This document shows positions 1-64,000 of a DNA stretch of 64,000 nucleotides, piece after piece. The stretch lies in sequence record PV764602.1. The stretch is one strand, 5' to 3'. Positions within the stretch are counted from its first letter, which is position 1; each line of letters begins with the position of its first letter. The notes below the pieces were generated by a model. That model had not been told where the DNA came from and did not search any database. It saw nothing but the letters and a program-made list of their open reading frames with translations. A program made the translations under genes and the position numbers.

Positions 1-2241
1 ATGACTCAAAACTGTCTGAGTTGCGCGCACTACTTCAAATGCGCGGACCCGAATAAGCAGGCGCGTGGCAGGGAATATTCCTGCCACGCTTGGACAGGTA
101 TCGACTTCTCATCGTCGGGCCTGAGTCTAGAAGCAACGAACGAGTACAAGTCTAAACAAATAGCCTCCACTCTCATTGAGCCTTCGGCCATTGACGAGAC
201 GGAGGCTTTTGCTGCTGAACTCGGCCTAGAAAAGATGTGGGACGAGGTGCTGAACTCCAAGTCTCCGGTCCCGCCCGATCTTGTGGTGGACGACCGTGAC
301 TTCAAGGAATTCGGTAACTTCTTCGACTTCTGTATGGCGAAGGACGGCCTGACCGCAGGCACTCCCTTCCCGAGGCAGCTGTGGCTAATTGCCAATCTCC
401 TAGGCGATGCTTGCGGCAACCCAAAGTGTACGGACCCAAAGTGGTTCGATGTAAACAACATTCCTGTCGGGTTGAAGAACATCTACGACCTGCTGGAAAT
501 GGTGACGTTCTATCAGAACGGTGTCTGTCCGAAGTGTAAGCAGACGCGAGCACAGCAGATTCGCAAGAAGATTGTACGCCGACCTAACGAAGGTTACGCG
601 TGCGTCGGTCAGCGTGCGGGTAAGTCTACCACGCTGTCCATGCTGTCCAGCTATATCCTGCACAAGTACCTCAAGTTGCAGAACCCCACTGCGGTGTTCG
701 GTCTGTTCAAGGGCTCAATCCTGACGGCATCGTTCGTGGCGCTAACCTTCGGTCGTGCGCAAAACCTGCTCTGGAATCCAATCCAGAACATGCTGATGAA
801 CTCCGAGTGGTTCAACAACTACCACTCCATGCTGGATGATGTGAGTGCACGCAAGGGCATCGAACTCTACAAGAAGCCCGGCGGTATCATGTTGCAGTAT
901 CGCCATCGTGACCTTTACCTCGCACCCTCGGGTCCGTCTAAGCGAACGCTGCGTGGTGATACGCGATTCTTCTACGTGGTGGACGAGGCCGGTCTGTTCC
1001 CAATTGACGGTAACGTGGACGACAAGGAACGTATGTCGATCTTTGAAACCCACACGTCGCTAAAGAACTCGACCCTGACCCTCCGAGAAGCCGCACGTCG
1101 TCAGCTGCGCAAGGGCTACAGCAACATCCCGACCGCGTTGGGTGTCTACATTTCCTCGCCAATGTCGCACCGCGATTTCATCATGCGTGGCGTCAAGGAA
1201 AACGTCAGCAACAAGCGCGCGCTGGTTATGCACCTGCCGTCGTGGAAGTTCAACCCCGACCTTAGCGAGAAGTCGCTGCGCCGGGAATTCAAGAACGAGC
1301 CTGTCAAGTTTGAACGAGATTTCGGCGCTAACCCACCGCTGTCTGAGAACCCGTTCTTCGACATTGGCGAGCACCTGCAATCGACGTTTGCCCTCCCGGC
1401 CAACAAGATCGAGTACAAGTACAAGACGTTGAAGGACCCGCGGGCTGCCCTAAAGCAGAAGTGGGCAGAAATCATTACCACACGCAACGTCGGTATGGTG
1501 CCTGTCAGTGCTATGGCACTCGACGCAGGCGAAGTGAACAACTCGTTCTCTATGGCAATCGGGCACGTGGAAACAACGCGAGAGCCGCGACTAGGTTTCG
1601 TGCGTACCGTCAAGGTCACGGGCATCATCGAGGTGGCGCCAAAGGTTCGTGTCTCTGCGATCAACTACAACAGGATCGCCGAGCGCACTCTGTACCCGCT
1701 CATCCAGAAGTTCAACGTAGCCGCGCTGGTTTCGGATAGATGGCAGAACAAGAAGTTCCTGCACGATGCTATGGCGAAGTTCCCCAACTTGTATACGGAG
1801 AACTACAGCCTGACCTATGAGGACATTGTGGAGTTCCGCGATCACCTCATGGACGAACGCCCCGGCATCCTCCTACCTCACCCTGAAATTTCCTTCGAGG
1901 AAATCGACAGGATGGAGACGGCGACGGACTACCCGCACTGCTTCAAGTACAAGCCGGTAGCCCATACGTTCTTCCAGATGCAGACGGTGCAGGATGCTGG
2001 TAACCAAGTGTCCAAGGGCTCAGGTTTCACTGACGATAATCTTCGGGCAGTGTTCCTCCTGTGCAAGTTCCTCCTTGACCCAGTATGGTGTAAGGCCCAC
2101 ATGAAGGGAACCTCCATCCGAGGCTCTGGCGGCATTGGTGCCGTGGCAGGCCGTTCGGGTGCTGTGGCACTCCCTAGAGGGTCCATTATGCAAGCTGGGG
2201 CCTACGCCGCGCTCGGTTCTCGCGGCTTCAAGTTAGGCTAA
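1..2241 (+). CDS. terL: Terminase large subunit
   Basis: Walker A VGQRAGKST, Walker B FYVVDEAG, RNase H-like nuclease MALDAGEVNNSF and late DD; N-terminal Cys pairs; followed by portal-like gene. Confidence 0.9.
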   Translation: MTQNCLSCAHYFKCADPNKQARGREYSCHAWTGIDFSSSGLSLEATNEYKSKQIASTLIEPSAIDETEAFAAELGLEKMWDEVLNSKSPVPPDLVVDDRDFKEFGNFFDFCMAKDGLTAGTPFPRQLWLIANLLGDACGNPKCTDPKWFDVNNIPVGLKNIYDLLEMVTFYQNGVCPKCKQTRAQQIRKKIVRRPNEGYACVGQRAGKSTTLSMLSSYILHKYLKLQNPTAVFGLFKGSILTASFVALTFGRAQNLLWNPIQNMLMNSEWFNNYHSMLDDVSARKGIELYKKPGGIMLQYRHRDLYLAPSGPSKRTLRGDTRFFYVVDEAGLFPIDGNVDDKERMSIFETHTSLKNSTLTLREAARRQLRKGYSNIPTALGVYISSPMSHRDFIMRGVKENVSNKRALVMHLPSWKFNPDLSEKSLRREFKNEPVKFERDFGANPPLSENPFFDIGEHLQSTFALPANKIEYKYKTLKDPRAALKQKWAEIITTRNVGMVPVSAMALDAGEVNNSFSMAIGHVETTREPRLGFVRTVKVTGIIEVAPKVRVSAINYNRIAERTLYPLIQKFNVAALVSDRWQNKKFLHDAMAKFPNLYTENYSLTYEDIVEFRDHLMDERPGILLPHPEISFEEIDRMETATDYPHCFKYKPVAHTFFQMQTVQDAGNQVSKGSGFTDDNLRAVFLLCKFLLDPVWCKAHMKGTSIRGSGGIGAVAGRSGAVALPRGSIMQAGAYAALGSRGFKLG

Positions 2242-2268
2242 TTTTACTCAGTAAACGAGGACAGTTCC

Positions 2269-2529
2269 ATGACCAAAACGATCAATCCTTTCTCCGACCT
2301 TCCTGTGGTCGCTCCTGCGGCTCCGGCTGCTGAAACTGCCACCACCGCGCCGGTCGAGGAAACTGCCACCATCCGCCCCAACAAGCTGGAGACCACCAAC
2401 AGGTGTCCGGTTGATGGGCGTCCTATGCAGCGAGTCATGTGTGGCGTGAAGGGCACCGATACTGAAACCCATGCCTACGCTTGCCTTGAACATCGCGTGT
2501 GCCTGCCGGTACCTAACAGCGAACTCTGA
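2269..2529 (+). CDS. Small Cys/His (Zn-binding-like) protein between terminase and portal
   Basis: RBS GAGG; CPVDG...CLEHRVC. Confidence 0.65.
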   Translation: MTKTINPFSDLPVVAPAAPAAETATTAPVEETATIRPNKLETTNRCPVDGRPMQRVMCGVKGTDTETHAYACLEHRVCLPVPNSEL

Positions 2530-2531
2530 CC

Positions 2532-4370
2532 ATGTTTGATTCTACCAAGCGCATTTCAGTCAAACGGGGCCGGGGCCTCGTCACTGCTGCGCAGATGCCC
2601 TTGATGGGTTCGGGTGGCTTGAGTACCAGCATGGGTACTTACAGCAACCTCAACGTAAGTGCGATCAGCACTTTCTTCCAGCGCAGCGAAACCCTGCTCC
2701 GAGGCATCGCTGACGAACAGGAATTGGCGTTCCGTACTTTCTACCGCGACATATACAGGTACGACGTTGTTGCTGGTACTGCGGTCGAAATGATGAGCGT
2801 GCTTCCGTTCTCGGACTTCACCTTGCAGGGTGGTACGCCGAAACAGTTGGAGGTGTTCAACCGCAACATCGACAACCTCGGTATGCGCACGCTCTTCCCC
2901 CAGCTGAGTGTAGACTACTACGTCTCCGGGCGTAGCATTTCGAGCATGCTGTACGACAACGACAAGAAGGTCTTCACCGATCTAATGTCGCACAACCCTG
3001 ACAACGCAGAGATTACCCCGAATCCTCTGTACGATCAGGAACCTCGTATCAAGTGTCGTGTCGACCCCGAGCTACGCCAGTTCCTAGACTCCCGTGATCC
3101 TTACTTCACGAAGCTCAAGGAGCGCATGCCGGAGAGTGTGTTGCATGCACTCAAGAACAGCCATGTGGTTCTCGATCCGCTGACTACCTTGTTCCTGCCG
3201 CGTGCTCTGACCCCTCGGTCTACTGGTACGTCGCTGTACCGCCGTCTGATTCCGATCTACCTGCTGGAGAAGGTGCTGTATCGCGGTACCATCACTGAGG
3301 CGGCTCGCCGTCAGCGTGCTATCGGTCACATCATGGCAGGCTCGCAGTATTGGGAACCACAGGACGCTGACTTGCAGAACCTGCTGGCCATGTTCCAGCA
3401 AGCGGACCTCGACCCTAACGGTGCCATGATCGCTACGCGTAACGACGTGCAGTATCAGGACATTCGACCGGGTGGCGACTTCTGGAAGTGGACGGACACT
3501 GCGGAGCAGCTGACGCCGTTCAAGATGCGCGCACTGGGAATCAATGACGCGCTGCTGTCGGGTGAAGCGAACATCAGCACACAGGAAGCATCGCTGTCTC
3601 TGTTCCTTGAACAGTTGCGTACCTACCGAGACTACGCTACTCGCCGCACGTTCTACGACCGCATCTTCCCGATGATTAGTATCGTCAATGGGTTCAAGCC
3701 GTCCAAGCATGAAGAGTCCAAGATTCTGACCGAGACGGCCAATGGCAACATTGACCAGCTGGACGAAGAGACGGAAGACGCAATCATCTTCCACCAGCTG
3801 GGCGACCATAACGTGCTGATTCCCCAAGTGCGTTGGCACAAGCAGCTGCGCCCCGAGGCTGACCGTGAGCACCTTGACGTGCTGAACACGATGGCTGAAC
3901 GTGGCGTGCCTGTGGGCCTTCGGACTTGGGCTGCTGCCGGTGGCCTCGACCTCGACAAGGAAGTGAAGGAACTGGAGAACGACATTCAGATCCGAAAGAA
4001 GATTCAGTCGATTACGGGTGTGCTAGGCAACCAAGGTCAGCAGCAGGATGAAGGCCCTGACGACAGCTATCAGGGTTCGGAAGCTCAGGCACACGTCGCT
4101 GCTATCGTGGATAGCATGAGTGATACCGAAATCGCTGCTGCCGTTCGCATGCAGACTGGTCAGTACCGGGTACCCATCCTCGCACGTGACTTCGGCGGTG
4201 CATCTGAGATTATCGGCACCAGCCGTACTGGCAAGCCCAAGGCAGTGCTCAATCAGGCCCGGGCCAACCGCCAGTACAACGAACAGATGGCAACTGTTAT
4301 TGGACGCCTTACCAACGCGGATCACTTCGCAAAGGTGCTGGCAGATGCAAAGACTAAGGGAGTCCCCTAA
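2532..4370 (+). CDS. Putative portal protein
   Basis: 612 aa directly after terL; helical segment KMRALGINDALLSG...F...L...R resembles portal stem; synteny-based. Confidence 0.65.
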   Translation: MFDSTKRISVKRGRGLVTAAQMPLMGSGGLSTSMGTYSNLNVSAISTFFQRSETLLRGIADEQELAFRTFYRDIYRYDVVAGTAVEMMSVLPFSDFTLQGGTPKQLEVFNRNIDNLGMRTLFPQLSVDYYVSGRSISSMLYDNDKKVFTDLMSHNPDNAEITPNPLYDQEPRIKCRVDPELRQFLDSRDPYFTKLKERMPESVLHALKNSHVVLDPLTTLFLPRALTPRSTGTSLYRRLIPIYLLEKVLYRGTITEAARRQRAIGHIMAGSQYWEPQDADLQNLLAMFQQADLDPNGAMIATRNDVQYQDIRPGGDFWKWTDTAEQLTPFKMRALGINDALLSGEANISTQEASLSLFLEQLRTYRDYATRRTFYDRIFPMISIVNGFKPSKHEESKILTETANGNIDQLDEETEDAIIFHQLGDHNVLIPQVRWHKQLRPEADREHLDVLNTMAERGVPVGLRTWAAAGGLDLDKEVKELENDIQIRKKIQSITGVLGNQGQQQDEGPDDSYQGSEAQAHVAAIVDSMSDTEIAAAVRMQTGQYRVPILARDFGGASEIIGTSRTGKPKAVLNQARANRQYNEQMATVIGRLTNADHFAKVLADAKTKGVP

Positions 4371-4399
4371 CCGGGCTCCCTACCATTGAGGTATCACAG

Positions 4400-5206
4400 A
4401 TGAGTAACCGCATTCTACTGGAAACGGCAGGCATCGAGCACATCGACCTGACTCCGACTACGATCAATCCACTTGACATGCACAAGATGCTCAAGCGGAA
4501 AGACATTGTGAACAACGGCGCCAACGGCCTTGTGGTAGCCTCGGCTATTAGCTCGGACGTTCCGCAGGGTGAGACGCTGGACGTTACCAACTGGCTGCCA
4601 AGTGCTGCCAAGGTATACAACATCAGCCCGAACATTGACGACTACCTGATGGTCCCCGTGTTCACCATTCCCTCGGAGCTGCCGAACCGTAACGGCGTTG
4701 GCTTCCCGCTGGAAGAACTGGTAGCGTTCTCTCCCGAAGACGGCATGCAGTATTACAAGACGTTCAAGGGTAAGCCGACTCACTACGAGCATGCTAACAA
4801 AGACTACACGATTGCCAAGGGCGTGATTGCGGACGTGTACCTGCGTAGGCTGGATGGCTGGAGCCAGAACAAAATCTACAAGATGGTTGAGCTACTCATG
4901 TTCGACCGCACCCGTGACGTTGACCTGTGCAACGACATTCTCAAGGGAAGGATCAACGCCTATTCGATGGGCGCATACGTGGGCGGGTACACCTGCTCCA
5001 TGTGTGGCGGCTTGATGGGTACGTGTAGCCATCTGCACCCGGACAAGAAGCTCGACTTCTACAAGCTGGGTAATCACCTTGTCTACCGCCGTGTCAAGAA
5101 GCCTCGCGGCTTTGAAACGAGCGCTGTCGGAACCCCTGCGTACAGCGTAGCGGCGCAAGATACGGTGATCCCCATCAACAACTCCGAAACATTGATTACG
5201 CGATAA
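4400..5206 (+). CDS. Putative prohead (maturation) protease
   Basis: After portal; NRNG.GF..EEL, F.GKPT.YEH, SMG and CS.CG..CSH motifs as in large-phage head proteases. Confidence 0.55.
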   Translation: MSNRILLETAGIEHIDLTPTTINPLDMHKMLKRKDIVNNGANGLVVASAISSDVPQGETLDVTNWLPSAAKVYNISPNIDDYLMVPVFTIPSELPNRNGVGFPLEELVAFSPEDGMQYYKTFKGKPTHYEHANKDYTIAKGVIADVYLRRLDGWSQNKIYKMVELLMFDRTRDVDLCNDILKGRINAYSMGAYVGGYTCSMCGGLMGTCSHLHPDKKLDFYKLGNHLVYRRVKKPRGFETSAVGTPAYSVAAQDTVIPINNSETLITR

Positions 5207-5210
5207 CCAA

Positions 5211-5244
5211 GAGGGGCGTCTGCTTACGGGCAGCGCCCCTCTTT
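5211..5244 (+). terminator. Rho-independent terminator
   Basis: GAGGGGCG-TCTGC/GCAG-CGCCCCTC stem followed by TTT. Confidence 0.75.
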
Positions 5245-5247
5245 GCG

Positions 5248-5266
5248 TTTTGGCATCCTGTAAATA
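5248..5266 (+). promoter_or_regulatory. Half-operator TTTTGGCA fused to ATCCTGTAAATA box
   Basis: Exact 12-mer repeated elsewhere; intergenic, just after a terminator. Confidence 0.7.
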
Positions 5267-5295
5267 ACCCCTGACGACCTAGGGATTTTTCTACT

Positions 5296-5715
5296 ATGGA
5301 TTTGACTGTCGAACTTACTACTGAGCCCTCCCGAAAACCATTCAACGGACCTGTCCAAACGGAGACGTGGTGCTCAGATGGAGTTCCGGTGGTAGTGGTT
5401 TGGTACGCCACCCACCAATATGACGGGAAGTGGTGGGCAATCGTGACGGACATTGAACTTCCGAAACGATTCAAGCGCTTCCCTCGCGCAGTCCTGCACG
5501 AACTACTGCGCCATGCTATCAACGCGCTAGGCACTGAGTACCCCGTGCTCTACCCCTGCGCCCGTAAATTGCTGCGCCGAGTTGAACCGCTCTACATGCG
5601 CAGTCTCATTCAAGGCTACAAGCTCGGCATGCAATACCTCAAGTTTTCGCCGAATGGTAGCAAGCATCCATTTATGATTCTGAGAGAAGCCAATGATTCG
5701 CAATCCAGTGTTTGA
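5296..5715 (+). CDS. Hypothetical protein
   Basis: ORF 30 nt after ATCCTGTAAATA box. Confidence 0.6.
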   Translation: MDLTVELTTEPSRKPFNGPVQTETWCSDGVPVVVVWYATHQYDGKWWAIVTDIELPKRFKRFPRAVLHELLRHAINALGTEYPVLYPCARKLLRRVEPLYMRSLIQGYKLGMQYLKFSPNGSKHPFMILREANDSQSSV

Positions 5716-6205
5716 CCTATTCGATCTTGCTCCACACCACTCCACGCTCAAGTGGCTTGAAGAAGAACTGGAAGTCAGCGAAGCGACTGCTGATGATACC
5801 GATGAGTTCGATCAGAAGCGCTTGATCCATCTGCGCCGCCTACGCGATTTGGTTGCGGCCCTTCCGCTGGCAGCTACCCGCTATCAGCAGTCCCTGCGAG
5901 AAATGGAAGCTGCGCACTCGGAAGCAGTGTCCCTCAACAAGGTTGTGATGGATGGCCTTGCGAACACGCCGGGTGTTAGCTATGAGTTCGTGATCCACAA
6001 TGGAGAGCCGGTGTTGAAGGTGGTGCCGCGTGCTCTTGAGTACACCGTGGCGATGGGCGAAGCAGGCGACAACTACATTCGGTCTGTGGCTTTCCAAGGG
6101 AAGTTCACCCTGCCTCACTCTTTCCGGTGGCATGCTCTTTGGGAAGCCATGCAAGCTGTAGCCTTGAATCCAACTGTTGAGTACGCCGATGGCCAAGCAA
6201 CCTGA
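5693..6205 (+). CDS. Hypothetical protein
   Basis: Overlapping co-directional ORF. Confidence 0.6.
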   Translation: MIRNPVFDLFDLAPHHSTLKWLEEELEVSEATADDTDEFDQKRLIHLRRLRDLVAALPLAATRYQQSLREMEAAHSEAVSLNKVVMDGLANTPGVSYEFVIHNGEPVLKVVPRALEYTVAMGEAGDNYIRSVAFQGKFTLPHSFRWHALWEAMQAVALNPTVEYADGQAT

Positions 6206-6782
6206 ACCTGCCAAGCCGGAAGTAGACATTACCCCAACGGACGCCAAGAAGTATCCGGGTACGTGGCCGTGTACGATCCCTGCACCTCGCCATTATCCGT
6301 TCTCCAAGCACACCAAGTTGAGCACGAAGATGCGCGTGCTGATCCTGCCCGGGCGCATCGAATACGATCCTGCAATGGCGGACATTGAGGCTGAGGTCAG
6401 CGGCCTTGCACGCAAGAACGACGTAACATTGGTGGCTCACGACTACTACCGAGGTGCTTGCGAAATCATGGCACGGCGTCTCGGGCTAGACTACATGGTC
6501 ATCAACGTGGACAACGATGATGGTAGGACTCTGCCAACCACGGTAGCACGGGACATACTCAACACTAGCGTATCCGCGCGCCGACGCGTCCTGAGTAAAT
6601 CCGATCTTGTGCTGGCGGTCACGGATAGTCCGTTCCTCGCCGCCCTTAGCAAGACCAATGCCAAGCGCAAGTCTCCCCTCACGGTCAAGACCTTCCGGGC
6701 CAAGTACCACGATTACATTGACGCGAAGGTTAACGCCGTACCTACCACAACTCCCAAGAAGAAGCGCAAGAAAAAGTCATGA
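6189..6782 (+). CDS. Hypothetical protein, possibly divergent SLOG-like fold, Lys-rich tail
   Basis: VTLV..DYYRGACEIMARR..G....I; SDLVLAV pattern loosely like YspA/SLOG. Confidence 0.45.
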   Translation: MAKQPEPAKPEVDITPTDAKKYPGTWPCTIPAPRHYPFSKHTKLSTKMRVLILPGRIEYDPAMADIEAEVSGLARKNDVTLVAHDYYRGACEIMARRLGLDYMVINVDNDDGRTLPTTVARDILNTSVSARRRVLSKSDLVLAVTDSPFLAALSKTNAKRKSPLTVKTFRAKYHDYIDAKVNAVPTTTPKKKRKKKS

Positions 6783-6979
6783 GCGATTCCGAACTGTCTC
6801 CGTTCTTGGCCCGCAACAGGCCGTACACCCCAACTCCTGAACAGCGGGCAGCGATGGATCGCAGCAAGAAATTCCATGATCCCCTCCGAGTGCAGAATGG
6901 CGCTCTGATTGGTGAAGGCTCTACCAGTCAGCGCTTGGACGAACTCTTACCCTACGGGTCTAGACTCATAAAGGCATAG
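6779..6979 (+). CDS. Hypothetical protein
   Basis: ATGA overlap with upstream gene. Confidence 0.5.
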   Translation: MSDSELSPFLARNRPYTPTPEQRAAMDRSKKFHDPLRVQNGALIGEGSTSQRLDELLPYGSRLIKA

Positions 6980-7239
6980 TGATGACGATCCCACACCACA
7001 CTAGGAAAGACCCTCCCTCGTACAACCCGGTTCTGATCGTGCTGATCTTGGCTCTAATCGCAGTCATCGTTTACGGCACCTTCATCAAGGAACGGAACGA
7101 GGCGCGTCTCAACGAGCACAACAGCCAGCTGTATTCGGAGCTGTGTAAGAAGCAGGGTGGCAACCCTCTGTACGCAAACGACCCTGACCATCGTACTTGC
7201 TTGGTCGGCAACACTCCCATCAACGTAATCCAGCCATGA
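6979..7239 (+). CDS. Single-pass membrane protein
   Basis: Hydrophobic VLIVLILALIAVIVYGTFI. Confidence 0.6.
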   Translation: MMTIPHHTRKDPPSYNPVLIVLILALIAVIVYGTFIKERNEARLNEHNSQLYSELCKKQGGNPLYANDPDHRTCLVGNTPINVIQP

Positions 7240-8171
7240 CTCTCGACCTGACCTACCCCAAGTGGTTCGCTCCCATTGAGGAGCAGATTCGTCACGAACG
7301 TGACACCTTCCGATACGATCAATGCGTTGCCGTTCGCAGTCCCTTTGGCGAATACGAGCGCGGCCTCGCTAGCATCTTCGGGCACGGTGATCCTGTCCCT
7401 GATCGTACTGGCACCGGCACCCTGTCGCAGTTCTGCCATCAGATGCGATTCAACATGCACCCGCATACGGTGCTTGACAGTAGCAGTCCTTACTTCGGTC
7501 AGAGCCTGCCGGTGTACCCACTGGTCACCACGAAGAAGGTGCACTTCAAGTCGGTGTTCCATGAACTGATTTGGATGCTCAAGGGCCTGACCAACATCAA
7601 GTACCTTACCGACAACAAGGTCACGATTTGGGATGAGTGGGCAGACGAGAATGGCGACCTCGGTCCTGTGTACGGCAAGCAGTGGCGTGATTTCGCTGGT
7701 GTCGATCAAATCACGGAAGTGCTGGCAGAAATGAAGCGCAACCCGTACAGCCGCCGACTGGTCATCAGCGCGTGGAATCCGCAGGACTTGCCGGAAATGA
7801 AGTTGCAGCCGTGCCACATCCTGTTCCAGTTCATCGTGCGCAACGGTCGAATGAACTGCCACTTCTTCATGAGGTCGAATGACGCCTTCCTCGGAACGCC
7901 CTTCAACATCGCACAGTATGCGCTGCTGAATGCGTTGGTCGCCAAGACTATCGGTGTGCAGCCGGGTGAGCTTGTGCTGTCGGTGACTGACTTCCACCTG
8001 TACTCGAATCATCTGTCTCTGGCCAAGATGCAGCTGACCCGCGAGCCGTATCCCTATCCCTTCATCAACATCAAGACCGCTCGGGACAACCTGTGGGATT
8101 ACAAGTTTGATGACGTGGAAATCATCGGCTACAAGTCGCACCCTGCAATCAAGGCGGACGTTGCGGTATGA
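7236..8171 (+). CDS. thyA: Thymidylate synthase
   Basis: LQPCH catalytic Cys, RSND, LGTPFN (Asn, dUMP-type), DFHLYSNH, YGKQWR; start set at ATG 7236. Confidence 0.97.
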   Translation: MTLDLTYPKWFAPIEEQIRHERDTFRYDQCVAVRSPFGEYERGLASIFGHGDPVPDRTGTGTLSQFCHQMRFNMHPHTVLDSSSPYFGQSLPVYPLVTTKKVHFKSVFHELIWMLKGLTNIKYLTDNKVTIWDEWADENGDLGPVYGKQWRDFAGVDQITEVLAEMKRNPYSRRLVISAWNPQDLPEMKLQPCHILFQFIVRNGRMNCHFFMRSNDAFLGTPFNIAQYALLNALVAKTIGVQPGELVLSVTDFHLYSNHLSLAKMQLTREPYPYPFINIKTARDNLWDYKFDDVEIIGYKSHPAIKADVAV

Positions 8172-8482
8172 CGGCAGTTCTCACTGAACTGGACACCCGA
8201 CTGGCTGAGGCAGGAATCACCCTGTCTCAGTTCGCACAGCGCATTGGCATTCCCGAGCAGGCTATCCATGCCAACATCGGGAAGGGCTGGTGCATGATTG
8301 ACCCCTTGATGGCCGCTGCCTTCGCCCGATATTGGGGAACCACCCCTGACTTCTGGCTCGGTATCAGTCATCAGCAGAACGTAGAGCGTGCTCGGGAAAT
8401 CCTCCCGAGGATGACCTTCCCTGACCACACAACTTTGTTGAGCGGGCCGCCATGCGATTTCGTAGACATCAAGATCGGTTAA
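8168..8482 (+). CDS. HigA-like XRE helix-turn-helix protein (orphan antitoxin-like)
   Basis: ITLSQFAQRIGI...MAAAFARYWGTTPDFWLG matches the HigA pattern. Confidence 0.7.
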   Translation: MTAVLTELDTRLAEAGITLSQFAQRIGIPEQAIHANIGKGWCMIDPLMAAAFARYWGTTPDFWLGISHQQNVERAREILPRMTFPDHTTLLSGPPCDFVDIKIG

Positions 8483-8814
8483 CTGCGGAAGTCCCTTGTC
8501 CAACCACCCACGATGGATTCGCCCGTGTATTCAGCGAGTTCATGCACGAAAGCCTCAAACACTACCTTCGGGAAGTCGCATTTCCTGCCGCCAATTTCAG
8601 TATGCGCAACCGTGTGTTTGCCAACGAGCATGACGCCCTTGGCAACTCCGCGAATCTACAACGAACATTGATTCAGACAGTGACCTACGAGTGCCCATCC
8701 CTATCGGCCTCAACAGTCATCTACGAATTGGTCCTTACTCCCACTGGCAAGAAGACGGGATGGAAAGGATGGTTGCATGATCGCACACATAAAGGAGAAA
8801 CGGTAGCCGCATAA
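8452..8814 (+). CDS. Hypothetical protein (start uncertain)
   Basis: Only + ORF filling the gap. Confidence 0.4.
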   Translation: MRFRRHQDRLTAEVPCPTTHDGFARVFSEFMHESLKHYLREVAFPAANFSMRNRVFANEHDALGNSANLQRTLIQTVTYECPSLSASTVIYELVLTPTGKKTGWKGWLHDRTHKGETVAA

Positions 8815-8848
8815 CTCCAGACAGGATTGTCGCTAACCGGTACCCATA

Positions 8849-9844
8849 ATGAAAAAATTCACCGCACCTCCTGACAATACTTGGGTGCAGCGACAGTTGT
8901 TCTCTTGGTGGAAGGAAGCAATCGACCACGGTGGCATGGACCCCGTGGATCAATCACGTAACGAATTCCTGCGACCTTCCGCCCTCCCTTTCTGTCCCCT
9001 CAAAGTCGGCTACAATCGTGTGGTCAATGGCGTGGAGACAGAGCGTTACTCCAGCTTCAACGAAAGCTTCTACACCTCCATCGGTACAGCGGTTCACGAA
9101 CTCTTGCAGAACTTCGTGGGCCGTTTGGCCGTTTCCAAAGGCGTAGAACTCAAGGTTGAGACACTAGGCCATTGGCACTGCAAGGCATGCGGTCGGAAGC
9201 GTAGATTCACCATCTACAAGCCATGCAAGTGCGGAGGCACGCCCGAGTACGAGGAAATCTCTATCCACTGGCGTACCACCGTTGGCCACATCGACAAGGT
9301 GATCCGGGTGGGCAACTGCCTCTTCATTCTTGACTACAAGACCACGGGCTCTATGGCGATACGCAAGCATCGCGCTGGCGCTCCTGCTGGTGAGCCTTAC
9401 TTCCCATACCCAGCCAACCGCGCGCAGATCATGCGTTACGTCGGTCTGTTTGAAAAGGTGTTCGCCAAGGAGTTTGAACCCGGCGGTCGCTTTGAAGGCA
9501 CTACGGTCATGGGCGCAATCTTGGCTTACGTGAGCCGCGAGACTGTCCGTGACGTGGCGTTCGTGTACTTGCCCGCTACGCGTAAGCGCAAGAAGAAGGA
9601 ATATCGGAAGGCAGTGCGCGACGATGCACTGTTCGTCACGATGAAGGAAGCTGTAGCCAAGCGTTCCAAGAAACTCTTCATCGAGTTGATCGAGGAAAAG
9701 CCCTGCGCTGATCGGGATGACTACGATCAGAAGATGCACAGCAGATACGATGAGTGTCCGTTAGTCAACGTATGCTTTAGACGCCGACAATTGCTCAAAC
9801 AAATCGACAAGGCCCTAAAGGGTCAGATCAAACCCAAGGACTAA
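8849..9844 (+). CDS. Cas4-like PD-(D/E)XK exonuclease
   Basis: PSALPFCPLK, GTAVH, GHID, ILDYKT, QIMRY, C-terminal C...CP...C (Fe-S-type Cys set). Confidence 0.8.
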   Translation: MKKFTAPPDNTWVQRQLFSWWKEAIDHGGMDPVDQSRNEFLRPSALPFCPLKVGYNRVVNGVETERYSSFNESFYTSIGTAVHELLQNFVGRLAVSKGVELKVETLGHWHCKACGRKRRFTIYKPCKCGGTPEYEEISIHWRTTVGHIDKVIRVGNCLFILDYKTTGSMAIRKHRAGAPAGEPYFPYPANRAQIMRYVGLFEKVFAKEFEPGGRFEGTTVMGAILAYVSRETVRDVAFVYLPATRKRKKKEYRKAVRDDALFVTMKEAVAKRSKKLFIELIEEKPCADRDDYDQKMHSRYDECPLVNVCFRRRQLLKQIDKALKGQIKPKD

Positions 9845-9846
9845 CA

Positions 9847-10434
9847 GTGACTAATCCCATCCGCATCGCACTCTGCGGCCTGCCCCATTCGGGCAAGGAT
9901 ACCAGCGCAGATATTCTCGTTGACCGCTTCGACTTTGTACGCCTTCGGTTCGCCACTCCAGTCAAGATGGCTGCCGCAGAAATGTTCGGATGGGATGCTA
10001 ACGATGAGGAGGACAAGGACAGTCCTCTGATCCGTAACATCGCAGGAGACTACCTGAGCAAGCGCGACATTTGGCGCGATATGGCGGAGAACTACATCAA
10101 GCCACGCTTCGGGCAGGACTTCTTTGCACGTGCTTTGACCAAGGAAGCATCGGTCCACTATCACTCTGACAACATCGTAGTGACGGACCTGCGCTTCCCC
10201 ATCGAGGCTATGGTGTTGCGCCGTGCGGGCTTTACCGTCATCGAAGTGCAGCGCGAAGACCAGCCCATTGTGGACGGCCTCCACAACCATCGGGTCGAAA
10301 TCCAAGACCTTAGCAACTACATCGACTACCAAATTTCCGCACCCTCGGGCTTGCCTCTGGCGAATCTCCAAGACAAGCTGGGGCAGGCGTTGCAGGGAAT
10401 CCTCGCCAAGATCAATCCTGTAAATAAACGCTGA
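9847..10434 (+). CDS. Deoxynucleoside monophosphate kinase
   Basis: IALCGLPHSGKDT P-loop, FATPVK, VVTDLRFP.E. Confidence 0.85.
   Translation: MTNPIRIALCGLPHSGKDTSADILVDRFDFVRLRFATPVKMAAAEMFGWDANDEEDKDSPLIRNIAGDYLSKRDIWRDMAENYIKPRFGQDFFARALTKEASVHYHSDNIVVTDLRFPIEAMVLRRAGFTVIEVQREDQPIVDGLHNHRVEIQDLSNYIDYQISAPSGLPLANLQDKLGQALQGILAKINPVNKR
10415..10426 (+). promoter_or_regulatory. ATCCTGTAAATA box
   Basis: Exact copy upstream of the peptidase-DpdA-SWIM-sigma operon. Confidence 0.7.
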
Positions 10435-10462
10435 GTATTGAAACGTCCCGCTGGAGACATTT

Positions 10463-11407
10463 GTGCATCAAGGTGATTTTCTGATTATCAAAAACGGGCG
10501 CAAAAATGCGCTCGTCAAGATCGTCTCTATCCCGAATGAAGGCGAGTTGGTCGTCCGTCGTGAAGAGAGCAAGGTTGAAGGTCGTCGGATCACAGAAACG
10601 GTGTCCACTGAATCTGTAATTCTCAACCTCGGTCAAAACCCGCAGCCGGGATTAGTGTACGGCTGCAAGATCGAACCCTACGTTAGCTCCGCCGAGATTG
10701 ACGGATGGGGCCATATCCATTACTACCGCGACCTAGAGCGTGACGAAAAGAAGACGATCAAACGGGCAGCTGCGAAGTCGTGGAAGCACCTAAAGAAGTT
10801 GGGATTGGTTGCGTTCGCACCCCTGACCATTGAAGTGCGATTGGCGAAGGGTAGCGAAATCGGCTACTACAAGATTCACAAGGCACAAGAAACTGACGTG
10901 CTGTGCCTCAAGCCCCGTGAGTTCCACTACGATGAACTGGTCCGTCTGTTCTACCATGAGGCAGGCCACGGCATCCTTGATCGCATGATGCCAGTCGAGT
11001 ATCGCGCTCGCTGGATCAAGGCGTACACCCACTACACTACGTTGAGCAAGTTGGACCCTGACGAAATCCGTGCCATTCGGGCGCTGGTGGAAGGGACAGG
11101 ATCGCTCAACGGTGTTGACGGTGTGGACCCGGAGAAGCTCGACCTCTGCATCGACTCGATTCATTCCAACTACGGCCTCAAGAAGCGTGACATTGAGGAA
11201 CTGCTGGAACAGGGATACACACTTGAGGACTATTGGCCGACGCATCCGCTGGACCTCGCGGACAACGAAGTGCCCCTCACTGATTACGCCAACAAGAACT
11301 GGAACGAATTCTTCTGCGAAGCTCTGGCGATGCACATGACGGGCATCCAACTTCCTAAGCGCATTCGGACCCTCCTACTCAAAACCATTGAAGCTACCAA
11401 GGAGTAA
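10463..11407 (+). CDS. Zincin metallopeptidase-like protein
   Basis: FYHEAGHG (HExxH) and distal TDYA..NWNEFFCEAL third-ligand motif. Confidence 0.7.
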   Translation: MHQGDFLIIKNGRKNALVKIVSIPNEGELVVRREESKVEGRRITETVSTESVILNLGQNPQPGLVYGCKIEPYVSSAEIDGWGHIHYYRDLERDEKKTIKRAAAKSWKHLKKLGLVAFAPLTIEVRLAKGSEIGYYKIHKAQETDVLCLKPREFHYDELVRLFYHEAGHGILDRMMPVEYRARWIKAYTHYTTLSKLDPDEIRAIRALVEGTGSLNGVDGVDPEKLDLCIDSIHSNYGLKKRDIEELLEQGYTLEDYWPTHPLDLADNEVPLTDYANKNWNEFFCEALAMHMTGIQLPKRIRTLLLKTIEATKE

Positions 11408-11411
11408 CGCC

Positions 11412-11627
11412 ATGACCGGGCACCAGTCAAAGCCTGTCGCAACTGCGCTGGACGTGCACCACACTATCAACGCCAAGCTGACCACCACTGCGGAACCGGG
11501 TACCATTATCTGGAGTCCGAAGGAAGCCCCCCTGAGCCCTACGTTACAGCGTCAGATGGACAACGCCATTGTGCGCTATCATCAGCTTCCTGAGTGGTAC
11601 CGACAGGCCGCTGAGAAGAAGGATTGA
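11412..11627 (+). CDS. Hypothetical protein
   Basis: RBS GGAG, fills gap. Confidence 0.55.
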   Translation: MTGHQSKPVATALDVHHTINAKLTTTAEPGTIIWSPKEAPLSPTLQRQMDNAIVRYHQLPEWYRQAAEKKD

Positions 11628-11629
11628 GA

Positions 11630-13336
11630 ATGAGCAAGAAGAAAACGGGAGGGGCACCGTGGGGAGGGTGGACTCCCGCCTCTGACTTCCGAAGCGGAGC
11701 CAGCTACAACTTTGTTCCTGCGGCAAGTGAGTATTCAAAGCGCGGAGGCGTGCATATCTATGTGCGCTATGGTCGAGGTCCGAGCCACGTAACTGTGGTG
11801 GATCATGATAGCGACTTCATGCGTATCAAGTGTCCTGACCGGGAACTGCTGATCGTAGCCAATGGTCAGCGTGCCCATATCTACCGGCCCATGCAGGGCA
11901 CCTACGACGAGTTCTACAACTTCTCGCCGTTCTGGGAACATTCGTCCGCCGACCTTGAATATGGTTGCGTGATGACGAACTACACCAGCTACATCGGTAA
12001 GGAGAAACGCTCTTCGGGCATCCGTCGCAAGGACTTCCGCTACGGGATCGACCAGCATACCAAGATCATCGCAGACTCCGGTGGCTTCCAGTTGGTCAAG
12101 GGTACGGTGGACTACATCGACCCGAAGGAACTGGTCACGTGGTACAACGACAATGTGGATTGGGGCATGGTGCTGGATACGCCGCTGGCGTCCAACGGCC
12201 TTGAAATCTACACTCGGTCCGCCAAGGTGCAGGCTGAGAACACACGCATCATGATGGACAACAAGCGGCCGGGTCTGGAACTGCTGAACATCATCCACGG
12301 TGCGGTCGGCAAGGAAATGGACACCTTCCGCAAGATCGTTGAACGCCCTGACATTGATCGCCTTGCAGTCGGTGGTATCTACTTCGGTTCCATCCTGTCG
12401 AGTATCGACCGCCTGTGCGCCATCATGACAGGTGGGCAGCGATACAAGCACTATCACGCGCTGGGTATCGCCAACATCACGCAGACGATTCCCTTGATGC
12501 GTTTGAGTGGTAGCGACATTGCGCCCCTCATCACCTCGGATAGTAGCTCGCACCTACAGGCAGCTAATGGGCGCAAGTATTACAAGCCCAACGGCACCGA
12601 AGCGCTGCCGGAAGTGCTGTTCTACGCTGACGCGGGTGGCTACCATCCGGGCGGCAACCAGCTGCTCAACTGCACCTGCCCTATCTGCTCAGTGGTGAAG
12701 TACACCGACGTTCTAAGCATGGTCAATAGCAACACGATCACGCTGCTGCTGGTGTACCACAATCTGTTCTCGATCCAAATGTTCCAGAAGTCCCTGTACG
12801 ATCGGGTGGCCGGTGTGCCTGTGGGCGAAGCAAAGGATGCGTTGCGCACCCTGTTCGGTAACTCCAAGGCCAAGCGCAAGCAGTTGCAAGAGTTCTTCCA
12901 CACGCTGGACTTCGTTGATATGGTCAAGACCTCGGGCTTGGCTGATGCACGAAAGGAATTCGCGTTCTACCTGCCGAAGACGGACAGCGACACAGGTGCT
13001 ACCAAGACTCTGTTCTCGGGCATCGAAATGGAAGAGACAGCTGACCCAACCCGAGACTTGGCGATCCTCAAGAAGTACGAGGACGCCCAGGCCGGTAAGC
13101 TCAAGTTGTCCTCTACTCCGGAGCGTAAGCCTGCCCCACCGAAGAAAAAGAAGGTGAAGCTGGAGGCTGAAGAAGGCGCGGCTCCTGAGCCCGAGGTTGC
13201 CGAGCCTGTCAAGTTGGACAAGGCAGGCCGCAAGAAGAAGAACATCGCCAGCGCTACCAAGATCGGTAACAAGGCGATGGGTGTGACTAGAAGCAAACGC
13301 CCCGGTAAGCAGAAGGTCAAGAAGAAAAAGAAGTGA
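11630..13336 (+). CDS. dpdA: TGT-family guanine transglycosylase, DpdA-like, with Lys-rich tail
   Basis: DSGGFQ, MVLDTP, IIHG, VGG, HALG, DSSS, CxCxxC...HN zinc site; QueD nearby. Confidence 0.75.
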   Translation: MSKKKTGGAPWGGWTPASDFRSGASYNFVPAASEYSKRGGVHIYVRYGRGPSHVTVVDHDSDFMRIKCPDRELLIVANGQRAHIYRPMQGTYDEFYNFSPFWEHSSADLEYGCVMTNYTSYIGKEKRSSGIRRKDFRYGIDQHTKIIADSGGFQLVKGTVDYIDPKELVTWYNDNVDWGMVLDTPLASNGLEIYTRSAKVQAENTRIMMDNKRPGLELLNIIHGAVGKEMDTFRKIVERPDIDRLAVGGIYFGSILSSIDRLCAIMTGGQRYKHYHALGIANITQTIPLMRLSGSDIAPLITSDSSSHLQAANGRKYYKPNGTEALPEVLFYADAGGYHPGGNQLLNCTCPICSVVKYTDVLSMVNSNTITLLLVYHNLFSIQMFQKSLYDRVAGVPVGEAKDALRTLFGNSKAKRKQLQEFFHTLDFVDMVKTSGLADARKEFAFYLPKTDSDTGATKTLFSGIEMEETADPTRDLAILKKYEDAQAGKLKLSSTPERKPAPPKKKKVKLEAEEGAAPEPEVAEPVKLDKAGRKKKNIASATKIGNKAMGVTRSKRPGKQKVKKKKK

Positions 13337-13737
13337 AGACCATCACAGACTTGATGGCGCTTTGCCCGAAGGTTCAGTACGAGAAGGCACGAGAGACTCG
13401 CATCTTGAATGCCAGCGCCGGACTGAGCCGCTCGGGTCTTCGCACCATCAGAGCCGTAGTACAGCGCGTCAGCGAGAAGGGCGCACACGACAAGCATCGG
13501 GTAGAGATTCAGTGCGTAGAGCCTGACGCTCTACTCGGTGAGGGCTACGTAAAGGTGTGGTGTGACTGCGGATTCCAAGTCTTCTATGGACAGGAGGTGC
13601 TGCTAACTAAGCAGGGTGCCAGTAGCATTCGGTACTCTGACGGCAGCATGCCTAACATTCGCAATCCGGGCGGAGTCATGATGCTCTGCCACCACACTCT
13701 GCGCATCGCCTTAGCAATACGATCCAAGAAGCTATGA
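13333..13737 (+). CDS. SWIM-type zinc finger protein
   Basis: VWCDCGF...RNP...LCHH. Confidence 0.6.
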   Translation: MKTITDLMALCPKVQYEKARETRILNASAGLSRSGLRTIRAVVQRVSEKGAHDKHRVEIQCVEPDALLGEGYVKVWCDCGFQVFYGQEVLLTKQGASSIRYSDGSMPNIRNPGGVMMLCHHTLRIALAIRSKKL

Positions 13738-14750
13738 GTCGCAACTCTGCATCTATCCAAGCTACAAAGACAGTCAAGGAAACGATGCAGGGACGCTGGA
13801 ATGATAGTCAGATGATGACTGCATTGGACCAGCTTCTCATGCTGGCCGTGGAGCCTATCATCAGGCACACGGAGTTCTTTGATAGAAACATGCCAGCGAT
13901 GCTTTGCTGGTACGCAACAAACACAGGACGCAAGATTAGTTCGGTTGACAAGCCCAAGGTTCTGCACCTCATGAACCTGTACTTGTTGGCCGACAAGGCT
14001 CAGGATAAGGTGCGCTTGGTGCGCCGAATGAAGCTGGAGAGAAACATCCTCTTCTTCATCATCAAGCGCTTCTGCACGTTGGCCAAGGACTATCCGAAAT
14101 TGGAGGTGCTTTACGCTCAGAAGCGCCTGCCGTCGCGTCGGATAGCTATGGAGAGGATTGAGCAGCTAGTCGGTGCGGGTAAGAACCTAGGTCGCGTGCT
14201 TCAACGCGTCAAGTCATGGGAAACCGAAGCTACCAAATTCAGGAATCAGATTCTTGAACGGTTCATGCGGCACGCCATGATGCAAGCGGTGAAGTTCAAC
14301 AGGGAGAATCCACGCACTGACCTTGAAGACGTAACGCAAAACTTTGTGCTGGCGGTGAACAAAGCGGTGAACAAGATGAACCCCGATAAGGGAACGCTCG
14401 CTCCTTATACTCAGAACTGGATCACGAATGCCAAGCATTCGCCTACACAGTCTCATGAGTACGGGATCGCATACTCCCTGTCTCCGCATGCAAAGCGGGC
14501 TGTGGCTAGGGGCGATCTACAACTGGTGAATATTTCTTCGGACTTTGAGACTGAGGAAGTGTTCAACCAACCGGATAGCACAGATGAGTTTGAGAAACTC
14601 ACCGAGGAAGATCGGGCACAGCGGGTACGCCTGCTGGCAAAGATTGCTGACCCGGATGGTTTTGCGCGCCAAGAGTTGGGCATTGAGGAACTGCTGCTTC
14701 CGCATGAAGTGGTACGCATCGACGCCAAACGACATTCTTGTAAACAATAA
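13734..14750 (+). CDS. Phage sigma factor (sigma-70 region 2-like)
   Basis: DLEDVTQNFVLAVNKAVNKMNPDKGTLAPYTQNWITNA parallels DLIQEG..GL.KAV.KFDP.KG..FSTYA.WWI. Confidence 0.75.
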   Translation: MSRNSASIQATKTVKETMQGRWNDSQMMTALDQLLMLAVEPIIRHTEFFDRNMPAMLCWYATNTGRKISSVDKPKVLHLMNLYLLADKAQDKVRLVRRMKLERNILFFIIKRFCTLAKDYPKLEVLYAQKRLPSRRIAMERIEQLVGAGKNLGRVLQRVKSWETEATKFRNQILERFMRHAMMQAVKFNRENPRTDLEDVTQNFVLAVNKAVNKMNPDKGTLAPYTQNWITNAKHSPTQSHEYGIAYSLSPHAKRAVARGDLQLVNISSDFETEEVFNQPDSTDEFEKLTEEDRAQRVRLLAKIADPDGFARQELGIEELLLPHEVVRIDAKRHSCKQ

Positions 14751-14773
14751 GTGATTCAACAGGAGACCCAACT

Positions 14774-16171
<1,398 letters not shown>

Positions 16172-16278
16172 CCTCGGCAGTCCCTGATTGGCCTAAAAAC
16201 ACAGGAAAATCCTTGCCTCAAAACGCCCAAAAGTCGGTAGGATTAGGGGTTTTGAGGCATCCTGGGACCATCAGATTT

Positions 16279-16314
16279 GGGAGGACGTGCTACCCCACGT
16301 CCTCCCTTATTTTT
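16279..16314 (+). terminator. Rho-independent terminator
   Basis: GGGAGGACGTG-ctaccc-CACGTCCTCCC then TTATTTTT. Confidence 0.85.
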
Positions 16315-16337
16315 CGGTATTTTCGACGGAATCCAGT

Positions 16338-17807
16338 ATGGCAAAGAAGGCTGTCAAGCCTGCAAAGAAATCGGTAAAGAAGGGAGCGGCCAAGGCTGCC
16401 TCCAAGAAGAAGGAAGCCCCAGCTAAACTCAAGGCTTCTGCACCTGCGGTAAAGGTTTGGCGTCCTAACTACGACGACGTTATCACGGTCGTGGAAAAGA
16501 AGTCCAAGCTGTCTAGCAACATGCAGAATCGTTTCGACTACGCCATGCACTCGGGACTGCTCTGTCAGGACATGCTGCTGGGTGGTGGCTACGTGTATGG
16601 TGCAATGGTAACGAACGTCGGTGGTGAACAGTCTGCCAAGTCCACCAACTGCTCTAACTTCCTCGCCACCTTGCTCGACCTGCCGGAAGAAGAACAGCCC
16701 GGTCTGATTGTGTCTGCCGACCCCGAGGGTTCGACCGATGCAGTCTACATGAGCAACATGATGAAGAATCGAATTCCGGTAGAGGAAATCTTTGGCCAGC
16801 GCGCCAAGGACGGGTCGTGGGCTGTACGCCCCCGCATCCGCTACTATCCGGAAGAACGTGGTGAACTGCTGCTCAATGCGCTGGCGATGATTCTGCGTCG
16901 TCTGCCGGACATGGAGTTGATGGATCAGCAGTGGTACTACGTGTACGAGAACACCAAAGAGAACCGCAAGATCGTTGGTGATCGGTACAGCAAGCCCTTC
17001 TTCTCCAAGCACAACAAGTTCTACGTACAGGCACCGAACAACGCACCTCAGTGCGTGATCGTGCTGGATAGCTGGGTGAGCTTGGTCCCTGAGAACATGG
17101 ACGATGATGATCCGGCAGCGGGCCTCGCAGCGGTTGCACGTCTGCTGGCCGCTAACCTGTCGAAGATCAAGGGTAAGCTGCGTCGTAAGAACGCTATCCT
17201 GATGGGCGTGAACCAGCTTCGTGAGAAGCCGATGGCGCAGGGTGATCCTCGCTACGAGCCGGGTGGTCAAGCCCTGCGCTTCCAGTCGGACATCCGCATC
17301 TGGCAGACCCCACGCTCTCTGAGCACTCCGCAGATCGGCCTGAGTGGTGCGAGCGGTCCTGTGCACGAAGAGACTTCGGTCACCGGCGAAGGTACTGACA
17401 AGTATCGGTACATCCACATGGTTGCGAAGAAGAACAAGCTGGCCGTCCCGGGCCATGAGTGCTTCGCTCGCATTTGGGTGGCGGACGAAGACGGTATCGC
17501 GCATGGCTTCTGTCCCGCGTTCGACGTGTGGTACTTCCTCAAGATGACGGGCCAGTTGTCCGGCAGTCAGAAGAAGTTCTCGGTTAAGTTGAACAAGGGT
17601 CAAGAGTTCAAGGGCAACATGGTTGACCTCAAGAAGATGATCCTGCTCAAGGGCTCCGAGCGTAAGGAACACTTCCGTAAGATGAAGCTCAAGCCGTTCG
17701 ACATAAAGGCGTTCTGCCTCAAGCAGATCAAGTCGGGCAAGGCTAAGGAACTCATGTACCAGCATTCCAAGGCGGGCGCCGCTGAGGAACAGGAGGACGA
17801 GGAATAA
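16338..17807 (+). CDS. recA: RecA/UvsX-like recombinase
   Basis: Variant Walker A GGEQSAKST, VLDSWVSL, NQLREK, PGGQALRFQSDIRI; start ATG 16338. Confidence 0.9.
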   Translation: MAKKAVKPAKKSVKKGAAKAASKKKEAPAKLKASAPAVKVWRPNYDDVITVVEKKSKLSSNMQNRFDYAMHSGLLCQDMLLGGGYVYGAMVTNVGGEQSAKSTNCSNFLATLLDLPEEEQPGLIVSADPEGSTDAVYMSNMMKNRIPVEEIFGQRAKDGSWAVRPRIRYYPEERGELLLNALAMILRRLPDMELMDQQWYYVYENTKENRKIVGDRYSKPFFSKHNKFYVQAPNNAPQCVIVLDSWVSLVPENMDDDDPAAGLAAVARLLAANLSKIKGKLRRKNAILMGVNQLREKPMAQGDPRYEPGGQALRFQSDIRIWQTPRSLSTPQIGLSGASGPVHEETSVTGEGTDKYRYIHMVAKKNKLAVPGHECFARIWVADEDGIAHGFCPAFDVWYFLKMTGQLSGSQKKFSVKLNKGQEFKGNMVDLKKMILLKGSERKEHFRKMKLKPFDIKAFCLKQIKSGKAKELMYQHSKAGAAEEQEDEE

Positions 17808-18124
17808 TGATGATGCAGGCTATCGACAAACTGCGTGGAAGGTTCGGGCAGCCTGACGGTAGCCTGTCCATCACAGTGAGCACTAAGCACAAATCCGAAA
17901 CGGAAGTGCTGACGCTGAACCTCACTGTCACCTACCTCTATTCACAGATCGGGAACACCATCGTGCTCGACCCCATCAACGCGACAAGCCTAAGCGCGTT
18001 CCTGCGCCGACAGCTTGAACCGAAGATCATCAAGGCATTCGCCAAAGTGAGTGAGTCTAAGGCACGATTGGTTCCCGGCTCTGACCTGAAACATCTAAAC
18101 CGCATTCAATTGATGGAGAAGTGA
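17807..18124 (+). CDS. Hypothetical protein
   Basis: TAATG coupling to recA. Confidence 0.6.
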   Translation: MMMQAIDKLRGRFGQPDGSLSITVSTKHKSETEVLTLNLTVTYLYSQIGNTIVLDPINATSLSAFLRRQLEPKIIKAFAKVSESKARLVPGSDLKHLNRIQLMEK

Positions 18125-18585
18125 GCGTGTACCGTAGCACGAAAACATGGGGCCACGAACGAGGCTTTAGCTGTGCCTTCCGACAGTGGCGTGCTCACGA
18201 CAGCCATTGCCGATTGGTTCACGGGTACGCCCTTGGCTTCAAGTTTGTCTTCGAGACAGACCAGCTGGACGAACGCAATTGGGTAGTGGACTTCGGGGGC
18301 CTTGACGACCTCAAGCAAATCCTCGCGGACAACTTCGATCACACGACCATCATCGCCGAAGACGACCCGGAACTGGAATGGTTCAAGGAAGCAGACCGTC
18401 GTGGTGTGCTGCGCCTTGTCGTGTTCCCATACGCGGGTTGCGAGCGCTTCGCCGAAATGGTGTACGCTGTGACCGAACAGTGGTTAAAGGACGCAGGGTT
18501 CAGCCCTCGCTGTCGGTTGGTGTCGGTTGAAGTAAGCGAACACGGCGCAAACTCTGCGATCTATCATGGCAGTAGTCAAAGCTAA
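18121..18585 (+). CDS. queD: QueD / 6-pyruvoyl-tetrahydropterin synthase family
   Basis: SHCRLVHGY, WVVDFG, FDH, CERFAE, VSEHGANSA. Confidence 0.9.
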   Translation: MSVYRSTKTWGHERGFSCAFRQWRAHDSHCRLVHGYALGFKFVFETDQLDERNWVVDFGGLDDLKQILADNFDHTTIIAEDDPELEWFKEADRRGVLRLVVFPYAGCERFAEMVYAVTEQWLKDAGFSPRCRLVSVEVSEHGANSAIYHGSSQS

Positions 18586-19096
18586 CAGTCGGGTGACTGT
18601 GCGGGAGAAGCTGTACCGTGCAGCCATCGGGCACATGGTCAAAAGAGGATGGGCCGTCCATCGGGAGTTTGGTCTAAACGGTAGGGCGCGGCGAGGTGGA
18701 CAGGGCCACTACCGCGCGGACCTATTCTGCAACACCTTGAAAGGCAAGTACGCCGCAATCGAGATAAAGTCCAGCGTCAGCGATCTACGTGCTGACAAGA
18801 AGCTGCACAACTATTGCGGATACTGCCATCGTCTGTGGATCGTAACCACGGAAACGGTGTGGAAGAAAATGAAGGACAAGTATCCGTTTCCCGAAGGCTG
18901 TGGCGTATTGGTCCTGTCAATGAAGACAGGATTGCTGCGCTCAGTTAGGCGGACTAAAGAGTACGATCTAGGCGATGACGTATGGCGTTCCATTGCTATG
19001 CGCCTGTCATATCGTACAGCGGAATTCAGCAGACGCAACACGGTTCGACGCCGAGTATACCTAACAGAAGCGGAAGAGAAGGCGTCGGGTACTTAG
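18566..19096 (+). CDS. MmcB-like PD-(D/E)XK nuclease
   Basis: RADL...AIEIKSSVSDLRADKK..Y..YCHRLWIV. Confidence 0.75.
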   Translation: MAVVKANSRVTVREKLYRAAIGHMVKRGWAVHREFGLNGRARRGGQGHYRADLFCNTLKGKYAAIEIKSSVSDLRADKKLHNYCGYCHRLWIVTTETVWKKMKDKYPFPEGCGVLVLSMKTGLLRSVRRTKEYDLGDDVWRSIAMRLSYRTAEFSRRNTVRRRVYLTEAEEKASGT

Positions 19097-19114
19097 TGTA
19101 TTGACGAGAGTGTT

Positions 19115-20236
19115 ATGCACTCGCTATCGGAGAAACTCATGCAACACAAGAAGAATTCGTTTGAGGAATTGGCTGCGCTCAAGGGTCACTTGAAGCCGAA
19201 TGCTGAGAACGTCATTGATTCATTTACCGGGCGCTACGCCTTCTTGTCTGAGTCCTACCCTGCGCCTATTGAGCATGCAGGTACTGTGTTCCCCTCGGTG
19301 CTGCACGCCTTCCAAGCGAGCAAGACCAACGATCGGGCACGTCACGCAATGATCCTCCTGATTGATGATCCCCATGAAGTCAAGAAGTTCTCGTGGGAAG
19401 AGAAGGTGGCATGGCAGTGGATTCGGAAGAAGCTGCGACTGCGACTGGAAATGCGTCGTCAGCAATTCCCCTATGGCAGCACTCTGGCCCAGCAGTTGAT
19501 CGACACAGGCGAAGCCAAGATTTACTTCCACAATCGTTTCCTTGATCGGTATTGGGGAGTCACCCGCCGCAAGAATGGCCCGTACAAGGGAGACAACCAT
19601 GACGGCTTCATTCTGATGCAGGTGCGCGACGAACTGAACTTCCGGTCCAAGCTGCATGACGCCTACTTCGAGTGCATGGCCAATCCCGAGAACGCCAACC
19701 TGAGTCAAGCGGCTCTGGCGCTGAACGCTTTCGGTGCGCTGGGTATTCCGTTCGCTCACATCTTCGACAACAAGACTGCCTTTGACAACTCGGACGTGGT
19801 CCCACGTGCGCTGGTGTTGGATGATCGCGTAGAGTTCACTATCGGTACGTACTCGCGCCCTCCTGTCGTCCTGACCATGACGCAGCTGGTGTCGGGTGCC
19901 TTTAGTGAGCACCTGAAACGTGGCCTCGCAGATGGCACACTGAGCATCCAAGGCAACAACGGCCTTAGCGTAGTTCCTCCGCCGACCGAGAAGGAACGAG
20001 CACTGCACGTCTCCGATACCATCATCAAGATGCTGACGGCAATGGGAGTCACCCGGTACAATGGTGAGCCTACTCAGTGCCACACGCTGGAAGAATTCAA
20101 CAGCTGTACGCAACTGCCGTGTTGGTACATCGACCCGAGCGATCCGATGCACTTCCATGTTCGGTACATGCCTACGGACCCTCAGCGTGCGCTGTGTACC
20201 GTCGTTCTGGAGCGTAAGGAAGGTAACGCAGAGTGA
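19115..20236 (+). CDS. NADAR (YbiA-like) domain fused to an unknown C-terminal domain
   Basis: FLSESYP...FPSVLHAFQASK, LIDTG, D.YWG, G.N..G..LMQVRDEL. Confidence 0.75.
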   Translation: MHSLSEKLMQHKKNSFEELAALKGHLKPNAENVIDSFTGRYAFLSESYPAPIEHAGTVFPSVLHAFQASKTNDRARHAMILLIDDPHEVKKFSWEEKVAWQWIRKKLRLRLEMRRQQFPYGSTLAQQLIDTGEAKIYFHNRFLDRYWGVTRRKNGPYKGDNHDGFILMQVRDELNFRSKLHDAYFECMANPENANLSQAALALNAFGALGIPFAHIFDNKTAFDNSDVVPRALVLDDRVEFTIGTYSRPPVVLTMTQLVSGAFSEHLKRGLADGTLSIQGNNGLSVVPPPTEKERALHVSDTIIKMLTAMGVTRYNGEPTQCHTLEEFNSCTQLPCWYIDPSDPMHFHVRYMPTDPQRALCTVVLERKEGNAE

Positions 20237-21276
20237 GCTTCGCCGGAGTATTCATGGGGGACATTCACGCCGACAAACTCGCACACCTGTTCGGTGCTGA
20301 ACGATCCCTTGAATTGCAGTACAACGAGTGGTGCAAGAGTGCCGACTACGCACTTGAGCACGGCATCAAGAATTGGTATCAGATGGGCGACGTAGCGGAT
20401 AAGCCACGTCTCTCGGAAGAGGCTCGCGTTTGGCTCCTGCGGTTCATGCACAAGTATGACGGACTGCTGGAGCAGGATTGGATTCTCGGTAACCACGACA
20501 CCGAGTACGAGGGCTACCATTCCATGCAGCAGTTTGAGGAAATGGCCAAGATGGGCATGTTCAAGTCCATCCGATTCCATTGCGTCAAGAAGCAGGTAGT
20601 GGTCGGTGGTGTCCCCATCAACTTCCTTCCCTTCCCTGAGAAGAAGGCGATGCCTTATCGGAAGGGAGGTGAGACACTCAATCTTGCACACCTTGAACGT
20701 CCGGGCGCTATTCGTGACAACGGCACGCGTATGGACCTCAACCACGGTACGCCCGAAGAGGGTAGCGATCACTGGGTCATTGGCCACCTGCACACGCAGC
20801 AGATGATGGGTAACAGCTGGTTCGTAGGCACGCCCTACCAAACTAACTTTGGTGAGTCATTGCCCAAGGGGTTCGGTGTGTTGAGGGCGAAGCGATTGAC
20901 TTCGGGTAAACTCAAGATCGAGCGCGAGTTCATCGAGACGCAGCCCGGCTTCACCCTGCACAATCTCAAGGTGGAAAAGGTCAGCGACTTGAAGAAGATC
21001 GCAGATGACCCGCTCAAGCTCTACAAGGTTGTGGTGAAACGTGGAGTGGAGTTGCCCTACGACGTAGGCGCGCGCCATCCGAACGTGGTCAATAACGTGG
21101 TGACCTACAAGACGGACAGGCAAGCTGAAACCCTGCTGGCTGACACTGACACTGAAATCAAGTTCGGTATCACTGACAACCTGCATGGTGAATTGAAGAC
21201 CCGAGGTCACAACAAGGCGCAGCGCAAGCGCGGCGAAGCCATCGTATCTGAAATCCTTCCCACTATCGGAGTGTAG
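20233..21276 (+). CDS. sbcD: SbcD/Mre11 nuclease
   Basis: GDIH, GDVAD, GNHD, AH, GHLH, GTPYQTNFGE. Confidence 0.9.
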   Translation: MSFAGVFMGDIHADKLAHLFGAERSLELQYNEWCKSADYALEHGIKNWYQMGDVADKPRLSEEARVWLLRFMHKYDGLLEQDWILGNHDTEYEGYHSMQQFEEMAKMGMFKSIRFHCVKKQVVVGGVPINFLPFPEKKAMPYRKGGETLNLAHLERPGAIRDNGTRMDLNHGTPEEGSDHWVIGHLHTQQMMGNSWFVGTPYQTNFGESLPKGFGVLRAKRLTSGKLKIEREFIETQPGFTLHNLKVEKVSDLKKIADDPLKLYKVVVKRGVELPYDVGARHPNVVNNVVTYKTDRQAETLLADTDTEIKFGITDNLHGELKTRGHNKAQRKRGEAIVSEILPTIGV

Positions 21277-21278
21277 TC

Positions 21279-21539
21279 ATGAGCGTCAACAATGAACCTG
21301 TAAAGGTTCCTGAGAGCGTGCAGTCTGCACGATTCATCAAGAGCAAGGACGGGACTTTAGCCCGTGTGGTGATACTTCCTACCGCACCCAGCCACAGTGC
21401 AATCACGTCTGACGAACGTATGATGTTGGATATGAGCGACCACATCGAGTATCTGGAACTAATGCTCACAGCCGCAGGCGTACCCTTCAACCCTTATGGG
21501 CTACCACCTGCTCCCGTAAACAAGGAACAAGGAAATTGA
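21279..21539 (+). CDS. Hypothetical protein
   Basis: Co-directional ORF. Confidence 0.55.
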   Translation: MSVNNEPVKVPESVQSARFIKSKDGTLARVVILPTAPSHSAITSDERMMLDMSDHIEYLELMLTAAGVPFNPYGLPPAPVNKEQGN

Positions 21540-21540
21540 A

Positions 21541-22398
21541 ATGTCACTGAGTAATCACGCACGACGCGAACTGGAACTGGCGGGCCTACTGAGCCCGGAG
21601 AGTGACTACGGCGGTATGCTTGGCGATGCCGTGCTCCAGCTGATCGACACCTTCTCTGCGCAAGGCCACAGCGGCGCAAGTGCAGAGGTTGTAATCGACC
21701 TATTTAGCCGGGTCGCCCGCTACGAAATCCTGACGCCCATCGTTGAGGATAAACCGGAGGATTGGCATGACGTGTCAGAGCCCAGCGGATACCCGTGCTT
21801 CCAGCACCGTCGCCTGAGCCGACTGTTCAAGGACGGCGAGGGTGTGATGCGCCTGCATGGTGCAGTGGTCAGCATCGACCCCTCGGGCGAACGCTTCCAC
21901 GGTCCTGCTATCGAGGTCAAGCTGCCGATCATGTCCGACGTCAAGGAACGTCACGTTGACTTTGATGGCAACGAGATTCCGCAGGTTGTGTGGGAGCGTC
22001 TGAACTCTGAGCACCGCGAACTGCTGGACGTTGGCGTCGAAGAGATTGATGACCTCGACGCGCGCAACCTTGTGGTGGAGGAACTGATTCCGGTGCCGAC
22101 CACGCTGACCGGAAGTGACGCAGCACTCGAAGCGGTTCAGTACGCCCACGATCACGAAAAGATTCTCTACACTTCGGTTGACGGCTTCAAGACTCTGCTG
22201 CTCAACGAGAAATTCCTTGCTGATTGGCAGCCCGCAAAGCAGTACAGCCTCATGATCGGGCGCGGCTACTGCGGTACGTGGCATGGCACTCCTGTTGTGA
22301 CCACTGGCTATCTTGACCCGACCAAGTACAACCATCTGATCGGTATCGAAGGTCTGTACTTCACCACTGCTGTATCCACTGATAACGAGGAAAACTAA
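21541..22398 (+). CDS. Hypothetical phage protein
   Basis: RBS; N-terminal HARRELELAG...F..QGHSG.SA recurrent phage motif. Confidence 0.65.
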   Translation: MSLSNHARRELELAGLLSPESDYGGMLGDAVLQLIDTFSAQGHSGASAEVVIDLFSRVARYEILTPIVEDKPEDWHDVSEPSGYPCFQHRRLSRLFKDGEGVMRLHGAVVSIDPSGERFHGPAIEVKLPIMSDVKERHVDFDGNEIPQVVWERLNSEHRELLDVGVEEIDDLDARNLVVEELIPVPTTLTGSDAALEAVQYAHDHEKILYTSVDGFKTLLLNEKFLADWQPAKQYSLMIGRGYCGTWHGTPVVTTGYLDPTKYNHLIGIEGLYFTTAVSTDNEEN

Positions 22399-22976
22399 TG
22401 GCTACTCCGCGCAAGAAGAAGTCGGCTGCACCGAAGGCAAAGAAGGTAGTGAAGCCTGCCAAGCCTGCCAAGACCTTGACCCTGACGGACAAGTTCATCA
22501 ACGGCATCATCAACGGTGACACCCCGCTGACCCATGACCAGCTGGAACTGCTCCAGCGTGCGGTGCTGGTGGCAGATGGCGACGAACCTGCTGCGGCCGA
22601 AGTGGAAAGCAACGCGGTGTCTATCAGCGAGTCCCCGAGGGTGTGGAAGTCGTCGGATCCGGTGAAGCAGGCAGAGCGCAGCGTCACCAACCTCCTGAGC
22701 GATGATGCAGCTGATTGCTGTGAACTCTCGGTGTACAGTGTGGGCAGCCTGCTGACCTACGTGGAATCGGAGTTCAATCAACTGACTGGCGCTCTGAGTC
22801 ATACGGAGGACATGCTCTATCCTGTGCTCAACACTGACGTGCTGGGTATTCCGACTGAATTCGCTGAGACGCCGGATAACGTTGCGTCCAACAACCGCAC
22901 CCTGATCCGACTGCTGAACAACATCCGCAAACTGCGCGGTGAAGTCTACAGTCTCACCCATCGTATCAGCCTGTAA
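22398..22976 (+). CDS. Hypothetical protein, Lys-rich N-terminus, paralog of next gene
   Basis: TAATG coupling; shared SV.SL...SE...L...D...VL pattern. Confidence 0.65.
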   Translation: MATPRKKKSAAPKAKKVVKPAKPAKTLTLTDKFINGIINGDTPLTHDQLELLQRAVLVADGDEPAAAEVESNAVSISESPRVWKSSDPVKQAERSVTNLLSDDAADCCELSVYSVGSLLTYVESEFNQLTGALSHTEDMLYPVLNTDVLGIPTEFAETPDNVASNNRTLIRLLNNIRKLRGEVYSLTHRISL

Positions 22977-22986
22977 GGAACGAACA

Positions 22987-23340
22987 ATGGCTAACCCACG
23001 CATTCCCGGTAAGCTCTCCGGCAAACTCCCCGCTGACAGCAAGGTTGTCGTCACTGGCGTCAAGCGTATCGCTTCGGAAAGCACTGATCCTCTGCCGCCG
23101 TCCTCGGTCCGCTCCTTGATCCAGTCGATTGACAGCGAACTGCGCAACCTGCACGACAACATCACCGAGGTCAACGACACGTTCTCCATCGTGCTGACTG
23201 ACGAAGCTTCGGTCAAGGATGAAGCCAAGATCGCGGATGCTTCATCGTCCGATCTTGTCAACACCCTACTCTCCATGCGTGATCGAATCGTTGAGGCACG
23301 CTTCCGTCTTATCTCGCTGGTGGAGCGGTCCTCTCTGTGA
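22987..23340 (+). CDS. Hypothetical protein, paralog of previous gene
   Basis: RBS AAGGA; ends SL..R.SL. Confidence 0.65.
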   Translation: MANPRIPGKLSGKLPADSKVVVTGVKRIASESTDPLPPSSVRSLIQSIDSELRNLHDNITEVNDTFSIVLTDEASVKDEAKIADASSSDLVNTLLSMRDRIVEARFRLISLVERSSL

Positions 23341-24203
23341 TTCACCTGTACGATGGCAGCTATTTCGCACATCGTAACTTCCACGGGATGCCCAAGCTGA
23401 CCAACAGCAAGGGCAAACCCGTTGGCATGCTGGTCGGTGCTGCGTCTGCGATTCACAAGCTGGCCGCAGACAAGAAGATGGGTCCAACCTTGTTCGCCTT
23501 TGACATTGGCAAGTGCAAGTGGCGTGCAAAGCTGGTCCCTACGTACAAAGCAAATCGTGTGCACGACCCAGACATTGGGGTGCAGATGAAAGTGCTGATG
23601 GACATTGTTGCAGCCTATGGCATCAAGACGTGGGCGAAGGCTGGAGTGGAAGCGGACGACGTGATCGGTACAGTGACACGCATGGCCTTAGAGCAAGGCG
23701 CACGCGTCCGCATCCATACTGGCGACAAGGATATGAACCAGCTTCTGAAAGGAACCAAGGTAGACATTATCCATCCAGTGTCGGGGAAGATCACTACTGA
23801 GGCAACACTCAAGAAGGAGTTTGGTTTCGGTGCTGCACGTTTTGTTGACTACCTAGCGTTGATGGGAGACAGCACTGACGGTTACCCCGGCCTTCCTGAC
23901 TGTGGACCGAAGACGGCCAAGGCGTTGCTTTCTGCCGGTGGATCGGTTAAGGCCATGCTGGCTGACCCGAAGACCGCAGGCAAGCTTGCCAAGACTGTCA
24001 AGGCCAATCTGGAAACGCTGGAGGCTAACTACAAGGTGGCGCGCATCCGTCGCAAGATCGCGCTACCGTTCAGTGTGGACGACTTGACACCTACCAAGAT
24101 CGACACGGAAAAACTGCTGGAGATATTCGACAAATGGGAACTGAATGCAGCAGCCAAGAGGGTGAAGGAAATCAAGAACAGACCGAAGGGTCTGTTCGGG
24201 TAG
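23337..24203 (+). CDS. 5'-3' exonuclease (FEN / Pol I N-terminal / T4 RNase H-like)
   Basis: LYDGS, YKANR, EADDVIG, TGDKDMNQL, LMGDSTDGYPG..DCGPKTA. Confidence 0.92.
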   Translation: MIHLYDGSYFAHRNFHGMPKLTNSKGKPVGMLVGAASAIHKLAADKKMGPTLFAFDIGKCKWRAKLVPTYKANRVHDPDIGVQMKVLMDIVAAYGIKTWAKAGVEADDVIGTVTRMALEQGARVRIHTGDKDMNQLLKGTKVDIIHPVSGKITTEATLKKEFGFGAARFVDYLALMGDSTDGYPGLPDCGPKTAKALLSAGGSVKAMLADPKTAGKLAKTVKANLETLEANYKVARIRRKIALPFSVDDLTPTKIDTEKLLEIFDKWELNAAAKRVKEIKNRPKGLFG

Positions 24204-24372
24204 AGTGGGCAGAAGATCAGTCGAAACTGCCGGACTGGTTCATTGACCAAGCGCTACCTACCGGTACTATCGACAATCGCTGCGTGGAAGTGGACGGCAA
24301 ATCGTATGCCATCGCTAACATCACTGACCCGCGTAGCCTACACGCCATCATCGCATACATGAGGAACTATCA

Positions 24373-24684
24373 ATGAGTGAACGTGCACCTGTAAAGCTGG
24401 ATTACGTGCGTGATATTCTGCCGTGCATCGGCGAGGTTCGGTACGACCGCATCCCCGGCACCACCATCACCGTCTGCACCATTGACGTGCTGCGTGATGG
24501 CAAGTCTGTTGGCTTCCCGGTGACTGGTCAGAGCGCATGCGTATGTGACGGCCAGTTCAACGCGCAGTTCGGGGAGGAGGCTGCGTTCAAGCAGGCCACC
24601 AACAAGATTTGGGAGTTGGAAGGCTACCGACTGGCCCATCGGATCATTGAGCAGGGCGACCATCCTGCCACTTACGAAGGTTGA
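24373..24684 (+). CDS. Phage gp49/66-like family protein
   Basis: TITVC.I...GF.VTGQSACV...FN...GE..A......IWELEGY. Confidence 0.75.
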   Translation: MSERAPVKLDYVRDILPCIGEVRYDRIPGTTITVCTIDVLRDGKSVGFPVTGQSACVCDGQFNAQFGEEAAFKQATNKIWELEGYRLAHRIIEQGDHPATYEG

Positions 24685-24689
24685 AACCG

Positions 24690-24723
24690 AGGCTCCATTC
24701 CCTAGCGGGATGGGGCCTTTTTC
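24690..24723 (+). terminator. Rho-independent terminator
   Basis: AGGCTCCA-T-TCCC/GGGA-TGGGGCCT then TTTTT. Confidence 0.75.
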
Positions 24724-24732
24724 GTATTCGGA

Positions 24733-24744
24733 ATCCTGTAAATA
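24733..24744 (+). promoter_or_regulatory. ATCCTGTAAATA box
   Basis: Exact copy ending 5 nt before the dnaX GTG. Confidence 0.7.
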
Positions 24745-24748
24745 ATCA

Positions 24749-26026
24749 GTGGCAGATGCCTCCATTGGAGAACCCGAAGTGAGCGACACGAAGAGTAAGA
24801 AGAAGTCCAAGAACAAGGATGGGAAGGTCAAGAAGAAGTCCAAGTCTACGGAGGTTGCAGTACCCGTAAGCGATACGGTGGACAATCGCAGCCTCGCTGT
24901 GCGCTGGCGTCCGAAGGACATTGATGACCTCGTTGGTCAGACGGAGATCATCAACAAGTTCAGGGGCATGTTGAAGACCAAGAAGATTCCGGGCGCGATC
25001 CTGCTGGTCGGTCCCACTGGCTGTGGCAAGACCACTGTTAGCCAGATGATCGCTCGGTACGTCAACTGCGAAACCATGAACGCATGTGGCAAGTGTCAGA
25101 ACTGCCTGATGCCGATTGAGTCCCATCCTGACTACGAGCAGGTGAATGCTTCGGAGAAGCGCGGCATCGACGACGTGCGCGCGATCATCCAGCGCAGCAA
25201 GAACCGTCCGCGCCTCGGTAACCTTCGCATCCTGCATCTGGACGAAGTGCACCAGCTTACACCACAGGCTGCTGAGGCCCTGCTGGTGCCTCTGGAGAAG
25301 CCACCGGAACAGACGCTGTATATCCTGAGCACCACCGATCCGCAGATGCTCAAGCAGACGATGCGCAATCGCTGTGTGCCGATGAACATCCAGCTGGTGC
25401 CGACGGCGGACGTAATCAAGCGCATCAAGTTCATCGCAGGGAAGGAGAACATCAAGGTCGGGGATGAGGTGATCGAGCATCTGGCCAACCTGTCGCAGGG
25501 TTACATGCGTGACAGCGTGCAGTTGCTGGAAGCTGTGCAGATGCAGCTGGCTAACAACCCGAAGCTCAGTGCCGACGAACTCAAGGCCATCTTGAGCAAC
25601 AACGCACAAGCTGGTGGTCAGGAAGGTTTGGACGACCTAGCGATCAAGGTGCTGACTGCGTGCTACGGGCTCAATCGTGTTGGCGTCGCCAAGTACATGC
25701 TCGACCTGCGTACCGATTGGGTGCCGTTCCTGTCCAAGTGCATCTGGCTGAATCAGTACATCGTGGATGCGGAACTGACCAAGAACATGCGCTACCACCC
25801 GAACGTGTGGCATAACCCACTCAACAAGCGCTTCGCGTCTGTCATCAAGAACTCGGTCGAGGGCTTCGATCCCAGCAAGGGCAAGGTGATTGAAATGCTC
25901 GCATCGTTGCAGCGTACCCTGATCGACCTCCGACAGAAGTGCATCAGTGGCGGCATTGCCAGCGTCGAGCGGATGATGATTACCTCCCACCTGATCGGCT
26001 GGGTTGTGGATTCCAAGAAGGGATAA
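24749..26026 (+). CDS. dnaX: DNA polymerase III gamma/tau-like clamp loader ATPase
   Basis: RWRPK..DDLVGQ, GPTGCGKTT, CGKCQNC, NASEKRGIDDVR, LDEVHQL, TT.P....T..NRC. Confidence 0.9.
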   Translation: MADASIGEPEVSDTKSKKKSKNKDGKVKKKSKSTEVAVPVSDTVDNRSLAVRWRPKDIDDLVGQTEIINKFRGMLKTKKIPGAILLVGPTGCGKTTVSQMIARYVNCETMNACGKCQNCLMPIESHPDYEQVNASEKRGIDDVRAIIQRSKNRPRLGNLRILHLDEVHQLTPQAAEALLVPLEKPPEQTLYILSTTDPQMLKQTMRNRCVPMNIQLVPTADVIKRIKFIAGKENIKVGDEVIEHLANLSQGYMRDSVQLLEAVQMQLANNPKLSADELKAILSNNAQAGGQEGLDDLAIKVLTACYGLNRVGVAKYMLDLRTDWVPFLSKCIWLNQYIVDAELTKNMRYHPNVWHNPLNKRFASVIKNSVEGFDPSKGKVIEMLASLQRTLIDLRQKCISGGIASVERMMITSHLIGWVVDSKKG

Positions 26027-26265
26027 TGAGCAAGGTCATTGAATACGTCGGGGACGACGCTATGGAGCGGCTGTGCAAAGACATGGCCGCAGACGTGTTG
26101 CAACACACTGATCCATTCAAACGGGCAACCGTGTACGAAGATTTACGCTTGACCCGCAAGATATTCATTAAGCTGCCTTTGGGATGGCACGAAGTAGTGG
26201 GCTTCCACGTCATCGGTACCACTCCTGAAACTGTGCAGCCACTACTCACTATGGTGAACAGATGA
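26026..26265 (+). CDS. Hypothetical protein
   Basis: TAATG coupling. Confidence 0.55.
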   Translation: MSKVIEYVGDDAMERLCKDMAADVLQHTDPFKRATVYEDLRLTRKIFIKLPLGWHEVVGFHVIGTTPETVQPLLTMVNR

Positions 26266-26705
26266 ACACCGATAAGAGCGCCACGACCGAAGCTTTCACC
26301 AAGCGTAACGCCAACCGAAAGAAAGACAATCAAGTAGCCACAGCAAAACGGGATCGCCGTGATGCTCGCCGCAAGACAGTCAAGCTGGCCCGTAAGGTGG
26401 AGCATCTTGAAGGGGAAGTGATTCGGTTGCGCTCAGAAAAGTCTGCCGCGCTGCGCGACGTTCAAATGTTGGGAGCAGAGAACAGCACGCTGGAGGTGGA
26501 GGTGGAAACGCTAACCGCCACCATCGCCGAGCAGGCCGAAGAGTTGGCTGAGGTGTACGCCAAGAAGCACGATGCCGAACGCCAAGCCCGTGAGTGGATG
26601 CTGGCTCGTGGTTGGTGGAAGCGACAGGCAGGGTTGCTGACGTGTGGTGTGATCGGTCTGTTTATCACCATGATGGCCCTCATCTTCAAGAGTAACAATG
26701 GCTAA
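26262..26705 (+). CDS. Coiled-coil protein with C-terminal transmembrane helix
   Basis: Heptad-like central region; LLTCGVIGLFITMMALIF. Confidence 0.6.
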   Translation: MNTDKSATTEAFTKRNANRKKDNQVATAKRDRRDARRKTVKLARKVEHLEGEVIRLRSEKSAALRDVQMLGAENSTLEVEVETLTATIAEQAEELAEVYAKKHDAERQAREWMLARGWWKRQAGLLTCGVIGLFITMMALIFKSNNG

Positions 26706-29013
26706 GAAGCAGAAGCTGGGGTGGCGATTCGGCCACCTCAGCCTCACCAACGTTGTGTATTTCAAGAAGGCGGAGTTAGACCTCGGGTACGAGGGCACCA
26801 CCGTCATCAAAGGTCTGAACAAGAACTCTCGGCTCAAGCGCAAGACCAGCAACGGCGTAGGTAAGTCGGTGTTGGTTGCATCCCTTGCTAACGTGGTGCG
26901 CAACTCGGCACCAGCACTCAGCATCGGCAAGCGCAACAGTGGTGCCAAAACTAGCCTGCTAATCAAACCGAACAGCGCAATTGAGTTTGACGTTCGGTGT
27001 AATGGCAATGACTACGGCATCAAGAAGTACCGGGATAAGTCTGCGTCAGTGAAGTATCAGATCACCGAGAACGGTAAGGACATGAAGTTCCCTACCGCGA
27101 CCAAGGCCGAAGCGCACATCGCTGACACCCTGTTCCCTATTTCGGATGATGAGTTCTACAGTTACGTCTATCTGCATGGCACCCGCACCTTCCCGTTGCA
27201 GATGGGCACCTCCACGGATCGTATGCAGTTCTTCTCTGATATGTTCCGACTGGAGAAGTTCGACTTGGTACGCGCGGCATGTAATGCACGACGCAACGAG
27301 TTGAAGGACAGCGAGATTCGGATCAAGGAGCTACGCAAGCAGCTGGCTACTTTGGACGAAGAAGCGGGACGCGTAGACATTGATATGCTGCGCGCTAGGG
27401 CTGTCAAGTATCAGGGCAAGATCAAGAAGCTGGAGAAGAAGGTCAAACGACTGCGTAGTCGCCAGCGCATCTACACGGTCTACACCACGCACGCGAAGGA
27501 ATGGGAGAAGCTCGACCATAGTATCCCGTTGAAGGACCAGCTGAAACAGGTCAGCGCCAAGATCACGAAGCTGGATGAGGCTGCAACCGCATGGCGCAAG
27601 TACGAACGCCACCAAGATGACTTGACTCGCTGGAAGGCCGAGTACCTCAAAGCCACCGAGAAGGCAGGTAAGCTCACGCTGGAAAAGTGCAGGGAGAAGA
27701 TCGAAAGCGCCAAGCGCGCGGATCGTGATGCACGTCGAGCACTGGATGGGCTGCGCAAGCCCATCCAACCCGAGGCCGTAGCCAAGGCCACGTTCAACCC
27801 TGCTGACTACGGGTTGGAAGGCGACACGTTCAAGCACTGGATCGTGGCAGCCGATAAGGAACGTGCGCGCTTTGAAGCACTGATCGGTCTACAGAAGCAG
27901 ATCAACAAGATCGGTAGCAAGGGTGGCAAGTGTTTCGTGTGTGGCTCGAAAGGCGGGAAGGTCACTGACCATCTTCCCGAGTACGAGAATCAGGCGAAGC
28001 GCTGGCGCAAGGCAACAGAGCAGATCGAAGCAGCACGGGACTACGCTGAGTATCAGGAAGAGGCAGCAGAGTACGAGAAGGAACTGTCGGCATTCAAGAA
28101 GCAGCGCAAGAAGCTGCAAGCGATCCTTGATGACTTGCCCGACGTGTCCAAGTATGAGAAGGCCATCAAGTATCTGGAATGGCTGGAAGAGAATCCCAAG
28201 CCCAAGTGGAAGGGCGACGTTCCTGAGAAGCCCAGCACCAAGGCACGTGACAAGTTGGTTGCACAGCAGTCGGTGATCCGCACCCTGCTACCTGTTGAAG
28301 AACAGTTGAGGGAAGCGGCGCAGATCGACGTTGAGGAACTCCGATCGGCTGACAAGGAATATGAGTCGGTAAGCAAGAAGCTGTCTAACATGGTGGCCAA
28401 GAACGCGGAGCTTGCACCTCGCATTGAGTATCAGGAAAAGCTGCTGCGCGCCATCAAGCAGCTTCGGGCACAGGTACGCAACATTGGCGCAGACTTGGAA
28501 GACCTCCCGATCCTCGATAGCCTGATCGACATTTACTCCAAGAACGGCCGCAAGTTGGAGGTGATGAAACAGTTCGCCCTGAGTCTAGAGCACCACATGA
28601 ACGCTAACGCCCCGCTGGTGTTCCCGGAGCCTATGCGTTTTGAGTTCGTGGTGCAGGCGAACAACTTTAGCATCAACGTCACCCGAGGGACTGGCAAGGA
28701 AGCGCTGACTTCTGACGTTCGGTTCCTTAGTGGTGCCGAGAGTAAGCAGTTCAACCTGTGCCTAGTGAAGTCCCTGCTTCCGATGATCCCTGCCTCGCGC
28801 CGTGCCAACATCATTGTGCTGGACGAATGCGAAGCGAATCTCAGCGAGGCAGCGCGTGACCTGTATGTCAACGACTTCATCCCAGCATTGCAAAAGGTAG
28901 TGCCTCACGTCATCGTCATCACTCCACTAGATGACGTATACCCATCCGCCCGAGTCTTCACCGTGGTCAAGGATGGCAACGAATCCAAACTCATTTCAAC
29001 GGGTATGTCATGA
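26698..29013 (+). CDS. sbcC: SbcC/Rad50 SMC-like ATPase
   Basis: Walker A SNGVGKS, zinc hook CFVC, signature LSGAE, Walker B IVLDE. Confidence 0.92.
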   Translation: MAKKQKLGWRFGHLSLTNVVYFKKAELDLGYEGTTVIKGLNKNSRLKRKTSNGVGKSVLVASLANVVRNSAPALSIGKRNSGAKTSLLIKPNSAIEFDVRCNGNDYGIKKYRDKSASVKYQITENGKDMKFPTATKAEAHIADTLFPISDDEFYSYVYLHGTRTFPLQMGTSTDRMQFFSDMFRLEKFDLVRAACNARRNELKDSEIRIKELRKQLATLDEEAGRVDIDMLRARAVKYQGKIKKLEKKVKRLRSRQRIYTVYTTHAKEWEKLDHSIPLKDQLKQVSAKITKLDEAATAWRKYERHQDDLTRWKAEYLKATEKAGKLTLEKCREKIESAKRADRDARRALDGLRKPIQPEAVAKATFNPADYGLEGDTFKHWIVAADKERARFEALIGLQKQINKIGSKGGKCFVCGSKGGKVTDHLPEYENQAKRWRKATEQIEAARDYAEYQEEAAEYEKELSAFKKQRKKLQAILDDLPDVSKYEKAIKYLEWLEENPKPKWKGDVPEKPSTKARDKLVAQQSVIRTLLPVEEQLREAAQIDVEELRSADKEYESVSKKLSNMVAKNAELAPRIEYQEKLLRAIKQLRAQVRNIGADLEDLPILDSLIDIYSKNGRKLEVMKQFALSLEHHMNANAPLVFPEPMRFEFVVQANNFSINVTRGTGKEALTSDVRFLSGAESKQFNLCLVKSLLPMIPASRRANIIVLDECEANLSEAARDLYVNDFIPALQKVVPHVIVITPLDDVYPSARVFTVVKDGNESKLISTGMS

Positions 29014-29417
29014 ACGACCAAACACCGAACCTACACGTCAGGGTAGTGGACACGCAAGAGACGACCTTAATCGTCCCACCTGAATTCACCACTCCGGGCT
29101 GTTACGATCTTAATGATCCTGCGGTCGGCACCGCAGTCCAGAAGCTGGTACGTATGGCAGCCCATTCCTACGAAGGCGTAACCAACACCGCCGCCAATCG
29201 GGCTGCGATCACAGGTCGCGTCAACGAAGTGTTCACCAACCTGCAAGCGCATGGTGTCTCCTTCTATCGGGGTGAAGTGAAGCCGAGCAATCAAGTAGTG
29301 GGTTTCGTTGCACGCGCCAACCCGCTGCGCCCGAGTGAAATCAACATTGTTCCACTGATGTATAAGTCGCTGGACCTGCACGAAAACGAGGAGACCGAAA
29401 ATGGTAATGAAGAGTGA
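29010..29417 (+). CDS. Hypothetical protein
   Basis: ATGA overlap. Confidence 0.6.
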   Translation: MNDQTPNLHVRVVDTQETTLIVPPEFTTPGCYDLNDPAVGTAVQKLVRMAAHSYEGVTNTAANRAAITGRVNEVFTNLQAHGVSFYRGEVKPSNQVVGFVARANPLRPSEINIVPLMYKSLDLHENEETENGNEE

Positions 29418-29757
29418 GCTAGAGCAGTCCACGGGCGAGTTCGGCAAATTGATTTGGGGAGCGCAGCTGGTATCCATCACGCACGCAGGCAATGAAGTGC
29501 TGTGCGAAATGGAAAGCGGTGAAGTGCTGTGCATTGTAGCGGGCGGCGCCAAGCTGGTAATCAACTTCCCTGACAAGCTGGCTCTGCCTGTACCTGTAGG
29601 CGATTGGGCGATAAACGGGAACACCGCATGCTGCTACGCTGAGGACAAGGAACTTTACTTCCAAATCTATCCCGAAGGTGAGACGCCGTTCGACGCACTC
29701 TCTCCGCACGTTGCCAACATTTATTTCATGAAGAGGAAGACCGATGCAGCAGTTTAA
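29407..29757 (+). CDS. Hypothetical protein
   Basis: Overlapping chain. Confidence 0.55.
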   Translation: MKSELEQSTGEFGKLIWGAQLVSITHAGNEVLCEMESGEVLCIVAGGAKLVINFPDKLALPVPVGDWAINGNTACCYAEDKELYFQIYPEGETPFDALSPHVANIYFMKRKTDAAV

Positions 29758-30118
29758 CCACGTCGAAGAAGCGGGATCGTGGCCCGAGGCGTATGACAAT
29801 GCAGTGAAGGCAGAGCGACGCCTACCGCACTACAGCAATCGGATCATCCATCTGGATGCCAGCATGGAGGGCAGCTTCATTCTAACCATCATCTATCAGC
29901 GCATCGAAGTGCGGATCGCTATGGCAGGTCACTCCAAGACCACCCGTGATGACGTGGAGCGTTGGGCAGAAGTGGTTGCCATTGCCAACGAGGTTGTAAC
30001 CGAGGTCATCGACCACCTGCATGCAAACGGATGCCGTCTCAAGTACAAGCGCAAGACCATCGCCTCCCTCACCGTCAAGGATGACCTGTCGGTCGTCACT
30101 ATCTACCCGGAGAAGTAA
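29744..30118 (+). CDS. Hypothetical protein
   Basis: RBS GAGG, overlapping chain. Confidence 0.6.
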   Translation: MQQFNHVEEAGSWPEAYDNAVKAERRLPHYSNRIIHLDASMEGSFILTIIYQRIEVRIAMAGHSKTTRDDVERWAEVVAIANEVVTEVIDHLHANGCRLKYKRKTIASLTVKDDLSVVTIYPEK

Positions 30119-30119
30119 C

Positions 30120-30515
30120 ATGCAAGAAGCTGGAATCGAAATCCCCTCCATGAGTGTTGAAGAACGTCTCGCCTCCCTCACCCGTGACTTGGCTGCTACC
30201 CGCACGGCACTACAGCAGGCCACGCAGCTGCTCGGTATGAAAGAACTGTTCCTGCAATGCCTGACCTCCGCGCTGCTCACCCAAGGCGTTCGGATCGAGG
30301 CCAACGGCAACGTGGTCAATCAGGCAGCGGACGAACAGCGCGCACTGGTCACTGTGCTGACGCAGAAGCTGGAAGACGTGACTGCGGCCAATGAGAACTA
30401 CGTTCGCATGATCGAAACCGCCCAGCAGAACGTTGAGGCACCCGCTGCGGTCCTGCCGCTGAACACGGAAGCTGCTGCTCCTGCATCTGCTGATGGGGAA
30501 TACCCGGATGACTAA
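30120..30515 (+). CDS. Hypothetical coiled-coil protein
   Basis: ATG 1 nt after upstream stop. Confidence 0.6.
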   Translation: MQEAGIEIPSMSVEERLASLTRDLAATRTALQQATQLLGMKELFLQCLTSALLTQGVRIEANGNVVNQAADEQRALVTVLTQKLEDVTAANENYVRMIETAQQNVEAPAAVLPLNTEAAAPASADGEYPDD

Positions 30516-30918
30516 CTGGTCCCCATCCATCACTCAAGCAATCAGGATTGGCCGTGGTCCTACCCTCGGGCGCGGTCCTGCGGTCAATGGTCAGCGTGAG
30601 GCACCCAAACGTACATCGTATCCCGACGATAGCTTGGGCATGAACAAGGTAGCTCCTGTTCCGCCTATCGCCAAGAAGAACAAAGTAGATGCCAGCGATC
30701 CGTTGCCGCTTATCATCCAGCTACTGCGCATGCTTGGTTACACGAAGATCACTTCCAGTGAACGCATCGCCATGCAGCGCCTGCTGGATGATCCGTCACA
30801 CCCCAAGCACCTGTCGGTCATGCACCAGCTGATTGCAGACCCTCGCAGTATGGAACTGGTCCGTAAGTATTACACCATCATGGGTCATATCCCGAAAGCG
30901 GTGCGTGGCCTGTTCTAA
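30508..30918 (+). CDS. Hypothetical protein
   Basis: Overlapping chain. Confidence 0.55.
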   Translation: MTNWSPSITQAIRIGRGPTLGRGPAVNGQREAPKRTSYPDDSLGMNKVAPVPPIAKKNKVDASDPLPLIIQLLRMLGYTKITSSERIAMQRLLDDPSHPKHLSVMHQLIADPRSMELVRKYYTIMGHIPKAVRGLF

Positions 30919-31274
30919 TGATCGTTGGTGTAACAGGAGGGCGGGACCTAGGTGAAGAGGATAGAGCCTGGGTCTACAAGAAGCTCGACCGCTACCACAA
31001 GAAGTACCAGTTCACTCATCTTGTCCACGGAGGGGCAAGAGGGTTGGATACGTTAGCCGATCAATGGTGTGAGACGAAGCCGGGTGTGCAACCTGTGTGC
31101 TGCCGTGCCATGTGGAATCGTGATGGCAACAAGGCAGCCGGGCCGATCAGGAATAGGGCAATGCGTCCTCTGATAGCTCGGCTCTTGTCGTTTCCCGGCG
31201 GTAACGGAACCAAAGATATGACTGACCACTGCGCACATCACGGTGTGCCAATCACAAGGATCAAAGCACCATGA
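30918..31274 (+). CDS. Stand-alone YspA-like SLOG-family protein (DUF2493-like)
   Basis: VTGGRD, LVHGGARGLD..AD.W, W...G.AAGPIRN..M, FPGG.GT.DM. Confidence 0.8.
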   Translation: MIVGVTGGRDLGEEDRAWVYKKLDRYHKKYQFTHLVHGGARGLDTLADQWCETKPGVQPVCCRAMWNRDGNKAAGPIRNRAMRPLIARLLSFPGGNGTKDMTDHCAHHGVPITRIKAP

Positions 31275-31411
31275 CAAAGTACGGTGAAGGGCTCGGCAGC
31301 AGTTGCTCGGGCAAGGGCCTGCGCTCACCCACCAAAGGACGCGCCCGTGGTTTCAGTCAAACCACGATGGCTGCACTCACTGACCCCGATCGTCAACCCA
31401 TTGAGGACACT

Positions 31412-31777
31412 ATGAAGAAGTCTGAACTCGGTAACACCAGCAGTCAGGATCAAACCAACCTCCCCTACGCCAACCAGCCGGAGGGGGACAACCGCATGGG
31501 TGATCCTACACCGCCAAAGACCCGCGAAAAGTATTTCTCTGACCTCGCCAGCAGCCTACAGGGCCATGCGCGTTGCCTGAGCTACAACGATGAGAACGGG
31601 CCACTCAAGCATCGCCTGCACGAAGCATCCCATGCTCTCGACAGCGTGGCCATTCGCGTCCACAAGAAGAAGGACGGGCTGCTGCTTATCACCGGACGTG
31701 GCAAGTCTAGGTTCGCTACTGCCCGTGAACGACTGGCCATCTGGCTGCTGCGCGGCAACACGGGGATCGAGGTATGA
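31412..31777 (+). CDS. Hypothetical protein
   Basis: RBS GAGG before ATG 31412. Confidence 0.5.
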   Translation: MKKSELGNTSSQDQTNLPYANQPEGDNRMGDPTPPKTREKYFSDLASSLQGHARCLSYNDENGPLKHRLHEASHALDSVAIRVHKKKDGLLLITGRGKSRFATARERLAIWLLRGNTGIEV

Positions 31778-32115
31778 TCGACAGCGAATTCCAAGACCGG
31801 GGTGCTCCCCACCTCCCGCGTCCTACCGACACACTGAGCACCAGCGACCCACACAGGAACGTCTCCGGCAAAGCTCAATTCTGGCCAAAGGGAGTAAAGA
31901 AGCCTGATCCCATCGACGACCCACGCCTGCACGATCCCGAATATGCAGACTACAGCATCAAGAAGGGAGACGAAGTTTATGCAGCAGGCTGGACCCTGAC
32001 ACCGCTGTATGTGGTGGACGTGAACTGGGCCCTACGTGCAATAGCAGTACGCCTAGGCCCTACGGGTGACATTGTGATCTGGAGCGTCATGGGCAAGGTG
32101 AAGCGCCATGATTGA
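31774..32115 (+). CDS. Hypothetical protein
   Basis: ATGA overlap. Confidence 0.55.
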   Translation: MIDSEFQDRGAPHLPRPTDTLSTSDPHRNVSGKAQFWPKGVKKPDPIDDPRLHDPEYADYSIKKGDEVYAAGWTLTPLYVVDVNWALRAIAVRLGPTGDIVIWSVMGKVKRHD

Positions 32116-32380
32116 GCCGTCGCCCATCTTCATGCAGATTAAGAAGCGCGGGTTAGAGCGGATGGAGCGCCTGCATCTTGATCCCTATGACCTCACCCAC
32201 CTTCGGGCCTACGTGGTCGAGCACTGCAACATCAACTACGTAGAATGGGAGCAAGCGATGCGGGGTGGCCGCATCTTTGGCCAACCCTTCGATCCCGAAG
32301 ACTTTGCCTGTATGCAGGTGCTGGTAATGATCTGCACCAAACTTGAACTACCAAGGGAGAACCAGCTATGTGGCAAGTAG
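32108..32380 (+). CDS. Hypothetical protein, paralog of next gene
   Basis: ERM..LDP and RIFGQPFDP motifs. Confidence 0.6.
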   Translation: MIEPSPIFMQIKKRGLERMERLHLDPYDLTHLRAYVVEHCNINYVEWEQAMRGGRIFGQPFDPEDFACMQVLVMICTKLELPRENQLCGK

Positions 32381-32739
32381 TCGCCTTCGTGGGCGCTATT
32401 ATCATCGTGGGACTAATCATCCGCCTGTCAGAAGTGTACCGCGAAGTCCTTAGCCCCTTGAGCAACAAGGAAATGCTCCAGCTGTACGCAGACAGGGCGG
32501 CAGAGCGTATGATTGCAGACGGGCTAGACCCCACGCGCATCGAGGACATTGACGAGTTCTACAGGAAGCTGACGTTCACCGACAGTCCTGATCCCTTCCT
32601 CGACCACTATTGTACTCGGGTGTACGGCCAACCCTTCGATCCCTTCAACACCCAGCATCTGCTGGCCATCTGCGAGCAGGCGTACCCAGCCTATCAGCAA
32701 GCCCACTACCTCATGCAGCGGGAAAGGAGAACCCAGTGA
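32368..32739 (+). CDS. Hypothetical membrane-anchored protein, paralog of previous gene
   Basis: N-terminal TM; ERM..LDP and RVYGQPFDP. Confidence 0.6.
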   Translation: MWQVVAFVGAIIIVGLIIRLSEVYREVLSPLSNKEMLQLYADRAAERMIADGLDPTRIEDIDEFYRKLTFTDSPDPFLDHYCTRVYGQPFDPFNTQHLLAICEQAYPAYQQAHYLMQRERRTQ

Positions 32740-33452
32740 ACAGCCTAGGTAAAGCAGAGCAGGCCCTGACCCTGCTACGCACCATCGTACAGGACGAACG
32801 GGCATGTGATCCCTTCTGCCTCACCGACCCATTGTTGGACGCTGCTATCGACCACCTGCAACGGTACGTGTTGGCCACGGATGCCTGCCCACAATCTCCT
32901 GCCACCTCTTCCGGCTACCCCTACGACGACCCATACGCACGCCCGGCTACCTTCACCCGCGATCTAGTCCCGCCAAAGTCTAACTCCACGTCTCAGATTA
33001 TGGAGGCTGCGGCAGAGTCTGAGGATAGGAGGAAGGGCAGGAAGGAGGCAATAGACCTGCTTCGGATCGATCACCCCAACCTAGCTACGATTCTAGAGCA
33101 GGATAGGGCGCTGCACAGGTACAACGAACTACTCGGTCTGGAGGGTAGTTCTGAACTGATTGCCCTTCTCACCTTCCTGACCAGTATCGAGCAGCAGGAC
33201 CAGCTTACCTACACGCTGACCGCCAAGATTCCCCACACTCTGGGAATCCACATCCTGCTGCCCCTGATGCCCAATCTACCCCTGTGTCTGCACCACCACA
33301 GCCCCGCAGGGAACACGGTCCACGCCCTGACCATCGACCGCCTCAGCATTGACGCCCTCGACCCAGCCAGCAGCCACAGGATCATGGAGGTTACGGTCAA
33401 GACAGACCACCGCCTGCCCGCTAACATCCTGGGCACGGTGTGGCGCTCCTAG
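32736..33452 (+). CDS. Hypothetical protein
   Basis: RBS AGGAG + GTG 32736. Confidence 0.55.
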   Translation: MNSLGKAEQALTLLRTIVQDERACDPFCLTDPLLDAAIDHLQRYVLATDACPQSPATSSGYPYDDPYARPATFTRDLVPPKSNSTSQIMEAAAESEDRRKGRKEAIDLLRIDHPNLATILEQDRALHRYNELLGLEGSSELIALLTFLTSIEQQDQLTYTLTAKIPHTLGIHILLPLMPNLPLCLHHHSPAGNTVHALTIDRLSIDALDPASSHRIMEVTVKTDHRLPANILGTVWRS

Positions 33453-33717
33453 TCCTCCCTCCGGCAATCCCTATTCCCCTGTCCCCGCACTAGGCCCAGC
33501 CACACCCACCCCGGCAATCCCCCTACCCTACACATTCCCTCCGGCAAAAGCTTCCCACCCCACTAACAAGGTAGTTAGGGGCAGGGAGACAACCATAGCA
33601 GCATAGACAGCGAGGGAAGAGAATACAGGGAAGAACATAGGGGCAGGGAATAAGCCTACTGCACACAATACAGGGACATAAGCTGGTATCCACACTAGAT
33701 AGAAGCATAGGAAGATC
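33453..33717. repeat. Non-coding C-rich/purine-rich segment with short direct repeats
   Basis: CCGGCAA at 33461, 33511, 33541; TAGGGGCAGGGA at 33576 and 33638; AATACAGGGA at 33622 and 33667. Confidence 0.75.
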
Positions 33718-34206
33718 ATGCAAGAGATAGCAGCAGATACGCATCCAGACCACACCTTCGGTATCTCCCTACAGGAGCAGACTAGGCAGTTAGTAGACAA
33801 TGACCTAATCTCCCCTATGGTCAGAGCTATCCTCTCGGAGCAGCGCTCCACCGCCCTACTGTCTGACCGCACGGCAATCATTGGTCATCCTACACTGACT
33901 GCCCTGCTTACCAACCCATTCACCATCACGGGAGGATCACCCTATTACATCCTGTCGCTATGGGGAATCCACGTCTCCCCATTGCTGACCCTACTCGACA
34001 CAGCGATCCAAGCTGGGCATAACAGCTTCGTGGTCAACTGTTCTCAATCGGACTACAACACGAAACACCTCACCTACTGCGTGACCATCCTGTCTGCCGA
34101 CCCAATTCGGGGCCTAGTGTCGATCCACTGCCGCCATCCCTTACCCCAACACCTATTGTCATCGCATCCCCATCAAAAACCTCTAGAAGTCGGTTACACC
34201 CACTGA
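33718..34206 (+). CDS. Hypothetical protein (atypical codon usage)
   Basis: 162 aa ORF with GGAAG RBS; C-rich. Confidence 0.45.
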   Translation: MQEIAADTHPDHTFGISLQEQTRQLVDNDLISPMVRAILSEQRSTALLSDRTAIIGHPTLTALLTNPFTITGGSPYYILSLWGIHVSPLLTLLDTAIQAGHNSFVVNCSQSDYNTKHLTYCVTILSADPIRGLVSIHCRHPLPQHLLSSHPHQKPLEVGYTH

Positions 34207-34775
34207 GTAATCGGGCAGATAAGGCAACAGGGTGCCATTTTGGCATCATCTGGACAACTACCGGAGTTTAGGGCAGTAAAGACCAGTATTTTCGTGCGAA
34301 CACCTTGCAGACCCCTAGGGCTTCCCCTTTGAACGAGTGGAGGCCCTTCTTTTTGACCGAAATATGACTGATTGACCATCTGAATGACCGGAGTTGCCAT
34401 TTTGGCACCTTCCTGTAGAGGCCGAAAGAAGATTTTCTTCTCGGACCTCGGGCATCCCCTCATGCGTTGCCAAAATGGCACCGTCGGAGTGTCGGAATAC
34501 ACCCGAAAATGGCCCTTGACGTGGTACCCCACAGGGCGAAAAATTTAGGGGCTCCAGGATGCGTCTAGACACCCGATCCTTGCCAAGGATTACCGAGTTT
34601 GACGCAAGGATTTTTCAAATATTTTGAGTCTGAGCAGGCCAATCCTGTAAATATTGGGTGTAGGCAAAACAGGGTGCCAAAATGGCAACATCACTGCCCT
34701 GTCCGACCAATTTTTCGACGCAGAACGCACCCTCCGTCCGAGGGTATGAATTTTTTGATGGCCGGGGGTCAAAAA
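34207..34775. other. Origin-like/regulatory intergenic region with four TGCCA-N3-TGGCA palindromes
   Basis: Palindromes at 34233, 34395, 34468, 34675; ATCCTGTAAATA at 34642; A/T tracts; local skew switch. Confidence 0.55.
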
Positions 34776-35306
34776 ATGACCAAAATTTCAGATATTTTAC
34801 CCGACGACGCAGTGACCGAAGTGGTGCGATCTGTTTTGCATCGCCTAGTGGTGGTCCGAGGCCTTTCCCTCTCCGAAATCATCAGGGACAACAGCGATAT
34901 TGATCCTGACCTGTTCGGGGCACGACTTTTCTCAGTGATCGCCAACACCGACGTGCAAATTCCTGCCTCACCGAAGGGGACCGAGGTAGCGACTCCAGAT
35001 TCAAGGGAGGACCGAGGGTACAAGAGGGGTGTGCGCGATTATGTCCTGTTCCGGCAGGACAAGAGAGGCAAGGGACGTCGGGAGTACCTGCACATCAGTG
35101 GGACTCTGTACGGGTGGCAGCAGTCCATACCCCAGGATGCGCTGACTCACTTTGAGAGCGTAGAGGCGGTCCAGAATCGGGTGAACGGGATGCGACTCGA
35201 TCCCGGCTACTTCTACTACACCGCTACCGCTGACGATCTGATAGATGAGGCGCTGCATAAGGTAGGGATAGTCCAGCATGCTATCGAGGTGCCGGATGAT
35301 GTTTAG
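34776..35306 (+). CDS. Hypothetical protein with KISDIL N-terminal module
   Basis: Start set at ATG 34776; N-terminus aligns with 42555 ORF. Confidence 0.6.
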   Translation: MTKISDILPDDAVTEVVRSVLHRLVVVRGLSLSEIIRDNSDIDPDLFGARLFSVIANTDVQIPASPKGTEVATPDSREDRGYKRGVRDYVLFRQDKRGKGRREYLHISGTLYGWQQSIPQDALTHFESVEAVQNRVNGMRLDPGYFYYTATADDLIDEALHKVGIVQHAIEVPDDV

Positions 35307-35421
35307 GATCAGCCCAGCCTTGTACGGGTTCTTCAAGGGGTGGACCGAGTTGGCTTCCGCTGTGGGAGTGAGGAAACGTGGGAAGAGTAAGTACACTAGG
35401 AAGAGGGGTAAGCGGAAATGA
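35296..35421 (+). CDS. 41-aa basic micro-protein ending RGKSKYTRKRGKRK (not in ORF track)
   Basis: Fills gap, ATGA-coupled to 35418; tail duplicated at 50734 ORF with synonymous changes. Confidence 0.75.
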   Translation: MMFRISPALYGFFKGWTELASAVGVRKRGKSKYTRKRGKRK

Positions 35422-35942
35422 AGTTGAGTGACATTCTGACTGAGCGGGATTTGATTGATCTGGCAGATGAGGTGTCGTCCGGGAACTACGAATCCCTGAT
35501 CGAGAAGCTGGGTGGGTATGAGTTTGAACCACCCTATACGATCGGGGTAGCAGTGGAGGCACACAAGCTTGCAACGTGCGCTACCGAGGATGATCCTCCC
35601 CTGATATGGGATAGCGTGTCGCCGGAGTCGATGCAGAAGCTAGGAGAAGGGCTGGCCGATAGTATGCACGCCCTGTCCATGCAGCCGGGTACCACGCGCA
35701 GGCTGCTAGGCAAGGCGGAGACAGACTGGAACCTACGAGAGGCCATGAATTTGGCTGAGGCTCAGGTGTTCCGTAGTATGTCAGCACTCAAGGCAGTACG
35801 GGTCGATGGGAATGGTGATCCCCTGCGAGGACCAGCATACGAGGCGGGCGAGTGGAGTCTGCGTAACTGGGAAGCAATCAAGCGTGACCAACAATCGTTC
35901 CCCGGATGGGGACTGCAAGGAGAACAAGATGCTCAAGATTGA
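35418..35942 (+). CDS. Hypothetical protein (MKLSDIL start)
   Basis: RBS GAGGGG, overlap chain. Confidence 0.6.
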   Translation: MKLSDILTERDLIDLADEVSSGNYESLIEKLGGYEFEPPYTIGVAVEAHKLATCATEDDPPLIWDSVSPESMQKLGEGLADSMHALSMQPGTTRRLLGKAETDWNLREAMNLAEAQVFRSMSALKAVRVDGNGDPLRGPAYEAGEWSLRNWEAIKRDQQSFPGWGLQGEQDAQD

Positions 35943-37569
35943 CTGTGACCGATACCACGAGGAAGTGGCCCCGCCGCTGACATTGGGTGGCATCATCGCA
36001 TGGGTGGAGCAGCAACCAGATGCCACTGTCTTCCATACCCTACACCATCCGCACAGCTACCGGGGCTACTACCAGTGTCTGGCCTTCGAGCCTGCGCCGG
36101 GCACCATGACCAAGGCTGAACTGCTTAGCCTCCTTCGGTCCTGCAACGGCGTGCCCTACGGTGGGTACAAGGGCGGGTTCTACTTCATGGGCCTCAACAC
36201 CGACTGCTTCCTCGCCAACTGGAGTGAGACGGGTTCGGCCATGAGCATGCCGTGGCTGGAGAACGAGCTTCGGGTACAGGAGGTAGAGGAGCCGGAGGGT
36301 ACAGCGCGCGCATCACGGGATGCCGTAGCCGATGTACAATCAGAGACAGCGGTGGAGGAAGCACGGGATGCGCGCGCTGTACCCGTAGACCCTGTGTCCA
36401 CCCATCATGTGCATCGGGGTGCAGAGTCTCTGCCCTGCTACTGCGCACGCACGACAGACCACCCGAATGGCCATGAGCTAATGTGGGAGAACCCAGCACC
36501 TCATGCTGCTGGCGCACCGTCGCCCTCTGCCCAAATGAAGATCGGTAGCCTGCCTGCTGATAGCATGGACCCTGTGGACCACCTTGAATCCCTGCCTCCC
36601 GATATGCGCCTAGGCTCTGCTGGCTACCTCGGTTATCTTGACTACCTCGACTACAGGGACAATCCGCCAATGACCACCAGTGATCCCAACGATTTGGTTG
36701 AACGTTGCAACAAGTACATGGCGCTGCGTGAGCGAGCCGAACAGGGCTTGCATGCGGTGGCGCGCGCTGCACAGGAAATGCGGGCGGTGTCTCAGCGTGG
36801 CAAAGACGCAGCCATTGTCCTGACCGAGACCCTCCCTTCTGAGCAGATGCGCGAGAGCATTCGGTCTACCGTTGCGTTCTTTGCTGCACAGGAGGAGCGC
36901 ATGACCGACATTCTCAACACCCTTGCCTCAGCGCGCGTCGATGCTTTGCAGGAGGGAGACTGTCGGAGGATTGATGGCCAGTGGTACGTCTGCACTGATC
37001 CCGACATGGCGCGCTTCGTTACCTTTGATGGGCTGGAGACTCCGTGCACCAACCTCAAGCGAGCGTATGATGCTCTTCGGTTCTACGTTGACGCCAGCGA
37101 CACTGAGTTGGAGGAACGTGGGATTGATCGTGCTGAGGCACTGCGTCTTGCCCGTGATGCTGAGCGCGCGCTGCACGAACACAACCACCTGAGCAAGGAC
37201 CCAGATGACGTGTGGTGGGCCGAACCCCTGCCGCTTACTGCTATCGACCACGGTGCTGTCGTTCCCCTTGATACCGAATGGCAGGTGACCACCAATCCGG
37301 TGCCTGCCGATGCTGATCTTGGTGGCGAGGATGGTCCCGTGTGGGCTGTGATGCTGCCGTTGTCCTTCGGGCCGAACGCCTACTACGATCCCTCGCCTCT
37401 GATCCAGCGTTTCAACCGAGGCTCCCACGTCCACTTCTTCCGTAAGGCTACGGCCACGAAGATCCGCGATCACTTCAACGCAATGGTGCGCACCAGCACT
37501 GAACAACCGTTGGCCGAGATCGTTCACCACACCCTACAGCGACACGTACCCGGAGACAACAATGCTTGA
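35929..37569 (+). CDS. Mosaic hypothetical protein
   Basis: RBS AGGAG + ATG 35929; N-terminal PHSYRGYY..LAFEP...GYKGG phage motif. Confidence 0.6.
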   Translation: MLKIDCDRYHEEVAPPLTLGGIIAWVEQQPDATVFHTLHHPHSYRGYYQCLAFEPAPGTMTKAELLSLLRSCNGVPYGGYKGGFYFMGLNTDCFLANWSETGSAMSMPWLENELRVQEVEEPEGTARASRDAVADVQSETAVEEARDARAVPVDPVSTHHVHRGAESLPCYCARTTDHPNGHELMWENPAPHAAGAPSPSAQMKIGSLPADSMDPVDHLESLPPDMRLGSAGYLGYLDYLDYRDNPPMTTSDPNDLVERCNKYMALRERAEQGLHAVARAAQEMRAVSQRGKDAAIVLTETLPSEQMRESIRSTVAFFAAQEERMTDILNTLASARVDALQEGDCRRIDGQWYVCTDPDMARFVTFDGLETPCTNLKRAYDALRFYVDASDTELEERGIDRAEALRLARDAERALHEHNHLSKDPDDVWWAEPLPLTAIDHGAVVPLDTEWQVTTNPVPADADLGGEDGPVWAVMLPLSFGPNAYYDPSPLIQRFNRGSHVHFFRKATATKIRDHFNAMVRTSTEQPLAEIVHHTLQRHVPGDNNA

Positions 37570-37936
37570 CCTTAGCAATGACGAACTGGCCAATGCCCTC
37601 AACAGCATCAACATGCAGAACTTCACTCTGTCCTCGGGCACAGAGGCGATGCAGGGTATCGCACGTGGACTCCGCGCTTTCAGTTCTACGCGTAGCGCCT
37701 TGCATGAAATGCACCTCACCACCGAAGCTCTGCATGCTGAGTGGACGAAGAAGCTGGAAGAGGCCAGCCATGAACAGCGCGCTCACGTACTGGCGATCCT
37801 GAGTTCCCTTGCACAACAGCGCGCGGGTCTGCACAAAGCGCTGACCACCATCACGCACGTCGAGGACATGATCCTCTCCATCGCCACTGAACTGACGGGC
37901 GTTACCTTCCCCGCGGAGGCCGCAGAATGGGTCTGA
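37562..37936 (+). CDS. Hypothetical helical protein
   Basis: RBS GGAG, overlap chain. Confidence 0.6.
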   Translation: MLDLSNDELANALNSINMQNFTLSSGTEAMQGIARGLRAFSSTRSALHEMHLTTEALHAEWTKKLEEASHEQRAHVLAILSSLAQQRAGLHKALTTITHVEDMILSIATELTGVTFPAEAAEWV

Positions 37937-38085
37937 GTGATTGCCCTAAGTGTTGGGACACGCCGTGTGGCTGCGGCCACCAGTACGAACAGTGGACAGA
38001 AGAACGTCTGCGTGACCACATCAAGATGCTGGAAATGGTGCTTGCCAAGAAGCAGGCGCAACGATACAAAGGAGAGTCCAAGTGA
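37927..38085 (+). CDS. 52-aa Cys-rich micro-protein MGLSDCPKCWDTPCGCGH... (not in ORF track)
   Basis: RBS GGAGG; CxxC..PCxCxH; couples to GTG 38082. Confidence 0.7.
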   Translation: MGLSDCPKCWDTPCGCGHQYEQWTEERLRDHIKMLEMVLAKKQAQRYKGESK

Positions 38086-38354
38086 GCATGTATCGAGTTG
38101 TGTTGCAGCCTGTATGCAGGGCGTTCGGCGGTTGGGTGAGCGACCCGGATCGTGTTGAGCGCAGTCACCTGATGAACACCACGGATACACTGGCGGTGTT
38201 GCAGTTTGACGACAACGGCGAATCCACCGGCAAAACGTTGTCCCAGACCTACCTGTTCCTGTGCCTCGGTGACATTGTGGAACTCCACGACGACCAAGGC
38301 AGCATCGGACACCACCGCGTACTGGACGTGATGGATGCGGAGGTAGCGCAATGA
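38082..38354 (+). CDS. Hypothetical protein
   Basis: RBS AGGAG; ends TGA, frame stays open to 38513. Confidence 0.6.
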   Translation: MSMYRVVLQPVCRAFGGWVSDPDRVERSHLMNTTDTLAVLQFDDNGESTGKTLSQTYLFLCLGDIVELHDDQGSIGHHRVLDVMDAEVAQ

Positions 38355-38513
38355 ACGTGGTACAACATCGGGAAGCTCAACCACCATGAAGGCGAGGTCA
38401 TCCTGCATCCCGGCACCAAGTACAAGGTATCGCACCACTCCCAGCACACTGATCCCGACAGCGGGCACATCTACCACGTGGTCCACCTGACCGCACACAG
38501 TCCGAAGCACTAA
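38355..38513 (+). pseudogene. Start-less C-terminal fragment of a His-rich ADP-ribosyltransferase (or readthrough extension)
   Basis: TWYNIGKLNHHEGEVILHPGTKYKV...HVVHL aligns to HEAETVLHHGNKFKV...HVTHVKL of the 40992 ART. Confidence 0.6.
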
Positions 38514-38517
38514 TCCG

Positions 38518-38553
38518 AAGGGCCTATCCTGCTAACGTGGGGTAGGCCCTTTT
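38518..38553 (+). terminator. Rho-independent terminator
   Basis: AAGGGCCTATC...GGTAGGCCCTT then TT. Confidence 0.75.
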
Positions 38554-38595
38554 GCATAGCCCAGCGATAGGTTCCAATTTCGTGCAAGTTGTCCC

Positions 38596-38632
38596 TGAAT
38601 CGAACCTGAACGGCAGCTGAACGAAAATGAAC
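38596..38632 (+). promoter_or_regulatory. Helically phased TGAA(C/T) direct repeats above the -35
   Basis: Starts at 38596, 38607, 38618, 38628. Confidence 0.55.
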
Positions 38633-38637
38633 AGTGG

Positions 38638-38666
38638 TTGACAGGGGGATAGGGTCCAGGCATAAT
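38638..38666 (+). promoter_or_regulatory. Sigma70-type promoter
   Basis: TTGACA-17 bp-CATAAT in a 235-bp intergenic region after a terminator. Confidence 0.8.
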
Positions 38667-38748
38667 AGGCTTGTGGTAGGGAAACAAGGGCGTCAGCCCA
38701 CCGGGACCCACCTATCGGAACCCCTAGTCAGATACCTCGGAGAATCTC

Positions 38749-39093
38749 ATGAAGCGCAAGTCCCCTCGGAACCGTCCCCTGATCGCTGAACTGATGCCGG
38801 TACGCGCTGCCGCCGAGCGCATGGACCTTCGGACCGCCAACCTGTCCAGCCACCTGATGACGGTGGAGTTCCCGGAGCAGGACGACTCCCAGGTTATCCT
38901 GACCTTCATGCTGAACAAGAATGCCCAGCTGGTGGCCTCGGTGGAACTGGAACGTGCGGGTCATGTGCAGTGCGCCACCCCTTACCTGCGCGGTGCCATG
39001 CTTCGGAACAGCCTGAGCGCCACGCTTGACGACTATGACGTGGAGCGCGACCGCATCGCCTCGGTCATCGCCTTCCTCGACAGCATCGTCTAA
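38749..39093 (+). CDS. Hypothetical (putative early) protein
   Basis: RBS GGAGA; first gene after the sigma70 promoter. Confidence 0.65.
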   Translation: MKRKSPRNRPLIAELMPVRAAAERMDLRTANLSSHLMTVEFPEQDDSQVILTFMLNKNAQLVASVELERAGHVQCATPYLRGAMLRNSLSATLDDYDVERDRIASVIAFLDSIV

Positions 39094-39110
39094 CCCTTCG
39101 GAGCCCCCTC

Positions 39111-39473
39111 ATGAACGCCAACGTCCTCGCCCTGATCGTACAGACCGCCGTTGAACTGGGACTGGTGGTCCAGCATACCGCCAACGACATTACTGTCCTG
39201 TTCGATGAATCGGAGATGGAAGCGGCAGGCATGTTGGTGCAAGCTGCTCCGGCCCTTCGATTTGTGTATGGCCCTGTCCTGACCGCCTACCCCGAAGCTC
39301 ACATGGGATACCACGAAGGGGAGTTGCAGGCCATCGGGTTCGCCACCAAGGGCGTTCGGGGCGACGAACTGCGCGACTGCATCGAAAAGATGAAGACCCA
39401 CTTCAAGCCCGAAGCCGTCATGCCCCTCTTTACCTTCCTCGGCCTGCTGAACCGCAACGCCGCCAACCACTAA
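39111..39473 (+). CDS. Hypothetical (putative early) protein
   Basis: RBS GGAG. Confidence 0.65.
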   Translation: MNANVLALIVQTAVELGLVVQHTANDITVLFDESEMEAAGMLVQAAPALRFVYGPVLTAYPEAHMGYHEGELQAIGFATKGVRGDELRDCIEKMKTHFKPEAVMPLFTFLGLLNRNAANH

Positions 39474-39483
39474 GGAACCGACC

Positions 39484-39603
39484 ATGAAGATCAAGACCAT
39501 CCTGCTGACCGCCGTTGCTATCTCGGCCATCCTTTGGGCCGTCGCCATGATTGGCAGCGCCCCGTTCGTCGGCCCCACCCTTTCCACCACCGTCCGCGCC
39601 TGA
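39484..39603 (+). CDS. 39-aa hydrophobic, signal-peptide-like micro-protein (not in ORF track)
   Basis: RBS TAAGGA; MKIKTILLTAVAISAILWAVAMIGSA. Confidence 0.65.
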   Translation: MKIKTILLTAVAISAILWAVAMIGSAPFVGPTLSTTVRA

Positions 39604-39623
39604 CCCAACCAGCACCCAAAGGA

Positions 39624-39917
39624 ATGACCATGAGCAAGTACCCCGCAATCGCCAACCTCGATCACGTCATCACTCAGACCGTCCAGTTCGGGCTGGATGA
39701 CTACGCGGGCCAGACGGATCACGTGCCCGAGGCCGTCGCCCACAGCATCGCCTACATCGCCAGCTGCTTGATGGCCCAGCACACCACCAATGGTTACCTC
39801 GGCGTGCCCACCGACGCCGCCCTGAACGCCCTGCAAATCACCACGGTCCACATGAGCTACGAAGACCGACTGGCGCTGACCCGCGCCTTCATTGCAGAAT
39901 ACGGCGGCGTCAAGTGA
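39624..39917 (+). CDS. Hypothetical (putative early) protein
   Basis: RBS AAAGGA. Confidence 0.65.
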   Translation: MTMSKYPAIANLDHVITQTVQFGLDDYAGQTDHVPEAVAHSIAYIASCLMAQHTTNGYLGVPTDAALNALQITTVHMSYEDRLALTRAFIAEYGGVK

Positions 39918-39976
39918 TCCGCATCCTCGCCCTGCTGATCGTCACCCTGTCCACCATCCTGACCTACCGGAACTAA
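39914..39976 (+). CDS. 20-aa hydrophobic micro-peptide MIRILALLIVTLSTILTYRN (not in ORF track)
   Basis: GTGA overlap; exactly fills the gap to ATG 39978. Confidence 0.45.
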   Translation: MIRILALLIVTLSTILTYRN

Positions 39977-39977
39977 C

Positions 39978-40310
39978 ATGAACGCCAAGACCAAGACCAC
40001 TTCGGACGTTGATGCACAGCGCGATGCCATGCAGAAAGCCGCCGCAGCCGAGCAGTTCCACCGCCACTCCCTGCTGCAAAGCATGACGGCCGACGGTCCC
40101 CTGTTCGTTCCTATGGACAAGGCCCACACCTTCGGTCTCGCTCCCGCTGGCCGTGGCGGTGCCGCCCACCTTGACGCGCTGGAATCCCTCGGCCTCATGG
40201 CTGCGCTGGTGCCCCACGCAACCAACCCGGACACATGGGGCGGCTACCTCGTCTGCCGGTCCAGCTGGGCACGCGAGCAAGTAGGTCCGGACGACGCCAA
40301 GTTCCTCTGA
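39978..40310 (+). CDS. Hypothetical (putative early) protein
   Basis: Co-directional chain. Confidence 0.6.
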   Translation: MNAKTKTTSDVDAQRDAMQKAAAAEQFHRHSLLQSMTADGPLFVPMDKAHTFGLAPAGRGGAAHLDALESLGLMAALVPHATNPDTWGGYLVCRSSWAREQVGPDDAKFL

Positions 40311-40338
40311 CCCACCCTGTAAACCTAGATTAGACCCT

Positions 40339-40357
40339 GCCGCCTTCGGGCGGCTTT
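40339..40357 (+). terminator. Terminator with UUCG tetraloop
   Basis: GCCGCC-TTCG-GGCGGC-TTT. Confidence 0.75.
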
Positions 40358-40391
40358 GTCGTGTCTGCCCTCCCGACCTAAAGGAACCATC

Positions 40392-40658
40392 ATGAACAAG
40401 CTCTCCGCATTCTTCTCCAACCTGATCGCCTCTTCCGCTACCGACATTGACGGGTTCTCCATCAAGGTCAAAGGTGAGCGCACGCTGGAACTACTGGATG
40501 AAGGCCGCGCCGCAGTGGCCGACCCTGAGTTCGTGCAGCGCCACGGCAACTACTGGCACTTCGTCGAACAGCAGCATCCCGAGTACCTGCTGGTCAGCAC
40601 GGGCCGACTGGTCATCGTCAAGGTACTCCCCGACAACGCCATCGACGCAGCCGCATGA
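40392..40658 (+). CDS. Hypothetical protein
   Basis: RBS AAAGGA before ATG 40392. Confidence 0.65.
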   Translation: MNKLSAFFSNLIASSATDIDGFSIKVKGERTLELLDEGRAAVADPEFVQRHGNYWHFVEQQHPEYLLVSTGRLVIVKVLPDNAIDAAA

Positions 40659-40906
40659 GTACCGACACCCCGTTGCCCAACGTCGAGGCCGTGACCCACA
40701 ACACCTTCGTGGTGCGCACGCAAGCAGGCTTCCGACATGCCCTCAAAGCATGGGGCGGTAAGGTAAAGGGCGACACGATTCACGACTGGCCCACCGCCTA
40801 TCCGAGTCTTGTCACGTTCACCGTCGGCTACTGCGGGTATCATTACGTGCAGTGTACTGCCATCCACCTCAACACACTGATGCCCGTAGTGGGCCGGCAC
40901 GCATAA
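40655..40906 (+). CDS. Hypothetical protein
   Basis: ATGA overlap. Confidence 0.6.
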   Translation: MSTDTPLPNVEAVTHNTFVVRTQAGFRHALKAWGGKVKGDTIHDWPTAYPSLVTFTVGYCGYHYVQCTAIHLNTLMPVVGRHA

Positions 40907-40991
40907 GGAAATCCCATGCCCGACGTTACCCTGCACCTGTGCATCATCTGAGTCCTCTAATTTCAGGTGTCTTCCCCTAAGCAGAGAAACC

Positions 40992-41780
40992 ATGAGAGTC
41001 CTGTCTACCGTAGGGTCCAACAAGTTCGTCTGGACCGATCATCACCTAGACTACACCGCACCCGAAGACGATTCGCTATCTAGTGAGACTGCTTCCTCCG
41101 AAGAACACGCTCATGCGTTGAAACGTACTTCCTTACATCCCGAAGACCAAAAAGGGCACAAGGCACACGTAACTCGGGCACGCCAAACATCCGAACACGT
41201 TGGCCATGCAGTAGATCACTACAGAAGTATCGGACACAACGATTTTAACCGAGAACTCCGCCATCCCTCCCACAAGGGTAAGATCAAAGGCAACGGTGAC
41301 TACAACTTCACCGACCATTCGCTACATGATCTGCATAAAGGATTGGGGCACGCTACCAGTTATCAGCTGAAACACAAGACCGCTGTGTACCGTGGGGTGG
41401 GCGAAGCCGCCCACAAGATCAAGGCGCTCAAGAAGGGAGACACCTTCACTGACCACGGGTACACCAGTACCAGCCATAGCCCCTCAGTAGCCATTTCTTC
41501 CTTCGGTCATAGCGAGCACACGGGTACGCATCGAGAGCATCACGTCGTCAAGATTCATTTGCCCAAAGGCTCCAAGATTATGCACGTACCTCACCACGTT
41601 GATGATGGCCTTACCCGGCATGAGGCAGAAACGGTGCTGCACCACGGTAACAAGTTCAAGGTCTTGGGTCACAGCGTCCACGATCTACCGGGTAGTCCGT
41701 CCGGACACTCTTCCTCATTCGATAGCACCAAGCACCGGGTGCACGTAACCCACGTCAAGCTAGTAAAGCAACGCAAATGA
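40992..41780 (+). CDS. His-rich ADP-ribosyltransferase (R-S-E clade, VIP2/Alt-like)
   Basis: VYRG, GYTSTS, HEAE(ExE)-TVL..G.KFKV; about 39 His in 262 aa. Confidence 0.85.
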   Translation: MRVLSTVGSNKFVWTDHHLDYTAPEDDSLSSETASSEEHAHALKRTSLHPEDQKGHKAHVTRARQTSEHVGHAVDHYRSIGHNDFNRELRHPSHKGKIKGNGDYNFTDHSLHDLHKGLGHATSYQLKHKTAVYRGVGEAAHKIKALKKGDTFTDHGYTSTSHSPSVAISSFGHSEHTGTHREHHVVKIHLPKGSKIMHVPHHVDDGLTRHEAETVLHHGNKFKVLGHSVHDLPGSPSGHSSSFDSTKHRVHVTHVKLVKQRK

Positions 41781-41787
41781 GCGACTC

Positions 41788-41810
41788 AGGCATCCGAAAG
41801 GGTGCCTTTG
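41788..41810 (+). terminator. Terminator with GNRA loop
   Basis: AGGCATCC-GAAA-GGGTGCCT-TTG. Confidence 0.7.
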
Positions 41811-41834
41811 TCGTTTCTGCGCTCCCGAGTCGAG

Positions 41835-41860
41835 GGTGCCATTTTGGCATCCTGTAAATA
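41835..41860 (+). promoter_or_regulatory. Palindromic operator fused to ATCCTGTAAATA box
   Basis: GGTGCCATTTTGGCATCCTGTAAATA. Confidence 0.8.
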
Positions 41861-41973
41861 TAGGGACAAAGGAGGCGCTATGCCCCTCAAAGAACGGGTC
41901 CAACGGGGTGGCCCTTTTATCCCCGACTTCGTAGACGTTCGCTACATCACCCATAGCCCAACAAGGAAGCCCC

Positions 41974-42558
41974 ATGAGCCCGAAGCTCTGCATCATGAAC
42001 GACACCCACAACCAGCAGTCGGCTGTGATCGTCACCCTCCAGAAAGACGTGATTGCCCACACGATAAAGTTTGCCTACGAGGGTGATCCGGAGGGCCCTC
42101 GTTTCCGCCTGCCCACTGATACCGTAAGTCTGATGCGTCTGCGTGGCCTGATCGACAGCGTGCTTGAACCGAACCTGCTTGATCCTCGCGTGGTTCACGG
42201 TGACACCCAACGTCAGCTGACCGTTCATGCTAATGCCCTGCGTCAGCTGGCCGACCGTTGGGCAACTGATCGTGACTACAAGGGCAGCCCAGTTGACGAC
42301 ATTCGCGCGCTGATCGGCGACACCGCACAAGGTTCTGTGCCCGCTCTCAATCCCAAGTACCGGGAGGCGTTGAAGTTTGCTATAGGTCATCTGGACATGA
42401 GCGACCAACCCGAGTACGGACAGCTGCAAGAACTGTTGGCCATGACCGAGCGTGGGGAAGGTGCACGTAACCCGTGCGCGCACTGCGATGACGGCAAGGT
42501 CATCAACGAGAACTTCCGTACTGTTGAGCCGTGCCGCCACTGTGAGGACGCCAAATGA
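41974..42558 (+). CDS. Hypothetical protein with C-terminal CxxC...CxxC
   Basis: RBS AAGGA; CAHC...CRHC. Confidence 0.6.
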   Translation: MSPKLCIMNDTHNQQSAVIVTLQKDVIAHTIKFAYEGDPEGPRFRLPTDTVSLMRLRGLIDSVLEPNLLDPRVVHGDTQRQLTVHANALRQLADRWATDRDYKGSPVDDIRALIGDTAQGSVPALNPKYREALKFAIGHLDMSDQPEYGQLQELLAMTERGEGARNPCAHCDDGKVINENFRTVEPCRHCEDAK

Positions 42559-43069
42559 AGATATCCGAACTGCTGGACGAAGACACCATATCCGAACTGG
42601 TCACTTCGATCTTCCGCATCCGACTGGACTCCGGCCGCAGCGTAGGTGCCGTACTGACCCTCAACTACCCGGCCGGTCACGTGCGTGCTCTGCTAACCAA
42701 CGCGATCAACGAAACCGAAGTGTATGGAGAGGTCTCGACCTCCGTATCTACGGGTAGTGACCAACCTGATCCGCTGCTGGCTGCACTAGGAGGCAACAGG
42801 CAGACCTACCACTTCCTGACAGGCAAGTATCCCGAGGAAGACGTGGAAGACGTGGCGGCAATGGCCCGACGCTGGCAATGGCTGTGCATCAACCGACCGA
42901 CCCTGCTCATCACTGGCATCTTCGGGAACGGCTGCACAAACAAAACCATCGATGACGTGGAAATCATCATCGACCGCGCCGACGATCGGGGCCTGCTGCC
43001 AGTGCGCTTCCCTCCAACTGAGGACTGCCACGTGGGACCGAACTGCATCTGCCAACACAAGGACCAGTA

Positions 43070-43070
<1 letters not shown>
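42555..43070 (+). CDS. Hypothetical protein with KISELL N-terminal module
   Basis: ATGA overlap; aligns with 34776 ORF. Confidence 0.6.
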
Positions 43071-43851
<781 letters not shown>

Positions 43852-43855
<4 letters not shown>

Positions 43856-44037
43856 ACCTGGACGCACTCAGCATTCTCTTCATCGTGGTATTCGTCCTGC
43901 TGTCGTTTGTGTTCCTGTGGCTGGGACGTGGTGCATGGCGTGGTCGTGCACGTACCGGCATCACTCCTGTCTTCGCCAGCGCCTTTGGTTTCGGTGCCTG
44001 CTACACTGGCATCTTCCTTCTACTGGAAAGGCTATGA
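43852..44037 (+). CDS. Small two-TM membrane protein
   Basis: Two hydrophobic segments. Confidence 0.55.
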
Positions 44038-44300
44038 CCAACAAGACCTTCAACATCAAGACCGAGTTCTTCACCAAGCTGTGCATCTACCTCATGGTAG
44101 GTGGCCTAGTTACTGGTGTGATCGAACGCCAGTACGCCAAGGAGTGCCCCGGTGAGGCCGGTGGCATGTTGACCATCACCGAAGCTGGGATCGTCAGCGC
44201 CACGTGGCCTGCGTTGCTAGGCGCTACGGTGTTCCATCTACTGACCAAAGATGGGGCCGACCGTCCCACCCAATGCAAGAGCGCCCGAGGTGATCTATGA
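44034..44300 (+). CDS. Small membrane protein
   Basis: ATGA overlap; hydrophobic segments. Confidence 0.55.
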   Translation: MTNKTFNIKTEFFTKLCIYLMVGGLVTGVIERQYAKECPGEAGGMLTITEAGIVSATWPALLGATVFHLLTKDGADRPTQCKSARGDL

Positions 44301-44563
44301 CCTTCGATCTGACCATCCAACCAATCTCGGGTTGGAGCGAAGAAAGGAACTGCTGGCTGCACCCGCCTAGCTTCGCCAAGGTGTACGAAGTCGGGATCGA
44401 TCCCGACCACCTGTTGCTGCGTGTGGTTCCCCACCGTCACAGCCATAGCGTCAGCTACCTGAGCGTCAAGGCCCAACACTTGGCGGTCAACGACGTGGTA
44501 GTGTGGCCGTTCCCTACCGGCGAGCAGTTCGGGATCATCCACCACGTACCGAGTGTGCTCTGA
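44297..44563 (+). CDS. Hypothetical protein
   Basis: RBS GAGGTG. Confidence 0.6.
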   Translation: MTFDLTIQPISGWSEERNCWLHPPSFAKVYEVGIDPDHLLLRVVPHRHSHSVSYLSVKAQHLAVNDVVVWPFPTGEQFGIIHHVPSVL

Positions 44564-44694
44564 TGGAAGAAGCCGTCAGCATGTTATACACCCACGTAGA
44601 CTGTCCGTATTGTGACAACACCTTTGAGGTCGAAGGCGATCAACGAGGTTCCGTAGTCACGTGCGATCATTGTGATAAGGAAATGTTGGTATGA
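44563..44694 (+). CDS. Zinc-ribbon micro-protein
   Basis: CPYC...CDHC; TGATG coupling. Confidence 0.65.
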   Translation: MEEAVSMLYTHVDCPYCDNTFEVEGDQRGSVVTCDHCDKEMLV

Positions 44695-44736
44695 CCAACC
44701 ACGAACAAGCAATCACCGACGCACTGTGGAGAGACA

Positions 44737-45255
44737 ATGGACACAATTGACCTGAGCAAACCCACACGTGTGGTCACTGGGACCGTGACTATGCCTGCAC
44801 CTGCCTTCCAGCAGATTCCGAAGGCCAACACGTACACTCGACTGTACACCCCAGCTGAAACCCTCAGTGACATGGGCCAAGAGTTTGACGCGGCGTTGCA
44901 TGCTGCGATCCAACCAGTGCTCACCCACTTTATTGAGCGTGGAGCCGACAGTCACGACATGGAAGCGTTGGCCGTCGCTATGGTGACCAGCGAAATTGCC
45001 AGTCTGCGCATGGCCCGGCAGCTGCGCCGCCGCAACGAAGAACGCGAGGCAGAGCGATTGCAGTTGGAGACCGACATTTTGCAGTATGGGGATCGTGCCT
45101 ACGAACTGTGGTGCGAACACCAGCACAACGCAGTCAAGCGAGAGAACCGCCCTGCTTACTGGAGTCAGCTGCATCCACAACACAAAGCCGCGTGGGTCAT
45201 CCGGGCCAAGCGTGAGGCAGAACAGGCAGAGTGTAGGGAGGCCCACGATGAATGA
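44737..45255 (+). CDS. Hypothetical protein
   Basis: RBS GGAGA. Confidence 0.6.
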   Translation: MDTIDLSKPTRVVTGTVTMPAPAFQQIPKANTYTRLYTPAETLSDMGQEFDAALHAAIQPVLTHFIERGADSHDMEALAVAMVTSEIASLRMARQLRRRNEEREAERLQLETDILQYGDRAYELWCEHQHNAVKRENRPAYWSQLHPQHKAAWVIRAKREAEQAECREAHDE

Positions 45256-45403
45256 TTGTCCGCTGTGCAAAGCAACTCGACCCAGCTGCCCATACGGTCC
45301 CGTGGTGGCCACCGACGTAAAGACCGGCAAGAAGGTGTGGCTGTCTAGCACGTTGGTCCAGAAGATCACGAAGCTGCTGCCCAACAAGGAGGCTACCGCA
45401 TGA
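45248..45403 (+). CDS. Small Cys-containing protein
   Basis: RBS GGAGG; CPLC...CPYG. Confidence 0.5.
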   Translation: MNDCPLCKATRPSCPYGPVVATDVKTGKKVWLSSTLVQKITKLLPNKEATA

Positions 45404-45798
45404 CCGTCAAGCTCACAGGATGGACCAAGGCCGATGGGCACACGTTGTGGATGACACAAGATGGCGAACCTGTGTTCCGTGAAGGCCACCTGCCTGACCT
45501 CGGCCCCAACAAAGCTGTGCATCTTACGGGCAAGATGCCAGTGGACGATCCTCGCTACCTCAAATACCCAGGTTACGAATACCTTGAGGCCATCAGCGAC
45601 GATCAAACCCAGTACCTGATCGAGCCCAAGCGCAACACTCGCCTGCGGATACGTAGGAGCCCGACGTTGGTAGGTGGGTGGACTATGGACATCCGGTCGT
45701 ATGGTGAATGGGTTGTCTACCTTCCAGACGGTAGCAGCAAGACCATGATCCAAGATACGCTCGACAAAATCATTCGCTACGGTCCGGTGGGCGAATGA
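45400..45798 (+). CDS. Hypothetical protein
   Basis: RBS GGAGG, ATGA overlap. Confidence 0.6.
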   Translation: MTVKLTGWTKADGHTLWMTQDGEPVFREGHLPDLGPNKAVHLTGKMPVDDPRYLKYPGYEYLEAISDDQTQYLIEPKRNTRLRIRRSPTLVGGWTMDIRSYGEWVVYLPDGSSKTMIQDTLDKIIRYGPVGE

Positions 45799-46574
45799 GG
45801 ATTTTAGCCAAGTACGGCACCGGGAGTTCAGCTGTCTACATTGCAGTGGATGAGAGCACTCCCGATGTTGAGTACATCGTAACCTGCGCCATAGAGCTAC
45901 AGATTGGTCAGCAAGTTGAGGCGTCCAGTTGTTCGCTGCACACAGGGGTGCACACGCACCTTCCGTCTTACCTGTCGTTCCCATACCTGTACTCAGCCAT
46001 GTCCGGTTTGTGGATGCTGTGCCGCCGTCAAAGCAATAGGCGTGCGCTGGTGCTGGGTTTAGGTGGCGGCAATGCCTCGCGTTACATTCGCTACACGTGG
46101 CCCGATGTAGCCCTAGTGTCTGTTGAAGCCAGTCCCGAAATGATCGCGGTGGCAAAGCTGTGGCCTGACGTCGGACCAGTCATTAAGGGCGATGCAGTGC
46201 AAGTGGTCAAGCGTACCGAAGCTGGGTACCTTGATTTCGTGCTGGTGGATTGCTACCCCTTCGAGAACAATGCGATTGGCCAGCAGTTCTTTTCAACCGA
46301 GTTCCTGCGGGAGCTACGTAGTGTGTTGACCGACGACGGGATCGTGGCTTTCAACTTCATTGATGACGTGCCTCCGCTACGGGTAGCGGAGGTTGGGTTC
46401 AACGGCGGTGTGTTGGTGCGAAGCCCTGCGCGGTTACGGGAATCAAACAAGGTGGTGATGCTGACCAAGGCGCCGCTTGATCCCAACGAGTTTGTTACCG
46501 AGTGTCATTCATCCAACCCAGCTTACGCACTGTCGCGGCAGCTGACTGACTTTACCTTTGAGGCATACCCATGA
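45795..46574 (+). CDS. Spermidine-synthase-like class I SAM-dependent methyltransferase
   Basis: LVLGLGGG, VSVEASPEMIAVAK, GDA, DFVLVDCY, FFSTEFL..LRSVL..DG...FN. Confidence 0.8.
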   Translation: MRILAKYGTGSSAVYIAVDESTPDVEYIVTCAIELQIGQQVEASSCSLHTGVHTHLPSYLSFPYLYSAMSGLWMLCRRQSNRRALVLGLGGGNASRYIRYTWPDVALVSVEASPEMIAVAKLWPDVGPVIKGDAVQVVKRTEAGYLDFVLVDCYPFENNAIGQQFFSTEFLRELRSVLTDDGIVAFNFIDDVPPLRVAEVGFNGGVLVRSPARLRESNKVVMLTKAPLDPNEFVTECHSSNPAYALSRQLTDFTFEAYP

Positions 46575-46984
46575 AAATCATTTTGCAAATCCGGTGGCCC
46601 AGCGATGCTCCCGCCACAGATGCAGCAGACGTTCCCCGTATCACCGACCGCTTGTTCAATCTCACGCGTCCGATTCTGGAAGAGTACGACGCAGGCAACT
46701 ACAATCTGGATGACGTGATGACTGCGCTGGAGAACGCAGGGTTCCTCAACCCGAGTCCCTACCGTCGCGCCGGTGTTGTCTCGCTCATCTGCCCAGCCCA
46801 CGCTTACGAAGGTGCGGCCGATCTTGTCAGTACGGTCATGAGGAGCATTGCTGAGGGTGATGAGAGTGCAATCATTGTGTTCACCAATCCGGACATTCGC
46901 ATTGGTGCAGAGGTTGGCATGTTCGTGGCTGGTCCTCAGTTCACACTGCTCAACGTGAGCTTCGACCCCAGCAAGTTCCTGTAA
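46571..46984 (+). CDS. Hypothetical protein
   Basis: RBS GAGG, ATGA overlap. Confidence 0.6.
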   Translation: MKIILQIRWPSDAPATDAADVPRITDRLFNLTRPILEEYDAGNYNLDDVMTALENAGFLNPSPYRRAGVVSLICPAHAYEGAADLVSTVMRSIAEGDESAIIVFTNPDIRIGAEVGMFVAGPQFTLLNVSFDPSKFL

Positions 46985-46999
46985 CCAAGGAGACCGACG

Positions 47000-47326
47000 A
47001 TGACTTGCCACTGTGGATCGTATTCGTGTATGGACTGCATCTGTCCAGATACCTGCGGTCTATGCGACCGAAAGTGGCACAAGTGCCAGTGTAGCACAGA
47101 GCCGCGTGAGTACGAGTTGGAGAACGGCCGCAAGTACCGAGCGGTCTACACCAAGACGCCGTTTATCGACGGCGAGTATCCGAAGGGCGGCATCGTCGTG
47201 CACGTGTGGAGCACCGAATGGTGCTACCTTGCCAACTGCGAATCGTGGGAGGCAGTGGACGAAATGATGCGGTCGCTGAAACGGCTGCCCGAACGCAAGG
47301 AGAGAAATGATGGGCAAATGGATTGA
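47000..47326 (+). CDS. Cys-rich hypothetical protein
   Basis: RBS AGGAG; nine N-terminal Cys. Confidence 0.6.
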   Translation: MTCHCGSYSCMDCICPDTCGLCDRKWHKCQCSTEPREYELENGRKYRAVYTKTPFIDGEYPKGGIVVHVWSTEWCYLANCESWEAVDEMMRSLKRLPERKERNDGQMD

Positions 47327-47636
47327 CAAGATGCAGGTAGTGCATGGCACGACCATAGCCGAGTACAAAGCAATCTTGCTAGAGCGGGTACGCCACCCTT
47401 CCAAGATGTACCGAGACTTGGGATGCAAGCCTGTTGTCAAGCCTATCTACCTGTACGAACTGACCGACGGTACGATTTTGAACACAGGGTATTATCCATT
47501 GTGCCGTTCGCTACGCACCATGCTGGGTGCCTCGATCAAGAGCGAGGAATTTTGGTACGGCGACCCGAGTGTAACGCCGCTCCTGTTCGCGCATGGAGCA
47601 ATCGTCTTTCCTCAACGTGTGGAGAAGACCGCATGA
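47307..47636 (+). CDS. Hypothetical protein
   Basis: RBS AGGAG. Confidence 0.55.
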   Translation: MMGKWIDKMQVVHGTTIAEYKAILLERVRHPSKMYRDLGCKPVVKPIYLYELTDGTILNTGYYPLCRSLRTMLGASIKSEEFWYGDPSVTPLLFAHGAIVFPQRVEKTA

Positions 47637-48043
47637 ATGGTACTGGCCTTGGCCCTCCACGTCCACGCGTGGTGACACTGTCCGAGTTGTACGGTAAGCC
47701 CTACCCTTTGATTCTTTCGATAGATCGCCTCCTTGAGGGCAACCACTTACCGATGAGTAAGCCCCTCAGTAGAGACGAAATCCTCAACACCGATTGGACC
47801 CTCGTAGTTCAAACCTCTGCGCTGATTGCGTTCGGTCCAGAGGATATGGTAGCTGAGTTTGAACGTGCTAGGACCGAGGTCAAGCGTCCGCTGCACCCAC
47901 GCACGTTCAAGAAGAACCGACTGGTAGAAGGTGTTTCCCTAGAGGGCACCTTCCTGATCCAAGGGCCTTTGAGTGGATACGCTCCCGGTGACAACGTATG
48001 GCAACTCAGCGTTGATTACGCCGTTAACAGGAATCGAAAATGA
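47633..48043 (+). CDS. Hypothetical protein
   Basis: ATGA overlap at 47633. Confidence 0.55.
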   Translation: MNGTGLGPPRPRVVTLSELYGKPYPLILSIDRLLEGNHLPMSKPLSRDEILNTDWTLVVQTSALIAFGPEDMVAEFERARTEVKRPLHPRTFKKNRLVEGVSLEGTFLIQGPLSGYAPGDNVWQLSVDYAVNRNRK

Positions 48044-48390
48044 CACACATTGTCGCACCGAAGCCGCAGGAACACTGGCTCAAAGAACAGACCACCAAGT
48101 TCCGTCCCCTCTACAACAAGCGCACCAAGTTTGGTTCGGGAGGCAAGAGGACGTTGCTCGAAGAGTGGTGGACGGTTGAGAACACCGACCACGTTGTAGT
48201 GGATGATGACGGCAAACCCGTCCGTTTCCACTTCCTTCCGATGGCACAAATCTGCGCCGACTCTGTGAACGGTCCTACCGTTTCCCAGCAAGAGCAGACG
48301 CGCCAGATTCTACAGGACGTGGTGGACCGAAAGATCGACAACAACAAAGCAGTGGCTTTGCTGTTTGCAGTCTATGGGATTGACCTATGA
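48040..48390 (+). CDS. Hypothetical protein
   Basis: ATGA overlap. Confidence 0.6.
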   Translation: MTHIVAPKPQEHWLKEQTTKFRPLYNKRTKFGSGGKRTLLEEWWTVENTDHVVVDDDGKPVRFHFLPMAQICADSVNGPTVSQQEQTRQILQDVVDRKIDNNKAVALLFAVYGIDL

Positions 48391-48632
48391 AGAAGCTACT
48401 TAGGATCGTAGATGATTGGTGGTTGTTCATCGGCCGTGCTGCCATAGTGGTGTGCGTTACGTTCGTTGTCGGCATGATTGTATGGATCAACGTGCTTACG
48501 ATCAAGTCCAATCGTCACGCTAAAGAATGGTGCCCTCGACACAACGGCGTGCTGATCGAAGCAGGTTCCGGTAACGTCAAGTGCGTCAAGAGCATCGAAT
48601 ACTTCACCGAAGAGGAACTCAAGGCGCCATGA
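48387..48632 (+). CDS. Single-pass membrane protein
   Basis: AAIVVCVTFVVGMIVWINVL. Confidence 0.6.
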   Translation: MKKLLRIVDDWWLFIGRAAIVVCVTFVVGMIVWINVLTIKSNRHAKEWCPRHNGVLIEAGSGNVKCVKSIEYFTEEELKAP

Positions 48633-48931
48633 TGCACATTGTAGATTCGGGAGCTTTCACGATGGCGCTCAATGTACTGCGCCGTGCAGGTAAGACCGAA
48701 GTAGCTGACGAGCTAGAGAAGGCCAGCAGGACGCTGCACCCACGTGACCTCGCCGAGGCAATGGATCATGTGCTACAGAACAAGACCGAAGACGTGATGG
48801 ACGGCGGCTACTACGAATCGCCCAACACTTCGTTAGGCGATGATGCACTGGAACAAATGACCACTGTGATCGACGGCAATCTCTGCTTGGTTCCGTTTGC
48901 TGGTCGCGTGCTCAACTCAATCAAACCATAA
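48629..48931 (+). CDS. Hypothetical protein
   Basis: ATGA overlap. Confidence 0.55.
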   Translation: MMHIVDSGAFTMALNVLRRAGKTEVADELEKASRTLHPRDLAEAMDHVLQNKTEDVMDGGYYESPNTSLGDDALEQMTTVIDGNLCLVPFAGRVLNSIKP

Positions 48932-48941
48932 GGAAAGACTC

Positions 48942-49262
48942 ATGCCATACTCTACCCGTAATCGTGGCCTCTACATCATCATCGCGCTGCTCACGGGCAT
49001 GCTGGGGTTCCACAACTTCTACGCAGGACATTTGAAGAAGGGTGGCCTCCAGTTCTTGGCCACCGTGGTCAGCATCCTGATTATCCCCGTGACTGCCATG
49101 CTGTCTGTCCTGATTTCTGGCGGTGACAACGGCGGTGAGGCGTCCAAGCTGGTGATGTTCGCTGTGGTTGCTGCTCCTGTGCTGGCAGTGTGCAATGCAA
49201 TCAGCGTGATCCTGGACATCGTTGAAACCAAGTCTGACGGCTATGGCGATTTGATGCGTTGA
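48942..49262 (+). CDS. TM2-domain membrane protein
   Basis: IALLTGMLGFHNFYAGH.KKG.LQ; RBS AAGGA. Confidence 0.8.
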   Translation: MPYSTRNRGLYIIIALLTGMLGFHNFYAGHLKKGGLQFLATVVSILIIPVTAMLSVLISGGDNGGEASKLVMFAVVAAPVLAVCNAISVILDIVETKSDGYGDLMR

Positions 49263-49293
49263 AGAAAAGGCCCCAATTGGGGCCTTTTCTTTT
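49262..49293. terminator. Perfect 30-bp palindrome, probable bidirectional terminator
   Basis: AAGAAAAGGCCCCAATTGGGGCCTTTTCTT then TT. Confidence 0.85.
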
Positions 49294-49310
49294 GCCGGAA
49301 ATAATGAGAG

Positions 49311-49337
49311 GTTGCCAAAATGGCAATCCTGTAAATA
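49311..49337 (+). promoter_or_regulatory. Palindromic operator fused to ATCCTGTAAATA box
   Basis: GTTGCCAAAATGGCAATCCTGTAAATA. Confidence 0.8.
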
Positions 49338-49357
49338 TAGGATACAAGGAGGACGAT

Positions 49358-49750
49358 ATGATCCCAGACTTTGACCTGTCCAAAGCAGTGCGCCAAACCA
49401 AGTTCGTGGGCCCCAACTCGAAGACAGGTAACTGCACTGAGGCGGCTATTGCCACCCTGCTGCAAATTCCCCTAAGCGCCGTTCCCGAATTCAACCGTAG
49501 CGGAGACGACGCATCTGACTTTTGGGAGAGCGTTGAAAGCTTCTTGGTTGAGCACGGGCTCTACATCAAGTACACCACCAAGCACAAACAGGGTGTGTAT
49601 CTCGTAAGCGGTCCCACGGTAAGAGGCCGAGGGCATCACACTGTCATCTACAAGGATGGACAGTTGGCGTGGGACCCGCATCCCTCCGACGCAGGCGTCA
49701 CCGAAGACGTGTGGTGCCTACACCTTCAAGACACGGATCCATACGCATGA
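49358..49750 (+). CDS. Papain-like (C39-like) cysteine peptidase fold protein
   Basis: GNCTEAAIA (Cys), HHTV (His), WDP (Asp); RBS AGGAGG. Confidence 0.6.
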   Translation: MIPDFDLSKAVRQTKFVGPNSKTGNCTEAAIATLLQIPLSAVPEFNRSGDDASDFWESVESFLVEHGLYIKYTTKHKQGVYLVSGPTVRGRGHHTVIYKDGQLAWDPHPSDAGVTEDVWCLHLQDTDPYA

Positions 49751-50097
49751 GTACCGATTGGAGTAAAGCAATGGTTATTGACTGGGAACTGCTCGCCCTT
49801 CGTATGCTTGCAGCCAACCAACTTGGCATCCGCATTGAACAAAGCGACGGTCATCGTTGGATCATCGAAGACCTGTGTTCCGAATTCTGCCTGCATCTGT
49901 TCGGGGAGCCGGTGCCATTCAAGGTGGTGGACCCTGAGCGTGAAGCCTACCAAAAGGTATACGGTTCCTACCGTGCTGCCCTCGACCTGATTGACGAACG
50001 GTTAGTTGCCAAGGGACACAAGACATTGGCCGAACAGTTCGATCACATCAACTACCACAACGACCTGTCAAACATCTTCGGAGACGGCGTGCAATGA
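49747..50097 (+). CDS. Hypothetical protein
   Basis: ATGA overlap. Confidence 0.55.
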   Translation: MSTDWSKAMVIDWELLALRMLAANQLGIRIEQSDGHRWIIEDLCSEFCLHLFGEPVPFKVVDPEREAYQKVYGSYRAALDLIDERLVAKGHKTLAEQFDHINYHNDLSNIFGDGVQ

Positions 50098-50420
50098 TTT
50101 TCAATGAGGATGAACTCAACCGAATAGCCGATCAGCTTGTGGGCAAGACCGCTGAGATTTGGGATGCACGTACGATACGCGAAGTAGCCCGAATAGGCGA
50201 AGTTCCCTTCTACCTGAAAGGCACCGTGGAGCAAATGACTGTAAGCGCTCACGTAGGCAACATTGTCGCACGTGACGAACAGGACCAACCCATCTACCTG
50301 ACGATCAAGGGCTGCATTTGCTGGGAGGGTCGATACACTCTGCGCGCCGACCTGAACTACGAACCGTACATGGGCTCTGTGGGAGCCGTCCCTGTTGACA
50401 TTGAATGGAACCAACCATGA
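50094..50420 (+). CDS. Hypothetical protein
   Basis: ATGA overlap. Confidence 0.6.
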   Translation: MIFNEDELNRIADQLVGKTAEIWDARTIREVARIGEVPFYLKGTVEQMTVSAHVGNIVARDEQDQPIYLTIKGCICWEGRYTLRADLNYEPYMGSVGAVPVDIEWNQP

Positions 50421-50734
50421 GCAAGATCAAATTCCCGCAGGGCATGCGGGCCTATCGTCCACCGATGCACGCACCCCGACACGCCGTTACGGCACTGACC
50501 CTCGACGTTGAGGAATTCATTGCATTCCTACGCGAGCAGAAGTCCGACGTGGTACGCCTCAACGTGTTGGCATCCAAGGGCTCGGGTCATCATTACGTCT
50601 GTGTCAACGAGTGGCGACCGGGCAACCCTGTGCAGGAAGAGGCACGTGCGAAGCGTGCGCCTAAGCCGCAGCCGGATCATCATGATTACGAGGATCACAG
50701 CGTTCCACTCAATGACGAGGATATTCCTTTCTGA
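50417..50734 (+). CDS. Small SSB-like protein ending in the SSB-Ct motif DEDIPF
   Basis: Acidic tail ...NDEDIPF matches the bacterial SSB tail DDDIPF. Confidence 0.65.
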   Translation: MSKIKFPQGMRAYRPPMHAPRHAVTALTLDVEEFIAFLREQKSDVVRLNVLASKGSGHHYVCVNEWRPGNPVQEEARAKRAPKPQPDHHDYEDHSVPLNDEDIPF

Positions 50735-50904
50735 TGCTAGGACCTACTGATACCATCACAGAGTTCCCTGTGCCACGGCCCCGAACGTATCCCTCTGATG
50801 GAATGTTTACATGGGAAGGGCATCGCATCCACACTCACAGCAAGCCCGAGCCGCGCAGGCGGGGCAAGAGTAAGTACACCCGAAAGAAGGGGAAGCGCAA
50901 ATGA
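50734..50904 (+). CDS. 56-aa micro-protein ending RGKSKYTRKKGKRK (not in ORF track)
   Basis: TGATG-coupled upstream, ATGA-coupled downstream; same tail as 35296 ORF. Confidence 0.75.
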   Translation: MLGPTDTITEFPVPRPRTYPSDGMFTWEGHRIHTHSKPEPRRRGKSKYTRKKGKRK

Positions 50905-51101
50905 GCAAGACCCTGTTGACCCAGCACGCTGAGGCTCATACCAACCTGACCATGTTTGGTGCGATCCAGTCCCTGTGCGAAAGCGGTTGCTTCTACGGTG
51001 GACGGGTCCACCCGGCACTGGACAAGATCATCAAGATTTGCAAGGCCGAGCAGCGCAAAGAACTCAAGATCATGGACAAGGCTGCGGAGAAGCTGAAATG
51101 A
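50901..51101 (+). CDS. Hypothetical protein
   Basis: ATGA overlaps at both ends. Confidence 0.6.
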   Translation: MSKTLLTQHAEAHTNLTMFGAIQSLCESGCFYGGRVHPALDKIIKICKAEQRKELKIMDKAAEKLK

Positions 51102-51481
51102 AATTCGATCTACTGACCGCGTATACGATGTTCGACCTTGCAGGTTTCAAGGTCACCAGCATCACTGAGATTCCGAACGACTATTGGCCTCGCACCTCCC
51201 TGTACGAACAGCTGCGAGCCGAAAGTCCTTGGTTCGTCGTAGGCACTGACTTCGGTGGTGTTCGCATCGGTTGGCGCAAGCGCGTTATCTCGATTGAGTG
51301 GGATAGCGCTATGCACAGCGGCATCATCACCGAGGACGACACCACCAAGGACCCGCATATGGTTCACGCGTGGAGTCGCGCTGATGCAGTGAAGTACCTT
51401 AGCAACCTTCGGGAGGCAGCGTATGCAGCCAAGAGCCGCAGGCCCACCCAAGTACAGGTAGAATCCAATGAATCTATGTGA
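51098..51481 (+). CDS. Hypothetical phage protein
   Basis: IPNDYW, PW..V.T..G...IGWRKRVISIEW. Confidence 0.65.
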   Translation: MKFDLLTAYTMFDLAGFKVTSITEIPNDYWPRTSLYEQLRAESPWFVVGTDFGGVRIGWRKRVISIEWDSAMHSGIITEDDTTKDPHMVHAWSRADAVKYLSNLREAAYAAKSRRPTQVQVESNESM

Positions 51482-51629
51482 GCTTCTGCATCGACCGTTG
51501 TTCATGCCCAAGGACGCAATCAAGTGTAGCTACTGCGGCTACTACAACATGCCCAATACGGAACGCTGCCTTGGCTTCCTGTGTGGTGCCAACCTGCGCC
51601 CTACCGGCGGCGGATTCGTGGAGTTCTAA
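51468..51629 (+). CDS. 53-aa zinc-ribbon micro-protein (not in ORF track)
   Basis: CSYCG...C...CG; TAATG-coupled to next gene. Confidence 0.6.
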   Translation: MNLCELLHRPLFMPKDAIKCSYCGYYNMPNTERCLGFLCGANLRPTGGGFVEF

Positions 51630-51796
51630 TGACTAGCGCGCCTGAAACCACAAGCGTTACAGCCCGTATCGCACAGTCCATCCGTGAGCAGATCGGTACG
51701 GACTTGCCTACGATCACCCTGATGAATGGACAGATCATTGACATTCAAGAACTGGCGCGTGCTATCGCAGCGCGCCTCGGACCTCCCAAGCCATGA
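51629..51796 (+). CDS. Hypothetical protein
   Basis: TAATG coupling. Confidence 0.5.
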   Translation: MTSAPETTSVTARIAQSIREQIGTDLPTITLMNGQIIDIQELARAIAARLGPPKP

Positions 51797-52038
51797 ACAC
51801 ATACATCTACCGACCGTACATCCAAGGCCCCGGCACTCACATGCTGACGGTTGCGACAGATAGGCAGTCTGCCGTGGTCAACATTGTGCGCAACCTCAAG
51901 CACTATTTCCCCGATGACGTTGCCAAGTTCAAACCCGAAGCTCTGACCTCTATGGTCAACGGGCAAACGTCCATCCTCCTGATGAACGATACCGCTGTCA
52001 TCCTGCCGCCTGATAGCACCGTGTCGATTGGAGTTTGA
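51793..52038 (+). CDS. Hypothetical protein
   Basis: ATGA overlap. Confidence 0.55.
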   Translation: MNTYIYRPYIQGPGTHMLTVATDRQSAVVNIVRNLKHYFPDDVAKFKPEALTSMVNGQTSILLMNDTAVILPPDSTVSIGV

Positions 52039-52288
52039 CGTGAGCTATTCAGTGCTGTTCCGGCCGCAGCGTGGCGACTTTCAAACTAGCTACGCTGAGA
52101 CTGTGCGAGTACGTAACACCCCCGAGGGCATTGCTGCACACCTGACTCAGATACTCGGTCAGGTGGTGGGCCCTTCGCAAATCACATTCGAGGATGCAGG
52201 CTTTGATAAGCGCCTCGGTACCCACAATCAATACGTTCTTCTCGACGGCCAATGCGTAGGCTACGTTTGGGAAGGCGACGAAATCTAA
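52028..52288 (+). CDS. Hypothetical protein (start uncertain)
   Basis: Fills gap. Confidence 0.45.
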   Translation: MEFDVSYSVLFRPQRGDFQTSYAETVRVRNTPEGIAAHLTQILGQVVGPSQITFEDAGFDKRLGTHNQYVLLDGQCVGYVWEGDEI

Positions 52289-52299
52289 AGGACAAGACC

Positions 52300-52602
52300 A
52301 TGCTTCCGCAAGCCCGTTACCTCGTTGCTTTCAGCAACTGCTACTTCCACTTCACAGACACAATGATGCCGCTGCGCATTCTTGAAAACTGCGACGTGGC
52401 CATTCAGATCAAGCCGAACATGGAACTAGCCCTCATCAAGGTTCGTACCGACACTGCGCTGCTCAAGCTGCTGAATGCCGAGACTTCAAACGAAACCAAA
52501 GACCTGTACGACGGCAAGCCTCCGAGGGAAGACAAGCGCGACTGGCGTGCGTTCAAAATCGAGTGCATCAACAGCCAGCCCATCCCGGCTCCACTCATCT
52601 AA
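52300..52602 (+). CDS. Hypothetical protein
   Basis: RBS AAGGA before ATG 52300. Confidence 0.55.
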   Translation: MLPQARYLVAFSNCYFHFTDTMMPLRILENCDVAIQIKPNMELALIKVRTDTALLKLLNAETSNETKDLYDGKPPREDKRDWRAFKIECINSQPIPAPLI

Positions 52603-52612
52603 GGGGCCGCGC

Positions 52613-53065
52613 ATGGGAACTTACATTGGTGGATGCGCTGAACGAAAGACTGACTCGGGTTGGGAGGTTGTAGAGATTCACCTGCCGTGGCTGCTGGACT
52701 ATCAGTGCTACGAATACTTCGGGTGGCTCGGCGGCGTGCGAAACTATGCAGCTGTGTCCTCGGTTGCCGAACGACGTGGCCTACCTGCCGACGTATCCAA
52801 GGAGGCCGAGGTTGAATACGATCACTGCTACGACGCTAGTTCCCCTAGTTATGTCACCGTGGAGGAACTGCTTGCCATCGACTATCAGCAGTTGGTTGAG
52901 AACCGTAGATGGGATGGCACGCATCTACGCTCAGGGACTTTAACGTGCGAGCCGGGTCAGGGCGAGACGATGACCCTTGAAGAATACCTCGGTCCGGAGC
53001 GCGTGGCCGAGATTCGTTCCCTGCCAGATAAGGGTATCGACCGACTTGTGTTTTGGTTTAGCTGA
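52613..53065 (+). CDS. Hypothetical phage protein
   Basis: MG..I, Y..F..L.GVRN, RGLP.D.S, S.VTVEEL, RLVFWF. Confidence 0.65.
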   Translation: MGTYIGGCAERKTDSGWEVVEIHLPWLLDYQCYEYFGWLGGVRNYAAVSSVAERRGLPADVSKEAEVEYDHCYDASSPSYVTVEELLAIDYQQLVENRRWDGTHLRSGTLTCEPGQGETMTLEEYLGPERVAEIRSLPDKGIDRLVFWFS

Positions 53066-53073
53066 GGATCGTC

Positions 53074-53352
53074 ATGTTCGAGAAAATCAAACGCTACTTG
53101 TTCGTCCAGTTGATGCGGTACTTCATCCACGACAAGATCAAGTGGCAGGCAATCTTGCACGTCTACTGGATTGAATACCGCAAGCGTTACACCGAAGAGA
53201 CGACGCCCACTTCCCTTGACAGCATCTACACTGTCTTGAAGGAGGCATCCGAACGTGAGTTGGCTGCCAGCGCACGTGATCGCAAGATTCGGGAACTCAA
53301 TCAGCAAGTAGCACAAATCACTAGCGAGAACTATCACGACTATTGGGACTAG
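53074..53352 (+). CDS. Hypothetical protein
   Basis: RBS GAGG. Confidence 0.6.
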   Translation: MFEKIKRYLFVQLMRYFIHDKIKWQAILHVYWIEYRKRYTEETTPTSLDSIYTVLKEASERELAASARDRKIRELNQQVAQITSENYHDYWD

Positions 53353-53355
53353 ACC

Positions 53356-53739
53356 ATGAAAGAGTTAGGCCATAGCGGCATAATGATTTATCCGCTTACT
53401 CCGTTGCAGTCCGAAGCCTCAAAGATTCTCGCGGAAGAATGCGTAGAACTTGCGAAGGAATGCAGCAAGATCGAGCGTTGCGGTTTGCCATTCATTGCGA
53501 CTGGTGAAGCACTCACGTTCAAGGAAAAGTTCACTGAGGAAATTGCGGACGTCCTCACGCTGATCGACGAGGCAATCGCTGCCGGGTTGGTAGATCGCCA
53601 GCGCCTTGTCCAAGTGCTTGACAACAAGCCCGCACGTCTGCGCAAGTGGACGACCCACCTTGGCTACGCTCCAGTGCGTTACGCCAATCCCCTGCTCCTC
53701 AACTTCAATTCTTCTGACGACACTTCGGATCGAGACTGA
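53356..53739 (+). CDS. MazG-like NTP pyrophosphohydrolase
   Basis: LAEECVEL..E.SK..R.G ... EEIADV. Confidence 0.7.
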   Translation: MKELGHSGIMIYPLTPLQSEASKILAEECVELAKECSKIERCGLPFIATGEALTFKEKFTEEIADVLTLIDEAIAAGLVDRQRLVQVLDNKPARLRKWTTHLGYAPVRYANPLLLNFNSSDDTSDRD

Positions 53740-53741
53740 CT

Positions 53742-54197
53742 ATGACCATTCGCTATATCCACCTGCGCTCCCCGGTAATCCCGTACCTGCAAGAAACGAG
53801 TGAACACTTCGGCGGCATCACTGTGGCCTACGAACTGTGGACCACCAAGGACCCGACCGGCGTCTCCCACCTGTTCGCCAACGTAGCACTGGCCCTGTGC
53901 GATCACCGGGATCGTTACAACAAGGTGGAAGGCCGTCGCATTGCTTCCGAGCGCCTGCGCAATCGTCTCTCGGTGTCTCCGCTGCTCGCGTTCACCACGC
54001 ACCTTGGCTTCGCTGCTATGGAAGAGGAAGTTGGCCACGGCGTCGGTTCCTATATGGACCGCTTCTACGCCAAGCTGACGCGCGACGCTTCGGGTGGCAT
54101 CGACGTGAACGAACGCGAAATCAAGGTCACCAAGATTCTGACCCAAGTTGCCATCCAGCATGGCGAGGTTTGCTTCTACTCTTGGGGAGGCAAGTAA
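53742..54197 (+). CDS. Hypothetical phage protein
   Basis: GGITVAY...A.C...D.YNK.EGR.IA..RL. Confidence 0.65.
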   Translation: MTIRYIHLRSPVIPYLQETSEHFGGITVAYELWTTKDPTGVSHLFANVALALCDHRDRYNKVEGRRIASERLRNRLSVSPLLAFTTHLGFAAMEEEVGHGVGSYMDRFYAKLTRDASGGIDVNEREIKVTKILTQVAIQHGEVCFYSWGGK

Positions 54198-54203
54198 TCG
54201 AAA

Positions 54204-54219
54204 GGGGCCTTCGGGCCCC
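54204..54219 (+). terminator. UUCG hairpin (weak U-tract)
   Basis: GGGGCC-TTCG-GGCCCC. Confidence 0.5.
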
Positions 54220-54239
54220 ATTCCATTGAGGGACATACC

Positions 54240-54566
54240 ATGCAATATACAGGCGGCTGCGGACCGATGCTAATCAGTAGCAGTACAAAGTGGCTCACCA
54301 AGATTCACCTCTCCCTAGAGGACGGCAAATGGAAGGCCACATGGAAACCAACTAACGGGTACCACCCAAAGGACTGCCCTTCTTTCGTGTTCAGCGCTGC
54401 GACTCCGGTGGAAGCCTACGCTACTACGATGGCCGAAGCGTCCAACTACCTGCTGTGTATTTTCTGGCAACCGCCTCGGACATACAACGGAAGGTACAAG
54501 CCTGCGCATCTTGCACTGCTCGATGCAATCACGCTCCAAGCTAAGAGGGATCGCAATGGGAATTGA
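54240..54566 (+). CDS. Hypothetical protein
   Basis: RBS GAGG. Confidence 0.55.
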   Translation: MQYTGGCGPMLISSSTKWLTKIHLSLEDGKWKATWKPTNGYHPKDCPSFVFSAATPVEAYATTMAEASNYLLCIFWQPPRTYNGRYKPAHLALLDAITLQAKRDRNGN

Positions 54567-54975
54567 GAACGGTGTAGGACTGAGCTACAACGACTACCGA
54601 GCAATGAATGGTCGCCAGATTGTGTGGCGATTGGTAAAGGAAGCTAATGGCAGCTTCACTCACATTCTGGAATTCAACGGCAAGCGCGGCATCTTCCCCA
54701 GCGACGATCCCGAGGATATTGAGAAGCATTCCAAGTACCTCAACGCAGAGTCCTACCTGCGCGCTATTAACGTGGTCAGCAATGGCGACGGTACTGCAAC
54801 CGGGACAGGCCACCTGATCGTGGCAGAAGACTACTTCACCTTTGCGCTTGCAATGGTTCCGATGGTTGTTCGCCAAGGCAGGCACAAGGGCAAGAATCTC
54901 CCGATTAAGAAACAAGTGTGCGTGTTCAAGGCAGGTAAGATCGCCGACTACCTACATTCCGAGGCCACGGTATGA
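54556..54975 (+). CDS. Hypothetical protein
   Basis: RBS GAGG before ATG 54556. Confidence 0.55.
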   Translation: MGIENGVGLSYNDYRAMNGRQIVWRLVKEANGSFTHILEFNGKRGIFPSDDPEDIEKHSKYLNAESYLRAINVVSNGDGTATGTGHLIVAEDYFTFALAMVPMVVRQGRHKGKNLPIKKQVCVFKAGKIADYLHSEATV

Positions 54976-55217
54976 GCAAGATCGACGTACAGGAAATCAT
55001 GCGCGAAGTGCGTGAGAACCTAGACCGACTGCAAGCGTGCAAGGGCCACAAGTGGCCGAAGATCGAACGTGAGAAACGTTCGCCGTTGGAGAAGTACACG
55101 TGCACTGAATGCAAGGGCAAGGTCGGCTTCACTGAAATGCTCTACTACGTGCGTGGTGCTGTGCACTACGGCGGTGTAGACCCCAACACAATCTCCCCGG
55201 AGTGGCCGTTCAAATGA
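54972..55217 (+). CDS. Small Cys/His protein
   Basis: C.GH.W...Y.CTEC. Confidence 0.6.
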   Translation: MSKIDVQEIMREVRENLDRLQACKGHKWPKIEREKRSPLEKYTCTECKGKVGFTEMLYYVRGAVHYGGVDPNTISPEWPFK

Positions 55218-55429
55218 GTGATAGCTTTGTAGTGCAACAGAAGCTGGGAACGAAGTCGCTGTATTTCACCACCATTGATCGAGGTGGTGCCGTGTGGTCC
55301 GAAGGTGATCTGGCCAAGGCCACTCAGTTCGCTTCGGAAATCAATGCACAGGACATTGCTGAATTCATCGCCGAACGTGCCGTTGGAACTTGGGAGGTAG
55401 TGACGTATGCGACCGCCGCAGCCGCGTGA
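55214..55429 (+). CDS. Hypothetical protein
   Basis: ATGA overlap. Confidence 0.55.
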   Translation: MSDSFVVQQKLGTKSLYFTTIDRGGAVWSEGDLAKATQFASEINAQDIAEFIAERAVGTWEVVTYATAAAA

Positions 55430-55949
55430 AGTTTGGACCCACACAAGCGGTAGGGACTATACTGTCCTGCTGATCGCTAACCAGCATTCAGAGAATCCGA
55501 AGTACCCTCCGACCGTCGTGTACGAAGGTGACAACGGTAGGGTGTGGAGTCGCCCGCTTAGTGATTGGCATCGCTCCATGACGTACAAGGCGGAGTGTCT
55601 GCACAATTGGGTAGATGCGCGCAACAAGTACATCGACTCGGGTGAGGTATGCCTGACCTGTTTCAAGATGCGTGCTGGCAACCCGACTACGGAAGGATTC
55701 AAGATCAACTGGATCGACCCGGAATTGTCCTTGGTGCATGCCAAGCCTATAACGGTTATGCCGCAGGACGTAAAGAAGACCCTCAATGATTGGATCGAAA
55801 AGGAGTACCCTGTTCTATCCAACATGCGCCGCTTTGTAGGCAGGTATGAAGAAGGTCAAGGCTACCCGGTGGTGCTCGACGGCTGCATGATGGGGCGAGT
55901 GGCTGTTGCTTACTTTGATCGTGACCCTTCGGACTATCTCTATGACTAA
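55407..55949 (+). CDS. DUF1653-like N-terminal domain protein
   Basis: W.H.SG..Y.VL.IA...E....TVVY....G.VWSRPL..W. Confidence 0.6.
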   Translation: MRPPQPREVWTHTSGRDYTVLLIANQHSENPKYPPTVVYEGDNGRVWSRPLSDWHRSMTYKAECLHNWVDARNKYIDSGEVCLTCFKMRAGNPTTEGFKINWIDPELSLVHAKPITVMPQDVKKTLNDWIEKEYPVLSNMRRFVGRYEEGQGYPVVLDGCMMGRVAVAYFDRDPSDYLYD

Positions 55950-56361
55950 GCCCGGCATCTTTCTAATCCAGCGCGAGCTAGAAGGAAGGCTCCTCATTCA
56001 ACTTCTCAGCGAAGGTGGCTCCCAGCAAATCGCCCGTGCCAACTTTTATGCGGACGACCGTGGCGCGTGGGTGTTCAACGTGCTAGTGCATGAGCCGTTC
56101 CGTAGAATGAAGATGGGTAGGATGCTGCTAGAGGGAATCGCAACCTACCTCCGTGATCCTGACAAGACTATCAGCTTCAAGGTAGACCACGACAACGAGG
56201 TGGCGCTGAAATTCTACAGCAGCTTGGGGTTCAAGCGAACCGGAGTGTTGCAGAATTCGAGAGGCGCTGGGCTAGACGAAGTAGTCATGGAGGCTCGGAT
56301 ACGAAACACCACGGTGAGCCCACCAACCATGAACAAGTGGACTTATCAAATCACGGTATAG
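55942..56361 (+). CDS. GNAT family acetyltransferase
   Basis: VFNVLVHEPFRRMKMGRMLL, V..DN..AL.FY..LGF. Confidence 0.85.
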   Translation: MTKPGIFLIQRELEGRLLIQLLSEGGSQQIARANFYADDRGAWVFNVLVHEPFRRMKMGRMLLEGIATYLRDPDKTISFKVDHDNEVALKFYSSLGFKRTGVLQNSRGAGLDEVVMEARIRNTTVSPPTMNKWTYQITV

Positions 56362-56388
56362 AGTGCCATTTTGGCAACCCTGTAAATA
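56362..56388 (+). promoter_or_regulatory. Palindromic operator fused to ACCCTGTAAATA box
   Basis: AGTGCCATTTTGGCAACCCTGTAAATA. Confidence 0.8.
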
Positions 56389-56415
56389 TCAGATACCTAA
56401 CACACTAGGACTGTC

Positions 56416-56985
56416 ATGACTGCCCCGATCAGGCTATACGACCCTTTCGTCGTCACCTACTACGTGCAGGACAAGGAAGCTTTGATGGCCAACCATCGGT
56501 CCCTGTTCTCCGTTGATGAAGTAAACAAGATGCGCTTCCCAATCGTCATCGGTATGGATGACGTGCCTCAGTGGATGAATGCACAGGAGTACCGGGACCA
56601 TCTAGGCGTCCGTATGCAGGCGCTCAATCGCTACCTGTTCCCTCCGGACTTTAACCTAGATCGCATCCTCTATGTAACCTTGGGCGATCAGCAGGTACCG
56701 ATTCAGCTTACGCACGCTGAGAGCGTGTTGTTGCATTGCCTGATGGAAGCTAATCGGGTAGTGAGTAACGGCGAACTCTTGAATTTGCTGGAGTCGCTGC
56801 CCACACGCAATGGTAAGGAGCGGAATTACACCAAGAGCACGCGCTCTAGCCTAGTGCACGTCATGACGTATCGGATACGGTCGAAGGTGCGCCGCATCGG
56901 TGGCCCTACGCTGCTTGAGGTTATGCACGGTGTAGGCTGCCGTTACGTAGGTGGTTCCAACTTCTCTATGGCACAGGTGAATTGA
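56416..56985 (+). CDS. Transcription regulator with OmpR/PhoB-type winged-helix C-terminus, no receiver domain
   Basis: LTHAE..LL..LM....VVS..EL...V.V...RIR.K.......L..M.GVG.RY. Confidence 0.7.
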   Translation: MTAPIRLYDPFVVTYYVQDKEALMANHRSLFSVDEVNKMRFPIVIGMDDVPQWMNAQEYRDHLGVRMQALNRYLFPPDFNLDRILYVTLGDQQVPIQLTHAESVLLHCLMEANRVVSNGELLNLLESLPTRNGKERNYTKSTRSSLVHVMTYRIRSKVRRIGGPTLLEVMHGVGCRYVGGSNFSMAQVN

Positions 56986-56986
56986 A

Positions 56987-57505
56987 ATGAGCGATCCGAT
57001 GACGGGCACCTTGCCCGCAGTAGAAGAACTGAAAGACGATATGGGCTTCAACAATGTTGGCCCGACCTTGAGCAGCAAGCTGTTTCAAGTGTGTGCACAA
57101 GAACTGCGTGAGTGGTATCAGAAGCGAGGTCACAAGACCTACCCGGCTGACGCTCCGTTCCTGACACGCGAAAAGAAGATGCCGGCCAACACACGGCTGA
57201 TTCTGACCTACCCATCCAAAGGCCGCTACGTTGTTTTGCGCCGCGATCCGGGCAACCTCACTCCGCCGACAGTCGAGTATTCACTGGCGCGATTCGCAGT
57301 GGTGTCGGCGAAGGCACTCAAGAAGCTCCACCCGGAAAGCACATTTGTCGTAGCACGTGCTCTGCGTTCGGAATGCTGGTGGGAGTATCCTCACTACCCA
57401 CGCAACGCACGTCGCAAGATTGCTCCACGCGACCTGAATCCCGTTGATCTGGCAGACTCTTACGCTGTCATCTTCACCACCGACCTTACCGCCAAGACGC
57501 CCTGA
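56987..57505 (+). CDS. Hypothetical protein
   Basis: ATG 1 nt after upstream stop. Confidence 0.6.
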   Translation: MSDPMTGTLPAVEELKDDMGFNNVGPTLSSKLFQVCAQELREWYQKRGHKTYPADAPFLTREKKMPANTRLILTYPSKGRYVVLRRDPGNLTPPTVEYSLARFAVVSAKALKKLHPESTFVVARALRSECWWEYPHYPRNARRKIAPRDLNPVDLADSYAVIFTTDLTAKTP

Positions 57506-57513
57506 TTGCATAG

Positions 57514-57547
57514 GGTGCCAAAATGGCAACGGTGCCAAAATGGCACC
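57514..57547. promoter_or_regulatory. Two abutting 17-bp palindromic operators
   Basis: GGTGCCAAAATGGCAAC + GGTGCCAAAATGGCACC. Confidence 0.8.
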
Positions 57548-57566
57548 CTCGATTATTGGAGTCTTC

Positions 57567-58082
57567 ATGGCCGTTGAAATCGAACGCAAGTGGTTTGTGA
57601 AATCCCAGGAATGGGAGAAGCAATCCACTATGCACTACTCTATCGTGCAGGGCTACTTGGCAATGTCTGCCGACGCGACTGTTCGGGTGCGTAACGGAGA
57701 CAAGGGTGCACAGGTGTGCATCAAGTCAAGAAACGCAGGCGTGTCCCGGCAGGAATTTGAATACCGAATCCCTGCCGAAGACGCAGACGCACTGATGAAC
57801 ATGTGCAGCCTCATCGTTAGCAAGACCCGTCACCTTGTTCCCTATGGTGGTCACACCTTTGAGGTTGACGTTTTCCACGGGCCCCTGCAAGGCTTTGTCA
57901 TGGTCGAGCTTGAACTCAAGAGCGAAGACGAAGAGTTTGCCTTGCCGGAATGGCTGGGCAAGGAAGTCACCAAGTACCGCTGCTGTTACAACGAAGACCT
58001 CGCACGCTTGGTACGTGCTAACCCCGACGCCAATATCTACCGCCTGTTGAAGCAGGAAATGGAGGCGGAGGATGGACGTTAA
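57567..58082 (+). CDS. CYTH-domain protein (triphosphate tunnel metalloenzyme)
   Basis: EIERKW, QGYL, VRVR, EFEY, KTR, EVDVF, VELEL, LPEWLGKEVT. Confidence 0.9.
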   Translation: MAVEIERKWFVKSQEWEKQSTMHYSIVQGYLAMSADATVRVRNGDKGAQVCIKSRNAGVSRQEFEYRIPAEDADALMNMCSLIVSKTRHLVPYGGHTFEVDVFHGPLQGFVMVELELKSEDEEFALPEWLGKEVTKYRCCYNEDLARLVRANPDANIYRLLKQEMEAEDGR

Positions 58083-58479
58083 AATTCCGGGGCTCAACCT
58101 TGAGTACGTGCGTGCCATTACAGGTGTCACTTCCCGAACCATAGCCATGTGGCAGAGTGGCAAGACCCTGCCGACGATGAAACAGATGGACGTAATCGAA
58201 ACGGTTAACGCCATCCTCGCCAACTGCCCTTCGGTACACCATCAAATCGCAACCTCGCATGTTCTGTCGTATGGCCTCAAGCAACCCATTGAGGGGTTCA
58301 ATACGTTGGCCGAGTTGTGTCAGGCCGCGTGTCAGGAGCGCAACCCACAATTGCACCCACTGCTGATTAGCGGGATTGCTGAGTTTGAGGCGGAGATTGA
58401 GGCGCATGCAAAACGTCTAGCACGTCCCCGTGCTCGCCACCCTAACCGAGCGTGGGAATCCGAGTATCCATCCTGCTAA
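58072..58479 (+). CDS. XRE-type HTH protein, possibly Xre/MbcA-like antitoxin architecture
   Basis: VRAITGVTSRTIAMWQSGKTLP; C-terminal L..P..G..TL.EL. Confidence 0.5.
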   Translation: MDVKIPGLNLEYVRAITGVTSRTIAMWQSGKTLPTMKQMDVIETVNAILANCPSVHHQIATSHVLSYGLKQPIEGFNTLAELCQAACQERNPQLHPLLISGIAEFEAEIEAHAKRLARPRARHPNRAWESEYPSC

Positions 58480-58488
58480 GGAACGCAC

Positions 58489-58929
58489 ATGTATACGCCT
58501 TATCAATACGAGTGCAAATGCAAATGTCACGTGCCGGACTCCACGGTAGTCCACGATACACCTTGCTGCAAGCCTAATCCTACTCAGCAGGAAATGATCC
58601 TTCGGGAGCTACTGGCCAGCTACGCAGGCAGTCCACTGTTGTATCGGGACGATGGTGAGTTGCAGGACAGCGAGATTGACTTCCTGCGCGATCATCCAAT
58701 AGAGATTGCCAAGAAGCTGACCACTCGGGCGCTGATGAAAGTTGCAGCCGCACAGCAACGCATAGAAATCAAAGAGTTTGAGCACGTGCATCCGTGCCAC
58801 ATGGAAACGTGTGCGTGTTCAACGCATGTTCTGTACCTTGATGGCGTAGCACTCACCGACGGTTCGCGGAAAGAACTTGAATCCATCGAACGTCACCTCC
58901 GTAGTTCACTGGCGAATAGTAGTGCATGA
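58489..58929 (+). CDS. Hypothetical phage protein
   Basis: RBS AAGGA; LY.DDGELQ...IDF.R motif. Confidence 0.6.
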   Translation: MYTPYQYECKCKCHVPDSTVVHDTPCCKPNPTQQEMILRELLASYAGSPLLYRDDGELQDSEIDFLRDHPIEIAKKLTTRALMKVAAAQQRIEIKEFEHVHPCHMETCACSTHVLYLDGVALTDGSRKELESIERHLRSSLANSSA

Positions 58930-59159
58930 ACGTCTTCAAGGATTGGCTCACACGGAACAACTTGACGCTAATCCAAGGGGCAAAGGAACTGGACTTGGGG
59001 AAGCGGACTATCGCGCGCTACTGCGCCGAACCATCTGAGGTTCCCGAGATAAGTATCCTCGCGCTGGCAGGCTGGGAGTTCAGCAAAGGCAAGAGGAAGC
59101 AAGCTACTGCATTGTGCGAGCTTGTCGAGAAACTCAAAAAGAAGAGGATGAAGTCGTGA
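58926..59159 (+). CDS. XRE-type HTH protein
   Basis: FKDWL...NLT..QGAKELDLGKRTIARY. Confidence 0.7.
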   Translation: MNVFKDWLTRNNLTLIQGAKELDLGKRTIARYCAEPSEVPEISILALAGWEFSKGKRKQATALCELVEKLKKKRMKS

Positions 59160-60109
59160 CCGAACAGAAAGAAACGTTTGAGGAATTCCGAGCACGCAAG
59201 CAAGCAGAGTTGCAGCCGCATCTGCAAGACACCTTCCAAGGTGACGATGCCCGTCTGATCGCATCGGTTGAATCCTTGATTGCAATGGACCTTGACGGCG
59301 TGTTGGTGCCGCATGGTATTGGCGGTACGGGTCGAGCCCTGTTGGCTGCACTAGCATCGCGCCTGCGCACTTTGAACGAAGTCATGGAGCACGTGGACCC
59401 TGCACAACTACCGGGTCTGCCTACCGACCTTCGGTTCAAGCTGGGTGCCTACGCAAAGCCAGCAGGTTCTATCCCACGCCTGATCGTGGAACCCACCACG
59501 CCTGACGAACATCGTGCCCTGTCGGAACATCTTAATTCGTTGAAGCGCGAGCAGCTGGTCACCGACGATCAAAGCGAAGCCAAGGCCAATCTGCTGACCC
59601 TGATGCAGAGTCGCCGTTCCGAACGTGCTCCCATTGATGGGGATCACAAGGATGGCCTCGACCGTATGTTCTCGGACATCGTGCACGAACGTGCTATCGA
59701 CCTTGGTGCCATTGGCGAAGATAGCTGGTTCGAGTTCGACAGTCAGGAGAAGCTGGAGGAATACATCAAGCTTGTCATGCAGGACTGGCTGCCCACCATG
59801 ATCGAAGGCACCGAAATCAGCGTTGACCTTGACTCCATATTTGGTTCCGAAGGTCGTCGCCTGTTTGGTACGGTTACTTGCGCGCAGGAGCACAATGGTC
59901 ACAACGGCGTCATCCTGCTGATGCAGGAGCCGGAACCAAACTGGAATCACTTCCCTACGCGAGAGGGTGTGGATGCAGACAACGATCCAGTGTGGACCGG
60001 GCGCTTTGAAGCGCAAGGCCAGTGCATGATTTCGTCCACTATCGAAGGCGTCGTCATTTCCAATGGGGCCCGCATTGCGTTCATAGGCCCACGCGAAGTC
60101 AACAAGTAA
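59156..60109 (+). CDS. Hypothetical mosaic protein
   Basis: RBS GAGG + GTG 59156; LVPHGIGG..R.LL motif. Confidence 0.6.
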   Translation: MTEQKETFEEFRARKQAELQPHLQDTFQGDDARLIASVESLIAMDLDGVLVPHGIGGTGRALLAALASRLRTLNEVMEHVDPAQLPGLPTDLRFKLGAYAKPAGSIPRLIVEPTTPDEHRALSEHLNSLKREQLVTDDQSEAKANLLTLMQSRRSERAPIDGDHKDGLDRMFSDIVHERAIDLGAIGEDSWFEFDSQEKLEEYIKLVMQDWLPTMIEGTEISVDLDSIFGSEGRRLFGTVTCAQEHNGHNGVILLMQEPEPNWNHFPTREGVDADNDPVWTGRFEAQGQCMISSTIEGVVISNGARIAFIGPREVNK

Positions 60110-60119
60110 CGGAGCTGTC

Positions 60120-60443
60120 ATGACAAGAAGTGTATACTCAGAACGCCGCGAGCAATTCCAAGCCATCTTGGTTAGTCGTGACCCGGACTTCCTGCCCTAC
60201 ATCACGCAATGGATAGACTACGAAGGCAACCACAAGAACCGGCTCAAGATGGTACACGACATTGAACTCAAGGACGGTCGTGTCCTCACTGAGTATCGCC
60301 CCAACGGTTCGGGCTGGTATGCCAACGTTGATCGCAAGGGAGAACCTACTCGGGTTGATGATAGCCAAGTGAAGCGCATTCGTTTGTCCCTGCGGCAGTA
60401 TCCGTGGGAGCCTGACCCTAACGAGAAAAGCGATGAAGCTTAA
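60120..60443 (+). CDS. Hypothetical protein
   Basis: RBS GGAG. Confidence 0.6.
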   Translation: MTRSVYSERREQFQAILVSRDPDFLPYITQWIDYEGNHKNRLKMVHDIELKDGRVLTEYRPNGSGWYANVDRKGEPTRVDDSQVKRIRLSLRQYPWEPDPNEKSDEA

Positions 60444-60702
60444 ATGGCAGTCAGTAAGTAAGATGGTCAGCTTCGGGCCCCACACCCGAGGCATGAGAAT
60501 GCAGCAGGTTGACGAGGCGCGCTATGCGGGCTACGTCGCTGCGATTACGCCAGAGAACGTTGTCCTGATTCATCCCGACGACACCACGCCTGCCACTTAT
60601 GGAAGTCAGCGCGTGAGCATCCACATCCACGCAGGCAATCGGGAGAGTGCTCAGGAGTTCGCAGTAGCTACCCTCAAGGCACTGGAGAAGGTGAACGCGT
60701 AA
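60433..60702 (+). CDS. Hypothetical protein
   Basis: Overlap chain. Confidence 0.55.
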   Translation: MKLKWQSVSKMVSFGPHTRGMRMQQVDEARYAGYVAAITPENVVLIHPDDTTPATYGSQRVSIHIHAGNRESAQEFAVATLKALEKVNA

Positions 60703-61124
60703 TGGACTTCGTGGCTGGTCCGATATTGATGTTTCGCAACACGCACGTGGCGATGATCCATCGCCGTGATAACAACAAGTGGGTGATCCCAGGTGGTAAA
60801 CCTGACCACAACGAGTTGCCTGTCATGACAGCGATTCGTGAACTCAAGGAAGAGACGGGCATCGACTTGCTTTCGCTGGGCTACATCAGCATGGATATGC
60901 AACCCTGCTGGTTTGCGTCACCCAAGCTGGGTGTGCCGTCCAAGCACACACTCATTCTGTACTACCTGGTACAGGTAGACGAAATGTATCCCATCCACAA
61001 CATTGAACCTGCCAAGCATCACGATGCACAATGGATCGACCTCAAGGAACTGGGTCGCTACAACGTGGGCTCACGTGATTTGCAGGCACTCCGTAACGCT
61101 CGACTTCTGCAACGAGGACGCTAA
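60702..61124 (+). CDS. NUDIX hydrolase
   Basis: Complete Nudix box GKPDHNELPVMTAIRELKEETGI. Confidence 0.93.
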   Translation: MDFVAGPILMFRNTHVAMIHRRDNNKWVIPGGKPDHNELPVMTAIRELKEETGIDLLSLGYISMDMQPCWFASPKLGVPSKHTLILYYLVQVDEMYPIHNIEPAKHHDAQWIDLKELGRYNVGSRDLQALRNARLLQRGR

Positions 61125-61330
61125 TGCTTCTTACCCATAAGCTGGACCCACTGGTATTCCTGACTGGCGCAAATGATCTTGAACATGCTCGACGCATCAT
61201 TGCAGTTGAAGAAGGGCTCATGCAACGCCCTGACCTCCGGCACCTTACTGTGATCCCCACCAAGGAGCAGCAGGAGGCCCACATCAACCGGACCCTCAAG
61301 GAAATGGATGATGAAACGCCAGCAGCGTAA
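61124..61330 (+). CDS. Hypothetical protein
   Basis: TAATG coupling. Confidence 0.55.
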   Translation: MLLTHKLDPLVFLTGANDLEHARRIIAVEEGLMQRPDLRHLTVIPTKEQQEAHINRTLKEMDDETPAA

Positions 61331-61574
61331 ACTCCTGTTTGGTGCCCTGTACGTCGTGTGCGTTCTCCTGTTTTCGGTCTTTATCAACCGCACCTACGTG
61401 ATCGGGAAGAACTTGGACAGCAAGCAGGATGCAATCAACACGGAATGGTGTGAAGAACGTGGTGGCCACCTAACGTTCCAGCGATACCCGCCACGCACTT
61501 TCTGCATGAAGGATGGCGTAGAGGTTGAACCGCAGTATCTCAAGTCCGAAGTTTGGATTGGCACTACCCCTTAA
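61308..61574 (+). CDS. Single-pass membrane protein
   Basis: LLFGALYVVCVLLFSVFI. Confidence 0.6.
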   Translation: MMKRQQRKLLFGALYVVCVLLFSVFINRTYVIGKNLDSKQDAINTEWCEERGGHLTFQRYPPRTFCMKDGVEVEPQYLKSEVWIGTTP

Positions 61575-61591
61575 TACCGCAATCTCAATAG

Positions 61592-61599
61592 TGTAAATA
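61592..61599 (+). promoter_or_regulatory. Core TGTAAATA box variant
   Basis: Intergenic, upstream of the NTP-PPase/thioredoxin/nrdA genes. Confidence 0.45.
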
Positions 61600-61658
61600 A
61601 CCTATGGGTGGTATGCTCCGGCATGCCGCTCATTTTTCATTTCCCAATCGGAGTTTCC

Positions 61659-62468
61659 ATGTCTCATCAGCAACTCAACGCCAACGTCAATAACCTCGTA
61701 GGCAATACCCCGAACGCCCACCCGCTGCTGCGCATTTTGACCTCGCAGGGTCGGATCATCAAGCAGGAAGCAGAAGAGTTGATGGCCGCTATTCTGGCCA
61801 AGGACATTACCGAAGTTCGTGACGGTCTGAGCGACGTGATCGTTACCACTGACGGCATGTACCATCGTCTCGGCATCGAGGGTGCCGATCTGGAAGAAGT
61901 GGCAAAGAGTGCGGCGGACGTTTCTGCCGTGTACCCGATCAAGAGCGCACCTTCCCTGCTGAGTATCGTGCTGGAGCAGATCAACGCTCAGATCAACTTC
62001 CTTGCTGTCGTGGGTGGCCTGACCCCGGATCAATTGGACGGCATGGCATTCAAGAACCACACCTCCACGAAGGAACAGGCCAACGAAGCTTGGATCAAGG
62101 ATACCATCGCCAGCTGTGATATTCTGCGCCGCTCTGCCTACCTGTTGTCCTCCATGTTCGGTGTTGACATTGCCGCCGACCAGCAGGCTGTGTACGAATC
62201 GAACATGAGCAAGTTCGACACCGACCGCAGTGTGGCTGAGGAAGGCGTCGGTCGCTACTGGCGTACCGTTGGTGTCGAAGTGGAAATCTTCCCGAACACC
62301 ATCAACGACGTGGAATACTTTGTCCTCAAGTCGGCCAAGGATCAGAAGGGCACTGACGGCAAGGACTACCCCGCTGGTAAGTTCCTAAAGTCCAGCAACT
62401 TCTTCGAGCCGCGCTTCCAGCCCTTGCCGGAAGACGCACCCATCTTTGAACTCCTCGCTTCCAAGTAA
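61659..62468 (+). CDS. All-alpha NTP pyrophosphatase (PRA-PH/MazG-like, dUTPase-like)
   Basis: QEAEEL, EVRDGLSDVIV, V..SNMSK, GKFLKS..F.EP. Confidence 0.8.
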   Translation: MSHQQLNANVNNLVGNTPNAHPLLRILTSQGRIIKQEAEELMAAILAKDITEVRDGLSDVIVTTDGMYHRLGIEGADLEEVAKSAADVSAVYPIKSAPSLLSIVLEQINAQINFLAVVGGLTPDQLDGMAFKNHTSTKEQANEAWIKDTIASCDILRRSAYLLSSMFGVDIAADQQAVYESNMSKFDTDRSVAEEGVGRYWRTVGVEVEIFPNTINDVEYFVLKSAKDQKGTDGKDYPAGKFLKSSNFFEPRFQPLPEDAPIFELLASK

Positions 62469-63301
62469 TGAAGGCTGTACTGACTGTTTCCAACAATTGC
62501 ATCGCGGATACCCTCAAGCTCGTCAACCGATGGGCTGAGGGTCATCCAAAGAAACCGAAAGTCGAATTGATTGGCTTCGGAGAAAAGCTGCGTGACGCAG
62601 ACGTGCTGTTGCTGCCTGCTTCCTCCATGCTGTATAGCGCACGGGAGAAGTTGGCCAAGATGAAGTCGGTGGTGATTGTGTTTGACGCCCCGCTCCAGTG
62701 CACGATGATCCAACCGGCAACGCATCTGGACATTGAGTATCAGCGTCCTAGCTACAAGTGTGCGTTCCGTAAGCTGACTCAGGGATTGGTCAGTGAAGAA
62801 CTGGACAAGGCGTTCGGGGCAAAGTCTGTTGACATTGAGTGGGAGCGGATTGAAGTCGCTCCGCGTTTGATGAACCAGCAGCTTACCAGCATCCTGAATC
62901 CGATCATGACATTCCTGCATTCTGTGCGTGACCCTGACAACAGGCAGCACTATCAGAAGCTGGTATACACATGGTTGTTCTCTGACGCTCCTGTCAGTGT
63001 GCTGCAATCCAAGATCATGGAAGACGGTAACTACAAGAAGGTTCCCGCCGCACTTGCCAAGCTGGTCGAAGCTATGACGCCAATGGACAAGGCACGCGAG
63101 GCATTCCGCGAAGTCCTGAGCAGGACGGAAGCGGGTAAGGCGGTGAGCTACAAGAAGTTGAGTGCGAAGTACGGAGTGGCTGTGTTTGACCTCCGGTATA
63201 CGATGAGTGTTGTCCGCAAACTTGGCAAGTATCATGTGGTTCAAAAGACGGTCAAAGAACTGTATGACACCCGCCAGAAAGAGAAGCGGTTGAAGGAATG
63301 A
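62468..63301 (+). CDS. Hypothetical protein
   Basis: TAATG coupling; 277 aa. Confidence 0.65.
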   Translation: MKAVLTVSNNCIADTLKLVNRWAEGHPKKPKVELIGFGEKLRDADVLLLPASSMLYSAREKLAKMKSVVIVFDAPLQCTMIQPATHLDIEYQRPSYKCAFRKLTQGLVSEELDKAFGAKSVDIEWERIEVAPRLMNQQLTSILNPIMTFLHSVRDPDNRQHYQKLVYTWLFSDAPVSVLQSKIMEDGNYKKVPAALAKLVEAMTPMDKAREAFREVLSRTEAGKAVSYKKLSAKYGVAVFDLRYTMSVVRKLGKYHVVQKTVKELYDTRQKEKRLKE

Positions 63302-63361
63302 AATTTTGCAATTTCATCTTGCCCCTCTGAGGGCATTCCCAAACTCATCGGACTACTGACC

Positions 63362-63703
63362 ATGAAAGAAATCTCCATTGAATCACTTGACCATCTGGAT
63401 GAAGTGGTCGCCAGCAACCCGCTGGTGATCGCCAAGTTCGGTAAGGACAACTGCCCCGGCTGCAACGCTCTGGATATTACCTTGCAGAACATGCGTAGCA
63501 AGGCGGAGTACACTGAGGTGGTTGTTGCTAACGTCAAGTTGGAGAAGATCGGCCGTGATGAATTCATCACTGTAGCACGTGCAGCCCCTACCACTCTGCT
63601 GTATCGGTATGGGGACGAAGTGTACCGTCTCAACAGCTTTACTGGCGCGGTGCCTTTCATCAGTGCAGTTGACCAGCATCTGCTGTCCAGCTGTGAAGCG
63701 TAA
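63362..63703 (+). CDS. Thioredoxin-like protein
   Basis: VIAKF...CPGC..L; adjacent to nrdA. Confidence 0.85.
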   Translation: MKEISIESLDHLDEVVASNPLVIAKFGKDNCPGCNALDITLQNMRSKAEYTEVVVANVKLEKIGRDEFITVARAAPTTLLYRYGDEVYRLNSFTGAVPFISAVDQHLLSSCEA

Positions 63704-63778
63704 GTGAATTAAATCCAACTAATAGACCAAGGGCGTACAGGGCTTACACCCAACTACGTCGGCGGTTGCAGGTGAACC

Positions 63779-64000
63779 ATGATTAAGACGATTATCAAGC
63801 GGGACGGGCGAGTAGAAGATTTTAGCCCGGAGAAGATCAATGGATGGGGCGTGTGGGCAGCGCAATCCCTAGGCGGTTACGTAGATTGGTCCGGCGTCGT
63901 GATGACTGCTGTGGCGGGTCTGCCTGAATACTGCGATAGTGAGAAGCTGCAACTGGCGCTCATCCAAGCCTGTCTGGACCAAGCGGATTGGGCACACAAT
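63779..64000 (+). CDS. nrdA: Ribonucleotide reductase alpha subunit, N-terminal ATP-cone (partial, runs off window)
   Basis: MIKTIIKRDGRVEDFSPEKIN.W..WA...VDWS.VV. Confidence 0.8.
   Translation, partial: MIKTIIKRDGRVEDFSPEKINGWGVWAAQSLGGYVDWSGVVMTAVAGLPEYCDSEKLQLALIQACLDQADWAHN

Follow-up and report, generated by a model that had tools for sequence, protein, structure and literature searches.

Why does the jumbo Xanthomonas phage PhiXhv-15 repeat one short palindrome of 13-17 bp, TGCCA-(AAA/TTT)-TGGCA, along a single block of its genome, and which protein would read it? The window analysed here, bases 1-64000 of the 228,725 bp genome, holds nine exact copies against 0.00 expected from 100 shuffles; a motif scan of the whole genome found no further exact copy, and variants with one mismatch are absent from both the window and the whole 228,725 bp. 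All nine core positions given in the initial annotation (34233, 34395, 34468, 34675, 41837, 49313, 56364, 57516 and 57533) proved exact, and the central triplet is indeed AAA or TTT in 9/9 copies. The proposed flank consensus, GKTGCCA...TGGCAHC, applies in general but breaks down at 56364 (left AG) and 49313 (right AT). Likewise, the intergenic position of all copies stands once two annotated starts are corrected, but not under the starts as annotated (TTG at 49259 and a start at 57540), from which the genes overrun the sites; the ATG starts at 49367 and 57567 are preceded by Shine-Dalgarno sequences, and the family matches (phrog_5845 and CYTH) agree with the shorter proteins. The palindromes are limited to the stretch from 34 to 58 kb, a block made up of small genes for accessory functions and host takeover (Table 1).

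Table 1. Palindrome copies, associated elements and candidate binding proteins in the window.
Feature	Position	Strand	Remarks
Palindrome copy 1 (GGTGCCATTTTGGCATC)	34231..34247		Opens the four-site intergenic cluster; orthologous site kept in the divergent relative, centre flipped
Palindrome copy 2 (GTTGCCATTTTGGCACC)	34393..34409		PhiXhv-12 and PhiXhv-16 have other sequence in place of the left half; whole site present in the divergent relative
Palindrome copy 3 (GTTGCCAAAATGGCACC)	34466..34482		73 bp from copy 2; spacing kept and centre flipped in the relative
Palindrome copy 4	34673..34689		21 nt downstream of box 34644; upstream of gene 34746..35306
Palindrome copy 5	41835..41851		Between terminator 41788-41807 and box 41851
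Palindrome copy 6	49311..49327		Between terminator ~49265-49293 and box 49328
Palindrome copy 7	56362..56378		Adjoins box 56379; upstream of winged-helix gene 56416..56985
Tandem copies 8 and 9	57514..57547		Starts 17 bp apart; within the 61 bp gap ahead of the CYTH/HTH operon
Half-site TTTTGGCA	5248..5255		Adjoins box 5257; follows a terminator
Non-coding region, 540 bp	34207..34745		Contains copies 1-4, another conserved palindrome, ATCCTTGCCAAGGAT (34576-34590), and two hairpins or terminators
CCTGTAAATA promoter-like box	34644..34653; also 41851, 49328, 56379, 5257	+	Motif scan
gp58926, 77 aa, Xre-type HTH	58926..59159	+	Long C-terminal helix; leading candidate binder
gp58072, 135 aa	58072..58479	+	N-terminal Xre-like HTH signature SRTIAMWQSGK; second candidate
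gp56416, OmpR-type winged-helix protein	56416..56985	+	Gene immediately follows a palindrome and box; third candidate

Four close relatives are without statistical power. The comparison was made with a divergent relative that is 70-77% identical to PhiXhv-15 in coding DNA. The palindrome arms are identical at 80/80 positions there, versus 42% identity in the upstream flanks, and across orthologous sites invariance stops at the 5 bp arms; the flanks that extend the symmetry drift. Just two centres differ, both by a complete AAA/TTT flip between orthologous sites, as would be expected if a dimer bound a symmetric stretch of DNA. The site layout, the 161/73 bp spacing within the cluster and the tandem with its 17 bp spacing, despite altered spacer letters, are all kept. 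The palindrome is thus genuine: a symmetric DNA element, strongly conserved, on which purifying selection is very strong, and a putative protein-binding site; the single dimeric DNA-binding protein postulated for it would fit both the arm conservation and the flips.

A hairpin acting in RNA or DNA (for processing or stability, as attenuator, as a hairpin promoter of the N4 type, or as a hotspot of recombination at which cassettes are shuffled) is a highly improbable reading of the same symmetry. Single copies are able to pair into stems of 5-9 bp, and for the tandem a hairpin of -24 kcal/mol is predicted; the sites lie at terminator/promoter junctions, Ep026 carries an insertion of ~840 bp at one such junction (49275-49314), and the flips themselves suggest hairpin-mediated inversions. 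However, the transcribed strand shows the centre in both orientations, and orthologous sites differ by flips, so that conservation of an RNA loop would be lost; the energies of single-copy stems vary from -5 to -14 kcal/mol; and the restriction of invariance to the 5 bp arms also speaks against this reading. The sequence has no match to a curated RNA family in Rfam, sites upstream of promoters would mostly not be transcribed, and the annotation of PhiXhv-15 lists no giant virion RNA polymerase of the N4 type.

The palindrome is physically coupled to a phage-specific promoter-like box, CCTGTAAATA, which occurs genome-wide in 13 exact and 5 near copies, always in the orientation of the downstream genes; its position and orientation suggest that it is a promoter. 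An exact box has a palindrome within 45 bp in 4/4 cases inside the 34-57 kb block versus 0/9 elsewhere (Fisher p=0.0014), which supports the tie to the putative CCTGTAAATA promoters claimed earlier. Three of these palindromes (41837, 49313 and 56364) abut the box, lying 1-2 nt from it, and the fourth is set apart downstream; the half-site at 5248 adjoins its box too, and the terminators reported ahead of 5248, 41837 and 49313 are borne out as terminator-like hairpins with T-runs, the last of them by direct reading of the sequence. The tandem is accompanied by no recognisable CCTGTAAATA box and may therefore not sit at a promoter. In the divergent relative there is an additional terminator-palindrome-box unit, and one of its boxes lacks a palindrome. 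PhiXhv-15 encodes its own diverged sigma-70-family protein. A sigma-54 promoter or enhancer-binding-protein site was considered and rejected, as TGGCAC-N5-TTGCW is found in PhiXhv-15 only as intragenic chance matches.

The initial annotation went further and saw in the four-site cluster an origin-like locus, at which one initiator-like protein would couple replication to middle-gene transcription as DnaA does. The cluster and the tandem are both present, but the label is an interpretation rather than an observation. Four sites grouped in a 540 bp non-coding region conserved among relatives would suit an origin, and initiators of the iteron type are capable of autoregulation through inverted repeats as well. 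Against this, the cumulative GC skew of PhiXhv-15 is weak, with no inflection near 34 kb; no AT-rich unwinding element is found at 34.2-34.8 kb (AT 44-56% versus 44.5% for the genome); the protein annotated as DnaA (24749..26026) is a clamp-loader AAA+ protein (DNA_pol3_delta2, E=7.5e-29); and no initiator-like gene lies beside the cluster, whose flanking genes are without family matches. Moreover, PhiXhv-12 and PhiXhv-16 have lost one site of the cluster, and the fourth is degenerate in the divergent relative, as is its box. The origin, and with it the coupling to replication, is thereby left with very little probability.

The motif had been described as defining an uncharacterised regulon; it is conserved, but it is not private to the phage, since the identical core occurs as an operator-type element in unrelated bacterial and phage systems. 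Sixteen bacterial loci have pairs of the 13-mer (often gGTGCCAAAATGGCACc) 8-73 bp ahead of an HTH_3-MNT antitoxin gene that is itself followed by HepT, and the pair spacings cluster at 2, 3 and 4 helical turns; viral HTH-MNT loci carry degenerate copies of the palindrome and a weak site over the -10. We found no publication of an operator for HTH-MNT systems. The 13-mer also precedes the heat-shock genes ClpB/DnaK/HSP20 in Longimicrobiales and early promoters in an uncultured phage clade, in which motifs of the sigma-54 type mentioned above are present as well. Strong sites of the bacterial and uncultured-phage systems are situated upstream of the -35, which leaves room for activation. Such use of the 13-mer by cellular systems across many phyla could mean that a host protein, e.g., an Xre-type regulator or antitoxin, binds the PhiXhv-15 sites and that the phage times its genes by this protein or titrates it, and the flanks sampled from the uncultured clade revealed no common phage protein. 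Yet no Xanthomonas record is among the at least 120 genome matches listed for the 13-mer, the HTH-MNT type that carries it is seen in low-GC lineages and not in Xanthomonadaceae, and the phage encodes suitable HTH proteins beside the sites; a host binder is distinctly improbable.

Among the phage proteins, gp58926, of Xre-type fold, is a predicted DNA-binding protein whose symmetry matches that of the palindrome, with gp58072 and gp56416 also plausible; these three, the best and the two next best, had all been named as candidates at the outset. Of these, gp58926 is the most likely binder. Its AF2 model (pLDDT 90.6) is a five-helix Xre fold with HTH_3, SinR, DdrO and HipB as Foldseek neighbours, and it matches PDB 2AUW with E=1.2e-5. 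Aligned by hhalign to the HTH of HTH-MNT proteins it reaches 89.7% (E=1.8e-6), though as a single sequence only 26% probability, comparable to gp8168; it is also the top PhiXhv-15 match of the HTH-MNT HTH profile, a weak one at E=0.26 against all ORFs. The recognition helix R-T-x-x-R-Y is common to gp58926 and HTH-MNT, a test derived in part from the candidates themselves. The protein is 87% identical in the divergent relative, the best conserved of its neighbourhood, and its gene belongs to the operon directly downstream of the tandem sites. An exhaustive search returned three homologues, none of them HTH-MNT; the detectable relatives are NE0471-like DUF2442-HTH proteins, and the operon of the only distant homologue, a DUF2442-HTH protein, is preceded by GTGC-N7-GCAC.

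That gp58072 of the same operon binds the sites, alone or together with gp58926, is unlikely: it is 81% identical in the divergent relative, is likewise encoded right after the tandem, and its signature includes the R-T-I opening of a recognition helix, but it has no significant Pfam, PHROG or PDB match, and hhalign to the HTH-MNT HTH gives a probability of 0.4%. We regard as a slim prospect that gp56416 is the binder, autoregulating from the palindrome and box immediately upstream of its own start, the classic position for an autoregulator and one shared by the divergent relative. A Trans_reg_C match at 22 bits lies below the cut-off, and the orthologue has an RGVGYRY wing motif. However, gp56416 is just 33.5% identical between two phages whose operator arms are 100% identical, it bears no similarity to the HTH adjoining the identical operator in bacteria, and its AF2 model is uninformative; OmpR/PhoB domains, moreover, as a rule recognise direct repeats and not 13 bp palindromes.

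Taken together, we favour with moderate confidence the palindrome as the operator of a phage-encoded dimeric HTH regulator, most likely gp58926, whose C-terminal helix could mediate dimerisation. If TAAATA is taken as a -10-like element, the site would reach from about -30 to -17 at three of the putative promoters and from about +15 to +27 at the fourth, so that a bound dimer would deny RNA polymerase access or obstruct it, with repression of these units as the result. Auxiliary and autoregulatory operators might be provided by the three sites at 34.2-34.5 kb that have no box and by the tandem ahead of the CYTH/HTH operon, working through cooperative binding or looping. With its gene downstream of the tandem, gp58926 could exert negative feedback and time the switching-off of the block; the binder might instead be gp58072 or gp56416.

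The palindrome is assigned here to regulons of the HTH repressor and operator kind, and the identity of its operator across systems was unexpected. It is tempting, if rather doubtful, to propose one narrow Xre-HTH specificity class (helix R-T-x-x-R-Y/W, operator TGCCA-A3-TGGCA) recruited repeatedly across bacteria and phages, for HTH-MNT/HepT autoregulation, the Longimicrobiales/Gemmatimonadota heat-shock regulon (ClpB, DnaK, HSP20), early-promoter cassettes of an uncultured large-phage clade and the middle-gene block of PhiXhv-15. In a bolder version, phages may carry the antitoxin HTH or its operators for cross-talk with HepT/MntA-type defence, silencing it or sensing its activation.

Hardly any of the gene regulation in non-nucleus-forming jumbo phages has been mapped, and on this subject the paper that introduced the PhiXhv phages is silent. 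The circuit proposed here is testable, comprising a phage-specific promoter box, an operator and three named candidate regulators; the putative operator marks about five transcription units with ~75 accessory genes, including those for an ADP-ribosyltransferase, the CYTH protein and NUDIX/MazG enzymes. As the PhiXhv phages are under development for biocontrol of lettuce leaf spot, the timing of their host-takeover block has practical value. Operator identity with HTH-MNT/HepT operons and with a putative Gemmatimonadota heat-shock operator also points to unreported regulatory motifs for those systems.

Several known systems invite comparison. The KorB operators (OB) of plasmid RK2 are twelve near-perfect 13 bp palindromes read by one global regulator, and resemble the PhiXhv-15 sites in palindrome length, in about ten perfect copies, in promoter and remote positions and in a replicon-wide regulon; their sequence and biology differ, KorB being of the ParB family, whereas a non-exhaustive scan identified no ParB-like protein in PhiXhv-15. 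T4 late promoters (TATAAATA, read by gp55) share with the CCTGTAAATA box a -10-like A/T octamer with no obvious -35, in a phage with its own diverged sigma-70-family protein. Unlike them, CCTGTAAATA boxes are found ahead of genes for replication and accessory functions, not ahead of structural genes, and a subset has an abutting palindrome; to our knowledge, T4 late promoters have no abutting operator. HTH-MNT (MntA-type antitoxin with an N-terminal HTH)/HepT operons have the same 13-mer core and flank type, often the same 17-mer GGTGCCAAAATGGCACC, paired directly upstream of the operon, and the recognition-helix signature of gp58926; PhiXhv-15, in contrast, has no MNT or HepT domain (HTH-MNT and HepT cluster profiles gave nothing significant against all its ORFs, the best being an HTH-only match to gp58926 at E=0.31), and gp58926 is a stand-alone 77-aa HTH. 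A further comparison is with the Xre/Cro-CI-type repressors of phages and toxin-antitoxin systems (for example 434 Cro, SinR, HipB, HigA and restriction-modification C-proteins), structural neighbours of the five-helix fold of gp58926, which also act at short palindromic operators with an A/T-rich centre and at multiple operators (tandem and auxiliary); their sites overlap promoters, as those of PhiXhv-15 may do. PhiXhv-15 departs from them as a virulent jumbo phage without a lysogeny module, whose putative promoters are the phage-specific CCTGTAAATA box rather than the sigma-70 type, and whose nine perfect cores extend over 23 kb, putatively controlling ~75 genes.

The window covers bases 1-64000 of Xanthomonas phage PhiXhv-15 (PV764602.1), a virulent jumbo myovirus that infects X. 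hortorum pv. vitians and has a genome of 228,725 bp. Its nine palindromes are a real and strongly conserved feature, and they are best described as the putative operators of an HTH-regulated regulon in a jumbo phage that has been little studied. Close relatives in the phage collection number only four (Ep026, Ep032, PhiXhv-12 and PhiXhv-16), terminase identity to the next nearest phages is below 40%, and the paper describing the PhiXhv phages makes no mention of promoters, palindromes or regulation. The core TGCCA-(AAA/TTT)-TGGCA occurs at exactly the nine coordinates claimed by the initial annotation (Table), against an expectation of 0.00 in shuffled sequences. Since neither a further exact copy nor a one-mismatch variant was found in the window or the genome, these nine constitute the complete set in 228.7 kb. 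All of them fall between 34.2 and 57.5 kb, within a run of plus-strand small genes encoding, among others, an ADP-ribosyltransferase, a CYTH protein and NUDIX/MazG enzymes. The ADP-ribosyltransferase gene lies directly upstream of palindrome 41837; its product, reminiscent of T4 Alt/Mod, is consistent with a host-takeover block.

All copies had been described as intergenic, which holds for 9/9 once two annotated gene starts are shifted to downstream ATGs. The symmetry does extend beyond the core, as proposed, but imperfectly, with two exceptions to the initial consensus; the ideal flank-extended palindrome is GGTGCCA-AAA-TGGCACC, and a 17-mer form of the phage site is GGTGCCAAAATGGCACC. Folded as a single strand, the tandem (57512-57550) forms one long interrupted hairpin (-24 kcal/mol), situated immediately 5' of the CYTH gene's Shine-Dalgarno sequence.

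Features of PhiXhv-15 (window coordinates unless stated otherwise) and sequences analysed that carry the 13-mer
Feature	Position	Details
Palindromes, cluster	34233, 34395, 34468, 34675	
Palindromes, single	41837, 49313, 56364	
Palindromes, tandem	57516, 57533	
Exact CCTGTAAATA boxes, window	5257, 10417, 24735, 34644, 41851, 49328, 56379	
Exact CCTGTAAATA boxes, genome coordinates	67462, 78348(-), 83961(-), 114799(-), 141110(-), 221418	
Corrected gene start	49367 (annotated 49259)	ATG with Shine-Dalgarno; better fit to family match; old start crosses palindrome
Corrected gene start	57567 (annotated 57540)	ATG with Shine-Dalgarno; better fit to family match; old start crosses palindrome
ADP-ribosyltransferase gene	40992-41780	ADPrib_exo_Tox, E=2e-8
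Diverged sigma-70-family protein	13734..14750	
Annotated 'chromosomal replication initiator protein DnaA'	24749-26026	DNA_pol3_delta2, E=7.5e-29
C-rich intergenic region	33453-33717	265 bp; short exact direct repeats TCCCTCCGGCAA x2 and TAGGGGCAGGGA x2
gp8168		Xre/HigA-like; phrog_1381, E=1.4e-6
gp56416		Trans_reg_C, 22 bits, below cut-off
gp58926		PDB 2AUW (deposited as hypothetical protein NE0471), E=1.2e-5
HTH-MNT/HepT loci		L226, L230, L235, L238, L254, L256, L265, L269, L276, L280, L286, L291, L293, L310, L323, L325
Heat-shock loci		L224, L239, L240, L252, L255, L257, L261, L273, L284, L326, L328, L330, others
Uncultured-clade loci		L028, L036, L049, L106, L128, L129, L139, L163, L176, L217, L218, others

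The CCTGTAAATA box, with 13 exact and five one-mismatch copies genome-wide, is intergenic without exception and oriented as the downstream genes, which include those for the clamp loader, primase, topoisomerase, helicase and Pol III. The sequence departs from the sigma-70 -10 consensus and is similar to the T4 late TATAAATA element; a diverged sigma-70-family protein is also encoded by the phage. From the placement and orientation of the box, we infer that it is a putative promoter dependent on a phage sigma, and the sigma-like protein probably reads it. The contact between palindrome and box noted initially is accurate, three palindromes stopping 1-2 nt short of a box and the half-site at 5248 adjoining one, as are the terminator-like hairpins upstream of 5248, 41837 and 49313; one palindrome lies 21 nt downstream of its box. 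A full palindrome is found within 45 bp of 4/4 exact boxes in 34-57 kb, compared with 0/9 elsewhere (Fisher p=0.0014). The operator nonetheless marks only part of the block's promoters, as palindromes are missing both from the variant box AGTGTAAATA at 61590 (gap 61575-61622) and from a host-type sigma-70 promoter inside the block, a near-consensus TTGACA-N17-CATAAT at ~38.64 kb that follows a strong terminator in the 394 bp gap 38355-38748. PhiXhv-12 carries a further gene for a 192-aa product labelled 'DNA binding protein' (167926..168504; 7926-8504 of L007, the sequence analysed), inserted at the position of the 61575-61622 gap with its variant box.

The palindromes persist in all four close relatives, with eight or nine counted in Ep026, PhiXhv-12 and PhiXhv-16; the exception is 34395, which has had its left half replaced in the two PhiXhv phages. 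With a divergence of only 1.5-3%, these genomes have no statistical power on conservation. An exhaustive protein search led, via an 87%-identical gp58926 homologue, to a divergent relative, the 69 kb contig ERR6221067_1691, of which 48 kb were examined. It is syntenic with PhiXhv-15, at 70-77% identity in coding DNA and with intergenic sequence that cannot be aligned, and the motif conservation expected of related phages is borne out by nine exact palindromes in the same layout. Three cluster sites are spaced 161 and 73 bp apart, versus 162 and 73 bp in PhiXhv-15, and the fourth is degenerate, as is the box that accompanies it; terminator-palindrome-box units occupy orthologous positions, a palindrome and box precede the gp56416 orthologue, and the 17 bp tandem is kept. 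Over eight orthologous sites the arms are identical at 80/80 nucleotides, against 42% identity in the 28 nt upstream, and the centres differ only by two complete AAA/TTT flips. This alignment shows strong selection on the arms and on the presence of the A-tract and none on its orientation, and this pattern is exactly what a symmetric dimer on DNA predicts. The flips argue against the alternative that the palindrome acts as an RNA hairpin with a specific loop, as do the differing stem energies among the palindromes and an Rfam search of the window, which gave no match.

The divergent relative carries one additional terminator-palindrome-box unit (contig 42494; position 2373 of its segment L353) where PhiXhv-15 has a terminator alone (54198-54239); operator and promoter come and go as one unit. 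Ep026 has an ~840 bp insertion (~28297-29135 of L006, its analysed sequence), bordered by an ~40 bp duplication, exactly at the terminator/palindrome junction that corresponds to 49275-49314 of the window. Regulatory junctions seem to be places where gene cassettes are swapped.

The same 13-mer recurs in bacteria, where a scan for tandem pairs returned at least 120 loci. Among the matches listed, start-to-start spacings cluster at 21-22, 31-33 and 41-42 bp, equal to two, three and four helical turns, and two contexts dominate, HTH-MNT/HepT operons and heat-shock genes. The former comprises, among the matches listed, 16 low-GC loci in which the pair sits 8-73 bp ahead of the gene for a ~158 aa protein with an N-terminal HTH_3 and an MNT nucleotidyltransferase domain, followed by a HepT RNase gene. 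The flanks of these pairs are often gGTGCCAAAATGGCACc, as in PhiXhv-15, and the recognition helix of the protein reads P-[LIMF]-R-T-Y-x-R-[YF]-E. In viral HTH-MNT loci the copies are degenerate and spaced by 33 bp, and a weak one lies over the -10. The pair looks like a putative autoregulatory operator of HTH_3-MNT antitoxin/HepT toxin operons. No description of an MntA/HepT operator was found in the literature, where the 13-mer itself was encountered in unrelated primers only and not in any publication as an operator. Helically phased pairs also precede ClpB, DnaK and HSP20 genes in Longimicrobiales/Gemmatimonadota MAGs (ClpB and DnaK recognised by N-terminal sequence only, HSP20 by Pfam match) and may represent an undescribed putative heat-shock operator of these bacteria; some Bacteroidales contigs show such pairs as well, including ahead of HSP20 genes on Bacteroides-labelled contigs. 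A Longimicrobiales Xre ORF beside one pair, considered as its HTH partner, does not recur and so provides no third HTH/operator pairing.

When viral contigs were scanned for a 15-mer version, most matches were solitary and due to chance, but counting the core within those loci brought out contigs with 7-14 copies, and a second scan yielded many more, with at least three core copies in 36/214 viral loci. An uncultured large-phage clade (GC 34-46%, contigs up to 224 kb) arranges the core as cTGCCAAAATGGCAg pairs, 29 bp apart, which follow terminator hairpins and precede nearly every small early gene. Their median distance from the UP-element/TTGACA-N17-TAGAAT promoters of small genes, which they precede, is 55 nt, such a promoter being located downstream of 33/64 pairs and upstream of 0/64. 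Between pair and promoter stand 1-3 copies of AGCAAATnTyGTGCCAAA, the reverse complement of which, TGGCAC-N5-TTGCT, is the sigma-54 consensus pointing against the genes; a sigma-54 reading of the palindrome was rejected for PhiXhv-15. BLASTP and cluster-HMM comparisons over ~10 kb flanks found no proteins shared between PhiXhv-15 and the 36 motif-rich loci, and a search for the clade's cultured relatives turned up similarities in tRNA and GDP-mannose dehydratase only.

Few DNA-binding candidates in PhiXhv-15 are backed by family scans (Table); ORF 41880..42086 has a good Shine-Dalgarno sequence but was discarded, its product being of low complexity with no family match. The AlphaFold model of gp58926 (pLDDT 90.6) is a five-helix Xre-type HTH with a long C-terminal helix, whose Foldseek neighbours are 2AUW, HTH_3 regulators, DdrO, SinR, ImmR, HipB and C.BclI. 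When the HTH profile of the HTH-MNT proteins is run against all six-frame ORFs, gp58926 ranks first, weakly (E=0.26), and hhalign of this profile to the gp58926 family covers the whole HTH at 89.7% probability (E=1.8e-6), compared with 36% for gp8168 (helix 2 only), 0.8% for gp56416 and 0.4% for gp58072; with gp58926 as a single sequence the value drops to 26%. A relationship of gp58926 to the HTH of HTH-MNT proteins is thereby suggested at the profile level; an exhaustive search with gp58926 gave three matches, no HTH-MNT protein among them, and viral contigs contained no relatives of the family. The one distant homologue of gp58926, a DUF2442-HTH protein, has a DUF4160 gene as its partner, and the GTGCACGAAATGCAC upstream of that operon has the GTGC-N7-GCAC frame of the phage 15-mer, a single post-hoc example. 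Among the ORFs of PhiXhv-15, the signature RT[IY]x[RKMQ][YW] is confined to gp58072 and gp58926, from both of which it was partly derived, and both genes belong to the operon right behind the tandem. Identity between PhiXhv-15 and the divergent relative is 87% for gp58926, 81% for gp58072 and 33.5% for gp56416, so the invariant operator is better matched by the first two. No homologues of gp56416 were found in viral contigs or an indexed protein search, and its AF2 model from a single sequence (pLDDT 36) is unusable. Neither an MNT nor a HepT domain was found in PhiXhv-15, and the palindrome system is therefore not a toxin-antitoxin system.

The initial annotation had further regarded the cluster as an origin-like locus where one protein couples replication to transcription in the manner of DnaA; this part of its interpretation is unsupported. 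Cumulative GC skew is weak and does not inflect around 34 kb, the cluster does not lie in AT-rich DNA, its flanking genes have no family matches, and the supposed DnaA proves to be a clamp-loader-type AAA+ protein in which no DnaA domain was matched. The 540 bp around the cluster are conserved and contain two hairpins/terminators as well as another conserved palindrome, and are therefore functional non-coding DNA; we read them as a putative cluster of auxiliary operators ahead of the 34644 promoter, which may also hold a small RNA. The additional palindrome, ATCCTTGCCAAGGAT at 34576-34590, lies inside a stretch that even the 70-77% relative has kept, and could be a site for a different factor.

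The palindrome is thus a symmetric DNA element under selection and is tied to the putative box promoters of one gene block, and in many bacterial operons the identical 13-mer adjoins an Xre-type HTH domain. We propose that a phage HTH dimer, most likely gp58926, would bind the palindrome and would repress the promoter, either from a position between about -30 and -17 or from one downstream of the start. The tandem ahead of the regulator's own operon would then provide negative feedback, through which the block would be switched off as the regulator accumulates. The bound protein may instead activate, as the strong sites upstream of the -35 in the HTH-MNT and uncultured-phage systems would favour, although boxes exist without a palindrome and promoter function accordingly does not require one. 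The element to which we assign a repressive role is, unexpectedly, identical to that of HTH-MNT/HepT operons, and identical also to the putative Gemmatimonadota heat-shock operator and to the element of the uncultured phage clade.

Follow-up and report, generated by a model that had tools for sequence, protein, structure and literature searches.

Why do two otherwise unrelated micro-proteins of a jumbo phage end in the same run of basic residues, and what might that run bind? The question is raised by the window analyzed here, bases 1-64000 of the 228.7 kb genome of Xanthomonas phage PhiXhv-15. ORF1 (35296..35421, + strand) encodes a product of 41 aa, or 40 aa with the second ATG (35299) as start, with a pI of 11.75 and a net charge of +11.5. 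ORF2 (50734..50904, + strand) encodes a product of 56 aa with a pI of 11.0 and a net charge of +9.8. Both end in R[KR]RGKSKYTRK[RK]GKRK, a stretch of 16 residues called here the tail; the part preceding it is the head.

The Shared Tail

Tail copy 1, RKRGKSKYTRKRGKRK (35371..35418, + strand; 16 aa, charge about +11), forms the end of ORF1, and tail copy 2, RRRGKSKYTRKKGKRK (50854..50901, + strand; 16 aa), forms the end of ORF2. Fourteen of the 16 residues are identical; the remaining positions show one K/R and one R/K difference. A preliminary description of this DNA had placed both ORFs and their tails at these positions and had counted six synonymous differences and one R/K change over a 14-residue stretch, all of which proved correct. 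Over the full tail the copies differ at 12 nucleotides, of which 8 occupy third codon positions (binomial p=0.019), with pS=0.86 (saturated), pN=0.08 and a longest exact DNA identity of 14 nt. The window contains a degenerate 45-nt tail pattern at exactly two places, and none of 100 shuffles gave two occurrences. A six-frame search of the other 165 kb showed no third copy, leaving two copies in the whole genome.

As had been claimed, no relationship between the N-terminal parts is statistically supported (shuffle p 0.2-0.9). The ORF1 head is a moderately hydrophobic predicted helix, and the ORF2 head is hydrophilic, Pro-rich and predicted to be disordered. AF2 models, to be given little weight (single-sequence input, pLDDT 66-71), place a helix at residues 7-29 of ORF1 and coil in its tail and along the whole length of ORF2. 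Taken together, these comparisons point to one tail on two unrelated heads. A membrane micro-protein of the holin-like or type I toxin-like kind was ruled against, as neither ORF has a hydrophobic transmembrane segment (maximum 19-residue Kyte-Doolittle mean 0.69 for ORF1 and -0.51 for ORF2).

Coding Evidence and Selection

Initiation signals support coding at both ORFs: the Shine-Dalgarno sequence GAGG lies at 35286-35289 ahead of ORF1, and the ATG of ORF2 overlaps the upstream TGA (TGATG) in a stop/start coupling. Further support comes from relatives Ep026 and Ep032, where ORF1 has a 3-nt indel that keeps the frame. In the same two relatives the first ATG reads AAG; the second ATG is the start kept in all relatives. 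The stop codon of each ORF overlaps the ATG of the next gene (AAATGA). This overlap, put forward earlier as a feature of the pair, is present at both ORFs but is not distinctive, as an identical 4-nt overlap of stop and start occurs at 19 of the 47 gene junctions from 33 to 53 kb.

Compared with PhiXhv-12, ORF1 has 6 synonymous and 3 non-synonymous codon changes, all 3 of the latter in the N-terminal part. ORF2 differs between PhiXhv-15 and PhiXhv-16 at 13 nucleotides, with 11 of these in third codon positions (binomial p=2e-4), which amounts to 11 synonymous and 2 non-synonymous codon changes. Its head (first 40 codons) holds 7 synonymous changes versus 1 non-synonymous change, which places the head itself under purifying selection.

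The tail shows this pattern in its strictest form. Across relatives, 12 of its 16 codons vary, giving 5 DNA haplotypes, and the Ser codon switches family between AGT and TCC, yet the peptide differs by two R/K exchanges only. The copy 1 peptide does not vary among the 12 loci whose sequence covers the entire tail (3 DNA haplotypes, Ser AGT or TCC), and in a 13th locus, cut at the contig end, the last 14 residues are present. Copy 2 (11 loci, 2 DNA haplotypes) has a single R/K change, in PhiXhv-16. The non-basic residues G, S, Y, T and G are fixed along with the basic ones. These data show that the tail is kept in relatives and that purifying selection holds the peptide rather than the DNA, as the preliminary description had proposed. 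A peptide conserved despite scrambled DNA implies that the tail does a job, and the synonymous excess in the tail codons and in ORF2 implies that ORF1 and ORF2 are real coding genes.

It is extremely improbable that the shared stretch has no peptide function and is a DNA or RNA repeat (a ribosome-binding-site region, a recombination linker or a chance match) within spurious ORFs. The next gene does take its Shine-Dalgarno sequence from the purine-rich 3' end of the stretch, and ORF2 is uncalled in most annotations. Against this stand the shuffles and the short exact identity given above, the placement of the differences at synonymous sites, and the change of Ser codon family. The ORF1 and ORF2 regions hold no unusual RNA structure (fold z-scores +2.4 and +1.0), and Rfam returned 0 matches. 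The shared stretch thus does not appear to be an RNA or DNA element.

The two genes had been called unannotated. This is true of ORF2 in PhiXhv-15, though the gene is annotated in PhiXhv-16 as XYR93392.1, and it is wrong for ORF1, which has a GenBank entry as a hypothetical protein (XYR93026.1). ORF2 is uncalled in 4 of 5 deposited genomes (2 of them without any annotation) and in all 5 metagenomic assemblies that cover it; phage micro-proteins are mostly invisible to annotation, and ORF2 is a case in point. In all collections searched, homologues of the ORF1 protein, the ORF2 protein and the tail are confined to one phage genus, with 0 found outside it. What emerges from sequence alone is a 16-residue linear motif, under strong purifying selection, that is reused on two unrelated heads. 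The pair is a good test case for recognizing functional micro-ORFs by synonymous versus non-synonymous change between paralogous segments.

Comparison with ArfA and uS12

The tail had been likened to the basic segment of ArfA. The tunnel-bound stretch of ArfA, aa 31-48, includes a conserved KGKGS motif (PMC5378476; PMC6299226), and small rescue factors have several independent origins without sequence similarity (PMC6299226). Residues 32-42 of E. coli ArfA (b4550) align with the tail at 6 of 11 identical positions with the spacing K[KR]GKxxYxRK, and single-pair BLASTP against this protein yields E values of 0.036 (ORF1) and 0.012 (ORF2). The claim of a common spacing is correct, but composition-preserving shuffles of the tail reach the ArfA score with p=0.056 and 0.14. 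Because shuffled tails score nearly as well, the likeness is not separable from a composition effect.

Other searches agree. An HMM search, proposed earlier as a check, returned no match of either ORF to the ArfA family model (Pfam PF03889 / NCBIfam ArfA) in hmmscan at E<=10, a setting at which HMMER filters discard most matches above about 0.1. ArfA chains in the PDB were not returned at E<=10 by any of five queries (each ORF, each 24-aa tail and a two-sequence profile). BLASTP found no credible counterpart in either ORF to the hydrophobic N-terminal region of ArfA that binds RF2; outside the ArfA basic motif it gave nothing for ORF1 and, for ORF2, an 11-residue match of the tail to ArfA residues 2-12 (E=0.64). 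Kinship of the tail with ArfA cannot be shown from these alignments.

The C-terminal tail of uS12 is the best match of the phage tail in the PDB (4/7 matches, E 0.55-4.7) and among 68 E. coli proteins from a ribosomal-protein-rich region, where it is identical to ORF1 at 8 of 14 positions. It scores as well as ArfA or slightly better against the phage tail, with shuffle p=0.004 and 0.041, values whose significance is removed by correction for the 68 proteins. The ArfA alignment and the 68-protein comparison are both with E. coli sequences. Like the phage tail, the uS12 tail is basic, lies at the extreme C-terminus and follows the pattern R-x-x-x-[KR]-S-K-Y-x-x-K-[KR]-x-K. Unlike uS12, which has 124 aa, the phage proteins have 41-56 aa and lack an S12 domain; no S12/S23 domain was matched in Pfam at E<=10, and the likeness is limited to the last 14-17 residues.

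In general architecture the phage proteins share several traits with ArfA, ArfT and BrfA. All are very small (ArfT has 40 aa and mature ArfA 52-55 aa), and the tails of these factors, which bind a nucleic-acid channel, are likewise basic and C-terminal. ORF1 also has the layout of ArfA and ArfT, in which a hydrophobic N-terminal part precedes a basic C-terminal one, whereas the ORF2 head lacks both hydrophobic character and any likeness to ArfA. Further differences are that the tail is phage-encoded and occurs in two copies with different heads, and that ArfA is under RNase III-dependent control requiring mRNA structure, of which the ORF1 and ORF2 regions show none that is unusual.

These traits bear on the proposal of the preliminary description that the tail has a role in ribosome rescue, hibernation or takeover, which is a possibility. 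The tail would thread into the host 30S subunit, either through the vacant mRNA entry channel or along a different groove of the 16S rRNA, and the heads would bring about rescue, blockage or takeover. We consider this unlikely. The basic C-terminal tails of ArfA, ArfT and BrfA do act in this way, the uS12 tail lies on rRNA, ORF1 is close in size to ArfT, and such factors have originated repeatedly with unrelated sequences. The ArfA and uS12 alignments favor it too, but the former cannot be told apart from a composition effect and the latter do not survive correction; neither family gave a profile match, and the heads bear no resemblance to the part of ArfA that binds RF2. Distinctly unlikely is the narrower version in which the tail is a plug fitted to a groove of the host 30S subunit, either the mRNA channel that ArfA, ArfT and BrfA enter or the place where the uS12 tail contacts rRNA, so that two micro-proteins with different heads would form a modular, virus-encoded ribosome-targeting family without sequence relatives. 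If the target is the ribosome, the tail would be a viral entry among the small factors that read the mRNA channel.

Comparison with DNA-Binding Proteins

The best PDB match of ORF1 is the YPWM motif and N-terminal arm of Ultrabithorax (Ubx; 1b8i, 4cyc), at a non-significant E=0.3-0.44; a PDB search with ORF2 did not return it. The Ubx arm is a basic R-[RK]-R-G-[RK]-x-x-Y-T-R segment that follows an aromatic motif and binds the DNA minor groove, and the ORF1 tail is similar. Unlike Ubx, ORF1 has no eukaryotic homeodomain fold.

Microvirus protein J and protamine-like proteins are small and basic, coat or condense DNA, and may be packaged with the genome. Small basic packaging proteins such as microvirus J have 25-40 aa, extreme basicity, and hydrophobic or aromatic as well as basic segments. 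The phage micro-proteins resemble J in size, in basicity and in joining a short hydrophobic or aromatic segment to a basic one. They differ from it in that the order of the segments is reversed, the genes lie outside the structural module, and PHROGs returned 0 families at E<=10 for either ORF, phage DNA-binding and J-like families included. Profile and PDB searches gave no significant similarity of the ORFs or the tail to characterized nucleic-acid-binding families.

A role in DNA binding or charge neutralization is unlikely. The tail would lie in a DNA groove or offset phosphate charge. In this role the proteins would cover or compact DNA of the phage or its host, and virions might contain them together with the genome. 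The extreme positive charge and predicted disorder are in keeping with this, as is the Ubx match; a spermidine-synthase-like gene between ORF1 and ORF2 hints at charge neutralization, and K-rich C-terminal tails also occur on several larger PhiXhv-15 proteins. The weaknesses are the non-significance of the Ubx match and its absence for ORF2, the empty PHROGs search, and the location of the genes among small orphan genes. Moreover, plain charge neutralization needs no invariant S, Y and T.

A Candidate Nucleic-Acid-Binding Arm

Basic arms that bind RNA or DNA, namely those of uS12, ArfA and Ubx, are the nearest look-alikes of the tail, all of them non-significant. The explanation we favor, and to which we give about an even chance, is that ORF1 and ORF2 are accessory micro-proteins that carry a common polycationic, disordered RNA/DNA-binding arm on different heads. 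The pI of 11-11.75, the lack of a transmembrane segment and the predicted coil of the tail support it. We infer that the tail most likely binds nucleic acid, with the 30S subunit or DNA as candidate targets. In this model, each protein joins the tail to a short head of its own, a lone predicted helix in ORF1 and, in ORF2, a Pro-rich stretch predicted to be disordered; the two heads are unrelated. The tail would run as an extended, intrinsically disordered arm along polyanionic RNA or DNA; its lysines and arginines would sit against the backbone, its glycines would permit close approach and its tyrosine would be free for stacking. The arm would thereby bring both heads to the same nucleic-acid-containing target. 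As a small object that can be chemically synthesized, the tail offers a way to ask what the jumbo phage targets in early infection.

Against the arm reading, polybasic tails can also bind acidic proteins, membranes or polyphosphate, and strict conservation of the non-basic tail residues equally suits a protein partner.

Neighboring Genes and a Natural Variant

The gene downstream of ORF1 (35418..35942, + strand) encodes a strongly acidic protein of 174 aa (pI 4.45, charge -15). Variant L014 lacks ORF1; the 174-aa gene is replaced by a 130-aa allele, 39% identical, and the downstream gene is coupled straight to the upstream gene. The flanking genes are 85% and 94% identical. ORF1 is dispensable in this one natural variant. 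The co-variation of ORF1 and the acidic gene, observed in this one 4.3 kb metagenomic contig, makes the 174-aa protein a possible partner of ORF1.

The gene upstream of ORF2 (50417..50734, + strand; 105 aa) is translationally coupled to it and ends in the acidic tip ...NDEDIPF; residues 1-71 are identical in PhiXhv-16, and the C-terminus has diverged. Downstream of ORF2 lies a 66-aa gene (50901..51101, + strand; pI 9.15) whose start codon overlaps the ORF2 stop. The genes downstream of the two ORFs are mutually unrelated.

This neighborhood bears on two further explanations. The tail could be a short linear motif read by an acidic phage or host protein, with the 174-aa product, a protease or a chaperone as candidates, and the micro-proteins would then be adaptors, inhibitors or one half of a neutralized pair. 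The co-variation in L014, the acidic tip upstream of ORF2 and the invariant non-basic residues suit specific protein recognition of this kind. It is nevertheless quite improbable: ORF2 is followed by a gene for a basic protein, which means that the two ORFs do not share the pairing pattern, the co-variation comes from one contig, and no known motif or family was matched. Should the tail bind DNA or an acidic partner, it would represent a previously undescribed short linear motif.

Very improbable is a cis-acting leader peptide, whose last 16 codons would slow release in the ribosomal exit tunnel and tune re-initiation downstream, the free peptide having no role. The conserved stretch coincides exactly with the final 16 residues ahead of the overlapping stop/ATG, the heads are unrelated, and selection acts at the amino-acid level as in known arrest peptides. 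The overlap, however, is ordinary in this array, the ORF2 head is also under purifying selection, the L014 downstream gene is coupled without ORF1, and the two downstream genes share no similarity.

ORF1 and ORF2 lie within a long array of small orphan genes, away from the structural module, with a replication/recombination block on one side and a nucleotide-metabolism block on the other. The same array contains an ADP-ribosyltransferase-like gene, which is consistent with a host-takeover region.

A shared basic tail on two micro-proteins with unrelated heads

Two plus-strand micro-ORFs of the Xanthomonas phage PhiXhv-15, ORF1 (35296-35421, 41 aa) and ORF2 (50734-50904, 56 aa), were read again, and their coordinates and reading proved correct. 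Both proteins end in the same basic tail, which the preliminary description had put at 14 residues and which in fact extends over 16: RKRGKSKYTRKRGKRK in ORF1 (35371-35418, plus strand) and RRRGKSKYTRKKGKRK in ORF2 (50854-50901, plus strand). A degenerate DNA pattern of the tail matches the window twice and none of 100 shuffles, and a six-frame scan of the remaining 165 kb of the genome reveals no third copy. The likeness between the two proteins ends sharply at both tail borders, and the N-terminal heads are unrelated, as had been claimed (likeness not significant, p 0.2-0.9). An aromatic motif common to both heads, consisting of a few residues lined up by MAFFT, falls within the same non-significant range and was rejected.

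Both proteins are basic, ORF1 with a pI of 11.75 and ORF2 with one of 11.0; their net charges (+11.5 and +9.8, respectively) reside almost entirely in the tail, and a transmembrane-grade hydrophobic stretch is absent from both. Single-sequence AlphaFold2 models of mediocre quality predict, for ORF1, a single helix spanning residues 7-29 with the tail as coil (pLDDT 71) and, for ORF2, coil throughout (pLDDT 66).

Selection on the tail peptide

The loci compared, 13 for ORF1 and 11 for ORF2, come from the five phage records and from Logan contigs assembled out of metagenomes. The tail is conserved across all of them: 12 of its 16 codons vary, and the peptide changes only between R and K, at two positions, which bears out the earlier proposal that selection acts on the peptide and not on the DNA. 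The two copies within one genome differ by a synonymous proportion of 0.86, effectively saturated, and a non-synonymous proportion of 0.08. In the PhiXhv-12 lineage the tail serine codon has gone from AGT to TCC with all three bases changed, a route on which a codon not specifying serine must have stood in between, barring simultaneous changes at several bases. Between PhiXhv-15 and PhiXhv-16, ORF2 differs at 13 nucleotides, 11 of them in third positions (p=2e-4), so that 11 codons change synonymously and 2 non-synonymously; in the same patch, the C-terminus of the upstream protein is altered at many residues in PhiXhv-16. In phages Ep026 and Ep032, ORF1 differs by an indel of 3 nt that keeps the frame; relative to PhiXhv-12 it shows three amino-acid changes, all in the head. 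Translation signals are present at each ORF, in the form of a Shine-Dalgarno motif or of overlapping stop and start codons. We conclude that ORF1 and ORF2 are translated genes, with the tail as the most constrained part of each.

At the nucleic acid level, RNA structure at both ORFs is not above that of shuffles and is less around ORF1 (z +2.4 and +1.0), Rfam has no family match around either ORF, and promoter and terminator scans stay at chance level. That the tail is a non-coding repeat or a chance match is barely credible beside the divergence of the two copies at synonymous sites. Programmed frameshift fusion with the upstream genes was also rejected: the relative frames differ (+1 and -1), and the short overlaps contain no slippery site. 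Either the two tails are paralogous segments of old origin or they have converged, the peptide being the level that is maintained; the two upstream genes have no similarity to each other, nor do the two downstream genes.

Genome setting and distribution

Bases 1-64000 of PhiXhv-15 (PV764602.1, 228,725 bp) are 100% identical to the window. This virulent jumbo phage of Xanthomonas hortorum pv. vitians is a sewage isolate and forms, together with PhiXhv-12 and PhiXhv-16, a new genus described as having no known relatives (PMC13340338). Set against that database claim are two 'UNVERIFIED' records from Israel, OQ603353.1 (Ep026) and OQ603359.1 (Ep032), which share ~97% identity with the PhiXhv jumbo phages and list Xanthomonas sp. 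Q and Erwinia sp. YA1 as hosts.

ORF1 and ORF2 belong to an extended array of small orphan genes on the plus strand (~33-53 kb), with a replication/recombination block on one side and a nucleotide-metabolism block on the other. Both had been called unannotated; ORF1 does appear in GenBank, while ORF2 is indeed missing from the PhiXhv-15 annotation and is annotated in PhiXhv-16 only. Gene callers left ORF2 uncalled in all five Logan contigs that cover it. The AAATGA overlap of each ORF with the next start codon is present as described, yet it is the house style of the array, found at 19 of 47 junctions.

Word-indexed searches with each ORF against 5.8 billion proteins gave no match, and a joint profile of the two, run against 1.84 billion representatives, retrieved no more than two spurious repeat proteins, both lacking a basic tail. 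Searches of 50,697 phage records by tblastn matched five near-identical phages only, and tblastn of the phage collection with the neighbouring genes did likewise. Back-translated tail patterns found 0 related matches in IMG/VR, JGI metagenomes and GTDB genomes, and two IMG/VR matches to a shorter tail pattern were dismissed as chance. Relatives of the neighbouring proteins were not found in IMG/VR and the metagenomes; ten neighbours compared with Pfam and PHROGs are orphans, except for one that matches a PHROG of unknown function. As far as these sequence collections reach, either protein and the tail itself are absent outside this phage genus. The tail is an orphan short linear motif on two micro-proteins of a newly described genus and, with its clean selection signal, an easily studied object.

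A natural variant lacking ORF1

In Logan contig SRR12874582_23848 (L014), positions 1076-1210 are the counterpart of window positions 35296-35421, and ORF1 is wholly missing. The flanks are retained, with 85% identity in the upstream gene and 94% in the large downstream gene, and an AATGA microhomology marks the junction. This absence indicates that ORF1 is dispensable in nature. A cis-acting nascent-peptide leader, a role that the overlap with the next start codon would suit, is a very improbable reading of the tail beside a relative that keeps the flanking genes and lacks the ORF. In the same contig, the acidic 174-aa gene after ORF1 (pI 4.45) is represented by a 130-aa allele, 39% identical, and ORF1 and this neighbour may travel together.

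Mosaic junctions occur at both micro-ORFs. In PhiXhv-16 (L003), a locally divergent patch runs from the final part of the upstream gene across ORF2 into the beginning of the downstream gene, and an extra 89-aa gene (17331-17600) follows the 66-aa-type gene downstream of ORF2. The gene translationally coupled to ORF2 (50417-50734, plus strand) encodes a 105-aa protein with an acidic C-terminal tip, ...NDEDIPF, which we take to be reminiscent of the C-terminal tip by which bacterial SSB docks protein partners. The C-terminus of this protein has diverged in PhiXhv-16, which is without the tip.

Resemblance to ArfA and other basic arms

The preliminary description had likened the tail to the ribosome-rescue factor ArfA. 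With E. coli K-12 arfA as the comparator, BLASTP aligned the tail with ArfA residues 32-42 at 6/11 identities (single-pair E=0.036 for ORF1 and 0.012 for ORF2). These residues belong to the mRNA-tunnel segment of ArfA, within which lies the conserved KGKGS motif (PMC5378476; PMC6299226). The spacing is the same, as noted before, but membership in the ArfA family is unsupported: composition-preserving shuffled tails equal the ArfA match in 5.6% and 14% of trials. Of 68 E. coli proteins encoded within the same 50 kb, uS12 has a C-terminal tail that equals or exceeds ArfA in score (37 and 31 versus 34 and 31). Profile searches of Pfam and NCBIfam returned no ArfA model at E<=10, and ArfA was absent from five PDB searches. 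These comparisons do not establish an ArfA link for the tail. The uS12 likeness (p=0.004 and 0.041) is in turn lost on correction for 68 comparisons. Tail-centred PDB matches are uS12 tails only (E 0.55-4.7), and for ORF1 the single highest-ranking PDB match is to the Ubx homeodomain, in its N-terminal arm (E=0.3).

Each of the look-alike segments, in ArfA, uS12 and Ubx, is a basic arm stretched out along RNA or DNA. The chances are about even that the tail is a disordered polycationic arm, predicted to bind nucleic acid, which would deliver two different heads to the same place; we infer both the binding and the target. Within this reading DNA, which the non-significant Ubx match would favor, and the ribosome, toward which the ArfA and uS12 likenesses would point, are the specific candidate targets, each unlikely taken singly and with little to choose between them. 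A tag for a protein partner, which the acidic neighbour of ORF1 would suit, is improbable. For the nucleic acid-binding arm, the motif and its two-head arrangement are new, and basic nucleic acid-binding tails are of an already known kind.

Other genes in the window

Several plus-strand genes in the window permit a more specific description. Two large hypothetical proteins (11630-13336 and 14774-16171) flank the annotated sigma-factor gene (13734-14750), with a small gene (13333-13737) between the first and the sigma-factor gene. Both have long lysine-rich C-terminal tails, with 9-10 K/R per last 16 residues, and neither has a Pfam match. The product of 8849-9844, annotated as a 'CRISPR/Cas system associated protein', matches the PD-(D/E)XK nuclease family PF12705 (E=5e-6), which points to a Cas4/RecB-like nuclease and is not evidence for a CRISPR system. 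The annotated 587-aa CDS at 35806-37569 overlaps the preceding gene by 137 nt. Its counterparts in Logan contigs L014, L015 and L017 are predicted at 541 aa and the L014 alignment begins at residue 42, so its true start is probably an internal Met near 35929.

The product of 45795-46574 is spermidine/spermine-synthase-like (PF01564, E=5.7e-5, slightly above cutoff); it is labelled 'hypothetical' in PhiXhv-15 and polyamine aminopropyltransferase in PhiXhv-12 and PhiXhv-16. Finally, the 262-aa 'hypothetical protein' encoded between the two micro-ORFs at 40992-41780 matches the Pfam ADP-ribosyltransferase exoenzyme family PF03496 (E=2e-8; 34.2 bits, cutoff 23.4). The enzyme probably modifies the host and is presumably similar in kind to T4 Alt/Mod.
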